Positions 1 through 64,000 of a DNA stretch of 64,000 nucleotides are shown piece by piece. The notes beneath the pieces were generated by a model. It was not told where the DNA came from and did no database searches. It worked only from the letters and a program-made list of their open reading frames with translations. Position numbers and translations under genes: made by a program. This DNA is from Chiloscyllium plagiosum (lineage: Eukaryota). Positions within the stretch are counted from its first letter, which is position 1; each line of letters starts with the position of its first letter. The stretch lies in NCBI RefSeq assembly GCF_004010195.1, contig NC_057752.1, positions 5,721,055 through 5,785,054 of the forward strand, written 5' to 3'.

Positions 1-110
1 CCCCTCTGACAGTTCTTCCCCCCCCATACCCCTCTGACAGTTCCTCCCCCCTCCCCAACATACCCCTCTGACAGTTCTCCCGTGCCCAATTAACTCTGAC
101 CCCCGGGAGA
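1..110. repeat. C-rich tandem repeat (about 30 bp unit, core CCCCTCTGACAGTTC) in the Wnt1 3' UTR
   Basis: Core at 1, 29 and 63 plus a partial copy near 94. Probably continues beyond the window edge. Confidence 0.8.
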
Positions 111-124
111 AAGCTGTCTGACCC

Positions 125-613
125 TCAGAGGCACTCATGCAGCGTTTGTGTCGTTGTACAGTTTAAGCAGCTGACATGGCAGCACCAATGGAAAGTGCAG
201 TGACATCTCTCGGTGACCCTCTCGGTCAGGGTACGGAATCCCCTCCCACAGCACAGTAAGTCACAGCCGTCCAGACCTAGGGAGGTGTTATTGCAAACTC
301 GGCCTGTTGTACCTGTGGTGCCTATTTTGCTATTTGCAGTGCAGAAGTTGGGCGACTTCTCGAAGTAGACCAGGTCTTGGGGGGAGTGCGGCTTGTGAGC
401 GGGGTTCTCGGGCTCCAGGTGCCGCATATCCGCTCGGGAAGCCCGGTTACTGCCCTTGTTGCCGTAGATCACTCGGGAGGCTCCATCAAACCGGTCCTTC
501 AGCAAATTACCCACCGTCCGAAAGGTGGGGAGCCGCATCCAACAGGTTTTAACCGTGCAAGAGCCAGACATCCCATGGCACTTACACTCCTGTCTCATCT
601 CGGCATGGACTGT
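125..613 (-). CDS. wnt1: Wnt1 last coding exon (exon 4), 489 bp including stop
   Basis: Acceptor ttcacag at 614-620 is followed by [29 protein letters not shown]...[14 protein letters not shown]...HECL and TGA at 125-127. Contains the Wnt lipidation motif CKCHGxSGSC and the Wnt1-type linker ([17 protein letters not shown]). Phase-0 join to exon 3. Confidence 0.97.
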
Positions 614-854
614 CTGTGAAATTGATAAATAGTAATCAGTATCTGCTTGTTGGAAAGCAGGGCGCTCAGCATTCATGCTCCTCCAATGAGTGTTGCCGAA
701 CACAGACTCAGGTCTCAGCTGCTGTGAACTCAACAGCTCTCGATTTGGTGAGGAACTGTAGGCTGGACCCCCCCACAAGCGCAGATTGACGGAAACCTTA
801 CACGTGCAGAGCTGCAGTGGCATTTTAGTAGTGCATCCTCTAAACAGTGAAAGG

Positions 855-1150
855 AAACGTTTGCATTTATATAGCACCTTGCATGACCTCCGACGCCCCA
901 ATCTGCTTCGCTGCTCATTGAGTATTGACTTATGTCGCAATGGAAAGGCAGCAGCCAGTCTGGACAGGGAGAACTCCCCTCACTCTGCTTTGAAACAGTG
1001 TCACGGGAACACTGTTCCCCCTCTCAACTGGATGCAGGGTTTTGTTTTGACCTTGCTTGCAAAAGCTTGTACCTCTGACAATGCAGCATTCCACTAAAGT
1101 GTTTATCTCGATTAGATCTTTGGTGGGACTTGAGGCAGATGAAGTGTTAG
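855..1150 (-). mobile_element. Decayed Deu-domain SINE (SacSINE1/AmnSINE1-like)
   Basis: Minus strand ends in GCTATATAAATGCAAAC and contains GGGGAGTTCTCCC, resembling the remembered DeuSINE consensus. Same tail as the copy at 54400-54595. Confidence 0.55.
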
Positions 1151-1404
1151 GGTTCAGCCCTGTTTGGCAATCAGATGAAAATTCCAGTAAAACTTGGGTT
1201 ATTTTGGCGTTGATAGTAACTCATTCAAGCTGAAGAATTACACATTATTATAAGCTCTAGATGAGTTCAAAACAGAAACCAATCACAAATAATTCCTGTA
1301 TATTAATTCTTTCTATTGTACCTGGAGTAAATATGGAGATTATGTATGATATAACATTGGTTTGTGATGTAGTACTATTGATTATAATCATTCTTTTTAA
1401 AAAA

Positions 1405-1575
1405 ATTCATTCATGGGATGTGTGTGTCACTGACAATGTTGCCTATCCCTAATTGCCCTTGAACTGAGTGGCTTGCTCAGTCATTTCAAAGAGCAGTTAA
1501 GAGCCAACCATGTTGCTGCTATGTGTAGGCCATACCAGGTAAGAATAACAGATTTTCTTCCCATTTGTGAACCAG
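1405..1575. repeat. Short interspersed repeat (GCCC/TATCCCTAATTGCCCTT...GGCCAGACCAGGTAAG family)
   Basis: Related copies at about 39580-39850, 45370-45640, 47110-47280, 56690-56800 and 60250-60420. Confidence 0.6.
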
Positions 1576-1609
1576 TACTGCATTCAGTTTTGCTCACGAT
1601 ATTTTAGGA

Positions 1610-1960
1610 AGGATCTAATTACTCCAGAGAGGATGCAAAGAGATTTACCAGGATACTGCCTGAAGGGTCTGAGCTATGAGGAAAGATTGGATAATCTGGA
1701 CTTGTTTTCCTTGGAGTAGCTAAGATTGAGAGGGACCTGAGAGAAGTGTAGAAAATGATGAAGGGCATATGTAAGGTGGACCGGAAGACACTTTTTTCAT
1801 TTGTAGAGGGGTCAATAACAAGGGGCATGGATGTCAGGTAAGAGGTTGAAGGCTAAAAGGAGAGATTAGGAGACTGTCACCTGAAGATGTTGAGAGTCTG
1901 GAACTCACTGCCTGAAAGGGTGGTTGAGTCCGATATTTGTTGTCTAGCACGGACACAATG
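1610..1960 (+). mobile_element. Decayed CR1 LINE 3' fragment
   Basis: Degenerate version of the RFTRMLPG..SYEERL..LGLFSL block seen in the other CR1 copies. Confidence 0.7.
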
Positions 1961-2392
1961 GGCTGAATGTTGATGGGAACCAGATTTTGAAATGACAAAA
2001 AAAAGGATGGTTTCAGGATCACTATTACTGAGGCTAGCTTTCACTTCCAGGATTTTTTAATTTTTTTTTTTACACACTATCTGTTCAGAGTTGTTGTTAC
2101 ACTCCTCTGGAGAAGGTGGAGCTTAAACCTGGGGCTCCTGGCTTGGAGGTAGGGAAAGTACCACTGCATTACAAGAATCCCCAGAATTGTTTTATATAAA
2201 ACATAATATATATCTTGAAGTGCTTTCACTTGCAACTGAATGGCATTTTTCCCACCATTAAATACTTTGCTTCTATTATCTACCAGCAATAATCACCTGT
2301 GTTTCCAATTACTCAAATTATATGCAGTTCCTATTAATGGCAATGTAACAACATCAGAGATGAAGGATTCTCACTAGCCTCGTGACATTACC

Positions 2393-3130
2393 ATGACATG
2401 GCAGATGGAGTTCAATTTGGATAAATGCAAGGTATTGCATTTTGATACGACACACAGGAGCAGGACTTATACAGTTAATGCTAGGGCATTGGGTAGTGTT
2501 GTAGAACAAAGGGACCCAGGAATTCAGGTACATAATTCTTTGAAATTTGCATCAAATATAGACAAGCTAGTTAAAAAGGAATTTTGCATGCGTACCTTCA
2601 TTGCTCAGTTCTTTGAGTAGAGAAGTTCGGAAGTCATGTTGAGGTTGTGCAGGACGTTGGTGAGGCCTCTTCAGGATAAGTTTGTCCAGCTCTGGTCGCC
2701 CAGTTACAGGAATGATATTATTAATTTAGAGAGGGTTCAGAAAAGATTTACCGGGATGTTGCAGGGTATGGAAAGTTTGAGTTGTAAGGAAAGGCTGGAA
2801 AAGCTGGGACATTTTTCATTGGGGTGTAGGAGGTTGAGAGGTGACCTTATAGAGGTTTAAAATATCACAAGGGGTATAGATAGGGTTAATGGTAGGTACC
2901 TTTTCCCTCAGGTGGGGGACTTTCAAGACTATGGGCCATATTTTTAAGGTGAGAGGAGAGATATTTAAAAAAGACATGAGAGCAATTGTTTTTATACAGA
3001 GGGTGATTTGCATGTAGAATGAACTTCCTGAGAAAGTGGTGGATGCGGGTACAGTTACAACGTTGAGAAGACATTTAGATAAGTGCATGAATAGGAAAAG
3101 TTTGGAGGGATATGGGCTGGAAGGATGGAC
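2393..3130 (+). mobile_element. CR1-type LINE 3' end (5'-truncated)
   Basis: ORF2 C-terminal peptides WQMEFNLDKCKVLHF and LERVQKRFTGML...RLRGDLIEV, with stops. Confidence 0.9.
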
Positions 3131-3497
3131 TATTAAATACATAGTCTGTCTCCAGAGTAACAATTCAAATGACCCCATGCTTACTACACATGCATCCAAC
3201 TATACCTCCCCCGGACTCTGCCTACTGGCCCAACCCCTTTCTCTCCTGCTGGTTTCCCCACATTGGATCCAATGCAACCTTCCCATCCCTGACAGGGACG
3301 TCAGACCCAACCCAAACTCCCTCTGTGCTCCCCCCACTCCCGTTTCCACCACCACTAGACCCAAATCGTTTTCCCCACTGCCACTGCAAAGGAAAGCCCC
3401 AGACCTGAAACCCACCACGCTGCTCCCTACCAGGTCCAATTTCTCCCACCACCCTGACTTACACTAAACACTGCAGCACTTACCTTGCTTACTTTAC

Positions 3498-3690
3498 GAG
3501 AGAAAGTAAGAACTGCAGATGCTGGAGATCAGATTTGAAAAGTTTGGCACTGGAAAAGCACAGCAGGTCAGACAGCATCCAAGGAGCAGGAGAGTCGACG
3601 TTTCGGGCATAAGCCCTTCACCAGCCTTTCCTGATGAAGGGCTTATGCCCGAAACGTCGACTCTCCTACTCCTTGGATGCTCCAGCGCCA
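3498..3690. mobile_element. Palindromic Penelope-derived short element with hammerhead-like motifs
   Basis: 47-nt inverted arms at 3574-3620 and 3635-3681. CTGATGA-A-GGGC-TTAT-GCCC-GAA-ACGT-C at 3631-3658. Same family at 37643-37852 and 61275-61405. Confidence 0.7.
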
Positions 3691-4139
3691 AACTTGTCAA
3701 CTTTTGCTTACCTTATGCCCTGGCCATTGGTACTATGCCCCCTCCCCACTAACCACCCTACCCACCTATCACCTGACATAGCTGGCACTCTACTAACCTG
3801 GTATCCTATCCCCTACCCATCTTATCCCAGCACCCTAACCCTTCCACAGCTGGCACTTCCCAGCTGACAACTGTTTTGCTCCATAAAGGGCTTGTTGGAA
3901 TGGAAGGATGGCTCCACATTTCGAAAGGAACTCTGAACAGAATTCCCTTTCAGAAAAGCGGAGCTCATTTCTTTCATAAAAAAGCAATGGGATGGTAATC
4001 TGTGTGAGAGTGACCCCTCCCCCACCACTTCCAGAAAATCTAGCCCAATTTTTTTGTTTGGAAAGTTGCACTAAGAAACAACTTCCCCACATTTTCCTCT
4101 TATGAAACTTGTATGTATTAAAGAGGTCACCTAAACCCC

Positions 4140-6310
4140 AGAGGCCCAATCAATCAATCTGTCCTTGAGAAAATTCCTCCATACTCAGGATCAACCTAAA
4201 AAACCTTCTGTGGACTACCTCCAATGCCAGAACATCTTTCCTTAGTTAAAGGGACCAAAACTGTTCACAGTACTCCAGCTGTTTGACTAGTGCCTTGTAT
4301 AGATTTAGCAAGACCTCCTTCCTTTAACATTCCATTCCCTTTGAGATAAAGTTCAACAATCCATTTGCCTTCCCGATTACCTGCTAAACTTGTGTGTTAC
4401 TTTTTTGTGGTTTATGCAGGAGGATCCCTAAATCCCTCTGTGTTGTAGCTTTCTGTAGTCTTTCTCCATTTAGACAATATTCCTCTTCTTTCTGCAAAAG
4501 TGCACGACCTGACATTTTCCACACTGTATTTCAACTGCTACGGTTTTACCTACTCACTTAACTTGTCTATATCCCTCTGCAGACACGTCTCATCCTCAAT
4601 ACTTACTTTCCCAACTATTTTTGTGGCTTTTGCAAACTTAGCAATAGTGCATTGTAAGTAATTGTGACCCCAACACTGATCCTTGTGGCCCTCCAGTTAC
4701 AGATTTCCATCTTGAAAACACATCCCCTGTCCCAACTTTGTATTACATCAATTAGCAAATTTTCTATTGGTGCCAATATACTACCCTTAATACCACAGCC
4801 TCTTTCCTTATTAAGTAGTTTTATGTGTGGTACTTTATCAAATACCTTCTGGAAATTTAAACATATTACATCTTCTGGTTCCATTCTTATCTATCCAACT
4901 TGTAACTTCAAAGAATTGTAATAACATTTCCTGACTTGATATCCCTTTCATGAAGCCATGCTGACTCTGCTTGATTGTATTATATATTTCTAAATACTCT
5001 GTCATTACATCCTTTTATAGACTCTAACATATCCCCAATGACAGACATTAAGCTAATTCACCTATTATCTGTTTTTTGTCTCCTTCCGTTTTTTTAAATA
5101 AAGGTGTTACATTGGCAGTTTTCTAAACCTCTGGGATTTTTCCAGAATCTAAGGATTCTTGGAAGATTACTATCTTTATAACCATTATCTCTGTAGTTAT
5201 TTCCTTTAATATCCTAGGATGCAACCCATCAGGACTAGGAGATCTATCCAACTTTAGCCCCATTATCTTCCTTGATTAGATTAGATTACCCACAGTGTGG
5301 AAACAGGCCCTTCGGCCCAACAAATCCACATCGACCCTCCGAAGAGATTGTGCAAACTCCACACAGACAGTTGCCTGAGACGGGAATTGAACCTGGGACT
5401 CTGGCGCTGTGAGGCAGTAGTGCTAACCACTGTGCCACCGTGCTGGCCTGGTAGTTTTTCTCTAATGATAGTTATTGTATTTATTTCCTTCCCTCACTTT
5501 TCCCCTTGATTATTTCGCATTTTTGGAATTACTAGTAACTTCTACTGTGAAAATTGATGCAAAGTATTTAGTCAACTCCTTTGCCATTTCTTGATTCCCC
5601 AATATTAATTCCTCAGCTTCATTCTCTAAGAGGCCCATGTTTGCTTTGGTTTCTCTCTTCCTTTTTATATGTTGACAGAACCTCATCTTTCTGTTTTGAT
5701 ATTATGTGCTAGTTTACCCTCCATGTTTATTTTCTCCCTGTTTTATTGTTGGTTTCTAAAACTATTCCAATCCTGTGAGGTTGACCACCAATCTTTGCCA
5801 CGTTGTATGCTTTTTTTCTTTCAATTTGATACGAACCTGAATTTCCTTAGTTAACCACAGTTGGTTTATTCCTTTTCTAGGATCCTTCTTCCTCATTGGA
5901 ATATGTCTTTGCTGAGAGCCATGAACTATTTTCTTAAATGCTTGTTATTGTTCATCATCAATTTTTTCTGCTAAACTCTTCCCAGTCCACTCCAGCCAAC
6001 TCTGCCCTCATCCCTTTGTTTAAGTTTTTTAAAGTTTAGCGCTGCTGTTTCTGATCCAAATTTTGTGCTCTCAAATGGAATGCTAAATTCTCCTAAGTTA
6101 TGGTCACTGTTTCCTTGAGGATATTTTACTCTGAAGTAATTTATTAAATCTACCCCATCACCAGATCCAAAATATCCCAATTGCTGATAAGTTCCAGGCA
6201 TATTGTCCTAGGAAACTGTCCTGATTACACTCAATGAATTGTTCCTGATGACCACCTTTGCCAATTTGAATTTCCAAATTTGTATTAAGATTAAAGTCAC
6301 CCATGATTAT
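4140..6310 (-). mobile_element. Decayed CR1 LINE (endonuclease-RT fragments), interrupted by a SINE
   Basis: Peptide DVICLNFQKVFDKVPH (RT motif D.KAFD.VPH) and further degraded ORF2 on the minus strand. Confidence 0.85.
5276..5445 (-). mobile_element. tRNA-derived SINE, HE1-like, internally deleted
   Basis: Minus-strand head with A-box TGGCACAGTGG and B-box GGTTCAATTCC, and a (TCTAA)n tail. Confidence 0.8.
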
Positions 6311-6559
6311 GGACCCATGAATTGGATATTGGATGAAATATTAACAGATATGGTTATCTCAGTCAGCGCTTTTTCTATGGAACTTTGAGGTGACACCTTG
6401 TGGTGTGACACCTCTGTGACCATACTTTCTCATGTGAAATCTTTAAAATATGTGATTGGAGAGATGCACTATAGTATCAATAGTATAATTATAATTGTTG
6501 GACCTCCTGTGAAATTTTTAATTAAAGTGAATTAATCAACTAAATATTTAAGATCAAGA

Positions 6560-6790
6560 GATATTCTTTTCTCTCAGAGGTTAGTGGGTCTTTGGAATTC
6601 CTTGCCTTGAAAGATGGTGGAAGCAGAGTCTTTGAATATTTTGAAGCTTATGGTAGATGGATTTTTGTTAAACAAGGGGGTGAAAGTTTATCGGGGGTTG
6701 GCAAGAATGTGGAATAATCAGATTAGTCATGATCTCATTGAATGGAGAAGCTTGCTTACGGCATCAAATGGCCTATTGCACTCCATGTGC
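6560..6790 (+). mobile_element. CR1 LINE 3' tail fragment
   Basis: FSQRL..LWNSL..VEAESL block plus 3' UTR, matching the tails of other CR1 copies in the window. Confidence 0.7.
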
Positions 6791-9406
6791 ATATGTAAAA
6801 GTTAAATTAAATGCATAAATTGTTTACCTTCCCTACAAAAAGAACTGCAAAAAATGGGACTGTGCACATAATGCATTGGTTACAAGAGTAAACACCCCTT
6901 TTCCAAATCTTTCAATACTTTTACCTGTCCAAATTACCTCAGACTCAAAAGTTCATCCTTACTTTGTCTTGTCATTCTACTACAAAATAAAAATTGCTGC
7001 TGCCTTCAAAGGTTGTCATAATAAGCTTTACTTCTAACAACTAATGTTAAAAGAACATATGAGCATGGCATGCAAACAGCAAGTGCTACTGCAATCCATA
7101 AAATGGTTGTTCTTGCTGACAGTCATTATAGAAGAATCTTGTTGATTATGCATCATCAGAAGGGAGGTGTAGGCTGGGGCACAATTCTGGGAATTCTATC
7201 CAAAGGGTTGCACGTGTGCATTCTGGAAATTCCAGTCCACCACCTTACAGAAATTCTCCAATCAGTGATGACTGAGCGTAGCCCTTTTACGTCAACTTCT
7301 AGGTGCTCAAATGAAAGCCTCTGGAGGGAGCCCTTAAACAAGTGGTTTCATACATAGCAAAGGCAAATGTGGGAGTATATTTTAAAAATTGGGCAATCTT
7401 TGTTTGCTAAATATAGTTTCTATCCTATGTCACACTATGTTCCTCAAGTCACTGATCCAAAAAGATGGCTGTTGAAACAATATAAAAATGTTTTGACTGA
7501 TTTCACTGGCTATCAATCATTTGGTAAAGGTTTGACTATTGTTTCTTGATTAGCCATTTCTAATCCTGTTTGTTATTTATTGATTGCTGCATTTCTTGTC
7601 TGTTCAGTTGAGCTTTGTTAATATATTATGAAGCAATAGTTTGCCAAAGGTGCAAATATGAGGTAGGCTGCTAATTGTTTTTTTTATGACAGTTACTTTA
7701 AATGGGACAGTATTTGTTTTTTTTTAGGAATGATATAATTAAGAGATGTTTCTTTATGTTGAATCAGATGTTGTTCTGTTGCACAATGAGTAAGAGGCAA
7801 GTTGGGAAAACATAAATACTGAAAGAATTGAGAAAGAGGTTTGTCTGCTGTACCCAGCATTTGAAAATACATTTCCAGTAAAGTTAGGGGAAAATAAGTG
7901 AACACTATTTACTTATCCACTGCATGATGAGAAATAACTTTAAGGAAGCCTGTCATATCTCCCATTTACATAAATAAATCTACCTAATATGGGGGAGCAG
8001 CTCCATCTGTTTAGGTCATGGCTTTCTTGATACTGCAGAGAAACATATAACTGATAATTGACATTTTTACTTTTTTATAACATAACGGAGCAACCATATG
8101 CCGTGAAACTCTGCTTAAATAACAGATTTCAGTCACCTTTCTTCAGAACTAAATCTGAGCAATGGTGCAATCCATGCACTTGTTAGTACCCATAATAGGG
8201 ATCAATTTCTTTTCCCTTAGATTCCTTTTGCATTTTGACATAAACATAAAGAAAACTTGCAGCTGGTGTAACCATTAGCTTGAAACTTTAAAAATACAAG
8301 GACCTACTCAGAGTCATTTTGACTGAGGTTCTTCCTCACTTCAAGTTGATCAAAGTTTCTATGCTTATAGTCATTTGGTGGCACTGAACTTGCAGATTAC
8401 TGAAAAAGACACCCATTTTGAAGCTTTTCATCTTGCACTCAGGGCAATTCACAAGAATGTAAATATAAAGAGGCAGTTAGATCTAACTGGCACATTCTCC
8501 ATGGAAATGCCTCTACCAATCAAATTCCACTTACCCAACCTCCCTTTCATCAGAAGATCAGAAGCAGAGATGTGCAATATTCAGCAAACAACATTCAGTA
8601 CCATTCATGACTGTTCATGTACTGAAGCAGTTCATGATTAAATGTCGCTATATTCAGACAAGTGGCAAGTAACGTTTGTGCTAGACAAGTGCCAGGGAAT
8701 GACCATCACCACAAGAGAGAAACTAACCATTGCCTCTTAATATACATCATCACTGAATTACCCCACTATCAACATCTTGGGGGTTACCATTGATTAGAAA
8801 CTGAACTGGACCTGCCATATAAATATGGTAGCTACAAATGCAGGAGGGAGGCTAGAAATACTGCAGCAAGTAACTCACCTCCTGACTCCCCAAAAACTGG
8901 CCAAGACACAAGGCAGGAGTGTAATGAAATACTCCCCACTTGCCAGGATGAGGAAACTCCAACAACACTCAACAAGCTTGATACCATCCAAGACACAGCA
9001 GCCCGCTTGATTGGCACCACGTCCATACGCATTCAGTCCCTCCACCGCCAATGCATAGTAGCAGCAGTGTGTACCATCTACAAGATGCACTGCAGCAATT
9101 CACCAAGGATCCTTTGACTGCACCTTCCAAACCTAGGACCACTTCCATCTAGAAGGACAAGGGCAGCATTTACATGGGAACACCACCACTTGAAACTTCC
9201 TCTGAAAGCCACTCACCATCCTGACTTGAAAATATATTGTCATTCTTTCAGTGTCACTGGATCAAAATCCTGGATTTCTCTCCCTAACGGCACTGTGGGT
9301 GTGCCTATGGAACATGGGCTGCAATGGTTCAAGAATGCAGCTCACCATCTCCTTAAGGGCATCTAGGAATGGGGAATAAATCCTGACCCAGCCAGTGAAG
9401 TCCACA

Positions 9407-9626
9407 AACTCCATCAACAAACACATCGACCTGGACCCAATATACCGGCCACTACAGCAGACAGCTGAAACTGACAACCGGAAGCGGCAGGGACAAGCCA
9501 CTATAAATGCCGGAGGAAACACCACAGAAGCGCTTCACAGGAGACTCCCAAGCACTGAGGATGTCACCTCGACAGGGGACGAAACGTTTGCAACAAAAAT
9601 TTCCAGCTCGGCGAACAGAACCACAG
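9407..9626 (+). mobile_element. Penelope-like element 3' end / pseudo-LTR
   Basis: Encodes NSINKHIDLDPIYRPL, resembling a Penelope ORF C-terminus. Flanked by a 14-bp direct repeat CAGTGA(A/G)GTCCACA at 9393-9406 and 9627-9640. Contains a hammerhead motif. Confidence 0.8.
9552..9591 (+). ncRNA. Minimal type-I hammerhead ribozyme motif
   Basis: Stem I GCA/TGC; core CTGAGGA; stem II GTCACCT/AGGGGAC with one mismatch; GAA; palindromic ACGT stem III; GUU cleavage triplet. Activity untested. Confidence 0.7.
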
Positions 9627-10849
9627 CAGTGAGGTCCACATCCCATTAATAAATGAAAAAATAAAGTAGCCCTCATAAAACTGTACAAAACTTTTCCTCT
9701 TTTCATTGATATTCCCACGAATGTCCTGATGAGTGGAAGATAAAAAAAGTGTCTTCCTTCAGTAATACTCAAGTTTCTGGGCTTACTGATCGTCATTGTG
9801 GAAAAACATACAACATCTGTGATTTCCAACTTACATCAGGAAGGGGTTGGAAGTGTGTATACTTCACCTTGTGATATTTTATGCAAGGAAGGAAGGCGTA
9901 ATGCAGTGAGGCAGCACAAATGCCTATAGTGGTCAACTACCTTGTTGGGTCTCGTCAGTTGAGACTGAGTTTAAGATTTGGGCTCGGTGGCAGTGGTGGA
10001 GCCGTTTCTCAGGATTTCTGAGACTGAATCACATCTTTTGTAAATGTTGTGGCTGTTATTATGTTCAGGATATTGGCCCTGAATTTCAACAATGGTTTGT
10101 CCTAATCTCTCTAAAGTCAGACAGACATCAAAGACCCCCAGGGATGAAGTGATGTGCTTTATCACCAGGCCTTCTGTGATCTTCTGTTGAAAATGCAACA
10201 AATGATTGGAACAGCCCTTCAGAAGAGATTCCTTATTTCTAATCATAAGTCTTCAGTTTAATAGAAAAACCATAATGGCAACAGAAACAATCTTCAATAA
10301 ATTATTTTGATCAATTCCATTGAATGTTCCTCTTCATTTTATTGGCATATTTTATTGAGCCTCATGTATTCTTTGGTTTGTAGATGTCCTTTTAACAGTT
10401 CTACATTGGCAGTTTGTCTACTTGCATCCTGCGTATTTCTTTTTTCCCTCCCCAGATCCACTATTGTAGATCAGTGCTGCTTTAAGAATATGAAATTTGA
10501 GCAAATGAGCTGCACAAATTTTTACAATCTAAATGTGATATTATAGATAAAAGGTGAGCAGCAAGTAAAATGGACATTACTAAAATAGAGAAATGGATTA
10601 AACTATCTATTGTCTTCAAGATGGTATTAAATGGTCTATTTTCTGTGTACACTAGAAGTCTAACTTGCCAATAAAGAAAATTCACTTTTCATTAAAACAT
10701 ATCTATGGTATGTGTGAGCAACAAATTCATTTCAATGGGTTAGGAAATCTTTACTTTCTTCGAATCAGTCAAGTAATTATTCCTTAGAATTTAGGTGTTG
10801 CTTTTGATCAATTGATCTAATTCAATTCAATTCAATTCCGTTCAACCAC

Positions 10850-11190
10850 TGGAGGTAAAACTTCCTAGTTTCAAATCCTACTCCAAATATCTGACCACAC
10901 TAGCTGGTGGATGCTGCCATGTCAGTAGTGTGGTCTGTTGTGACAAGATGTTAAACCAAGGCTCGGTCTGCCCTCTTAGGTGAATATGAAAGACTTTCGA
11001 GCCAAAGCAGCAGAGACCTGGCCAATGTTTCTCCCTTCAATTGATATCACTTAAAAACAGATTCTCTGGTAATTTATTTCATTGCTGTTTGTGCGAGTCT
11101 GCTGTGTGTGAATCACCTTTCCTACATTACCACAGTAACTCCACTTCAAAAATGCTTTAGGATCTGCTGAATTTGTGAAGGCTGCTTCGT
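10850..11190 (+). mobile_element. Deu-domain SINE (SacSINE1-like), decayed
   Basis: GATGTTAAACCAAGGC, CCTGGCCAATGTTT, CATTGCTGTTTGTG and TTTCCTACATTAC blocks occur in the DeuSINE order as I recall the consensus. Confidence 0.65.
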
Positions 11191-11860
11191 GAAGATGTAC
11201 ATGTACATGTTGGAGTTGGAGTGTTTTTCTGCGCAGAACTCTTTAAAAAAATATTTCTGAGCATGAGATATTGCAAGTCTCTGCAACTATGCCTTTTGAG
11301 ATCTGCTCACCCGTTAATGTGTATATAAAGGCTTGTACATGCATACCATTCCTTTAAAGTGTACATTTTCAGCATGCAACACTTACTCTCATATTTATCC
11401 TTGACAGTCATGAAGAGTCAATTGTATCAATTCAATTATTGCCATCCTGCTTGTTAACACACTGAGCGTCTATTGAGTGCACCTACCTATGTCTCCCAAG
11501 TTAGGTGGCACGCTACCATTCATGATACTTAACTCTGGTTAGGTAGCCTCTCTCATGAGAACCTGTTCCATAGTTTTGAAACTCCTCAGTAAAGACGTTA
11601 CCAATATAGAAGATACTTTTGAAAACTCCTCAATACTGCTTCTTTTTGGTTTCCATCAACAAAAACGTATCCTTAATATTTGCGCCAACATTAAATAAGA
11701 AAGACTGTAAGAGAAACAGGCTCACTTAACTTGAGAGTTCAATTGATAAATGGTCCTGTTTCAGGTGCAAATGACCTCAGTTAATGTTATGCTTAATTAA
11801 ATTGCCAACTTTATCTTTATCCTCTGACTTTGTGTCATCACGTTAACTGCCAGCTGTACA

Positions 11861-14709
11861 TGGTGAAACAGCTCCCCAGAAGCCAGTATCCCGTCATCAA
11901 GTCACCCTTTATTTACCTATAGAAAGCCCTTGACACTGATCCAGTTCCCTCAGAGCCAGCTGTCAGTGTGAACAGAACCTTTGACACTCCTGTTTATATC
12001 TGCCAGCCAGGGCTCCCTGATTGGGGCTGTTAATCTGGACCAATCGGGGAACTCATATTCTGAGATCCATCTGGCCGACCTCATTGCAGACATTACATCC
12101 CTCCCCCTCTGAGTCTGAGGACGTAGGCAGTTTTTTTTTTGTAGATTTGCCTGGGGTGTTTTAGCACCAAGTCAGATTCCTCTGACTCTGCCTCTGATAC
12201 GGGTGGCATGTAACGTACAGTAGCTCGCCTCTTGCACCCAGAGCATCTCGGAAGAAATACATTCTTCTCTTCAGGCGCCAAAGACATCAAGACAGCAACA
12301 TCCGCTGTGTCCATTTAGATTCTGAGGTCTCTTCAATGCTTGACAGAGAGGGAGAACCCACAGATTCTGCCAGCGTTTCCAACTATTCTGAGAAGCCAGG
12401 CACATTTTGCTCCCTTCACCATTTGCAGCTTTCATATGGTCCACGTGCTTGTTCAGCACCTATCCGAACTTTCTACACCACTGGACTTGACCTTGTGTCA
12501 ACCATGCTTCTTACCCATGCAGGGCCATTCCTGTGGTTCCTACACAAAACTTCGTCCCCTGAAGTAAATTGTTTCTCTCACTTAGCGGAGGCTTGTGTCC
12601 AGCATTGACATTCTTAATGCCATTTCACCCTCACCCCAGGTCTGAGAAGATCAGACCTAACCTGGTGTGGAGTCTTCTCCCCATTAGCAACTCTGCAGTT
12701 GCATGAGGGGTGGTCCTATAATCAAATAGGAACTGGGACAGTTTGGGATCTGGTGCAGCTGTCAGCTGTTTCTTTAAGCCTACCTTCACGGTTTGGAGTG
12801 CTCTTTCTGCCAGACCATTGGATGATGGATGGAATAGAACTGTCCTTATGTCAAGTTCATTCGACTTTAGGAAATATTCAAATTCTCTGCTGGTAAATGA
12901 TAGCCCATCATCTGTGACCCGTACTTCCTGGAGTCCATGTATTGCAAAGGATGCACCCAGTTTTTGTATCGTCCCTTGTATGACGAATGAACCCTATGCA
13001 TCTGGATGTAGGTTTGCTCACTGAGCTGGAAGGTTCATTTTCAGACGGTTCGTCACCATACTAGGTAGCATCTTCAGTGAGCCTCCGGATGAAGCATTGG
13101 TGGTATAGCCCACTTTATATTTATGTGTTTGGGTTTCCTTGGGTTGATTATGTCATTTTCTGTTCGTTATCTCAGGGGGTAGTAAATGGGATTCAACAAA
13201 CACATAGACTTGGATCACCCTATGCATGTCCAGTCACTTTGAGTGGGTGACCACAATGACTAGGAACATTGAGCCCATGAAAGGACCTGCATAATCAACA
13301 TTTAACCAAGTCCAGGGTTTACCCGGCCATTCCCACGTATGTGGAGGAGCTGCTGGCTGTAATTTTTGTCCTTGTCTGGGCACTGCCCCACCAATGCGGC
13401 CATGTCTGCATTCAACCTTAGCCACCAGACATCTTCTCACCAACATCTTTATTTTGGAAACTCCTGGATGACCCTGGTGGAATTCAGCTAGTACCTTTGC
13501 TCAAGACAATCACTCTTGCTCCCCATAATAATATACCATCCTGTACTGTGCCCAAAAGGGTTTCAATTCTGGTTGTGACAGCTCTTTGGTTTCACCCATC
13601 ACCACCAGCTTTTTCAGTTTTGGCAGGACAGGATCTTTCTGTATCCAAAGTCTGATATTGTCAGTGATGACTGTATGGGTGTCCAGAAAATTTAAAACCA
13701 TTACAGACTCTTCCACTGATAGTACCACCAGTGCAGGATCTGCCAATGGGAGGCAGCTCAATGCATCCATATTTGCGACTTGGCCTCCCAGACAGTGTTC
13801 CAACTTGTAATTATTTGCACTTGGTATTAGAGCACACTGCTGAATTTGGCCTGAAACTATGGGCGGCACTATGGGCTTGTCCTCTTTAAGTAGACCTAAC
13901 AAGAGTTTGTGGTCCATCATTGTGACAAATTTACATCCATAAAGGTTTTGGTGGTACTTCCTGACTCCAAATATGACCACCAAACCTTCTCTATCTGGGG
14001 GTGTTTATGCTCTGTATTAGCCAATGTCCTAGATGAATACGCTATTGGATATTCCTCTCCATTGGGCCAACTATGAGCTAATTCTATCCCGATGCCGTAT
14101 GGGGAGGCATCGCAGATGCCAACACCAGATCTCACTTGGGATCATTATGAGCTAACATCTTCGAGGATGATAGCTGTTTCTTCACTTCCCTGAAAGCGAT
14201 GTCTTGGCTACTCAACCATTTCCAAGGCTGAACCTTTTTTAAGGATGGAGGCCAGGTTATGTCTGAACTTTGCATAAAAATTCACCAGCCCAAGGAATGA
14301 CCTAAGCTTCAGTACAGACATGGCAGCAGGGCAACTTTGATCGCCTTCACTTTGTCTTTCAACAGGTGTAACCCAGTCTTGTCAATGCTGCAGCCCAAGT
14401 ACATCACTTGGTGTGCCTGGAACATGTCCATCTTGGAGAAACGTCTAAGGACTATGTCCAAGTTCTCTAAGTGGTCTTCCTTGTTATTAACACCTCATTT
14501 AGATAAATGGCAACCTGGGGTAGACCTTGTCATATGTGGAGAGTCCTTGACACTGATCCAGCTCCCTCAGAGCCAGCTCTCCGAGTGAACAGAACCTCTG
14601 ACACTTCTGTTTATATCTGTCAGCTAGGGCTCTCTGTTTGGACTAGATTAACAGCCCCAATCAGGGAACTCATATTCTATGAGGTTCACTTGTCATTACA
14701 GCCACTACA
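11861..14709 (-). mobile_element. Ty3/Gypsy LTR retrotransposon, internally deleted and decayed
   Basis: LTR copies at 11861-12097 and about 14533-14709. Polypurine tract AGAGGGGGAGGGA at 12098-12110 abuts TG. pol remnants in RT-RNaseH-integrase order (CDASPYGIG..IAYSSRTL; WEWPGKPW..VDYAGPF; HPSSNGLAER). gag and PBS are missing. Confidence 0.9.
13002..13216 (-). mobile_element. Penelope-like pseudo-LTR fragment inserted into the Gypsy integrase
   Basis: 11-bp direct repeat ACCCTATGCAT at 12991-13001 and 13217-13227. Degenerate hammerhead at 13041-13080 (minus). Short inverted NKHIDLD-coding piece at its right end. Confidence 0.75.
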
Positions 14710-16219
14710 CATAGAACCGTTAAAAGTAATTGGCTTCAGTTGCTATCAGCTCTTGTAGTTCTCTTTAAGGTTGTGGTAACACAGTGTTCGTAAAAACTGT
14801 GTGTGAGATAAATATTTCTTTCAGCACCCATCCCTGCTGCCCAAATAACTCTAAGGGATTGACTTCATTTATTACGTAGCAGATAGAGATGATTGTTTTT
14901 TGCAGATTTTAAATCTTCATTGTGAGCTGTTTACTTTTCCCTTGTGAAATCTCAATTGTGAACTGCGTAATGGTGAAGTAAGTGTTCAGGTGGTGGCTAG
15001 GATTAATGGGATTAATTGTTTTATTAAGTGAGTAAATATAAAGGAGAAAGAAATCAGTGCTATTTGATGTGAGCACTCTATCTGCAAGGAACAGGTATCC
15101 TAAGTTCTGTTTCACCAACATGCTCAATTCCAAGTTAACATTGGTAGTAGAGGATGGTTTCTTAAAGGTGAAAACGTGAAATTAAAAGTTCTTTTTCAGA
15201 TAAAAAGATGTACATTTGAGTTACATTTAAGAAGAATGGCTGAAATGAAATGTAAAGTGTCAGGGTATGATTTTCCACTGATGTTCTGTGAAGCTGATTT
15301 AACAATATGGACAAAAACTACATCCTGAACAAAAGAAAAAGCAAGATATGGTTTGGGATTGTCACTTTATACGTGAAGCAGGGTCAGGTGCAAAGTATCC
15401 TTCGAGCTGGAGCCTCAAGAATTTGACACTGAGGAAAGTTTGGATAATCTATTAACATATATGAGCAGAAATTATTTTTTAGAAAGTGATCTGTTCAATG
15501 CAAAGAGGCTGGTCAGACTTTGCTTAATCTAGACAGCCAAACAGTTATTGCACAGAATATATGATAGAATTTAACAGATTACATGCAAGATTGGAAATGT
15601 TTTATTCGGAGATCCTGAATTTAGTGGTTGCTCTTACATTTTTGGATTGTGCAAAATTGTTGAACATAGATAGTGTTAACCACTGTTAGATATTCAGAAA
15701 TGATATCTTTTAGATGGCTTTTGGAACAGATGTCCAAAGCCTCAAAACAACTCTGGGAAAACATGCATTCTCAGCAATCTTCATGGCTGGGATAGGATAT
15801 TCAACAGTACAAAGAATAGAATAATGAATAATTGCAGATTCAATGGTAGCTACATTGTGATACTAGCCATCTATATAAAAGAAGAATCAAAACTAAAAGG
15901 AGTGAGAATAGAGGTACCTCTGACAATTATAACAGAAATAGGAATTGGGGGACTAAACCAGAAGAATGAACCCAGGAGTGCCAGGGGAACGGCCAAGAGG
16001 GGTTTTAGATGTAACTCAAAATATCATTATGCATTATCATAAATGGAACAATAGGTTTTTGAAATTACAAAGTTTAGAAGGAGACAACGGTGCTACTGAG
16101 CAGGCAGAAGAAACCATAACAAGGAACTTCAGCCCAGTGATGAATGTTTCAGTCATAGAACAATTCAATTGTGCAGTTTTGGATAGTGGACGCATATCCA
16201 TAGTGTGTAGAGTAGAAAG

Positions 16220-18290
16220 AAAACAAGAACAAAGAACAGTAAAGCACAGGAACAGGCCCTTCAGCCCACCAAGACTGCACCAACACATGATGCCTTTTTA
16301 AACTAAAAACCGTTTGCCTCTACGTGCTCTGTATCTCTCTATTCCCTACCTAATCATGTATCTGTCAAGATGCCTCTTAAAGTTGTTATTGTAACTGCCA
16401 CCACCACCTCCTCTGGTAGCGCTTTCTGGGCACTTACCAACTTACCACGGTCTGTGTAAAAAGTCTTGCCTCTCACATCTCCTTTAAACTTACCCCCTTT
16501 TGCCATAAACCTATGTTCCCTAGCAATTGACATTTCTACACTGGGAAAAAGACTCCAATTATCCGTTCTATCCATGCCTCACATAATTTTGTAAACTTCT
16601 CTGAAGTCACCCCTCATCCTCTGACATTCAAGTGAATAGAAACCAAGGTTGTCCACCTCTACTCATAGCTAATATCTTCTAAGCCACGGAACATGCTGAA
16701 AAACCATTTCTGTACCCTTTCAAAAGCCTCCACATCCTTCTGGTAGTGTGGCAACCATAACTGCACACAATATTCCAACTGCGGCCTAAGTTCTATCCAC
16801 CTGCAACATTAATTGTCAATTTTTATACTCTGTGCTCTGATCGATGAAGGCAAACATACTACATGTCTTTTTGACCACCTTATCCACTTATGTTGCCACT
16901 TTCAAGGAACTGTAGACCTGTATGCCCAGATCTCTGTATGCAGATTATAGAATTCTAAGAGTTCTGCCATCTAGTGTATACTTCCCTCCTGCATTAGCTC
17001 TTCCAAAGTACATCATCTTGTATTTGTCCGGATTAAACTCCATCTGCCATTTCTCTGCCCAAGTCTCCAGCCTATATATGTCCTGCTGTATCATCTGATA
17101 ATCCTCTTCACTGTCCACAGCTCCCCCAATCTTTATGTCTTCTGCAAACGTATTAATCAATCCACCTACATTATCCTCCAAATCATATACTAACTACCAA
17201 CACTGATCCCTGCAGAACACCACTGGTCACAGATCTCCAGTCAGGAAAACACGTTCCACTGCTACTCTCTGTATTCTATGATTGAGCCAGTTCTGTATCT
17301 ATCTTACCAACTCATTGTGGATCCCATGTGACTTCACTGTTTGTATCAGTCTGGCCATGAGACACCTTGTCAGAAGGCCTTGCGCAAGTCCATCTACCAT
17401 CCTGCCCTCATCAATAATTTTTGTCACTTCCTCAAAAAACTCAATCAAGGTTTTGAGACACGACCTTCCCCATTCAAAGCCATGCTGCCTATCGCTAAAA
17501 AGTCCATATATTTCCAAAAGTGAGTAAATCCTATCGCTAAGACTCTTCTTGAATAGTTTTTCTGCCACTGACATAAGGCTCCCAGGCCAGTAATTTCCTG
17601 AATTGTCCCAGTTGCCCTTCTGAAACAGATGAATGATGTTGCCATTCTTTATTCCTCTGAGTCCTCTCTTGTGACTAAAGAGGATACAAAGATTTCATAC
17701 AGGGTCCCAGCAATTTCCACACTTGTTTCCCTCAGCATTCTGGGATCGATCCCATCAGGTCCTGGGGACTTGTCTACCTTAATGCTTTTTAAAACACCCA
17801 GCACCACCTCCTTTTTAATATTAACATGCCGCAGAATATCAACATATTTCTCCCAAGACTCACCATCCACCATGTCCTTCTCTTTTGTGAATATTAATGC
17901 AAAGTGTTCATCAAGGATCTCACCCACTTCCTCTGGTTCCACGCATAAATTCTCTCCTCTGTCCTTGAATGGAGCCACCCTTTCCCTCGCTACCCTTTTG
18001 CCCCTTATATATGATATAATGCTGTTTCCTCAGTCCTGTTTGCCAAAGACATTTCATGGCCCATTTCAGCCCTCCTAATTCTTTGTCTGAGTTCTTTCCA
18101 ACTATCTTTGTATTCTTCAGGGGCTCTGTCTGTCTTCAGTTTCCTAAACCTTACGTATGCCTCTTTTTTCTTTTTGACTGAACTCAATTTCTCTTGTCAG
18201 CCAAGGCTCCTGCATCTTGCCATCCTCATCCTTCATTTTTGCAGGAATATGTTAGTTCTGAACTCTAATCAACTGGCCTTTAAAAGATGT
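16220..18290 (-). mobile_element. CR1 LINE nested in the Copia relic
   Basis: DKSPGPDGIDPRML, QHGFEWGRSCL..LIEFFEEVT, FAEDIKIGG and WAEKWQMEFN; 3' tail at the left end. Confidence 0.9.
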
Positions 18291-18609
18291 GTATTCAAGG
18301 GATGAGATAAACCAATTAAGAAGTCTGATTTTACAAATAAACTGATGAGCATCAGGTCGAGTCTGAATGGACAGTTATGGTATATTGGGACTGAATGCTA
18401 CAATGAAGCATGTGACTGATGAAGAAGTCTTGAGGACAAATGAAACATTAACAAAATTAAGTTCGCATTTACGCAAAAATGCATACTCAATTTTCAAGTC
18501 TTATGGAACCCAGAATATATGAAACCGGGCCCTTTTTATCACCTGGTGTACATGCAAGACCTCCAGGTGGCTATTCTGGTATGGCAGAGTCTATCAAATA
18601 GTAATATAA

Positions 18610-18765
18610 AACAAAGAACTGGAAATCTGAAACAAAAGTAGAAATTGCTGGAGAAACTCAGCAAGGCTGGCAGCAGCTGTGGAGAGAAAGCAGAGTTAAC
18701 GTTTCAAGTCCAGTGATCCTTCTTCAGAACTGCCAAGTTTCTCCAGCAATTTCTGTTTTTGCTTC
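18610..18765 (-). mobile_element. Penelope-derived short element with hammerhead-like motif
   Basis: Minus 18695-18730 reads GTT-CTGAAGA-A-GGATC-ACTG-GACTT-GAA-ACGT-T-AAC. Decayed relatives at 26390-26515 and 46740-46870. Confidence 0.6.
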
Positions 18766-19579
18766 ATCGTATTGGTAATGGGAAATAATGATGATAAATG
18801 TTGTCCGTTGGCCTGGGAAGCCAAGAAATAAAAAAAGAATGGTTAAAAGTACCTTAGCTGCTGAAACACTGACACTAGTAGAAACAATGAATGCAGGAGG
18901 CATGTTTTTGTAATATTCTGAAGGAAATCCCATTTAAGGGCAATTCTGAGAAAACAATTGCCTGTAGAATCATACATGGGTAATCCTTCCTTTGGTACAG
19001 GTTGTCACCAAGAAAAGGTTGAAGGTGGACCTTGTGCAAGTGAAGGAACTGTTAGAAGGCAAAGATATCTGCAGCACAAAGTGGGTGAATGCAGTTTGCC
19101 AATTATTGGATAGTTTTGTGACTAAAGGTATTTGTTCTAATAAATTATTGAAGATCCTTAAAGAGGAACACCTGGTGATATGAGGAGATATAAAAATGAT
19201 GTATTTTCTGATGTTCAGCTGGTTTTGTGAAGAAACATGATTTTTATTGAAAGAAAAGGGGATGTGCTGTGGAAGGTTGTATTTTCAGATAAGACACAGA
19301 ATATGAAAATAATCCTTGGTCCATTTTTATTAGTTTCTGTTCTGTTGTTTGTTTGTCCATAAAAGTTTTATTTTGAACTGGAGAATCTGACGGTATAGCA
19401 AGGGTTCGATTGCTGACTGTTTAATTATTGAATTAAGTGACTGAACAAATATAAAGAGGGAGCGTGTGCTATTAGATGTGAATGAACTGTGTGTCTGAGG
19501 AGTCAAAAAAAAACTCTATCTGTTGGATAGTGAGTTCTATCTCACCCACGAACCTAGATTCAAGTTGATACTGTGCTTA

Positions 19580-19980
19580 ATTTCTTTTCTTTTACCTGCA
19601 TAGTGAACTGTTTAGTTTCTTCTGTTTAGACCCCATTGTAAGCTGTTTACTTTCCCTTATTTAAATTCAATTAGAGCTATTTACTTTCCCTCTGTTGAAA
19701 CTTTCCATTGTGAGCAGTTTACTTTTTTTTGTTGAAACTCTACTCGATCCAGTTTGCTTTCTCCTTGTTTAATCTCTATTGTAAACTGATTGCTTGCTCT
19801 TCAAACTCTGATATAAACTATTTACTTTCACCTTCTGAAGCTCTCCATTGAGAGCTGTTTAATATCCAACATGAATGGCTTACTTGCCCTTCATTTAAAC
19901 TCTATAATGAGCAATTAGTCTTTTCCTTGTTTAAACCCCATTGTGGCTACTTCCCCCTTGTTTTACTTCCTTTGTGAAAA
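19580..19980. repeat. Degenerate minisatellite, unit about 35 bp (CTCCATTGTGAGCTGTTTACTTTCCCTTGTTTAAA-like)
   Basis: Roughly ten diverged units, with further units at 14910-14965 and 21690-21800. Confidence 0.7.
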
Positions 19981-21690
19981 CATAAGAAATAGGAGCAGGA
20001 ATAGGCCATCTGGCCCTTCGAACCTGCTCCACCATTCAATAAGATCACAGCTGATCTTCATGGACTCAGCTCCAGTTACCCGCCCGCTCACCATAACCCT
20101 TAATTCCTTTACTGTTTAAAAATCTATCTATCTTTGCCTTCTAAACATTCAACGAGGTAGCCTCAACTGCTTCACTTGACAGAGAATTCTACAGATTCAC
20201 AAGCCTTTGGGTGAAGAAGTTCCTCCTTACTTTGAGGCTGTGCCCCATCGTTCTAGTTTCACCCACCAGTGGAAAAGCCTCACTGCTTGAATCTTATCTA
20301 TTCCCTTCATAATTTTATATGTTTCTAAAAGATACCCCCTCATTCTTCTAAATTCTAATCAGTATATCCCAGTCTACTCAATCTCTCCTCATAAGCCAAC
20401 CCTCTCAACTCTGGAATCAACCCTGTGAACCTCCTCTGCACCCCCTCCAGTGCTGGTACATCCTTTCTCAAGTAAGGAGACCAAAACTGCATGCAATACT
20501 CCAGGTGTGGCCTCACCAGTACCCTATACAGCTGCAACATAACCTCCCTATTTTTAAACCCCATCTCTCTAGCAGTGAAGGGCAATATTCCATTTGCCCT
20601 CTCAATTACCTGCTGCACCTGCAAACCAACGTTTTGAGATTCATGTACAAGAACACCCAGGTCCCTCTGCACAGCAGCATGCTGCAATTTTTCACCGTTT
20701 AAATAATAATCCATTTTGCTGTTCTTCTGACCAAAATGGATGACCTCACATGTACCAACATTGTTCTCCATCTGCCAGACACTTGCCCACTCACTTAAAC
20801 TATCTATATATCTCTGCAGAATTTCCGGTCCTCTGCACACTTTGCTCTACCATTCATCTTAGTGTCATCTGCAAACTTTGACACACTACACTTGGTCCCC
20901 AACCGTTAATCATCTCTGTAAATTGTAAACAATTGCAGTCCCAGCACTGATCCCTGAGGCAAACCACTAGCCACTGATCGCCAACCAGAAAAACACCCAT
21001 TTATTCCCACTCTTTGCTTTCAGTTAATTAACAATCTTCTATCCATGCTAATACATTAACTATAACGCATGCACCTTTATCTTATACAGCCTTTTGTGTG
21101 GCACCTTGTTGAGTGCCTTCTGGAAATCTAGATACACCACATCCACTAGCTCCCTGTTGTCCACCGTGCTTGTAATGTCCTCAAACAATTCCAATAAATT
21201 AGTTAAACTTGATCTGCCTTTCATGAACCTTTGCTGCATCTGCCCAGTGGGGCAATTTCTATCAGATGTCTTGCTATTTCTTCCTTGACTATAGATTCAA
21301 GCATTTTCACCACTATAGAAGTTAAGATAATGGGCCTATAGTTATCCACCTTTTGTCCAACTCCTTTTTTAAACAGTGGCATCACATTTGCTATTTTCCA
21401 ATCTGCTGGAACCACCCTAGAGTTGAGCAAATTTTGGCTAATTACCACAAGCACATTTGCTATTCCCCCCTCCCCATCTCTTTTGGTACCCTGGGATGCA
21501 TTCCATCTTGGCCAGGAGACTTGTCCAGCTTTAGCCCCATTAGCCCAACATTACCTCTTTAGTGATAATTTCTAGGTCCTCACCCTGCTGTAGCCTCCTT
21601 GCCATCAGTTATTGGCGTGTTATTTGTGTCTTCCACTGTAAAGACCAGAACAAAATTCCTGTTCAACGCCTCGGCTATATCCTCGCTTCC
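19980..21690 (-). mobile_element. CR1 LINE RT and 3' end
   Basis: WKIANVMPLFKKG..NYRPIILTS, FADDTK and LYRVLVRPHLEYC..WSPY; 3' UTR near 19980. Confidence 0.92.
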
Positions 21691-22119
21691 CTTGAACTGC
21701 TATCTTTTTCCTTGTTTTAATTTCCATTGTGAACTATTTGCTTTCTTTGCTTCCCCTTTGCCTGCCCCCAAACCAAACCTTCATTGTGAGCATTTTTATT
21801 GCTTATAATTTATAAGATCTTTATTTTGGGTTGATCGTTTGTAAGGGCAATAGTGCAGAGGTTCAGAGAAGCGCCCTTGAGTAATTGATATTGTTTGATT
21901 TTCACAGGCAAATCTAAAGGATGATCACTGGGTAGAGTAAGGGAACTAGGCAGGCAATCCACTGTAGCCATTCCCCAGCAAAACACATATACTGCTTTGG
22001 ATATTGTTGTGGGGGGGGAGGTGAATGGCTTCTCTGAGGAAAGTAGCAAAAGCCAAATTCATTGCAGCACAGTTAGTTCTGTTGCAATGGAAAGGAGAAA
22101 TAAATGAGTGAACGCTATA

Positions 22120-24600
22120 GAAATCATAAGACATAGGAGCAGAAATAGACCATTCAGCCCATTGAGCCTGCTCTGCCATTCAATGAGATTATGGCTGATC
22201 TGATAATTCTCAACTCTAATTTCCTGTCCTTTCTCCATAATCCTTGGTTCCCTTATTGATTAATTATCTGTTTATCTTAACCCTGAATATATTTAATAAC
22301 CCAGACCTGACAGCTCCCTGGAGTAAAGAATTCCACAGATTCACTATCCTCTGAGAGAAGAAATTCCTCCTTATCTCTTCTTAAATGTCCAAGAATTTAT
22401 TCTGAGATTATGCCCTCTTGTCCTACAAGGGAAACAACCTTTCTGCATCTATCCTGTCAGGTCCCTTAAGAATCTCTTATGTTTCAATAATGTTGCTTCA
22501 CCTTCTTCTAAATCCCAGTGAGTACAGAGCCAACCTATTCAAATTGTCCTCATAAGGTAGTCCCTCAATATCTGCTATCAGCCCAGTGAACATTCTCTGG
22601 ACTGCCTTCAATGCCAGTCTATCTTTCCTCAGATAATGGGCCTAAACTGTTCGCAGTATTCCAGCTGTGACTTACTTAGTGCTTTGTATAGTTTTAGCAA
22701 AGCCTCCCTACTTTTATACTCCATTCCCATTGAAATAAACGACGATATTCCATTTGCTTTCCCATTACCTGCTGAACTTGGATGCTAGTTTTTTTTTTGT
22801 GATTCATGGATGAGGATTCTCAAATCCCTCTTCTGTAGCATTCTGCAATCTTACTCAATTTAGATAATATGCAGCTCCTCTATTCTTCCTGTCAAAGTGC
22901 ATAACTTCACATTTCCCCACATTAAATTCCATCTGCCATATTTTTGCCCAATTCCTTAACCTGTCTATATCCTTCTGCAGACTTTGTGTCATCCTTACTG
23001 GTTGCCTTCCCACCTATTTTAGTATCATCTGTAAACATGGCAATTGTACATTCATCTTCCTCATCCAAGTCATTAATATATATTGTAACAGGTTGTGGCC
23101 CCAGCATTAATCTCTGTAGTATAACACTAGTTACAGTTGGCCCCCTTATCCCAACACTCTGTCTTCTATTAGGTCATCAATCCTCTATCCATGCTTATAT
23201 ACTGCCCCCAACACCACGGGTTCTTATGAAGCAGCTTAATGTATGGTATCTCATCATGTGCCTTCTGAAAATCCAAATATATTGCAACCACCGCTTCCCC
23301 CTTTAATACTGCTTGTTACCTCCTTAAAGAATTCTTGTAATTTTGTCAGGCATGATTTCCCCTTCATGACATCATGCTGACTTCTGCTTGATCATATTAT
23401 GTATTTCTAAATGCTCTGCTATTACATCTTTTATAAAAAAACTTCAATTTTTTCCCAATCACAAAGTTTAAGCTAACTGGCCTATAGTTACCCATTTCTT
23501 GCATCCCCTTTTCAAACAAACATGTTACTTTGGTAGTTTTCAGTCCTCTGGGATTTTCCAGAATCTTAAGATTCTTGGAAGATTACTTCCAATACATCCA
23601 TTATCTCTGTAGCTACTTTATTAACAGCCTAGGATACAGGATCGAGTTGATCTTTCACGCCATTAGTTTCCCTCGCACTTTTTCTCATGACAGTTATTGT
23701 GTTTATTTCTTCTCCCCCTTTTGCCCCCTCCCTTGATTATTTAGTGATTTTCAGATGCTATTAATGTCTGCTACTGTGATGACTGATGCAAAGTATTTAT
23801 TCACCTCCTCTGCGATTTACTGGTTCCCCATTATCAGTTCCCTCGCCTCGTTCTCTAAGGGGCCTCTGTTCACTTTGGCTTCTCTCCCCGATGCATATGT
23901 TTAAAGAAGCCCTTACTGTCTGTCTTGATAATACTTGCAAGTTACCCTTCAGGTTTATTTTCTTCCTGTTTTTTTTTTGTTGTCTTTCATGGGTTTTAAA
24001 AACTTTCCTAATCCTCTGGCTTGCTACTAATCTTCAACTCATTTTATGTTCTTTTTCTTTCAATTTGACGCTATCCTTAACTTCCTCGGTTAACCAAAGT
24101 TGCCTTTATCCTTTTTCCTAAACTCCTCCTTCCTCCTTGGAATGTGCCTTTACTGTGAGCCATGCACTATTTTCTTAAAAGTCTGCCATTGTTCCTTAAA
24201 CATCTTTGCTGCTAAACTCCTTTCCCGGTCCATTCCAGTGAGCTCGGCCCTCATTCCTTTGTAATTGCCCATGTTTAAGCTTAGTACAGTTGTTTCTGAA
24301 ACAAGTTCCTCCCTCTCAAACTGAATGCTACATTCTACTATGGTCACTATTTCTGAGGTTGTTTTTTACTCTGACATCATTTTATTAAACCAGCCTCACT
24401 AAACATTGCCAGATCTAAAATAGCCTGATCCCTGGTTGGATCCACAACATATTGTTGTAGGAAACTGTCTCAAATACACTTTGTCAACTTTTCCTCATGG
24501 CTTCCTCTGCCAATTCGACCATCCCAATCTATTTCAAAATTAAACTCACCTATGATTAGTATGCTGCCTTTTGTACACATCAGTATATCCTGATTTATTC
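22120..24600 (-). mobile_element. CR1 LINE, decayed
   Basis: LGPQPVTIYINDLDE..FTDDTKIGG and endonuclease C-terminal remnants; CATAAG-type tail near 22125. Confidence 0.88.
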
Positions 24601-24639
24601 TATAACCTCTCCAGTATAGCCAATATTACAGAGCCAATG

Positions 24640-26940
24640 GATTAGTCATAAGGGATTCAAACGTAAGGGAAATAGATGTTTCTCTAGCACAAATGAGATT
24701 CCAGGATGGTGTGTTACTTTCCGAGTGCTAGGGTCAAGGATGTCTTGGAGCAGCTACAGGACATTCTGGAGCAGGAGGGTGAACAGCCAGTGATTGTGAT
24801 ATACATCGATACAAATGACATAGGTAAAAAAAAATGGGATGAGGTCCTAAAAGCTGAATATGGGGAGTTAGGGACCAAGTTAAAAAGTCAGACCTCAAAG
24901 GTAGTGATCTCAGGGTTGCTACCAGTGCCACATGCTGATCAGAGTAGAAATAGCAGGATATATCAATCCAATAAGTGGCTGGGGAGATGTTGCAAGGGGG
25001 AGAGTTTCAGATTCCTCTGACTTCGGGACTAGTTCTGGGAGAGGTGGACCAGAAAAGCTGGGCAGGACTGACACTGATATCCTTGGGAGAGTATTTGTAG
25101 TGCAGATAGGGAGAGGGTGGGAAGACGGAAGAGGAGACAGAAGAAAGAGAAACAAGGGCAAAAACAAAAGACAGAATGGGAAATAAGAGAGGGTTTAGGC
25201 AGAGAATTAAAATGCAAGAATGAAGCAGGGCCATAGTGCAAAGTAATGAATGGGACTAAGAATGTTAAAAAGACAAGCCTAAGGCCTTATGTCTCAATGT
25301 ACAAAACATTTGCAGTAAAATGGTTGAATTAGTCACAGAAATAGATATAAATGGGTATCATATAGTTGGGATTATGTGGCTACAGGGTGATCAGAGATTG
25401 GAACTGAATATCCAAGATATTCAGTTTTTAAGAAGACAGATGAAAAGGAAATGGAGGTGGGGTAGCATTGCTGGTTAAAGAGGTTAATGCAATTGTGGGA
25501 ATGGATATTTATTCCAGTGAAATGGAATCTGCACAAGTAGCAATGCCAAGGGGTAGAAAATATTAGTAAGGATTATATTTGGACATGGAAACTGTCGTGG
25601 TAATGTTGGGGATGGCATTAAACAGGAAATTAGAGATGCAAGCAATAAAGCTGTAATTCTGGGTGACCTTAATCATATCAGTGACAATGCAGGAGAGGAA
25701 GAATTCCTGGAGTGTGTACCAAATGTACCATAATTTTCTGAATCAATTATGTTGAGGAACCAACTAGAAAACAGGCCATATTACACTGGATCTTGTGTCA
25801 AGAGAAAGGAAGAATTGGCAATCTCGCTGTGCGAGCTCCTTTAGGGAAGATCGATTGTAATATGGTAGAATTCTTCATTTAAGGTAGAGAGTGACATAGT
25901 TGATTCTGAGACTACGATACTAAATCTAAACAAAGGAACCTTTTATGACATGAAGTGTGAGTTAGCTATGGTATATTGGGGAATGTTACTCAAAAGGATG
26001 ATGATGGATAGTCAATGACAGACATTGAAAGAGTACATAGAGGAACTGCAACAATTGTTCATTCCTGTCTGGCACGAAAAGAAAAAGAAATAGATGGCCC
26101 ATCTATGGCTCACAAGGGAAATTAGGGATAGTATTATATTCAAGGAAGGGACATACAAAATGGCAGACCTAGGGATTGGGAGCAGTAGAGATTTCAGCAA
26201 AGGAGAGCAAAGAGATTTTTAAAGAGGGGGAATTATGAGACTAATCTTGCGGAGAACATACAAACTTCTTGTAAAAGCTTCCATAGGTACATGAAGGGAA
26301 AAAGATTAATTAAGATAAAAGTAGATCCGTGACACAAACAGGGAAAATTATAATGAGGAACACAGAGATGGCAGACCAAATAAATAGTACTGAAAAAGCA
26401 TCACTGCACTCAAGTTGTTAAATCTGCTTTCCCTCCACAAATGCTGCCAGACCTGTTGAGTTTCTCCAGCAATTTCTGTTTTTGTTTGATTTCTAGCACC
26501 CACAGTTCTTTGTTTTAATTCAATACATACATTGGTTCTACTTTCACAAAGGAGAAAACAGATTACATCCCAAAAATTGTTGGGAACACAGAATCTCATC
26601 AGAGACAAGAAGTGAAAGAAATCAGTATTAGTAGGAAAATGGTGTTGAAGACGTTGATGGGATGAAAGGCCAATGAATCCCCAGGGCCCAATAATCTACA
26701 TCCAGAGTACTAAAATATTGGTGGTCACCTTTCAAGATCCTATTAATTCTGAAACAGTTCCCATGATTGGACTGTAGATCATGGAACTCACTATTTCAGA
26801 TGAGGAGAAATTTCTTAATCCAGAGAGTGGTGAGATTGTAGCTATACTGAGTAGGATGATCAGCCATGATCATATTCAATGGTGGAGTAAATTCAACAGG
26901 CTGAATGGCCTAGTCCTGCTCCTACTTTCTATGTTCTATG
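24640..26940 (+). mobile_element. CR1 LINE 5' region: ORF1 esterase-like domain plus endonuclease remnants
   Basis: IRDSNVREID (GDS-like), FPSARVKDV..IDTNDIG..KVVISGLLP, then decayed APE motifs (GGGVALLVK, ILGDLN). Confidence 0.8.
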
Positions 26941-27629
26941 TTTTGCAGCTCGCTTCTCTTCAAGTTGCATTGTGCGCATGTTTGTCTTTTCAGATGTTAT
27001 ATTTCAAGCCCATTTTTTGTGAGCTTGCTATTTTGCCGCATTTTTGTTCACAGCCTGATAGTATGCTTTTTGTCCTTGATCGGGCTTGTTAAGCTGCATC
27101 ATGCTTCTTTGTGCGCTTGTTCTTCTTTGTATCCAAACTTTGCATTGCTCCAATTCTTTTACTTTTCCACCCCTCACTTTTGCTGCTATACCCGAGCTAC
27201 CTATGTCCATCACAATTCTGGACCACGTTCTCAAACAGATGGCACACTTTGCAAATGGCTGTCTTCACTCCTTTTATCATGTATCATAAAACACCATAGT
27301 AACAGCAAAATACCAACACCGTAAAATGCAATTTTGACAATAACGCTTTCAGAAACACGAGCAAAGCCGTAGTTGTGACCTATATCTTGACCAGCAATGA
27401 CAAGACAGGGCAAACACAGGAAGGATGTTCCAGATGAATGGGGAGTCCAGAACCAAGGGTCACAGTCTAAGGAAATGGGGTAGGTCATTTAGGTCTGAGA
27501 TGAGGAGAAATGTCATCACTCAGAGATTAGTGAGCCTGTGGAATTCTGTGCCACAGAAAACGGTGCAATTGGTAACAAAATTAGAGATATGAGATGATTC
27601 CCGTTTACAATTTGGCAGGGAGAGAACAC

Positions 27630-28660
27630 TTGTTTCAGAACTGTAGGGAATTAGATGGTGACATCTTGCAAAATGTCCAGATTACAGAGGAGGAAGTGGT
27701 GGATGTCTTGAAACGGGTAAAAGTGGATAAATCCCCAGGACCTGATCAGGTGTACCCTAGAACTCTGTGGGAAGCTAGAGAAGTGATTGCTGGGCCTCTT
27801 GCTGAGATATTTGTATCATCGATAGTCACAGGTGAGGTGCCGGAAGACTGGAGGTTGGCAAACGTGGTGCCACTGTTTAAGAAGGGTGGTAAAGACAAGC
27901 CAGGGAACTATAGACCAGTGAGCCTGACATCGATGGTGGGCAAGTTGTTGGAGGGAATCCTGAGGGTCAGGATGTACATGTATTTGGAAAGGCAAGGACT
28001 GATTAGGGATAGTCAACATGGCTTTGTGCGTGGGAAATCATGTCTCACAAACTTGATTGAGTTTTTTGAGGAAGTAACAAAGAGGATTGATGAGGGCAGA
28101 CTGGTAGATGTGATCTATATGGACTTCAGTAAAGCGTTTGACAAGGTTCCCCATAAGAGACTGATGTTGTGAAACTTGAAAGGGTTCAGAAAAGATTTAC
28201 AAGGATGTTGCCAGGGTTGGAGGATTTGAGCTATAGGGAGAGGCTGAACAGGCTGGGGCTGTTTTCCCTGGAGCGTCGGAGGCTGAGGGGTAACCTTATA
28301 GAGGTTTACAAAATTATGAGGGGCATGGATAGGGTAAATAGGCAAAGTCTTTTCCCTGGGGTCGGGGAGTCCAGAGCTAGAGGGCATAGGTTTAGTGTGA
28401 GAGGGGAAAGATATAAAAGAGACCTATGGGGCAAATTTTTCACACAGAGGGTGTGGTACGTGTATGGAATGAGCTGCCAGAGGAAGTGGTGGAGGCTGGT
28501 ACAATTGCAACATTTAAAAGGCATTTGAATGGGTATATCAAGAGGAAGGGTTTGGAGGGATATGGGTTAGGTGCTGGCAGGTGGGACGAGATTAGGTTGG
28601 GATATCTGGTTGGCATGGACCGAAGGGTCTGTTTCCATGCTGTACATCTCTATGACTCTA
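27630..28660 (+). mobile_element. Relatively young CR1 LINE with internal deletion
   Basis: Open RT N-half (DKSPGPD..NYRPVSLTS..DFSKAFDKVPH) is fused near 28163 directly to the DVVKLERVQ C-terminal part and 3' UTR. Confidence 0.93.
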
Positions 28661-28758
28661 AGTTGTATTATTACAAACCTATTCACCAGAAGATTGATGT
28701 TAACTGATAACTAAATTGCTGTAAAATATAAGAGATCACTTTACACCTACTTATTTTA

Positions 28759-29054
28759 ATCATAGAATCCCTACAGTGTGGAAACAGGCCCACACCGACC
28801 ATCCAAAGAGTAACCCACCCAGACTCAATCCCCTACTCTATTACCCTGACTAGTGCATCTCAACTACACATCCCTGGACACTATGGGCAATTTAGCATGG
28901 CCAATTCACCGAACCTGCACACTTTTCGATTGTGGGAGGAAACTGGAGCGCCCGGCAGAAACCCTCACAGACAGTCGCCCGAGGCTGGAATCGAATCCGG
29001 GTTCCTGGTGCTTTTGAGGCAGCAGTGTTAAACACTGAGCCACTGTGCTGCCCC
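28759..29054 (-). mobile_element. HE1-like tRNA-derived SINE, near full length
   Basis: Minus-strand head GGGGCAGCACAGTGGCTCAGTG (A box) and GGATTCGATTCC (B box); CR1-like tail CACTGTAGGGATTCTATGAT. Confidence 0.85.
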
Positions 29055-29289
29055 TAAACAATGCATATATATTCATCATTAAAATCTATTTAAGCAAAAA
29101 GGTGTCTGGTGTTTTTAGTGTTGAAGGCTGTGTAGTTTGGAAAGGAGTGTTTTCAGCACCGTTGTCTGGACTATGGATTAAACTGTAACAGGGATTGAAC
29201 CGGGCCACTGATTGAATCGAGCCACAAATTAAACTGGGTCATGTATTTGTGGGGAACTTTGAAAGAACCATTTCATTTGTATAAAATAT

Positions 29290-29635
29290 TAGCATGCAAG
29301 TGCAGCAAGTCGTTAAGACAGATAATGTCATTTTGGCCTTTATTACTGGGGGGGGGGGAGTGTTGGAGTTTAAAAATAGGACAGTCTTGTTACCACTACA
29401 GGGTGTTGGTGCGTCTGCACCTGGAGTACCTCATGCAGTTTTAGTTTCCATATTTAAGAAAGAGTATACCAACATTGGAGGCTGTTCAAAAGAGATTCAT
29501 GAGGTTGATTCCTGGGATGAAGGGGTTGACTTATCAAGAACAGCGAATCAGGTTGGGTTGTTATTCATTAGAGTTTTGAAGAATGAAGGGTGTTCTTATT
29601 GAAACATACAAGATTCTGAGTGGGGCTTGACAGGG
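29290..29635 (+). mobile_element. CR1 LINE C-terminal fragment
   Basis: MQVQQVVK.., YRVLVRLHLEY and LEAVQKRF remnants. Confidence 0.8.
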
Positions 29636-30255
29636 ACCATTACTACTGACGTGAGCTGGGAGTCTCCAAACTGCTTATGCCGACATGACATGGACAGTTG
29701 TACTAGTCTGTTGAAAAAGACCTCACTTGCCGGGAGAATGTCCTTGGCCAGTGAAGGGGGCTTTTGGAGCCAGGAGCCCTTTGGCCCTGCGCACTGGCTG
29801 AATGAACAGCCAGGCTCTCTGTCCAGATGTGGAATTTCAAGCCGCCTGCTCGTGATGGGGGGACCGGTGTGAAGCAGAACCCTCCCATGAGCGTTCCCAT
29901 CTCCTCGCCAGTGCCCAGACCACAGCCGCACCAGCCCCTCTGCTGGGTCTTTCCTGTCTGCGTGAGCAGGCTCGAACTCTGGCCGCTCAGCCAAGGACCA
30001 AACACTTGTTACTGTAAGTGCTGCTTAGTGGGTTAGGATTTGTATGGAAGAGCCTTGAGAAACGACACCTGGATCGTGTTCGTTCCCTCATAGCTGGAGT
30101 TCGGACGCCTCCCAGATTTCAATCCCTGTGATTTGAACTGGCCCGGAACTAGTGCCTTCCTAACACCTCCTGGAAATGTTTCGCTGCCGAGGTTCTGTCT
30201 TAAACACAGTTACACCTGGCCCCACTGGGCAAAGGGAAACCATGGCATGCATTAC

Positions 30256-30521
30256 CAGTCTGCCCGCCTCGTTATTGTGCAGGTTGGTCAGATAGCGCAG
30301 ATCCCGGCCCCTTTCGCTTGAGTCCACGAACTCGCGGCCGAAGACGCGGCCGAAGTCGATGTTGTCGCTGCAGCCGCCCCAATGCCAGTCGAGCCCGCCC
30401 GGTCCCCGCCGCCGGTAGTCGCAGGTACACGACTCGATGGAGCCTTCGGAGCAGGAGCGGGACACGGAATGCGTTACCGCCGCGCTGGTCAGGGCGAAGA
30501 TAAAAGCGGTTTCTCTGCAAC
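30256..30521 (-). CDS. wnt1: Wnt1 coding exon 3 (266 bp)
   Basis: Acceptor ccctgcag and donor GTAATG. Encodes (G)[57 protein letters not shown]...HNNEAGRL. Phase 1 start, phase 0 end. Confidence 0.97.
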
Positions 30522-30914
30522 CTGCAGGGACAAGAAACCGGGAAAGAATTAAGAGGGAGGGATAGAGACTGAGAGAGATCCAGACACCGGACAGGGAGAG
30601 AGAGAGAGACCCCCCCCCCCCCCGGTAACCACACATCGGAGAGCCAAGTCTCTCCTCCGAAGGAATAGAAGGAGCGGTACAGACCCGAGTGCAGAAGCAG
30701 AGAGAGAGAGAAATTGAAGCAGTCCCACAGAAACACCCTCAGCCTGAAAGAGAGGGGCCGAGAAGGAACGGCACAGTGGGAGGCAAGGGCGTAAAGATAT
30801 AGAGTGAGAGACTGAGATTTGGAGACAGAGATAGCAAAACAAAAACAAAAGACACACAGGGATGGGGAGCATGAGATACTACATGTGCGAGAGAGAGAGA
30901 GCGGAACACGCACC

Positions 30915-33610
30915 GACATTCACACACCCACATTCAAACAGGTATTCACTTGTACACGCTCATCCTCACACACAATCTCTCACATAACACGCACCTATTC
31001 GCATATTCTTTCATGCGCATATTCACATGCTTAGTCTCTCATTCACATACTCTCTCACACGTTCGAACACACTCTCAGACACACGTGTGCACATCCACAT
31101 GCTCAGAGTCTCAAATATTCACACGCACTTCCTCAAACACATTCTCACACACAGACACATTCACACAGACACAGACACTCAGTGTCTCACACACATTCAC
31201 ACACACGCATTCAAACACACTCCCACAAACACATCTCTTCTCTCACACTCACTCTGTTGCAGTCTCTCATACATTCACACACTCTGTCACATGTATTCGC
31301 ACACACATTCCCACACACTCTCACTCATTGCAGATTCACTCCCTCACGCTTACGTTCAAACACTCACATTCATACATTCTCTCACACTCACACACACAAT
31401 CGCTTGCATTCACACACATATTGTCTCACACTTTCTCATGCACTCACTCTCACACACACTATCTCAGACACTCCTGTTCACTCTAACACACATTCATGTG
31501 GTCCATCTCACACAAGCACATTCTGTCTCTCTTACACACACACATTCATACAAGCACACATTCACCAACACACATGCACATAAACACGCATTCACGCATT
31601 CACTCACGCTCATCCTCTCACACACTCTCACGTGCGTGCATTCACACACACACTCTCACGTGCACATTCACACACATTCTCACACGTTCTCTCACGTGTA
31701 CATTCTCACGGGCTCTCTCACGTGCACATTCTCACATGCTCTCTCGTGCACATTCTCACACGCTCTCTCATGTGCACGCATTCACACACACTCTCTCGTG
31801 CCCATTCACACACACTCTCTCACATGCACGCATTCACACACACACTCTCATGTGTACATTCACACATGCTCTCTCGTGCACATTCACTCACCCTCTCTTA
31901 TGTGGACATTCTCACACGCTCTCTCACGTGCATGCATTCACACACTCGTGCACATTCACACACGCGCTCTCATGTGCACATTCACACACGCTCTCTCACG
32001 TGCACGCATTCACACACTCGTGCACATTCATACACGCTCTCTCATGTGCACATTCACACACGCTCTCTCGTGCACATTCTCACACGTTCTCTCGTGCACA
32101 TTCTCACAAGCTCTTGTGCACATTCACTCACGCTTTCTCACGTGCACGCATTCACACACACTCTGTCATGTGCACATTCACATGCTCTCTCATGTGCAAA
32201 TTCTCACACACACTCTCGTGCACATTCACGCACGCTCTCTCCCATGCACATTCACACACGCTCTCTCACGTGCACGCATTCACACATGCTCTCTCACGTG
32301 CACATTCACATGCTCAGCCTCAGACACATTCACACACTTTCTCAAACATTCAAACACACATTTAAACACACATTCAGTCATGCACACACACAAGCACACA
32401 CATGCACAGTCTCACACCTATTCACACGCACTCTCTAACATTCAAATACTGTACACATTCTCACACAGTCATGCACTTAGTCAGGCACTCATTCACACAA
32501 ACACATTTACACACGTGTACATTCATGCAAACACGCATTTGCACATACACACCTATAAACACACAATCACACACATGCTGACCCATTCACACCCTCTCTC
32601 ATGCATACATACACACCCATGCACATATTAATTTGCTCAATTTCACACCCATTCAGTCTTTGACACACACACATTGACACATTCAATCTCTCATGCGCAT
32701 TCATACCTACTATCTCACACACATTCACACACTTTTATGCACGCATTCACATGCTCAGTCTCACACACACTCTCACACATTCAAACACACATTTACACAC
32801 ACTCTCATACATTCACTTCCCCACACTCATTCACACATGCACATTCACATGCTCATACACACATTCAAACACTCATTGTCTCTCTCACACACAAATTTGT
32901 GCACACACCTATAAACATTCACACACAGTATCTCACACACTCATTCTGTCTCTCATATACATTCACACACACTCTCATAAGCACATATTCACTCATACTC
33001 TCACCTACATTCACACACACACACTCACATACATACATTCTCATACTCAGTCTCACGAACATTCACACATTCATACACACAAGCTCATTCTCGCTTTCTG
33101 GCACACATTCGCACAAACACATTCTTTCACACACAAGTTCATTCGCACATTCACACACACACTTAATCTCTCTCACATTCACACACTCACTCTCTCACAT
33201 GCATATGCACACATTCTGTCACACACATACCAATGCGTTCACTCCACAATCTCTTTCTCTCACATGCATATAGACACTCTATCATATTGGGGAGGCAATG
33301 GTCATGCACTCATTCATACACTCTCGCTTACTCTCACTCACTCACGCAGTCATTCTCTCAACATACTCTTTCTCTCACGCATACACAGTCACCCACTCTC
33401 TTTCACACACACTTTCTCTCACACAGATATACACACACACAGATACGCACACTCAAGCGTACATATACACACTCACGCAAACGGACCCCCTTTGTCTCAG
33501 ACGCTCACATACACTCATGCTCTCTCACATACAGTCACTTATATACTTACTCACCCACGTACACACACGCATGCACCCATTCACTCACTCGCTCAGACAT
33601 TCACTCCACA
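30915..33610. repeat. 2.7-kb degenerate (CA)/(CT) low-complexity block in Wnt1 intron 2
   Basis: Continuous cacaca/ctctca/cattca sequence. It is the source of the spurious His/Thr/Ser-rich ORFs. Confidence 0.95.
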
Positions 33611-34728
33611 TCAAATGCGAAGAACCTATTAGAGCGATGAAGACATGCGGAGGACACGGCGGTACGTCGAACTGTTGAGTAAACACAGCGAGAGTCATGT
33701 GTACAGCGAATTCGAGATAATGAGAGCGAACAGAGAGGCAGGGCGGGGAGAGGTGTCCAAAGGAAATAGGGAAAGACAGAGAGAGAAAGGTGCACACAAA
33801 AACCAGAACCACAGCAGAAAGCATCAGAACACCGGCGAGTAAAAAGAATACTGTTAGTTAAAATAGTTAAACGTAGGGAATGAGGAAGAGAACTAATTCA
33901 CTGGAGGAATATTTAAAAGAAACAAACTGGACATCGGCAAGGACTGATAGAATGGTCTCGAATGAGCTGCACATCAGCATTGAAACTGGTGGAACCATTC
34001 AGCCCCAAGCGAGATCAAGGTTAGTAACGCCGGTCCCTAACGTTCAGCACGCAATGGTTATCAGATCCTGTCATCGATTTAACACCGTGCCGCCCAGAGA
34101 AAGCAAATTCCAACCTTCGCCCGGCAGCTGAGATACAGTGTCAGGACAGAGGGGGATGGCTACCGTAGCGCAGACCGGCTGAATGCAGCCATTCAGCCCA
34201 ATAAAGATGCTGGCCCTAGTAAATACTCAGTGAGACAACAATAGACTAGCCTGTTACCTGTGTGCGAGTGTGTGTGTGTGCGTGTGTGTGGGGAGGGGGA
34301 GATTCTCCTCATGAAGAATCTCGGCCTGTGGTGAAGAGTTTGATTCCTCAATCCCAGCCGGCCTGGTAACCTGTCGAGCTGCGGCCTGTTGGATGCTGCC
34401 ACAGTTCGATACCTTTGCCTGGGCAGGCTGTTCTGCGGGGGGAGGGGGTGGGGGGAAATAGGCTAACTTGGCCGGGAATGGGTCCGGGACACTGTGTTCC
34501 ATGGGCTCTCAGTTCAATCCACCTTGGGTCGGCTGATTTCAGGTCGGAACTGACCAACACTAAACAGGGAACCTCATGAGGCTTTTTTTTTGTTTTATGT
34601 CTGCACATGGGCCCAATCTGATGGGTCAACGGGTCTATTTCGCCATCTGGACCTGGACTGGGCTACACTTGAGCTGGGAGGCATCGATTTGAAAGTGGCC
34701 TAGGTGCCCCTGGCCTGGCCGAGCCTAC

Positions 34729-34982
34729 CTCGGTTAACGATTTTGCCAAAGATGTTGGAGCTCTGGCTGGTTGGACAGTTCCAGCGTCGGTTGCGAAATT
34801 GCCACTTGCACTCCCTGATGGCGGACTGCACTCCCCCGGTGATGCTGTGCAGAATGCCCGGGTTCTGGCGAATCAGTTTCCGTTGCTTTCGACTCAGCAG
34901 CTGTAGGCTCGGGTCCAAAACCAGCTGGACGTACTTGGAGTCGGTCAGCAAGTTGGAGGAGGAAGCAATGTTTACAATGCCC
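34729..34982 (-). CDS. wnt1: Wnt1 coding exon 2 (254 bp)
   Basis: Acceptor tgtttcag and donor GTAGGC. Encodes [46 protein letters not shown]...[15 protein letters not shown]...FGKIVNR, which is diagnostic of Wnt1. Needs a phase-2 upstream exon. Confidence 0.97.
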
Positions 34983-35399
34983 CTGAAACACACACACACA
35001 AACAAAATAACAAAACGTGCAATTTGGAGAATGGTGCCCAGAAATAGACCCACTACTCGGATGGCATTGATAGAACTGCTCTCGCACCTGTCCCTGCTGC
35101 TGGTGGGCTCTTTCATTTGTTAAAGACACTTATTCGGGCTTATGTTCGAGTGGAGGGGGGTGGGGGCGGGAGTTGGGGGGTGGGTGGGTGGGTGGGTGAA
35201 CCCACCCCCCCGCCCAGTACAGACACGAATTCGATTGTGGAAAAGATGGCAAGTTTGTGTACAACCAGGTCTAGCCTTCGCCAATGAGTGCAGGGTGCCC
35301 TGATCACAGAAGTTTCATCACGGGATTTGCTGCCTTCTTATAAGTTTGTAGGACGAGCTTTTATTTGGGGTGGGGGGGGGGTGCTGTAAGTGGCGGACA

Positions 35400-36050
35400 A
35401 ACCTCCCAGTTTAGAGGAACAATGGCAGGAAGGGGACACATTCTTCCCCTATCGCCTGCGCGATCCGAGCCGAGAGCTGTCCATCAAAGTGTCTATCATC
35501 CGCTCGCTGGAAGACAGCCCATTCAAGCGGTTTAATGCCCATGGAAGCCAGCGAATCTGATTGTTCAAGTCCTTACCGGGACGGTCAACCAGCCGCTACT
35601 GTGTGTAGGAACGTGTCCGCAATTCTCCAGCAAATGGCCTCACTCCTTGCCTCGCAGGGGTCGGCATTTCTGTCAAGCGAACAGTGATGCTGTCTCATTC
35701 GCGGGGACCACTCTCTTCTCGCGGTGCTCCCTGAAGTCGCTTTTTCCAAACTGTGGCTCACACACACACTCGATGCGAGGGACGCCCGGAGCCCAGCACT
35801 GAAACCGCTCCTGACGCCTCCGTCGCCGTTTGCTCTTTATTTCGTTTTTCTTTCGCTTGCAAAGTGAAGTTGGCTGAAGGTGACTGTGAGTTTGTTGGGA
35901 GCTGTCACGGACCCAGCCAGCTTGCTTTCAAGCATCTGAGTGTGTGTTGCGCAGTGACAAACAAGCCGAGAAACTATTCCTCTCCCTCAGTCCCATAATA
36001 TCACGGCACAGCAGCTGAAGAGACTAGAATAGACATCGAAATATAATCGC
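35400..36050 (-). promoter_or_regulatory. CpG-rich candidate Wnt1 promoter / 5' region
   Basis: Non-repetitive, CpG-dense segment 0.4-1.1 kb upstream of exon 2, with a strong donor CCG|GTAAGG at 35577. TSS not determined. Confidence 0.4.
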
Positions 36051-36084
36051 CCACTTGATAAACTGGTCAACATTTTAAATATGT

Positions 36085-36190
36085 TCTAACCACCCCGTTC
36101 AGAGATGGTATAACACACCTCTGGATCAGGAAGTCTGGGTTCAAACCCCACCTGCTTCAGAGGTATGTACACTACCACTGTACCACAAGA
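36085..36190 (-). mobile_element. Short SINE-like repeat
   Basis: Minus TGGTACAGTGGTAGTGT..ACCTCTG head. Related copies on plus at about 40080-40180 and 48800-48890. Confidence 0.5.
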
Positions 36191-36569
36191 ACACACCTCC
36201 TGCCAACCCTGGAATAAGGGAATCATTGATTTTGGGTTGGTTTCTGGGATTTTCTCCAACGTTATGGGGCAGCGACTTTCACTGCTTCTCCAGTCTCCCT
36301 TCAAAGCAAGTGGCAACGTTTTAAACTCTCAATTTTCCGCTTTATTAAACCGCTCCCCCAACTCCCACCCCACCCCGCCCCTCAAAAACTGGGAAATTAC
36401 CTGAAGGTGGACCAGCTGGGCACGCTGTGAAAACGGCTCCTGTCGCGTCCTTAGAATCATTTCATGTACTAGAGATGGTGTCAATGTCAAAGCAACCGGA
36501 GCAGCCATCATCGTTTGGAAACGGTGTGAATTATCATCCATGGCGGCTACTATTTCAATGCAGTTGGAG

Positions 36570-36947
36570 GCACAAAAAAACTGCAGATGCTGGAATCCAA
36601 AAGAGACAGGCAGGAGGCTGGAAGAAAACTGCAAGCCAGGCAGCGTCAGGAGGTGGAGAAATTAGCGTTTCGGGTATAGCCCTTCTTCAGGAATCACTGA
36701 TTGTGACTTAAAAGTTCTGGGATTTGCATATTAACGAACCGAAACTAGCAAAAGCATTCTAAAAGATGAAAGACTCAATCTAAGTTTGTTTAATATATTT
36801 CAGTTGCATGGCACTGTAACCTTTTGCTAAACATTCTGTGTCTTATGGTCCTGCTCCACAGCCATCTGATGAAGGAGCAGCACCTCGAAAGCTAGTACAT
36901 CCAAATAAACCTGTTGGACTCTAACCTGGTGTTGTGTGATTTTTAAC
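36570..36947. mobile_element. Two Penelope-derived fragments in opposite orientation, each with a degenerate hammerhead motif
   Basis: Minus 36661-36693 reads CTGAAGA-A-GGG..CCC-GAAAC. Plus 36863-36897 reads CTGATGA..GAA-AGCT-A and is followed by the same tail as 38072-38121. Confidence 0.65.
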
Positions 36948-37642
36948 CGAGAAAAGGAAGAAACAAAGTATACTACCACTATTTGTCCAGTAGACCTGTT
37001 CTCAGATTAGCAATATGGGGTGATTTAAAAGATCGATATATTGTTGCTGAGGGGTTTGAAAATTGCCTCTTCAGACAAGTTGGGGGGTGTTCCTGATGAT
37101 GACTGTCCTTGGGATGGCGCTCTCGAGCCGTCAGAGCAACGGAGAGGACGCCGGGACCGTTTCCACCGGGGCCTTAGTTCAATGTGACATTGCTTCTTAC
37201 CCACGAGGAAAATGGCTTCAACGCTTGCCATTCCCGAGGCGTCAGAAGTGAAAGTGCGAGGCAACTTCAGATGATTGCAACGTCCTCAATCGGTAGAGTT
37301 TGACATGGCTCCAAAACCCGATACTCTCAAAGCAGCAGAAATATATTCAGCAACAAGGCGCAAACGATTTCCTTGTAGTCTGTGAAACACATCTTTAGTC
37401 TCGTTGGAATATTTAGAATAATATATAAAATTCACGTGCTGTTTTAATATATTGGCCGTAGCCTTGATAAACTAGAGTTAGTTTCACGTGTTTGGCATCC
37501 AGTCCGATTAGACTTTTCACCAATGAACAGTGATTTGTTTTTAGCACCATGCTGAGGTGTATCTGCTACATTTCCAGAGCGTGTGATGTTTTAGAAACGT
37601 TCGTGCGTTTTCAGAATCTGGCACAAGTATAAAGATTTATCC

Positions 37643-37852
37643 GAGCTGAAAATGTGTTGCTGGAAAAGCTCAGCAGATCAGGCAGCATCGAAGGAGCAGG
37701 AGAATCGACGTTTCGGGCATAAGCCCTTCTTCAGGAATGAAGGGCTCATGCCCGAAACGTCGATTCTCCTTCTCCTTGGATGCTGCCTGACCTGCTGCGC
37801 TTTTCTAGCAACACATTTTCAGCTCTGATCTCCAGCATCTGCAGTCCTCACT
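37643..37852. mobile_element. Palindromic Penelope-derived element
   Basis: About 90-nt inverted arms spanning 37643-37825. Intact core CTGAAGA..GAAACGTC on minus at 37707-37734. Flanking direct repeat TAAAGATTT at 37630 and 37857. Confidence 0.75.
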
Positions 37853-37899
37853 TCCTTAAAGATTTTCGATATGTTCAAACCCCAGTCTCTGTATCTCTA

Positions 37900-38121
37900 A
37901 CATGATGTGGCATGATTTGGAGATGCCGGTGTTGGACTGCGGGTGTACAAAGTTAAAAATCACACAACACCAGGTTATAATCCAACTGGTTTATTTGGAA
38001 GCACTCGCTTTCGGAGTGACGCTCCTTCATCACAACCACCTGATGAAGGAGCGACGCTCCGAAAGCTAGTGCTTCCAATTAAATCTGTTGGACTATAACC
38101 TGGTGTTGTGTGATTTTTAAC
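37900..38121. mobile_element. Palindromic Penelope-derived element (second family)
   Basis: About 80-nt inverted arms spanning 37952-38121 around a short spacer. Confidence 0.75.
38037..38071 (+). ncRNA. Minimal type-I hammerhead ribozyme motif
   Basis: CAC-CTGATGA-A-GGAGC-GAC-GCTCC-GAA-AGCT-A-GTG: perfect stems I and II, palindromic stem III, CUA triplet. Activity untested. Confidence 0.7.
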
Positions 38122-40979
38122 AATGAAGTGACATAAAATTCCTAGTCGCTTTTGCAAGTGTTCAAAATAGATTCCTTGAGCATTAGGAAATGATTTTGCT
38201 GAAGTAATCTGTTTATTTAGAGAAACGCAGTATTTAAAACGCACTCTGCATGAATTTGTGTGTGTATACAATAGACAATTCAGATCCTGAACTAGTCCCA
38301 GAAAAGATTTGTGTTCTACCTAATGACCTTTGTGAACACAACATGTCCGCCGCCAAGTGATAGATGAACCAATTGGAGTCTAATTATAATTTTTCTGACT
38401 CTTTGGCCATTGTTATGCACTCTCGGTGGTGAAGTTTCACATCACCCTGAAGGACATTCAGATATAACCCATACACGTGACAGTGCTAAAAAGCCCAAGG
38501 CACACATTTAAAATCCTTCAATAATTGGCAATGAGCACTGTTTCCCCATTTCGCTATCACTTGGCAGAAAGACCTCGGTAATGTCTTTGTCTATGGGGCG
38601 CTCCTGCGGTATAGTCCCTGGGAAAGTCCAATTCGCTTTCAGCCAGAACGTCCTTGGTGTGCAGCGCTCTGTTTATTGATGGCCCGCCCATTGTAGAGTG
38701 CGATTTAGAGATGGCATCTGATGCTATTTCCTGTACAAAGCGCTGCCGTATGCACATATAGTTTATTACTAAACATAAGGTATGATTTTGTGCTGCTGGA
38801 GAGTGATTTGGCTGCTGAGGAGTGGTCTCAAAGGGATACCTCGTCACATTCACAATCTGAATATGAATGCACAATTAGCTAATACCTTCCCGCTGATAGA
38901 ATATAATAAAGAATGATATCATATATAACACAATGTAATGGAAACTGCTGTAGTTTAATATACAATCTCATACAATATCCAGACAGCACACCCGTTGTCT
39001 TTCCAAGTGCTGCTGTAAATTCAAGGGCCGTCACCTCAGTAATCCCTTTAATGTTACGTGAGGTGGTTCTTGTCTTTCCTGTTAACAACAAATCTTGTAA
39101 ACTGCGCTTCGTATAACACGCTTTACGCTAAGGCAGTGTTACCTTGTCACCTGATACCTTGCTCCCTCCATGAGCCTGTCCCCACTGGGTACGATGGCTG
39201 TAGTTTCTTCGGCAGGTGGTCAACGTGATCTGCTCGAATACAATGGAGGGTCCCCTGTCACTTCACTAACATAACTCCGCATCTCCATTGATCTGGAGGA
39301 AAATAATAGTATTGGGCAGGCAATTGATGGATTGACAGTTCTCCTCGTTCTCTGCATGGGATTCAATTTGAATAAATTCGTCGACAAGTTTCAAAAAGGA
39401 TTAATAGCGCCAATAAAGCCAAGATTGAAGAATTATTGCCGAGTTCTGGCAGGCGGCTATATGTTGCATTATTATTGTAAAGAAGCACCCGTTCTGACGT
39501 GGTGCCTAGTGAGATGTGAGGGACAGATTTGCAGTTCGTGAACTGTTCCGAAGTTGCGCAGCGGCGTTGTTTGCGGATTTCTTTTGGGACGTGACTATCG
39601 CTGGCTGGGCCAGGATGAATTGCCCATCCTTCATTGCCCTTGAGAAAGTGGCGGTGAACTGCCTTGGTCAATCCGACTGAGCGCCTCTTTCGGAAGGCAA
39701 GTGAGGTTCAACCACGCAGCTGTGGGTCTGGAGTCACATGGAGGCCAGACTAGATGAGGATAGCAGATTTCCGTACCGAAGGGGCATCAGTGAACTAGAT
39801 GAGTTTTCAGTTACACCAATTCCTTAGTTTTATGGTCACCATTGCTAATATAAAAGTCGTTCCAAAGTTGTTAAATCTCAATTGAGTTTAAATTTCTGAG
39901 ATCTTTGATTTTGAAAGTTGAACACATGTCTCTGAATCATTAGTCCAGGCTTCTGGCTTAGTAGTCCGGTGACATAACCACTATTACTTTACCCCGAATT
40001 GATGGGTGCTGCTAGCTCAGTCGCAATTCTCATCTTTATGGACTATTGCATACAATTGTAATCGCTTTGGACTTCTTGTAGCATAGTATGGTAATAGTGT
40101 CCCTACCTCAGAGTCAGAACACACGGACACAAGACCCTCCAGAGGTGTATTCTAGCACGCCTGAGCAGCTTGATTAAAAACATTTAAATCTGAAATAAGA
40201 CTGCTCCCAGACCTATGGATAATACATGTGCTGATGGCAGCCCAGCGTTGTCCTCTGTCAAGCTACTGAGTAGCCCTTGTTCACAGCCTACTGGAGGACT
40301 GTGACCCATCATGCTGTGTTCAGGGTTAGATGGGGATAAGGAATTTCAGAGGGGAAAAGGGCCCGGATTTTGGGAACATTGATCACTTTCCTCTAAATTG
40401 CTCAAGTTATTTCTCAGTCCTTCTCTCTATTTATCATCGGAATCTGAAATGGGTTGGCGCAATCATGCACATGAACCGATTTACTGTTCAATTCCTTTGT
40501 CAGATGTCAGCTCCTCAAAGATCCGGGTTCAAACTCGCTTCCCCAAAAAAGCCCTCAGACATGAGCGCATCGTGGGCGCTAAAGCCTCGTGGACTGACGG
40601 TGGGATTTATTGGAGCGAGATTCTCTTCATAAAACAGGGGGGAAAGTAAACTGAGGAACGGAAGAAAACAGGCTTTTGAAATACAGTCAAGACAAATGAA
40701 GAAAGGGGACTGGGAGATATATAAGACGTCAATTGATGTATCGGTCTCGATATGCGCATTCCATAGTGAAGATATATTACGTGATGGATGTTAAACATGT
40801 TGCTTGGGTGTTGAATGGTTACTGGTCTCAGTCTTGTGTATCATTCCGAAACTGGATGCTCGAAATGACGGCCCTTCACCTGCTTCTCAAGCGGCACTGG
40901 AAGTGGGACAGGCGCCGTATTACCCTGGGAGGGGAGGGGGTGTCATTGTGGGAGCTGTGGTTTTATTCCTAATGCCCAT

Positions 40980-41208
40980 TTGAGGAGTCGGGATTCTCCT
41001 TCCTTCAGTCCCAGCCAGTCGGACACACACAAGTCAAAAGAGAGAGAGAGAGAGAGAGAGAGAAGCGAAATGAAACCCCCTCCCTCCCCCTCCCCTCTCC
41101 CAGTCCTTGCGGGAGATGGAAATCCGCGGGTGAACTGAGCGGAACAGGAGAGGGAGGGAGGGAAGGAAGGGGTTCCAGTGCCTCTCTCTGAGCTGGACAG
41201 ACACCGAG
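40980..41208 (+). promoter_or_regulatory. Wnt6 proximal promoter / 5' UTR region with (AG)n
   Basis: GC-rich sequence directly upstream of the Wnt6 ATG, with an (AG)n tract at 41039-41062. TSS not determined. Confidence 0.5.
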
Positions 41209-41285
41209 ATGTGGCCTTTCGCTGCAGCTCAGCTCCGAGTTTTCTTCTGTCTTCTGTACCCCGCTAACATCATCAGCCTGTGGTG
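41209..41285 (+). CDS. wnt6: Wnt6 coding exon 1 (signal peptide, 77 bp)
   Basis: Not in the ORF track. ATG at 41209 gives MWPFAAAQLRVFFCLLYPANIISLW, then TG and a strong GTGAGT donor. The phase-2 join to exon 2 gives LWWAVGSPLVMDP, the typical Wnt6 N-terminus. Confidence 0.93.
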
Positions 41286-41404
41286 GTGAGTCGGGTCGGG
41301 TCTCGGGCTCCCGAGGATACTTGTCGGACAAGGCGTTGTTCGGGCTGGTGGTGGTGTGGGGGGGGCTTGAGGGGACTTGTAACCGAGGAGGCAGTGGTGT
41401 TTTC

Positions 41405-41845
41405 AGAAGGCAGAGACGGAAAGCAGGAGAGAGCGAGGGGAGAGAGAAGAGAGTGAGTCAGGGACAGGAGGGAGAGGAGCAGATGAGAAACAGGGCGAGA
41501 AGAAAGAGGGAGAGGAGAGAGCGAGGAGGGGGAAAGAGTACAGTGGGGAGCGGAGAAAGNNGGGAGAGAGTGTGTGGGGAGAGAGAAGAGCGGAGATAGT
41601 GATTAAGAAGACGGTGTGATAGAGTAAATGTGAAGAAAGGATGATAGAGGGAGTGAGGAGAGAATATGATAGAGGGAATGAGAAGGGGCGGTCATAGAAG
41701 GAGTATTGAGAGAGGATAATAGAGAAAGTGAGGAGGGAGGATGATGGAGAAAGTGAGGAGAGAATATAACAGAGAGATTGAGGAGGGAGAGATAGAGGGA
41801 GTGAGGAGAGAGTGCATTAGAGAGTGGAGCAGAAGCAAGATGAAC
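41405..41845. repeat. Purine-rich (GA) low-complexity tract containing an NN ambiguity at 41560-41561
   Basis: Directly visible in the sequence. Confidence 0.9.
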
Positions 41846-42167
41846 TGTGAGGGTGCAGGGGCTCCATTGTGTTGACAGCCTTTGCTTACTCTCATTTGCA
41901 AACAGCACCTGTATCTGGGAAATCCCCAGATAGTTGCTCTTTCCCTGGCTCAGGGCCCGCTGTTTCGAAGCGAACGAGCGCACAAATAGCAGAACCGCTT
42001 CATCAGTCGGATTCCTAACTCCTCGCCGTTTATTCATCACGCTCTGTGTACTTGGGAGATAAGGCTTCCCCGTCTCATTCCTGTACAAATTGCCTCGGAG
42101 TTCAATCAGTTGCGTTTTCTTGTACACTTCAACCGCGGTTGTGGCACAACCCCTCTGAAAACTCAAC

Positions 42168-43860
42168 GGGTGTATGTGTGCCTGAGAACATGAATGAGTG
42201 TGTGTGAGAGAGAGACTATATCCGAGTGTATGCGTGTAAGAGAGTGTCTCCATGTGTGTGTGAGAGAGAGAGAGAGAGAGTGTTTCCGAGAGTATGTTTG
42301 TGTGAGAATGTGTGAACGTGTGGGCCTCCGACAGTGTGCTTGTGTGAGAGTGTGTCTCCGAGTCTGTCTGTGTTTCTCTAAGTGTGTGTTTATGTGAAAA
42401 TGTGAGTGTGTGGGAGAGTATGCCTGACTGTGAGAGTGTATCTCTGAATGTGCGTTTGTGTGAGAATGCGAGTATGTCTGTTTTTGAACGTGTGAGGATG
42501 TGCATGAGTGTACAAGGGAGTATATCTGCACATTAGCGAGATTGTGAGAATCTGAGTGCGTGTGTGAGAATCTGTGTGTGAGATTGTGTAGAAGTGTGTG
42601 TGTGTCAATGTGTAAGTTTGAGTGTGGTAGAGTGTAACAATGTGTGTCAGTATGTGCCTGTGAGAGTTTATGGGAGTATGTGAATGAGTGTGAGTGAAGT
42701 CAGTGGGTTTGTCTCTGTGAGTGAGAGTGTGTATCTGTGTGTGCGAGAGTGTGCATGAGTATCAGTGTTTGTCAGTATGAGAGAGGGAGAGTTAGAGTGT
42801 GGCTGGTTGTGGGTGTAGGTGTCGGTGTGTGAATATGTGCATGTAGTGTGAGTACGTCTGTGTGTGTATGTGTGTAGTAGTGACTGTATGAGTCCCACTG
42901 AGTGAATGTGTGTGTATGTGTTTCACTGGACATGTATGAGTCTGAGTGTTTATGGGAGTGTGTGAGTGTGCGTGTATGTGTCAGTGGGAGTCAGTGTGTG
43001 TGTCAGTGAGGGTGTGTCTGTATGAATGTATGTGCCATTGAGTGTGTGTATGCACGTGTGTGTCACTGTTTGGTATTGTATGTCTGTGAATGTATGTTTC
43101 TGTATAAATATATGTGTTAATATGTGTGTCAGTGAGTGTATGTCTGCACGAATGTATACATCAGTGTGTGTTTCAGTGATTGTGTTTGGGTGTGTTAGAG
43201 TGTGACTCTGTGTGTCAGTGATGACTGAGAGTTCATGGGAGTGTGCCTATGAATGAATGTGAATGAAGTCAATGGGTTTGTGTTCTGAGTGAGAGTCAGT
43301 GCATGAGTGTGTGTCAGTAAGTGTATGTGTGTTTGTGTAAGTGGGTATTTGTCAGTTTGTGTGTGTGTGTGAATGCCACTGATTGTGTGAGACTATGCGT
43401 GAGTATCGGTGTTTGTCAGTATGAGACGGAGAGTATGAGCATGAATGTATATGTTAGTGTGTGTCTGTATAAATGTATGTATCAGTGTGTGTTTGTGTAT
43501 GTGTCAGTCTGTGTCCGTCTGTATGAGTATGTGTCAGTGTGCGTGTGTCACTGTATCAGTGAGTGCATCAGTAATGTTAGTGTGTATCAATGTGAGTGTT
43601 AGTGAGTTAGAATGTTAATGTCAGTGTCAGTGTGATGTATGTGAATGTGAGTACATATGTGTGTATCAATGTGTGTGTTTGTCAGTGAATGTGTGTCAGT
43701 CTGTGTGTCAGTTTGTGTCTGTGAGTGAATGTGAACGTGTCAGTGTGTCAGTGAGCGTGTGTGTGAATGCCAGTGCGTTAGCGTGTGTTTCTGTGTGAGT
43801 GAATGTGGATTAAGGGTAAATATGTGTCAGTGAATAAGTGTGTCAGTGAAATGTGTGTGG
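42168..43860. repeat. 1.7-kb degenerate (GT)/(GA) block in Wnt6 intron 1
   Basis: Continuous gtgtgt/gagtgt/gtcagt sequence ending about 60 bp before the exon 2 acceptor. Confidence 0.95.
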
Positions 43861-43918
43861 AAGGTCTCGCTTTATTCTGAAGTAACGCTGTGCCGCTGGT
43901 TTGACCCCCGCGCTGCAG

Positions 43919-44139
43919 GGCGGTAGGAAGCCCCTTGGTCATGGATCCCAACAGCATCTGCAGGAAAGCCAAGCGGCTGGCAGGCAGGCAGGCTGAACTG
44001 TGTCAGACTCAACCGGAGATCGTCAGCGAGGTGGCGAAGGGAGCCCGCCTTGGGATCCGGGAATGCCAGCACCAGTTCCGATTCCGCAAGTGGAACTGCA
44101 CCACTCACAAGAAATACTTCAGCAAGATCCTGCAACAAG
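43919..44139 (+). CDS. wnt6: Wnt6 coding exon 2 (221 bp)
   Basis: Acceptor gctgcag and donor GTAGAG. Encodes AVGSPLVMDPNSICRKAKRLAGRQAELCQ...ECQHQFRFRKWNCTTHKKYFSKILQQ. Confidence 0.97.
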
Positions 44140-44820
44140 GTAGAGATTCTGACTCTGGCCTGTGTTAGGTTGAGGAGGATAGGAGGGGGATTCTATTCCA
44201 ACGTTATTCCAACCAACTGGAGGATCGAATGCACACCCATGTTTGCAGGAGACCCTGGGGAGTAGGGGCAAACACAGAGAGAGAAACCCAGACAGACGTG
44301 CGAGACTATAAAGCAGACAGGGACCGCCAAACCAAGACAGGAAACAAGCTTGTCCAATAGATTGTCAGGTAGCAGGGCGAGGCAACACCTGGCCAATCAA
44401 AGCAAACCGCAGAAAGAGAAGGAGCGAGGGGTGTGAATGAACTGCTTAAACAGGGGTTAGAAAACACTGGAGGTACTTTGTCTCCTCAGAAAGCAGGGTC
44501 CCTGCTTAGCCTGGATGGATATCTCATGACTGGAATTCAGCAAAGCTCCTGCACACTGTGGATCATGGCCCTCCAGTGCGCAGCCTCAAGTCCCACTGCT
44601 GTAGGATATCTATTTATTTATGTATTTATTTACGCACGATACAAATTGATTCAGGACACACAGCGCAGTCTATTCAGGTATCAAGCCACTGTCAAAGATG
44701 CGGTTTTACACACACACAGTCCTCAGACAGATTGCAGCAGGGCAGAGCTCGCTGGCCTTGGGCATTCCGTCCCCAGCTTCCCAGGATATTGCTCACTTCT
44801 GCCGTCAGTTTCGACTCCAG

Positions 44821-45043
44821 CATTTCTGGTGCATTCCTAGTGTATTCCCAATGTCACATCCGTGTAATCCCATTGTATTGCCGATGTATTCCAGTGTAAT
44901 CCCGGTGTATCCCCTCAGTGTTCTCGGTGTAATTCTGGTGCATTCCCAGTGTATTCTTAGTGTATTCCCCAATGTATTTCTGATTATTCCAGTTTCATCC
45001 TGGTGCATTCCCAATGTATTCCAAGTATGTTCGTGGTGTATTC
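44821..45043. repeat. Degenerate 11-bp minisatellite (GTATTCCCAGT-like)
   Basis: About 20 diverged units in Wnt6 intron 2. Confidence 0.75.
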
Positions 45044-46176
45044 ATGCCTCCCGCCCCCCCCCCCGCCCCATTACCGGATCCGCTCTCACTAGTTCCCCAA
45101 TCGGAATCCTTCCTTCAGTTTGGTGTTATCTGTGTGAACACGTTCACATCGTAGTCAATTTCAATAAGTAATTCACTTCCTGGATGTAAACTGTTAATTG
45201 CATTTTTAAAAACAATTTGCATTTTCCCAAACCCGGACCCAATTCTTTTTGGGTCTCTTCATTCAGTTCCCAGTTATAAACTGCTCAGGGAGGCTGTGAA
45301 GGATCAGCAAGGAAGCAAACCTGACCAGCCAATGGTGACCAACCAGGTTAACTGTCTGCTTTTGAAATTCGGTTTTGGGATGTAGCTAGCACTGGCAAGG
45401 CCAGCCTGTGTTGCCCATCCCTGAACTGTTCTTGAGACTCCACAGTCTTTTGCTGTTACAGTTTGATACAACTGAATGGCTTGCTGCGCCATTTCAGAGG
45501 GCAGTTAAGAGTCAACCACTTTGCTGTGGGTCTGGAGTCATATGCAGGCCAGACCATGGAAGGACGGCAGTTTCCTTCCCTAAAGGACATTAATGAACCA
45601 GATAAATTTTTCAGAAAACCCAGTTGCTTTATGACTATTAGTGAAACCAGCTTTTTTAAATTCCAGACTTAGGAACAGGTTGCATTTACATTCCTGGACT
45701 CCCACTGTTACCTTGTACCAACCCCAAAAGTGTGGTCTCGGGTGCACAGGTTTTCGCTTGGAGTGTGACAAGGGCAGGCAGGCAGCGAAATTGGGCAAAG
45801 TTTTGATTTTGGGCTCAGTCTGCATGTGGGCAGACAACAACCCAATGCTCAGAGCCGAAATGAATCCAGGGAGAGAGGGGTGAATGTGGGACGCACTGAT
45901 AGTGGATGACGGGGGGGGGGGGGGGGGGGGGTGATGGGAGATGGTATCAGTGCAGTTCAAAGGAGAGAAAGGAATAGGAAGTGATGGGTGAGACAAGAGG
46001 CAGCTGGAGCACAGCATTAACCTGAGTTGAATGGTCTTTTACAGTGTGAATGCATTTGATTATGGTGGCATTCATACATTGTATGTAATCCATACATTGT
46101 GTATCTGGTTAATATTGTGTGGTGGCTGTTATACAGTTGGCCACTTGCCATATACTAGCCCTCTTCTTCTCACCAG

Positions 46177-46478
46177 ATATCAGGGAGACTGCCTTCGTTT
46201 CCGCTGTCACCTCGGCTGGGGTGCTCTACACGGTGAGCCAGGCCTGCAGCATGGGCGAGCTGCTGCAGTGCGGGTGTGAGCGCACCCTGAACCGGGTGCC
46301 ACTGCCCCGCTCGCCCACTCCTGGCACCGAGGCCACAGCCTGGGAGTGGGGCGGATGCGGAGATGACGTGGAGTTCGGCTACGCCAAGTCCAAGCAGTTC
46401 ATGGATGCCGAGAGGAAGCAAGGACAGAACGACATCAAATCCTTGATTAACCTGCACAATAACGAGGCTGGGCGCTTG
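46177..46478 (+). CDS. wnt6: Wnt6 coding exon 3 (302 bp)
   Basis: Pyrimidine tract plus caccag acceptor, donor GTAGGT. Encodes (D)IRETAFV...QACSMGELLQCGC...WEWGGCGDDVEFGY...HNNEAGRL. Confidence 0.97.
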
Positions 46479-48069
46479 GTAGGTTCAAAGTGCCATCAGA
46501 ATCGGGTCTACTTTATTTCACACAAATTGCTGTGTGGGTGATTTTCTTATGAAACAAACTTTCTTAAGTATTAGTAACACTAGAGGAAGATGCTCTTGTT
46601 CTTGCTTGCCTGTAGAGTCCTGACTGCCCAAAGGCCAACTTATTCCACTGTTCAATGCACTCCTGGAACATCCAGTTACTGCTGTGTCCGAGATCAATGA
46701 ACACTGCCACTCGGCACCATTCAGTGGGAGCATGTCCAGTTCTGTGAGAGGCTCACTGACCTGAAAGGTTAATTCTGTTTCTCTCTCCACAGAGGCTACC
46801 TGACCTGCCAAATATTTCCAGCACTTTCTGGGTTTTTTTGTTTATTAAAGAGTCAGACTTGCCACAGTAGTCTGCCTTTGCAATACTGGCAATGTTTTGA
46901 ATTCTTACTTCCACACAGTTGGTTCGATTTTTTAAAAGAAAAGATTCAACTAGTTAAACATTGAAGGATAGTTTCACATCCAGATTTCATCACTGTAGGA
47001 TAGGTGCTGTTTCTTGTTGTTATGACCACTGTATGTATCCTTTTGACAAATCAGAGCCCCCCAGACAACTCCCTTTGATGGAGGGGAAAATGGGCAAGTT
47101 TTATTTTAAAAATTCACTCCCTGGCCAGGCCAGCATTTGTTGTCCATCCCTAATTGCCCTGGGTAGTGATGAGCCACCATCTTGAGCTGTTGTAGTCGTT
47201 CAGGTAGAGAGACACTCACAGTGTTGTTTGGGAGTGAGTTCCAGGACTTTGAGCAATAACAATGAAGGAACAGCAACATAGTCTCAATTTCTTGTCCTAG
47301 TTTGTATGTTCATTTGTCGGTTTGAAAGTCAGGGTGGTATGTAGCTAAGAGGAGATGGTGCTTTCATTGGAACTTGGATATGTCTTGCTCTTTGTTTTTC
47401 ATGGGACTTCAGAGAACTTAAGGAAACCATTCTCTCCGTCATATCTATACTGGCTCTCTGCTAGCCCAAACCAAACCAAATCCCCTGTTCTCTCCTTCTC
47501 TGATTTTCACCTGACAATCTATGCCTTAACTAGTCTCTAGAGCAAAGTATTTGAAGGTCTAGCTCTGGGAGAAGCAGAAATTTATGACCTCAATCCTGCA
47601 GTTAACAACCCTAATTTAATTGGCCTCTCCTCAATAAGGTGCAATTGTCTCTCTTTCGGAGCTTGATCAAACCTCCCTCCAAAATTTAAGATGAAACTGC
47701 TTCCCAACCACTCTTCTCTCTCCTCAAGACTTCCTCACCTGATGAAATTACCTTTGTTTCACGCCAATCCCAGCTTGCCTACAGTCCTAACCTGTTTGCT
47801 TTGACATGAAGCATGCAGCTTCTACACATTGTGGATGACAATTCTGTACAGATGTTCTATTACTAACCAGAAATAGAAATTCATATGGAGCTGTGTTTTT
47901 TGGTTGCATAACAAATATGGATTTTGCAGAAATCAGTCAATATTATCATGAGTATCACAATTGGTAACTTTGATGCTGTGGGCTGATTAAACTGAACAAA
48001 AGAGGGAATTGATTGCATTGAAGTAATTTCCTGCCATGCACTAAATAACAGGTGAGGTACTAAGCACTA

Positions 48070-48640
48070 GAGTCATAGAGTCAGCGAGATGTACAGCATG
48101 GAAACAGACCCATCGGTCCAACTTGTCCATGCTGACCAGATATCCTAACCTAATCTAGTCTCATTTGCCAGCATTTGGCCCATATCCCTCTAAACCCTTC
48201 CTATTTATATACCTATCCAGATGCCTTTTAAATGCTGTAATTATACCAGCCTCCACCACTTCCTCTGGCAACTCATTCCATACACGCACCACCCTCTGTG
48301 TGAAAAAGTTGTCCCTGAGGTCTATTTTATATCTTTCCCCTCTCACCTTAAACCTATGCCCTCTAGCTCTGGACTCCCCCACCCCAGGGAAAAGACTTTA
48401 TCATGCCCTTCATGATTTTATAAACCTCATTAAGGTCACTCCTCAGCCTCTGACGCTTCAGGGAAAACAGCCCTAGCTTGTTGAACCTCTCCCTATAGCT
48501 CAAATCCTCAAACCCTGGAAACATCCTTGTAAATCTTTTCTGAACCCTTTCAAGTTTTACAACATATTTCCGATAGGAAGGACACCAGACTTGCATGCAA
48601 TATTCCAAAAATGGCCTAACCAATGTCCTGTACAGCTGCA
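48070..48640 (-). mobile_element. CR1 LINE 3' end
   Basis: LYRTLVRPFLEYC..KLERVQKRFTRM and FFTQRVVRVWNELP. Same family as the 28163-28660 and 61410-62075 copies. Confidence 0.93.
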
Positions 48641-51600
48641 TCATCATCATCATCATCCCCCAAAATAACATTTTAATTTTAATTTGTGGTTTGGACTTTT
48701 GTTACTGCGCCCCTTGGGAGCTGTCAGTGCTATCTTCTGTTTAATTTGGACGATCAGTTAGCATTTAATATAGTGGATCTCCAAGTCACTGGTACAAGCC
48801 TTGTGGCATTGGGGTAGTGTCCTTATATCTGGACCAGAAGGTCCCACCTGCCCTCAAGGTATGCTGCAACATGTCCAACAACTTGATTAAAAGTAACTTT
48901 TCTTTTAGAACTCCAAGTCAATGTCACAGAGGAGCTATCAGTCCCAGCAGCAGAGGTCCTGCAGTGCACTGGGTGACATCCTTGAAGAACAGTCACGCTA
49001 GCTTGCGCAATGCAACACAGGTTCTACTAGTGAAAAAGCAGAGTTGGCACAGTGCATTTCAAATGTCCTGGTTAACTATGACTTCTTTGCAAATATTAAT
49101 ATATTCATGCTATCTCATTTTACCCCCAAAATATTGAGTTTGTCCATTTCGTGCTTTTCCATGTCAAAACTAAACCTTAGTTCTCCATAAAATATAAATA
49201 TAATTCTGTTCAAAGTGTAATATATACGCACTAATCAATCTCAACACAGGCTGAAGAGGAAGATTTTTTTCACCAATGGACCAAGTGTCAGCACATTCTT
49301 TAAATGTATTTGAATAGAATCATTTTGAACAAGGTAATGAGTAAGTAACATGTTACATGACCAATAAAAGATGGACATGTCAGATGCATTTACCTTTAAC
49401 AGACCTAATACCCACATAGAGCATAGCAGGCAATAGTGAGGGAACAAAGCATCCAATTTGAAAGTGAATATGGACCAATGATAATATTCCAGTACATTGT
49501 CTTACACTGGCAGTATTCAATGCTTAATCACCAGTAAAGTGCATAATCTCTTCTTAATACAGAGGTGCATTGGCATTCTATATATAAAGATACAGAAATG
49601 TGTGCATAGAAAGGTGCTGATAATGCATACTATTCATTATTCCCCTATCATCAAGAGATCAACTAGATTATTGGGCAATCTCTGACTATTTAGTCAAAAC
49701 GTCTTTCCACGAGAACCTGGACATTCGTCCAGCATCAATACTTTCAGTGTTTAGCAGGGCCAGTGACTTTATCAATTCCATACCTGTGTTTAGTAACTGC
49801 CATGTCCTTTCACCTTCAGTACAGTTGCAATGCTGATTTAAGTTAAACTAAACAACTTTATTAAATGTTCATTTCAGCATTGTTCTAGAAATGGTGTAAA
49901 AGCATATCAATCACTGTTAATTCAAACCCTACTGTGCAAAACTGTATTTATATTCTGCGTAGCTGTGGTAGAACTCACTAAAAGTTAAAACAGTGAATCA
50001 TTCTATAACTTGATGACTTTTAAGGCAATCTGATTTATAGGGAACTGACCTAAACTGCAAACCTGTAAAGCTACTTTTGGGGTAGACTTTAAACCATGTC
50101 CCAGAGGTGAAAAGGCAGCGATCTCAGTAACTGTATTACTTAGTCTCTACTGAGAAACAAGATAACCCCAATCAGCCTGAACTGGATTCCAAGCTGAAAA
50201 ACACAAGTGACAGGGGTCTGTATTTACAAGCTGTATTAGAAAATTGGATAGGGCAGTCTCACCATTACTGTACCATAAATAAAAGATGTCAATGAATATG
50301 CACATTCATTATTCATTTCAGGTTGTGAACTGATGGTTTCCAAATTATATTTCCTTGATAGCTTTTCAGTTGATAAACCAGTTACTGTAAATGTTTATGC
50401 TGCTCCTTTAAATTAACTTCAAAGAAATGCAGATGGTGTAATTCTCCCCAGCTGATTTCCTTATCTCTCAGCTGCCTCTGCAATGCTAAATGAGAGAGTC
50501 AATGGTTATCACATCCAAACAAGAAAGTGAGGTTGAGGCCACAAACAGATCAACCATGATCTTTTTGAACAGGCTCTCGGGGCCAAATTGCCTACTTCTG
50601 CTTCTAAATCATAGGATTGCATGTTCACCCTCCAGGCAGTAAGCACACACATTAAAAACTACCCCAGTGTGCCAATTGTGTATCATTTTCAATCCTCATC
50701 ATTGCTCTTTTGTACTAGTAGAAGGACCTTCTTCAATCTTCTTGCTGAACTAATTTTCAACATAAATAGTCACAGAACCACTTATTCAGGCTTCAGGGTG
50801 TTGTTTTCATATCGGTACATGGCTGTTGACTATTAACATTGAGACTTCTTAATTCTAACATTAGATTAAGGTTGCCTGGAAACCACTTGCCACTGTCAAA
50901 GCCCTCCAAGGCTAAAACCAAAGAGGAAAAGGTGAACTGAAACAAAGCAAGCTCGAGTGTAGTGCTGGAATATTTGTGCTACATTCATATGTCACTTCTG
51001 TTTTTGTAGCTCTGTCACCTATTTAAATTAAGTTAGTAAACGCGAACTTGAAATTGTCATCACAGTGTGTGTCATTGAATATATTTAAAGCTGAGTTAGA
51101 CAGACTTTTGATTGACAAGGGAGTTAAGAGTTATTGGAGGTAAATAGGTTGCAATCAGATCAGCCTTGATCTTACTGAATGGCAGAGCAGGTTTCTAATG
51201 CTTATGTTTTTGTGCTTTGATCTGAAGATATCAGCAATAGTAATTTCTAGGTTGAGGGCTCATTGGTAATGTAATTACTGAACATCAAAGCATTTTGCCA
51301 AATTTCTGTTTGGTGAGAGATGACAAAAGGTAACATAATTTGTACAGTGGACTTTTTTTTGTTTATTGGAATGTACGTAAAAATCCTGCATCATTAGTTA
51401 AATGGAGCGTTGTCATGTAGCAACTTGTGTGAAATGCTAAAATTGCAGTAAAAAAAAACACCCTCAGGAAGTGACTTAACGTTTGGGTCATGTAATGTCC
51501 AATATGTAATTAAGATTTTACTTTTGCAAATGCTAAACAGAATTCTGGTGCACTACATGTTCACAATCCATGCCTTGAATATCTGTATCGTGCTAAATAG

Positions 51601-54399
51601 TTTAACTGTTTACCTGTTCAAATCCTGATGAAATATTTCAACAAAGTACACTTTCAATGAAGCAAATTCCAATTACAGGTATAGCAAACCTAGATAATCT
51701 TATTGCAAAATGCATAGTAGACCTGAATAGAAACAATTGAACGATAGATTGAAGTTGCTGATGGACCTGATATGTAGATTGAGACACAGAAAATTCATTG
51801 TCTCAGGTCAGTGCCCATGTCTGCAAAATGAGCCAACATAGAGAATTTATGATTCTCTAGAGTACTGAATACTGGTACAGTAATTTGATATAAATATTCG
51901 CAATGTTGGACTTTAAAAAGAGCCGATTGCCTGCACTGTGCTGAAGATATGTGTTTATCTGGAGCAATCTTTTGCTGTCAACTCTGAGTGTGTGGTTGTT
52001 AAGGTAGTTAACTCATGTGGGGGTCAGAATTCCTTTGGGCGCAACGTGTCGTAAAGTTTTGAGTGTGTTCGTGAAGATTTCCTTTATTCAGTCCCAACGA
52101 ATCACAAAAATATTTTTGGAGTTCATAACTTTAGAACATTAACACATATTCAGCCATGCAAATATTTTGGACATTTAATTGCAATCTTTTGGACTACAGA
52201 AAAAGTATATTTTAGAAAAGAACAAATAACATGCTTAAAACACGTGTTTTCAAATACATTTTCATGCATTCTCTTAAAACACGATCTTTTAGAACACATT
52301 TTGCAGAACACTGAACACATTATTTTACCACATACGTTTAAGAACCTGTAAACCTTTTTAGGACATGTGAACATTATTTTAGAACAAATCATTTTGAAAT
52401 ATTCATTTTTCACATGAGCAAAAGTGTTCTTTTAAGAGTGTGCCATTCCTTCCACATTATATTCGGCATTCACAGAAAGCGATCACAGAATGTAACATTT
52501 CAGTACTTAAGAATACAGTATTATGGTTTGAGACTAGTTTCTGTGGAAAGTACAGAAACATCTCTTAGAGAACTTGTTCTTTCAGCACATACATTTGCAT
52601 TTGCAATAATTGCCAGAGGGAATTTTTGAAATTTTAAAATGTTCTTGTACAATGGAATTTCACAGGAAATAGAGTTCCGATTACTGCGTATAACGGCAGC
52701 AGAACAAAAAGCCTAGATTCATTATATGTGCATTTATTATTCATTATAATAATACATTTATAATTTTACTGTAAATAGCAAGTCAAGAAAATATCTGTTT
52801 GCAATGGTACCAACACATAGCATTCATCCCTCTCTCACACTGTATGCAACATTTTTGAAACGTTAATTTGAATGTGTATGAACAGTTACATGTACTGATA
52901 GTTGGTCATGGTAAGTCAAGTGTAGTCTTCAGGTAAAATTTGGTTAGAGACTAGGGGTAACTGACCAGGAATTCCAGAAATAGTTAAATCTCCGTTTTAA
53001 AGTGATCAATCTACTTGATTTATATTTTCCCATTATAAGCTCCTATGACCTCATTTATAATGAAAACTGCCTGAATAAACTTGTCACGAATTAATTACAC
53101 CTTCCTATAAGTTGTTTATTGTCACACTTTTTCATTGAACAGTAGCATGAAGTAGTGGAAGAAATTTCAGGTAGATTAAATATCTGACAGGGTAGCATGG
53201 ACGTTGCTTTTGTATCTTTCCACTCTTCCCTTACAGAATTGTGTGAAGTAATGGGAAATATTCCCCGGCTGATTAACAATCTGACAGGCCTAACTTGAGT
53301 GCTTCTTCTGTGTCCTTGGCCCCATTTTGTTAAACCATGCCCGCCTCCACCTCACCCCCCCACCCCGAGAAAGCACTGCAGCACTACCACTGGCAGGAGG
53401 GTGTCATTACAGCTTGACCGGTTCAGATTGACAATTTCCACAACAAATCTTGACATTTAGGAGACTTAATTGAAAAAAAAGTTGGAAACGCAGAGTGATG
53501 ATCAAAAGTAGTTTTTAGATGTAGCAGAATTAGAGTATGTGTGTCATTGAACCAAGAGAGGCGAGTGTAATTCAGTTCCATTGTAAAATCATTCTTATTT
53601 TTGTACTTTATTATTAAATCCATTGTATACATCGACACTAGGATTATCAATATCCCATTCCCCCACCAATGATGCCACTGGAGTATATTTACTGATGGGG
53701 ATAGGAAGAGGGCACAGCTACAGTGACAAACATATAAGAGTAGCCTTCACTGCAAACATAGACAGAAGAATTTATATGAAAATCCTCAGTTACAACAATC
53801 ATAATTGCAATAGTGAGTTCAACTCGAAGTTACTTCATTGGCCGAAATAAGTGTTTAATATGTGTTAATCCAAATATTTGAGTGAGTTTGAATTTCTGAA
53901 TAGATATGCTTCTGTCTCGAAGTACATGTGCTTGTATTTATCAGTGGCACATGTTGAGGAACCAATTAGGGCCCTTAAAAGCGGGAGTGTATTATTTGCT
54001 ATTTAAATGGAAGGTCACACCTGGTCCAAACTTTCTGTCACTGGGTAGCAATATTCTCAACTATATAGTCAAGTCTCCTGTGTTTACAAAACAAATTCTG
54101 AAGTCCCACCGGTTGCCTAAGAGCATATTGATAATGATGCAGAGACCAACTGCCTCAGTGTAGTCGAACTGGATTGTTCTTTTGAATTAACACTGACACA
54201 TTAGCAAAGCAGAAGTGTCGTTTGCACCAGGATGTTTTTATTCAACATAAACATAATAAATGAAACACAAACCCTGAGAGTGTTAATTTTTTATTCACCT
54301 TTTACAAGATCACTTTTTTTTAAGCTAACTTTTTACATAGTTTTACATGATAGAAAAGGTTACAGGAGCCTTGTGTGGAACACAAATACCATCAACCTG

Positions 54400-54595
54400 T
54401 TGGAGCAGAATCAACAAAATAGACTATTTGTTCCTTATGCCATTGCTTGGTGTGGGGAGTGTGCCGTGTGCAAAGCTTGCTGCCATGTTTTCTACATCAC
54501 TACAGTGACTACACTTCAAAACGTGAGAGGCTGTCAAACACTTTGAGATGGCCAGAAAAAAAATGAAAGCTGCTATATAAATGCGAGTCTTCATT
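54400..54595 (+). mobile_element. Deu-domain SINE 3' half
   Basis: CTACATCACTACAGTGACTACACTTCAAAA and GCTATATAAATGCGAGTCTT tail. Confidence 0.65.
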
Positions 54596-54867
54596 TAATT
54601 GTTAGCATAACCATCTGTTGCATTTCCCCTCTCACGTACAAGACTAGCATATAAAACGTATCTCATTTCAATGGAATGTCATTCTTCATAGCAAGCGCAA
54701 AGTCAATTAATTGCTGCATAAGATCAATTTCTTGTACAGATCAAACTTCTGTCTCCTTCCAGTCAACCAGTTCAATGCGGTTTTTGTGTGTTGTTTCAAT
54801 GACAATGTTCATGAAATATATTGTTAAAGTCTTGTTTCTCTCTCTCCGCTATCGCCTTTAACTTCAG

Positions 54868-55329
54868 ATGATTAAGAATTACATGCGAACTGAGTGTAAA
54901 TGCCATGGCCTGTCCGGCTCCTGTGCTGTTAAGACTTGCTGGAAGAAAATGCCCCATTTCCGCGAGGTTGGCGACCGCCTATTGGACCGCTTCAATGGCG
55001 CCTTCAAGGTGATGGGCGGCAATGATGGGAAGACATTGATCCCAGTGGGGCACAACATCAAACAGCCAGATAAACAGGACCTGATTTACTCTGCCGAATC
55101 CCCCGATTTCTGCCTCCCCAACAGGCGCACTGGTTCTCCAGGGACGCGGGGCAGGGTGTGCAATGGCACAGCTATGGATGTCAGTGGCTGTGATCTCCTG
55201 TGCTGTGGCCGGGGGCACCGGGAGGAGACAGTGAGTTTCCAGGAAAACTGCCAATGTCGCTTCCATTGGTGCTGTGTGGTGCAGTGCAGACAATGCGCTG
55301 TCCGAAAAGAACTCAGCATCTGCATGTAG
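54868..55329 (+). CDS. wnt6: Wnt6 last coding exon (exon 4, 462 bp including stop)
   Basis: Acceptor acttcag. Encodes MIKNYMRTECKCHGLSGSC...GNDGKTLIP...CRFHWCCVVQC...ELSICM, then TAG. Total CDS 77+221+302+462 = 1062 nt = 353 aa. Confidence 0.97.
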   Translation: MIKNYMRTECKCHGLSGSCAVKTCWKKMPHFREVGDRLLDRFNGAFKVMGGNDGKTLIPVGHNIKQPDKQDLIYSAESPDFCLPNRRTGSPGTRGRVCNGTAMDVSGCDLLCCGRGHREETVSFQENCQCRFHWCCVVQCRQCAVRKELSICM

Positions 55330-55786
55330 CCAGAATGCTTCCCCATAAAACAGTATTCCTCGAACTTGCGTTAAACCGAAATTGCAAAGCAAACCATTTG
55401 TTATCCAAAGAGCAAGAATTTTGGATGGGATGAGGTGGAATATACTACTCATATCTGCGCTGCAAAGTCCCCAGGCAGGAATTCGGAGTGAGGGATAACG
55501 TATGAAAATTAGCGCACCTTGCTACTCTGAAAGATTGTAAAATGTCTTGAAAAGGAGCAATTTTGTAAGTGCTCAGACCACTCTTCAGATCAACAGTGTG
55601 ACCATTCAGCGATTTTGTGGAGTACACCCCATTGTGGGAGGGGATACGGGGCAGGAGGTGCATGTTGCCTGCAGCGTAGAAGCGCTATAAACAGTTAGAA
55701 GAAATATATCATTTCTGACTGAACACATATAGAGCTATTTTTGTATGTTTGTGAAAAGGTAGAGGGATTTTGCTCTGTGGGTCATT

Positions 55787-55986
55787 AATAAAACGCTGCC
55801 CAGATCAGTGTGTTAGGAGGTCAAGTTAATTAATCGTTGCAGCATTGGGCTCCCTAATGTTGGCCCAGTTCATGTTCAATAGCATGAGATGTGAAAATTG
55901 GTTATTTAAAAACGTTTGCTTCTCTGATCAAGTGGTTTATTTTTCATTTGCTGGATATCTGTGCAGGAAATATTCTGCATAATAAA
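55787..55986 (+). terminator. Candidate Wnt6 polyadenylation signals (AATAAA at 55787 and 55981)
   Basis: Two AATAAA hexamers 0.46 and 0.65 kb after the stop codon. The second is followed by a GT/T-rich stretch. Confidence 0.45.
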
Positions 55987-56802
55987 TGGAATGGAAAAGA
56001 TCTCAGTGTTTCGTTTTAGCCCCTGGGTGAGTGTGACTGGAGAATCTATGTGTCTGCGTGCCTGAGCCCTGAGAGAGTGAGGGTGATCAGGTGAATGTGT
56101 GATTTTGTGTGTGCGTACATGTGTATTGGGTGTCTATATGCATGTGTGTTTGTGTGTACGTCCATGTATGTGAATCAGCAAGTGCATATGATGTGGTTGT
56201 GTGCACTTGCATAGATTTGTACATTAATGCGTACATATTTATGCAAGTGTTTGTGTGTGTGTATATTTATACTGCACAGTGAAATCCAACAATTCTACTT
56301 TGTTAAAACCATGAAAAGAAAAGTTCAAAGTCGTGATGGGTTGGTAACCCGGTGACACCTTACGCTTGAGAGGCAATTGACTTTGGGGCTGGCCTTTAGC
56401 CTTTAGAATGAAGTCTGTCTGATGGGGCACCTTAGGCATATTTGAAGTATTAAGGTTAGAGATCGGTTTTCAATTATGATGGATGGCTCATTACTTTGGT
56501 ATGGTGGTCCTCAGCAGGTATTCCAGACTTAACAAGTACATACAGCTTTTTAGGATTAAGTATGAGAGCCTTTCAGAGTTCTGACATTCTGTGTTTCTGC
56601 TTTACCATCCCTGGGTCTGTAACTCCCTTCGCTTTAGCATTTGTAGAGGGATCGTATGCATGCAGATTTATTAATATGAGTGTATTTTTTTTTCCTCTTT
56701 TTGTGGGAGATGGGCATCACTGGCTAGACCATTCCTTAATGCCTACAATCACATTTCTTTGGGTCTGGAGTTATATGTTGGCTCGACCAGGTAAGAATGA
56801 TA

Positions 56803-59456
56803 TAAGACCATAAGACATAGGAGTGGAGGTAAGGCCATTCGGCCCATCGAGTCCACTTCGCCATTTAGTCATAGCTGATGGGCATTTCAACTCCACTTAC
56901 CCGCATTCTCCCTGTAGCCCTTAATTCCTTGTGACATCAAGAATTTATCAATTTCTGCCTTGAAGACATTTAGCATCCCGGCCTCCACTGCACTCCGCGG
57001 CAATGAATTCCACAGGCCCACCACTCTCTGGCTGAAGAAATGTCTCCGCATTTCTGTTCTGAATTGACCCCCTCTAATTTTAAGGCTGTGCCCACGGGTC
57101 CTAGTCTGCCCGCCTAACAGAAACAATTTCTTAGCACCCACCCTTTCCAAGCCATGTATTATCTTGTAAGTTTCTATTAGATCTCCCTAACCTTCTAAGC
57201 TCCAATGAGTACAATCCCAGGATCCTCAGCCGTTCCTCGTATGTTAGACCTACCATTCCAGGGATCATCTGTGTGAATCTCCGCTGGACACGCTCCAGTG
57301 CCAGTATGTCCCTCCTGAGGCGTGGGGCCCAAAACTGGACACAGTACTTCAAATGGGGCCTAACCAGAGCTTTATAAAGTCTCAGTAGCACATCGCTGCT
57401 TTTATATTCCAACCCTCTTGAGATAAATGACAACATTGCATTCGCTTTCTTAATCACGGATTCAACCTACATGTTTACCTTTAGAGAATCCTCGACTAGC
57501 ACGCCCAGATCCCTTTGTACTTTGGCTTTATGAATTTTCTCACCATTTAGAAAGTAGTCCATGCTTGTATTCTTTTTTCCAAAGTGCAAGACCTCGCACT
57601 TGCTCACATTGAACTTCATCAGCCATTTCCTGGACCACTCTCCCAAACTGTCTAGATCCTTCTGCAGCCTCCCCACTTCCTCAGTACTACCTGCCTGTCC
57701 ACCTATCTTCGTATCATCGGCAAACTATGCTAGAATGCCCCCAGTCCCTTCATCCAGATCATTAATATATAACGTGAACAGCTGCGGCCCCAACACTGAA
57801 CCCTGTGGGACACCACTTATCACCGGCTGCCATTCCGAAAAGAACCTCTTATCCCAACTCTCTGCCTTCTGTCAGACAGCCAATCCTCAATCCATGCCAG
57901 TAGCTCACCTCAAACATCATGGGCCCTCACCTTACTCAGCAGCCTCCCGTGTGGCACCTTATCAAAGGCCTTTTGGAAGTCTAGATAGACCACATCTACT
58001 GGGTTTCCCTGGTCTAACCTACTTATCACCTCTTCAAAGAATTCTAACAGGTTTGTCAGGCATGACCTCCACTTACTAAATCCATGTTGACTTGTTCTAA
58101 TCTGACCCTGCTCTTCCAAGAATTTAGAAACCTCATCCCTAACGATGGATTCTAGAATTTTACCAACAACTTAGGTTAGGCTAATTGGCCTATAATTTTC
58201 CATCTTTTGTCTTGATCCTTTCTTGAACAATGGGGTTACAACAGCGGTCTTTCAATCATCCGGGACTTTCCCTGACTCCAGTGACTTTTGAAAGATCTCA
58301 ACCAACGCCTCCACTATTTCCTCAGCCACCTCCCTCAGAACTCTAGGATGTAGCCCATCGGGGCCAGGAGATTTGTCAATTTTAAGACCTTTTAGCTTTT
58401 CTAGCATTTCTTTTGTAATGGCAACCATGCTCAACTCAGCCCCCGACTCCCTTTAATTGTTGGGATATTACTCATGTCTTCCACTGTGAAGACTGATGCA
58501 AAGTACTTATTAAGTTCTCCAGCTATTTCCTTATCTCCCATCACTAGGCTTCCAGCATCAGTTTGAAATGGCCCAATGTCTACTTGTGTCTGTCATTTGT
58601 TTCTTATGTATAGAGAGAAACTTTTACTATCATTTCTAATATTACTGGCTAGCCTACCTTCATATTTGATCCTCTCCTTCCTTATTTCTCTCTTTGTTAT
58701 CCTCTGTTTGTTTTTGTAGCCTTCCCAATCTTCTGATTTCCCAGTGTTCTTGGCCACTTTATAGGATCTCTCTTGTTCTTTGATACATTTCCTGACTTCC
58801 TTTGTAAGCCATGGCTGTCTAATCCCTCCCCGGATAATCTTTCTTTTCTTGGGGATGAACCTCTGTACTGTGTCCTCAATTATACCCACAAACTCCTGCC
58901 ATTTTTGCTCTACTGTCTTTCCTGCTAGGCTCTGCTTCCAGTCGACTTTCGTCAGTTCCTCTCTCATGCCCTCATAACTACCTTTGTTTAACTGTAACAC
59001 CATTACATCTGATTTTGCCTTCTCTCTTTCAAACCACAGACTGAACTCTACCATATTATGATTGCTGCTTCCTAAGTGTTCCCTTACTTTAAGATCTTTT
59101 ATAAAGTCTGGTTCATTACATAGCACTAGGTCCAAAATAGCCTGCTCCCTTGTGGGCTCCATGACAAGCTGTTCCAAAAAGCCATCCTGTAAGCATTCCA
59201 AGAATTCCCTTTCTTTGGATCCACTGACAACATTATTTACCCAGTCCACCTGCATATTGAAGTCCCCCATGATCACCGTGACCTTGCCTTTCTGACATGC
59301 CTTTTCTATTTCCCGGTACATGTTGCGCCTCTGGTACTGACCACTGTTAGGAGGTCTGTACATAACTCCCATTATGGTTTTTTTGCCTTTGTGGTTCCTC
59401 AATTCCACCCACACAGACTCCACATCATCCAACCCTATGTCATTCAGTGCCATAGA
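56803..59456 (-). mobile_element. CR1 LINE, 5'-truncated, relatively young (endonuclease C-half, RT, 3' UTR)
   Basis: 286-aa open stretch with YRPPN, IMGDFN, ILDLVL and SNHNMV, then DFQKAFDKVPH and LYKALVRPHL; (CATAAGAC)n tail; several stops and frameshifts. Confidence 0.95.
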
Positions 59457-61274
59457 TTTGTGGTGATATATTGGTGAAGCGGACTTTTTTTGTTAATGAC
59501 AAACAATGATCGTGTCACGGTCACCTTCACTGACTTTCAGTTCCAAGTTTATTAACAGATCTTAAATTCCTCTAGTTGTCTTGGTCCCACGTCGCTCTAG
59601 CCTAGACCTCCAGGCTATCAGTCCAATGATATTACCATTACGCTACCACCTTCCCATCAGATTTTAGTGTGTGGTAGTATATGTGCCCATTGTTTGAGAT
59701 AATTTCATCCATGTGAATACCTTTCTCTATCTACACCAACCCGTTAAGAACCATACTTGCTTTAAGAACTATTCCAAAAAAACATTAAAATGCCAAAGTG
59801 AAGCCCATTTAATCATTCATTATGGTTTATTTATTTGAGGGATTTTAAATTTGGAAAAACATGTTTGTTAGCATTGCCTCCTGCTTGTGTGTGATACAGG
59901 AATGAATTACTTGCTGATAACCAATGCTAAAACCTGTGCAAAAATGGACAGACCATGAGTCCTTTCTACAGTGCAATGGTTAAAAGGCTGTTACCAAGTT
60001 CTTCTCTCCTTTATTTTAATCGAAGCTTGAACATGTTTAAAATAATATGCTTCCACTTAAACAGTGGAGAAAGTAGCCTGACACAAGTATGTTAAACATT
60101 TGCATCATAACAAAAAACACTGTTAACAGTAACTTCGTTCGACAATGAACAGAATGGATCTTCTCTCGGTTTATTTTCGTCTGGGTATCTGCTACGTGCT
60201 ACAATTGCTGTGTTATAATTTGAGATCTACGTGCAGTTCAGTGTTATTTTTATTCAGGGGATCTGGGCACCGCTGGCTCGGTGGCCCTTCTCGAATTGTC
60301 CAGAGGGCAGTTAAAGTGTCAACCACATTGTTATTGATCTGAAGTCACATGTAGGCCAGACCAGGTTAAAAAAAATGCAAATTTCCTTCCCTAAAGGGTA
60401 TTAATAAATCAGACTTTAAAAAAACAATGATGACTATCAACAGAACAGCTTTTCAACTGCAGATTTTATTATGATGGTGGGATTTGGACCCATACACCCG
60501 CCTCTCCTCCCTCACGCCCCCTCCCCCGCCCCAAAAAAAACAAAAGCATTGGTCTGGGTTTCGGGATGATGACTTAGTGACACTAATATTACAGCACTAC
60601 CTTCCCCCACTTGCGATTCCAAAGCACGTCTGACAACACGCTGAACTCGGAGCAACAGCAGAATATTACAGAACTGAAATCATTTGCAAACGCGTTACCT
60701 TCACAACTTGTTGGCTCAGAGCTTATCCCGCTGATGGCTGTCAGTTGCTGGGGAATTTCCATCGTCTGCACCTGGGGGCAACCCAAGAAATTTACAAAAT
60801 AATACTGGTTGGAAATGGTTTCCACTGGGTGTGGAAGTGTGAGCCTCTTCAACGCTCAGTCTTAGAACTCTCAACACATAGAGCTGTATGGGATAGGTTA
60901 CGTGTATGTGGGAGATCTAAGGGAGGGGGTTTGGGGAGGTAAACTGGGGAAGCTGGACGGGGAGAGGATGAATGGGGGGGGGGGGGGGCAGTTAAGCGTA
61001 TACCGGAGACGAATAATGGGGTGTTGGGTATGTGGCTGTCTCTGCGGTGTTTATAGGCTGGTATGGCGTTTCATTGTATGTATAGGTCATGTGTTCGCAT
61101 CTGTGTAGAGAAGCCTGTGGAAGTGCATGGTGTGTATAAACTGATCCGTGTTCATCTGCAAGAACATCTTTCAAGTTAGTAAAAACCTATAAGCTCTTGT
61201 AGTTTCGCGACGGATTGGCCCCGCGTTCCACACTTCTCCCGAATGTTGCGTGGAAATTGGACAAGATGGATTAC

Positions 61275-61405
61275 AGGGAGAAAGTGAGGACTGCAGATGC
61301 TGAAGATCAGAGTCGAGAGTGTTGTGCTGGAAAAGCACAGCAGGTCAGGCACCATCCGAGGAGCAGGAGAGTCGATGTTTCGGGCATAAGCCCTTCATCA
61401 GGAAT
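61275..61405 (-). mobile_element. Penelope-derived short element with hammerhead-like motif
   Basis: Minus strand reads CTGATGA-A-GGGC-TTAT-GCCC-GAA-ACAT-C. Same family as the 3498 copy. Confidence 0.7.
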
Positions 61406-61409
61406 GAGG

Positions 61410-62075
61410 CTCACAGTGAAAAAGGCGTTTGGTATGCTTTTCTTTATTGGTCAGAGTATTGAGTACAGGAGTTGGGAGATCATATTGCGGCTCTATAGGA
61501 CATTGGTTAGGCCACGCCACTTTTGGAATATTGCGTGCAACTCTGGTTTCCTTCCTATCGGAAGGATGTTGTGAAACTTGAAAGAGTTCAGAAAAGATTT
61601 ACAAGAATGTTGCCAGGGTTGGAGGATCTGAGCTACAGGGAGAGATTGAACAGGCTGGGGCTGTTTTCCCTGGAGCGTCGGAGGCTGAGGGGTGACCTTA
61701 TAGAGGTTTATAAAATCATGAGGGGCATAGATAGGGTAAATAGACAAAGTATTTTCCCTGGGGGGGGGGGGGGGGGGCAGAACTAGAGGACATAGGTTTA
61801 GGGTGAGAGGGGAAAGATATAAAAGAGACCGAAGTGGCAACTTTTTCACACAGAGGGTGGTACGTGTATAGAATGAGCTGCCAGAGGAAGTGGTGCAGGC
61901 CGGTACAATTGCAACATTTAAAAGGCATTTGGATGGGTATATGAATAGGAAGGGTTTGGAGGGATATGGGCCGGGTGCTGGCAGTGGGACTAGATTGGGT
62001 TGGGATATCTGGTCGGCATGGACGGGTTGGACCGAAGGGTCTGTTTCCGTGCTGTACATCTCTAAGACTCGATTT
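61410..62075 (+). mobile_element. CR1 LINE 3' end
   Basis: EYCVQLWFPSYRKDVVKLERVQKRFTRMLPG...WMNRKGLEGYGPG-type C-terminus plus 3' UTR. Confidence 0.93.
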
Positions 62076-62319
62076 ACCCTCTCAACACCTCTGACACTTT
62101 TTGGTTTTCTATTTATTAAACATGCACCTTGCAAACATTCCAATGCAAACTAAAATTTGGTGCATGCTTTCACCTGCTGAATCTTCAATAAAGCGAGCTC
62201 AGAGATAACTGTCAAAAGCATTTTTAATTGGCACTGGGGAACAGGTGGAGTTGTGTCGGGGTGGCGCACTTAAGTAGGACAAACAAAGCAGGGGAGAACA
62301 TGATGAGCTGCAGGACCCT

Positions 62320-62990
62320 GCGATGCACCTAGGATCACAGAGACCTTGGTGTGCGGGTCCACCAGTTCCTTAAGGTAGAGGGATAGGTAGATAAAGTGAT
62401 TAAGAAGACATTTGGGATGATTGTCTTTACTAGCCGAGACATAGAGTTTAAGAGCAGGGAGATGGTGCTGGAACTGTATAAAACGTTGGTAAGCCACAGC
62501 TGCAGTACTGTGTGCAGTTTTGGAATCCACGTTACAGAATTGATATGATTGCACTGGATAAGCTTTGGAGGGTATTTACCAGGATGTTGGCAGGATTGGA
62601 GAATTTTAGTTATGAAAAGAAATTGGAAAGAACGGGGTTGTTCTCCTTGAAGCAGAGGGGACTGAGGGGGACCATGATTGAGAGGTATGAAATTTATGTG
62701 GGGCATAGACAGGATAGAAAATTTTCCCCTTGTTGGAGAGTCACTGACCAAGGGGCATAGATTTGAGGTCTAAGGGCAGGAGGTTGAGAGGCGATATGGG
62801 GAGGTTTTTTGTGGGAATGTGGGAATGTGGAAGTCACTGCCTGTGAGGATGATACAAGCAGAAATCCTTATCACATTTTAAAAAGTATGTAGATATTCTC
62901 TTCGGATTTGAATAGTTGAGGGGTTGTTTTGACCAGCGCAGACTCGACGGACCAAAGGATCTTTTTCTGTGCTGTAGGCGTCTGCGACTC
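62320..62990 (+). mobile_element. Older CR1 LINE 3' end
   Basis: LYKTLV..LQYCVQFWNP.YR..FTRMLAGLENFSYE remnants. Confidence 0.85.
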
Positions 62991-63179
62991 TACTGCCGAG
63001 CGACCAGGTTAGAGACCCAGGTAACAAAAACAGAAACTGACATCTGTACTCAGAAACAGAGTTTCTGTTTCTGAGTACAGATGTTTGTATCCAGTGACCC
63101 TTCGTCTGAACTGAAGAAAACTGGGGAAAGATGGAATTTATGCTGATGACAGAGTGGGGTTGGAGAAAGAGGTTTGTTG

Positions 63180-63395
63180 AAGTGCATGTGCAAGGTTGGG
63201 CTGTATGTGTGTGTGTGTGTCTGTCTGTGTGTGTGTACGTGCATAACTTGTGTGTACATTTGTGTGTCTGAGTGTATTTGGGCGTGCATGTGTATGTGTA
63301 TACATCTGTGTGCCTATGTGTATACATCTGTGTTTGCATTTGTGTGTGTGTGTGTTTTATGTGCTGTGTGTCTACGTGTGCGTGTGTTTTATGCA
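63180..63395. repeat. Degenerate (GT)n block
   Basis: Directly visible. A smaller similar block lies at about 56030-56270. Confidence 0.9.
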
Positions 63396-64000
63396 CTGTC
63401 CTCTTCCTGCACACAGACTGGGATCAACGGGTTTGACAACTCAGTCAGTCGTGAATCAGTTCGGGACAATTGGCTACATGGCACTTTGAGCCCTTTGACC
63501 CCTTACCATTGCGATGCTTTGAGACTAGAAAGTTCGAATTGAGGACATTTACGGAAGAAAATGACTCACGGTACAAAGCTATAGATTCCAAAAGAACAGA
63601 AATAACGTTTGTATCCCCAGCTCTCAAGATATCACGTGGTTTTTCGGAGATGCAGCCGGCAAACAGCAGGACATTGAAGAAGCTGCTCAAATCTTCATGA
63701 AACATGACATATCTGGCAGCTTATTGGCTCGGCCCAGCAGCCGGTGAGGGCACACTAAGCACCAAAACGATCCTTAAACTGTGCGCAGACATTGCTTATT
63801 CCCGACGCAAAAATAACGCCACAATCTATTGCTGATTTTGTCCACCTCACATCAAAGAGTGCTGCATCCCTTCTGTCCGTTGTTATCACTGCGCTGAGCA
63901 ATATTGGAGTCTTTAGCGCGCCTGTTTGCATATCTTGCTGGCCACAATCTCAAAATCGCACCTTTTTGGGCGCCGCTACTAACGCGGTCAATGATTTAAA

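Follow-up and report, generated by a model that had tools for sequence, protein, structure and literature searches.

Wnt6b lies head-to-head with Wnt1 in Chiloscyllium plagiosum and is probably a retained copy from the early vertebrate genome duplications

Results and Discussion

The window analysed here, a stretch of 64,000 nucleotides from the Chiloscyllium plagiosum assembly (contig NC_057752.1), holds an intact Wnt6 gene that diverges head-to-head from Wnt1. We are highly confident that this gene is the known Wnt6b, likely one copy from the early vertebrate genome duplications and likely flanked by Wnt1 and Wnt10b on the X chromosome of elasmobranchs. Earlier publications already cover Wnt6b, including its standing as a retained ohnologue and its linkage to Wnt1 and Wnt10b on the X: wnt6b is described as a "previously characterized" retained ohnologue in PMC10115646, which cites Kuraku 2021 (Dev Biol 477:262) for it, and Wnt1, -6b and -10b have been placed on the X in five elasmobranchs, a shared X that also carries the Hox C cluster (bioRxiv 2025.03.13.642935). 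We equate the clade of the window gene with the wnt6b of Kuraku 2021 by shared name and linkage. The term "wnt6" is absent from those supplements of PMC10115646 that are searchable, and the first half of bioRxiv 2025.07.04.663182 does not discuss the paralogue. Added here are a coelacanth copy in the Wnt6b clade and linkage group, the likelihood that shark Wnt6b is not the teleost wnt6b, and the absence of Wnt1 coding exon 1 from this assembly.

A complete Wnt6b and an incomplete Wnt1

The features of the window are as follows.

125..613, minus strand: Wnt1 coding exon 4 (last), stop codon included; 94% to Mustelus Wnt1, E=6e-105; AG acceptor
30256..30521, minus strand: Wnt1 coding exon 3; tblastn E=1e-54; GT-AG borders
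34729..34982, minus strand: Wnt1 coding exon 2; tblastn E=2e-47; GT-AG borders
35200..35201, no strand: junction with sequence absent from the window (at least about 0.2 kb); data from runs X1, X2 and X11
35201..41208, no strand: interval that separates the divergent starts of Wnt1 and Wnt6b; several high-copy repeats; X1 and X11 contigs
41209..41285, plus strand: Wnt6b coding exon 1; ATG, hydrophobic N-terminus; joined coding sequence 353/353 identical to P0127
43919..44139, plus strand: Wnt6b coding exon 2; 100% to P0127 residues 27-99; GT-AG
46177..46478, plus strand: Wnt6b coding exon 3; tblastn E=9e-64; GT-AG
54868..55329, plus strand: Wnt6b coding exon 4 with stop codon; 100% to the representative of the Hemiscyllium "Wnt-6-like" cluster; AG acceptor

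The four coding exons of Wnt6b, all with GT-AG borders and with intron phases of 2, 1 and 0, join into a protein of 353 aa with a single terminal stop that is identical, at 353/353 residues, to the C. plagiosum "Wnt-6-like" record XP_043538074.1 (P0127). Exon 4 is 100% identical to that record as against about 48-50% to Wnt1; among the 120 matches listed for it (of 424), all carry PF00110 and the named best ones are Wnt-6 or Wnt-6-like. The protein has 24 cysteines past residue 26 and a CKCHG motif at residue 210, the serine of which has a role in lipid attachment in Wnt proteins. Full length, a hydrophobic N-terminus, conserved cysteines, the CKCHG motif and Wnt6 proteins as nearest relatives all mark it as a member of the Wnt6 subfamily. 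Wnt ligands are secreted and lipid-modified and act through Frizzled/LRP, and from this knowledge of the family the product of Wnt6b is predicted to be an ordinary ligand of the same kind. Across both Wnt genes of the window, the tblastn E-values of single exons range from 1e-13 to 1e-105, which excludes chance matches for the Wnt1 and Wnt6 exons. An Rfam scan returned 0 matches, and in RNA run X21 (about 2/100 of the run sampled) there was coverage only over repeats.

Wnt1 exons 2-4 encode 335 aa with one terminal stop, 332/335 of them identical to C. punctatum Wnt1. The signal-peptide exon, present in 13/15 of the chondrichthyan Wnt1 records listed, has no match in the six frames of the window, either by tblastn or by local alignment with six Wnt1 N-termini. 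Exon 1 words of 10 residues from three sharks reach background scores only against 34,986-41,200, as does a scan for ATG-to-donor hydrophobic exons that might serve as Wnt1 exon 1. The Wnt1 coding sequence is incomplete in this assembly, which lacks coding exon 1. A sequence-only reading of this DNA had described a minus-strand Wnt1 and a complete plus-strand Wnt6 diverging from one another: both genes are present and Wnt6 is complete, but Wnt1 is without its signal-peptide exon.

Wnt6b and canonical Wnt6 fall into separate clades

Our maximum likelihood tree of 44 proteins (200 bootstrap trees) included 18 Wnt6 rows from bony vertebrates other than coelacanth, one of them a mammal. Fifteen chondrichthyan Wnt6-like rows from sharks, rays and chimaera form a clade with the coelacanth (97/89), and a branch separates these 16 rows from all others in 98% of the 200 bootstrap trees. 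Shark and chimaera Wnt6, by contrast, group with bony-vertebrate Wnt6 in a canonical clade (87/83) that takes in 18/18 of the non-coelacanth bony-vertebrate proteins sampled. The window protein shares 89.8% of its residues with horn shark Wnt-6-like versus 77.1% with horn shark Wnt-6, and the corresponding figures for the two chimaera genes are 85.6% versus 77.3%. The coelacanth protein carries residues of the Wnt6-like clade (e.g. L137, M201 and G300) that differ in canonical Wnt6 and in both lamprey rows; at diagnostic columns 5, 152, 183, 266 and 325 it has the canonical residue, and its branch is long (0.58).

Compared with canonical vertebrate WNT6, then, the window gene is of equal length and the same subfamily, at 77-78% identity to the Wnt6 of horn shark, chimaera, Xenopus and paddlefish, but it belongs to a separate clade, differs at about 15 diagnostic columns and sits on a different chromosome (Wnt10a 0/10). 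Horn shark and chimaera each have a canonical Wnt6 recorded separately; the Chiloscyllium records listed, from clusters given with at most 15 members each, include no canonical Wnt6. Set beside the Wnt6b of cartilaginous fishes (RefSeq "protein Wnt-6-like"), the window gene itself is no different, with an identical protein, the same clade and the same chromosome as Wnt1 and Wnt10b; the one difference is that this assembly is without Wnt1 coding exon 1.

Wnt6b shares a chromosome with Wnt1 and Wnt10b

We tallied linkage in 20 species from named protein records on equal-sized contigs, so that a shared contig means the same chromosome or scaffold rather than adjacency or orientation. Wnt6-like shares a contig with Wnt1 in 13/13 species and with Wnt10b in 19/19, as against 0/10 for Wnt10a and 0/2 for canonical Wnt6; Wnt1 is found with Wnt10b in 12/12 species and with Wnt10a in 0/6. 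The shark Wnt1 cluster contributed the 15 members listed of its 26. The tally leaves out Scyliorhinus torazame, for which no Wnt6-like is listed, Pristiophorus, for which contig size data are absent, and two partial records: an additional Wnt1 of the whale shark from a scaffold of 70 kb, and a Wnt10 of the basking shark from one of 16.8 kb. Wnt10b and Wnt10a, which are paralogous partners, mark two putatively paralogous chromosomes (HoxC- versus HoxD-linked); the window carries no genes flanking the Wnt pair. Near-consecutive accessions in C. punctatum (GCC20379/20381/20382) and Narcine (XP_069761757/756/755) suggest the gene order Wnt1-Wnt6b-Wnt10b. In the coelacanth, Wnt6-like and Wnt10b belong to the same contig tally group and have consecutive UniProt ids (H3BIA9, H3BIB0). 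The window itself contains no Wnt10 exon, the best of three shark Wnt10 proteins reaching E=2.8 (tblastn) right of 55,330 (to 64,000). Of two options that the sequence-only reading had left open, the tree, the co-location tally and the separate canonical Wnt6 of horn shark and chimaera favour the first, namely that this Wnt6 is the paralogue belonging to the Wnt1-Wnt10b chromosome.

Might the duplication instead have been limited to cartilaginous fishes, with the new copy moved beside Wnt1 and the coelacanth Wnt6-like gene arising in a separate event? The coelacanth sits on a long branch, and an AU test leaves monophyly of both chondrichthyan Wnt6 types unrejected: a tree that unites the 17 chondrichthyan Wnt6 rows in a single clade has an lnL 9.69 lower (p=0.245). 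Given this result and the 87/83 of the canonical clade, the tree by itself does not date the duplication. However, the free tree does place the coelacanth with the Wnt6-like clade, and its Wnt6-like gene is co-located with Wnt10b under consecutive ids. Two independent insertions into a slot known from the lamprey, amphioxus and Daphnia clusters would moreover be unparsimonious, and wnt6b is listed as a retained ohnologue (PMC10115646). We therefore regard a duplication confined to cartilaginous fishes as very unlikely.

Sequence is probably missing between Wnt1 and Wnt6b

Run X1 matches the window with 0 mismatches over 34,600-35,200, at which point one of its contigs extends for 211 letters that are absent from the window; the next contig begins at 35,201, preceded by 23 unmatched letters. 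Run X2 has zero depth in the bin 35,054-35,280, and contigs of run X11 break at 35,160/35,226. The junction between 35,200 and 35,201 is surrounded by G-rich low-complexity sequence. The deletion call here draws on run X1 only, and what the extra letters contain is something we infer. Because X1 has extra DNA at this position, an assembly gap is indicated as the source of the missing Wnt1 exon: the junction is likely the site of the signal-peptide exon, the absence of which is most likely due to a short local assembly deletion and not to a lesion in the gene. Wnt1 exon 2 and the Wnt6 ATG are 6,227 bp apart, in keeping with the 6.2 kb put forward by the sequence-only reading for this assembly; with at least 211 letters missing at the junction, that figure is likely an underestimate and the real spacing likely exceeds 6.2 kb.

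The remainder of the divergent interval (35201..41208) is tiled by X1 and X11 contigs that break at very high-depth repeats at about 36.4-37.1, 37.55-38.2 and 39.6-39.8 kb, and no contig of the DNA runs spans 35-41 kb whole. This lack of a spanning contig, the departure of the window from X1 at the junction and the missing Wnt1 exon are what one might expect if Wnt1 and Wnt6 were neighbours only because unrelated pieces had been wrongly joined in the assembly, at about 35.2 kb. Yet Wnt1 and Wnt6-like are co-located in every one of the 13 species that list both, with adjacent accessions in several, and a join exactly at the site of exon 1 fits dropout of a G-rich tract better than it fits a chance fusion that happened to recreate a conserved neighbourhood. 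A misjoin thus strikes us as highly improbable.

A further alternative takes the absence of exon 1 at face value, as a real deletion allele of the assembled animal, whose product either has no usual signal peptide or starts at an in-frame ATG at 35,116. This ATG lies 45 codons upstream of exon 2 and precedes a hydrophobic stretch, and the exon is absent from the window. However, the peptide upstream of exon 2 resembles 0/15 of the Wnt1 records compared, exons 2-4 show no damage and match the sister species at 99% identity, X1 has extra DNA exactly there, and three of three DNA runs break at this point, as expected of a G-rich tract that is hard to sequence. We consider a deletion allele extremely unlikely. 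A Wnt1 exon 1 dropped from the assembly would mislead gene models as well as studies of the shared upstream region.

The other option of the sequence-only reading, a duplicate Wnt1 on the chromosome of Wnt6 and Wnt10a, is barely conceivable, and no evidence in its favour was found. The Wnt1 tree is compatible with vertebrate Wnt1 orthology but too poorly resolved among jawed vertebrates to be informative on this point. Against the option, Wnt1 tallies with Wnt10b in all 12 species and with Wnt10a in none of six, the window Wnt1 is nearly identical (332/335) to the C. punctatum record, there is a single chondrichthyan Wnt1 cluster among the 120 matches listed of 1,212, and the adjoining Wnt6 is not of the canonical type.

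An evolutionary scenario for the Wnt1-Wnt6-Wnt10 block

The history we favour is one in which Wnt6b stems from the early vertebrate genome duplications. An ancestral Wnt1-Wnt6-Wnt10 block would have been duplicated, after which one copy would have been reduced to Wnt6 and Wnt10a by the loss of Wnt1; the human WNT6-WNT10A pair lies at 2q35 (PMC11968203). The other copy would have stayed whole in sharks, rays, chimaera and coelacanth, where the three-gene block is likely retained, and would have lost Wnt6 in the bony vertebrates sampled. Wnt6b appears to have been lost in mammals and, judging by the 18 sampled proteins, the loss looks wider than mammals. Because the coelacanth retains Wnt6b, at least two separate losses would be needed, one in ray-finned fishes and one in the tetrapod line. 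The outcome would be a clean case of reciprocal gene loss following genome duplication, with a shark chromosome that still displays the arrangement of three genes ancestral to the mammalian WNT1-WNT10B pair.

One might go further and propose that this is the only three-gene block left in jawed vertebrates, that a control region common to the genes, within the short divergent interval, holds it together and that its halved dose in males aids sex-specific development. On the elasmobranch X, which is poorly dosage-compensated, it is the Wnt1, Wnt6b and Wnt10b ligands whose male dose would be halved. We think this a long shot. For twelve X-linked signalling genes in stage-31 gonads, only Acvr1b and Igfbp6, and no Wnt, are named as significantly female-biased (bioRxiv 2025.03.13.642935).

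The name wnt6b is common to the shark gene and to one of the zebrafish-style teleost pair wnt6a/wnt6b. All teleost rows (9/9), including the divergent wnt6a type, nonetheless fall in the canonical clade, with shark Wnt6b outside it; the teleost 6a/6b labels were partly assigned in this analysis. From these sequences, the genes called wnt6b in sharks and in teleosts are unlikely to be orthologues. The most doubtful teleost row, a Paramormyrops "Wnt-6-like" protein, was considered separately as a ray-finned Wnt6b and set aside: it has a long branch, and a tree that forces it to join the shark clade is weakly rejected (p=0.038).

Clusters of this kind are known well beyond jawed vertebrates, as Wnt9-Wnt1-Wnt6-Wnt10 in Daphnia and other invertebrates (PMC3003278) and as Wnt9-Wnt1-Wnt6 in amphioxus and lamprey (PMC6060547). 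The shark pair is head-to-head, whereas the published orientation of Wnt6 in invertebrate clusters varies by lineage, differing for example between Drosophila and Daphnia (PMC3003278), so that head-to-head need not be the ancestral state. In the invertebrate, amphioxus and lamprey clusters Wnt1 and Wnt6 are direct neighbours, just as they are in the shark, where Wnt10 shares their chromosome and is likely the adjacent gene.

A complete Wnt6 diverges from Wnt1

Six-frame translation and splice-site checks reveal two divergent Wnt genes in the window, Wnt1 and a Wnt6-type gene that we call Wnt6b (RefSeq 'protein Wnt-6-like'):

41209-41285, 43919-44139, 46177-46478, 54868-55329, plus strand: Wnt6b coding exons, with GT-AG borders
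34982-34729, 30521-30256, 613-125, minus strand: the three Wnt1 exons found, together 335 residues

The joined Wnt6b exons encode a 353-residue protein with no internal stops and with 24 cysteines and the CKCHG motif intact. It matches the C. plagiosum record 'protein Wnt-6-like' (P0127) at 353/353 positions, and the records of C. punctatum and Hemiscyllium at 350-351. By family, we take the product to be a secreted, lipid-modified ligand for Frizzled/LRP receptors. Wnt1 matches its C. punctatum counterpart at 332 of 335 residues. An intact Wnt6-type gene adjoins Wnt1, with 6,227 bp between Wnt1 exon 2 and the Wnt6 start codon; the two divergent genes may share control. The sequence-only reading had described such a pair, and both the divergence and the completeness of Wnt6 stand, whereas Wnt1 is present in the window without its first coding exon. 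No Wnt10 exon was found right of 55,330 within the window (best E=2.8).

Wnt6b probably belongs to the Wnt1-Wnt10b cluster

The sequence-only reading offered two accounts: this Wnt6 is the paralogue of the Wnt1-Wnt10b cluster, or this Wnt1 is a second copy on the Wnt6-Wnt10a chromosome. For 20 species we took as a chromosome fingerprint the length of the longest contig carrying each named record; a shared fingerprint means the same chromosome and says nothing about adjacency or strand. The first account is supported: Wnt6-like shares its fingerprint with Wnt1 in 13/13 species and with Wnt10b in 19/19, but with Wnt10a in 0/10 and with canonical Wnt6 (that of the WNT6-WNT10A pair) in 0/2. The C. 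plagiosum records of Wnt6-like and Wnt10b lie on one 16.4 Mb contig and that of Wnt10a on a 118 Mb contig; in the coelacanth, Wnt6-like and Wnt10b share a 19.3 Mb contig. Because of this tally, in which Wnt1 accompanies Wnt10b in 12/12 species and Wnt10a in 0/6, the account that puts this Wnt1, as an extra copy, on the chromosome of Wnt10a is rejected and a chance misjoin of Wnt1 and Wnt6b is unlikely.

Accession order (C. punctatum GCC20379, 20381 and 20382; Narcine XP_069761757, 756 and 755) suggests the gene order Wnt1-Wnt6b-Wnt10b. Within GCC20379.1-GCC20382.1, one accession, GCC20380, falls between Wnt1 and Wnt6-like; no additional gene was noticed in the Wnt1-Wnt6b interval of the window.

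Age of the Wnt6 duplication

Wnt6b is closer to horn shark Wnt-6-like than to horn shark Wnt-6 (89.8% vs 77.1% identity), and the two chimaera genes divide similarly (85.6% vs 77.3%). In a maximum-likelihood tree of 44 proteins, jawed-vertebrate Wnt6 forms two groups, one (97/89) uniting the window gene with 14 other chondrichthyan 'Wnt-6-like' rows and coelacanth 'Wnt-6-like', the other (87/83, unstarred) placing the Wnt6 of horn shark and of chimaera together with the remaining 18 bony-vertebrate rows. The coelacanth row (P0151 / P0062) has a long terminal branch (0.58 vs a median of 0.1), which suggests relaxed selection on this copy, and carries canonical residues at some diagnostic columns and group-one residues at others (e.g. 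L137, M201, G300). Since an AU test leaves a clade that unites all 17 chondrichthyan rows unrejected (p=0.245), and given this long branch with its mixed residues, the tree favours, short of proof, a duplication that would predate the shark/bony-fish split.

Each of the nine teleost rows lies in the canonical group; a tree with the Paramormyrops row placed in the shark group instead is weakly rejected (p=0.038). Lampreys and hagfish (P0044, P0064, P0060, P0071) have two Wnt6 types each, which pair across both groups of animals; all four rows cluster together, so the tree assigns neither type to Wnt6 or to Wnt6b.

An ancestral Wnt1-Wnt6-Wnt10 block was probably copied by early vertebrate genome duplication. 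One copy would have lost Wnt1, yielding WNT6-WNT10A; the other would have retained all three genes in cartilaginous fishes and coelacanth and, in bony vertebrates, lost Wnt6 at least twice, yielding WNT1-WNT10B (human pairs after PMC11968203).

Relation to published work

Wnt6b, its ohnologue status and its linkage have all been described before. As far as the accessible portions of these sources go, the little skate genome paper (PMC10115646) and its preprint call wnt6b a retained ancestral ohnologue, 'previously characterized', citing Kuraku 2021. In five elasmobranchs the X chromosomes have Wnt1, -6b and -10b among their shared genes and carry the Hox C cluster; dosage compensation there is incomplete and, of twelve signalling genes, only Acvr1b and Igfbp6 are named as significantly female-biased (bioRxiv 10.1101/2025.03.13.642935). 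The C. plagiosum X is homologous to chicken chromosome 33, with Wnt unmentioned in the accessible text (PMC11406177). Amphioxus and lamprey have Wnt9-Wnt1-Wnt6 clusters (PMC6060547), and Daphnia has Wnt9-Wnt1-Wnt6-Wnt10, in variable orientation (PMC3003278). The available parts of PMC12897036 and bioRxiv 2025.07.04.663182 hold nothing further. The accessible literature yielded no statement of the shark head-to-head orientation and no tree placement of the coelacanth gene; figures, supplements or Kuraku 2021 may well contain both.

The missing Wnt1 exon

A conserved signal peptide of ~31 residues opens 13/15 chondrichthyan Wnt1 records among those listed, but none of the window's six frames matches it. 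We compared the interval 34,600-41,400 with four sequencing runs (DNA runs X1, X2 and X11; RNA run X21), taking record coordinates to run in the direction of the contig itself, as implied by record 16 of X2. X1 shows 0 differences across 34,600-35,200, after which its contig extends for 211 letters absent from the window; the next X1 contig begins at 35,201, preceded by 23 unmatched letters. X2 has zero depth in the bin holding the 35,200|35,201 junction, contig breaks in X11 fall at 35,160 and 35,226, and the surrounding sequence is G-rich and of low complexity. The simplest reading, and a likely one, is that Wnt1 coding exon 1 was lost through a short assembly deletion of at least ~0.2 kb at 35,200-35,201, a reading based on one run (X1), whose extra letters would presumably include that exon. 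No contig spans the 35-41 kb interval whole, the remaining breaks falling at high-copy repeats.

An in-frame intronic ATG at 35,116 could mislead Wnt1 gene models. A non-repetitive minus-strand stretch at 35576-35950, found with few changes in X11 too, has a strong donor-like site at its end, near 35,577, and may represent the promoter or an untranslated first exon of Wnt1. At 39354, X1 and X2 contigs alike carry 11 bases that the window lacks, through either polymorphism or another small slip in the assembly.

Repeats

Long degenerate CA/TG-rich tracts occupy 30875-33640 (Wnt1 intron 2), including ~25 copies of a 26-bp unit at 31,673-32,310, and 41600-43750 (Wnt6b intron 1); the long stop-free frames that result, with much His, Thr and Ser, are unlikely to be genes. 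Within Wnt6b intron 1, a purine-rich tract contains two N bases at 41560-41561. Wnt1 intron 3 measures 29.6 kb, and 614-30255, like 55400-64000, holds many broken frames, presumably pieces of retroelement reverse transcriptase or endonuclease.
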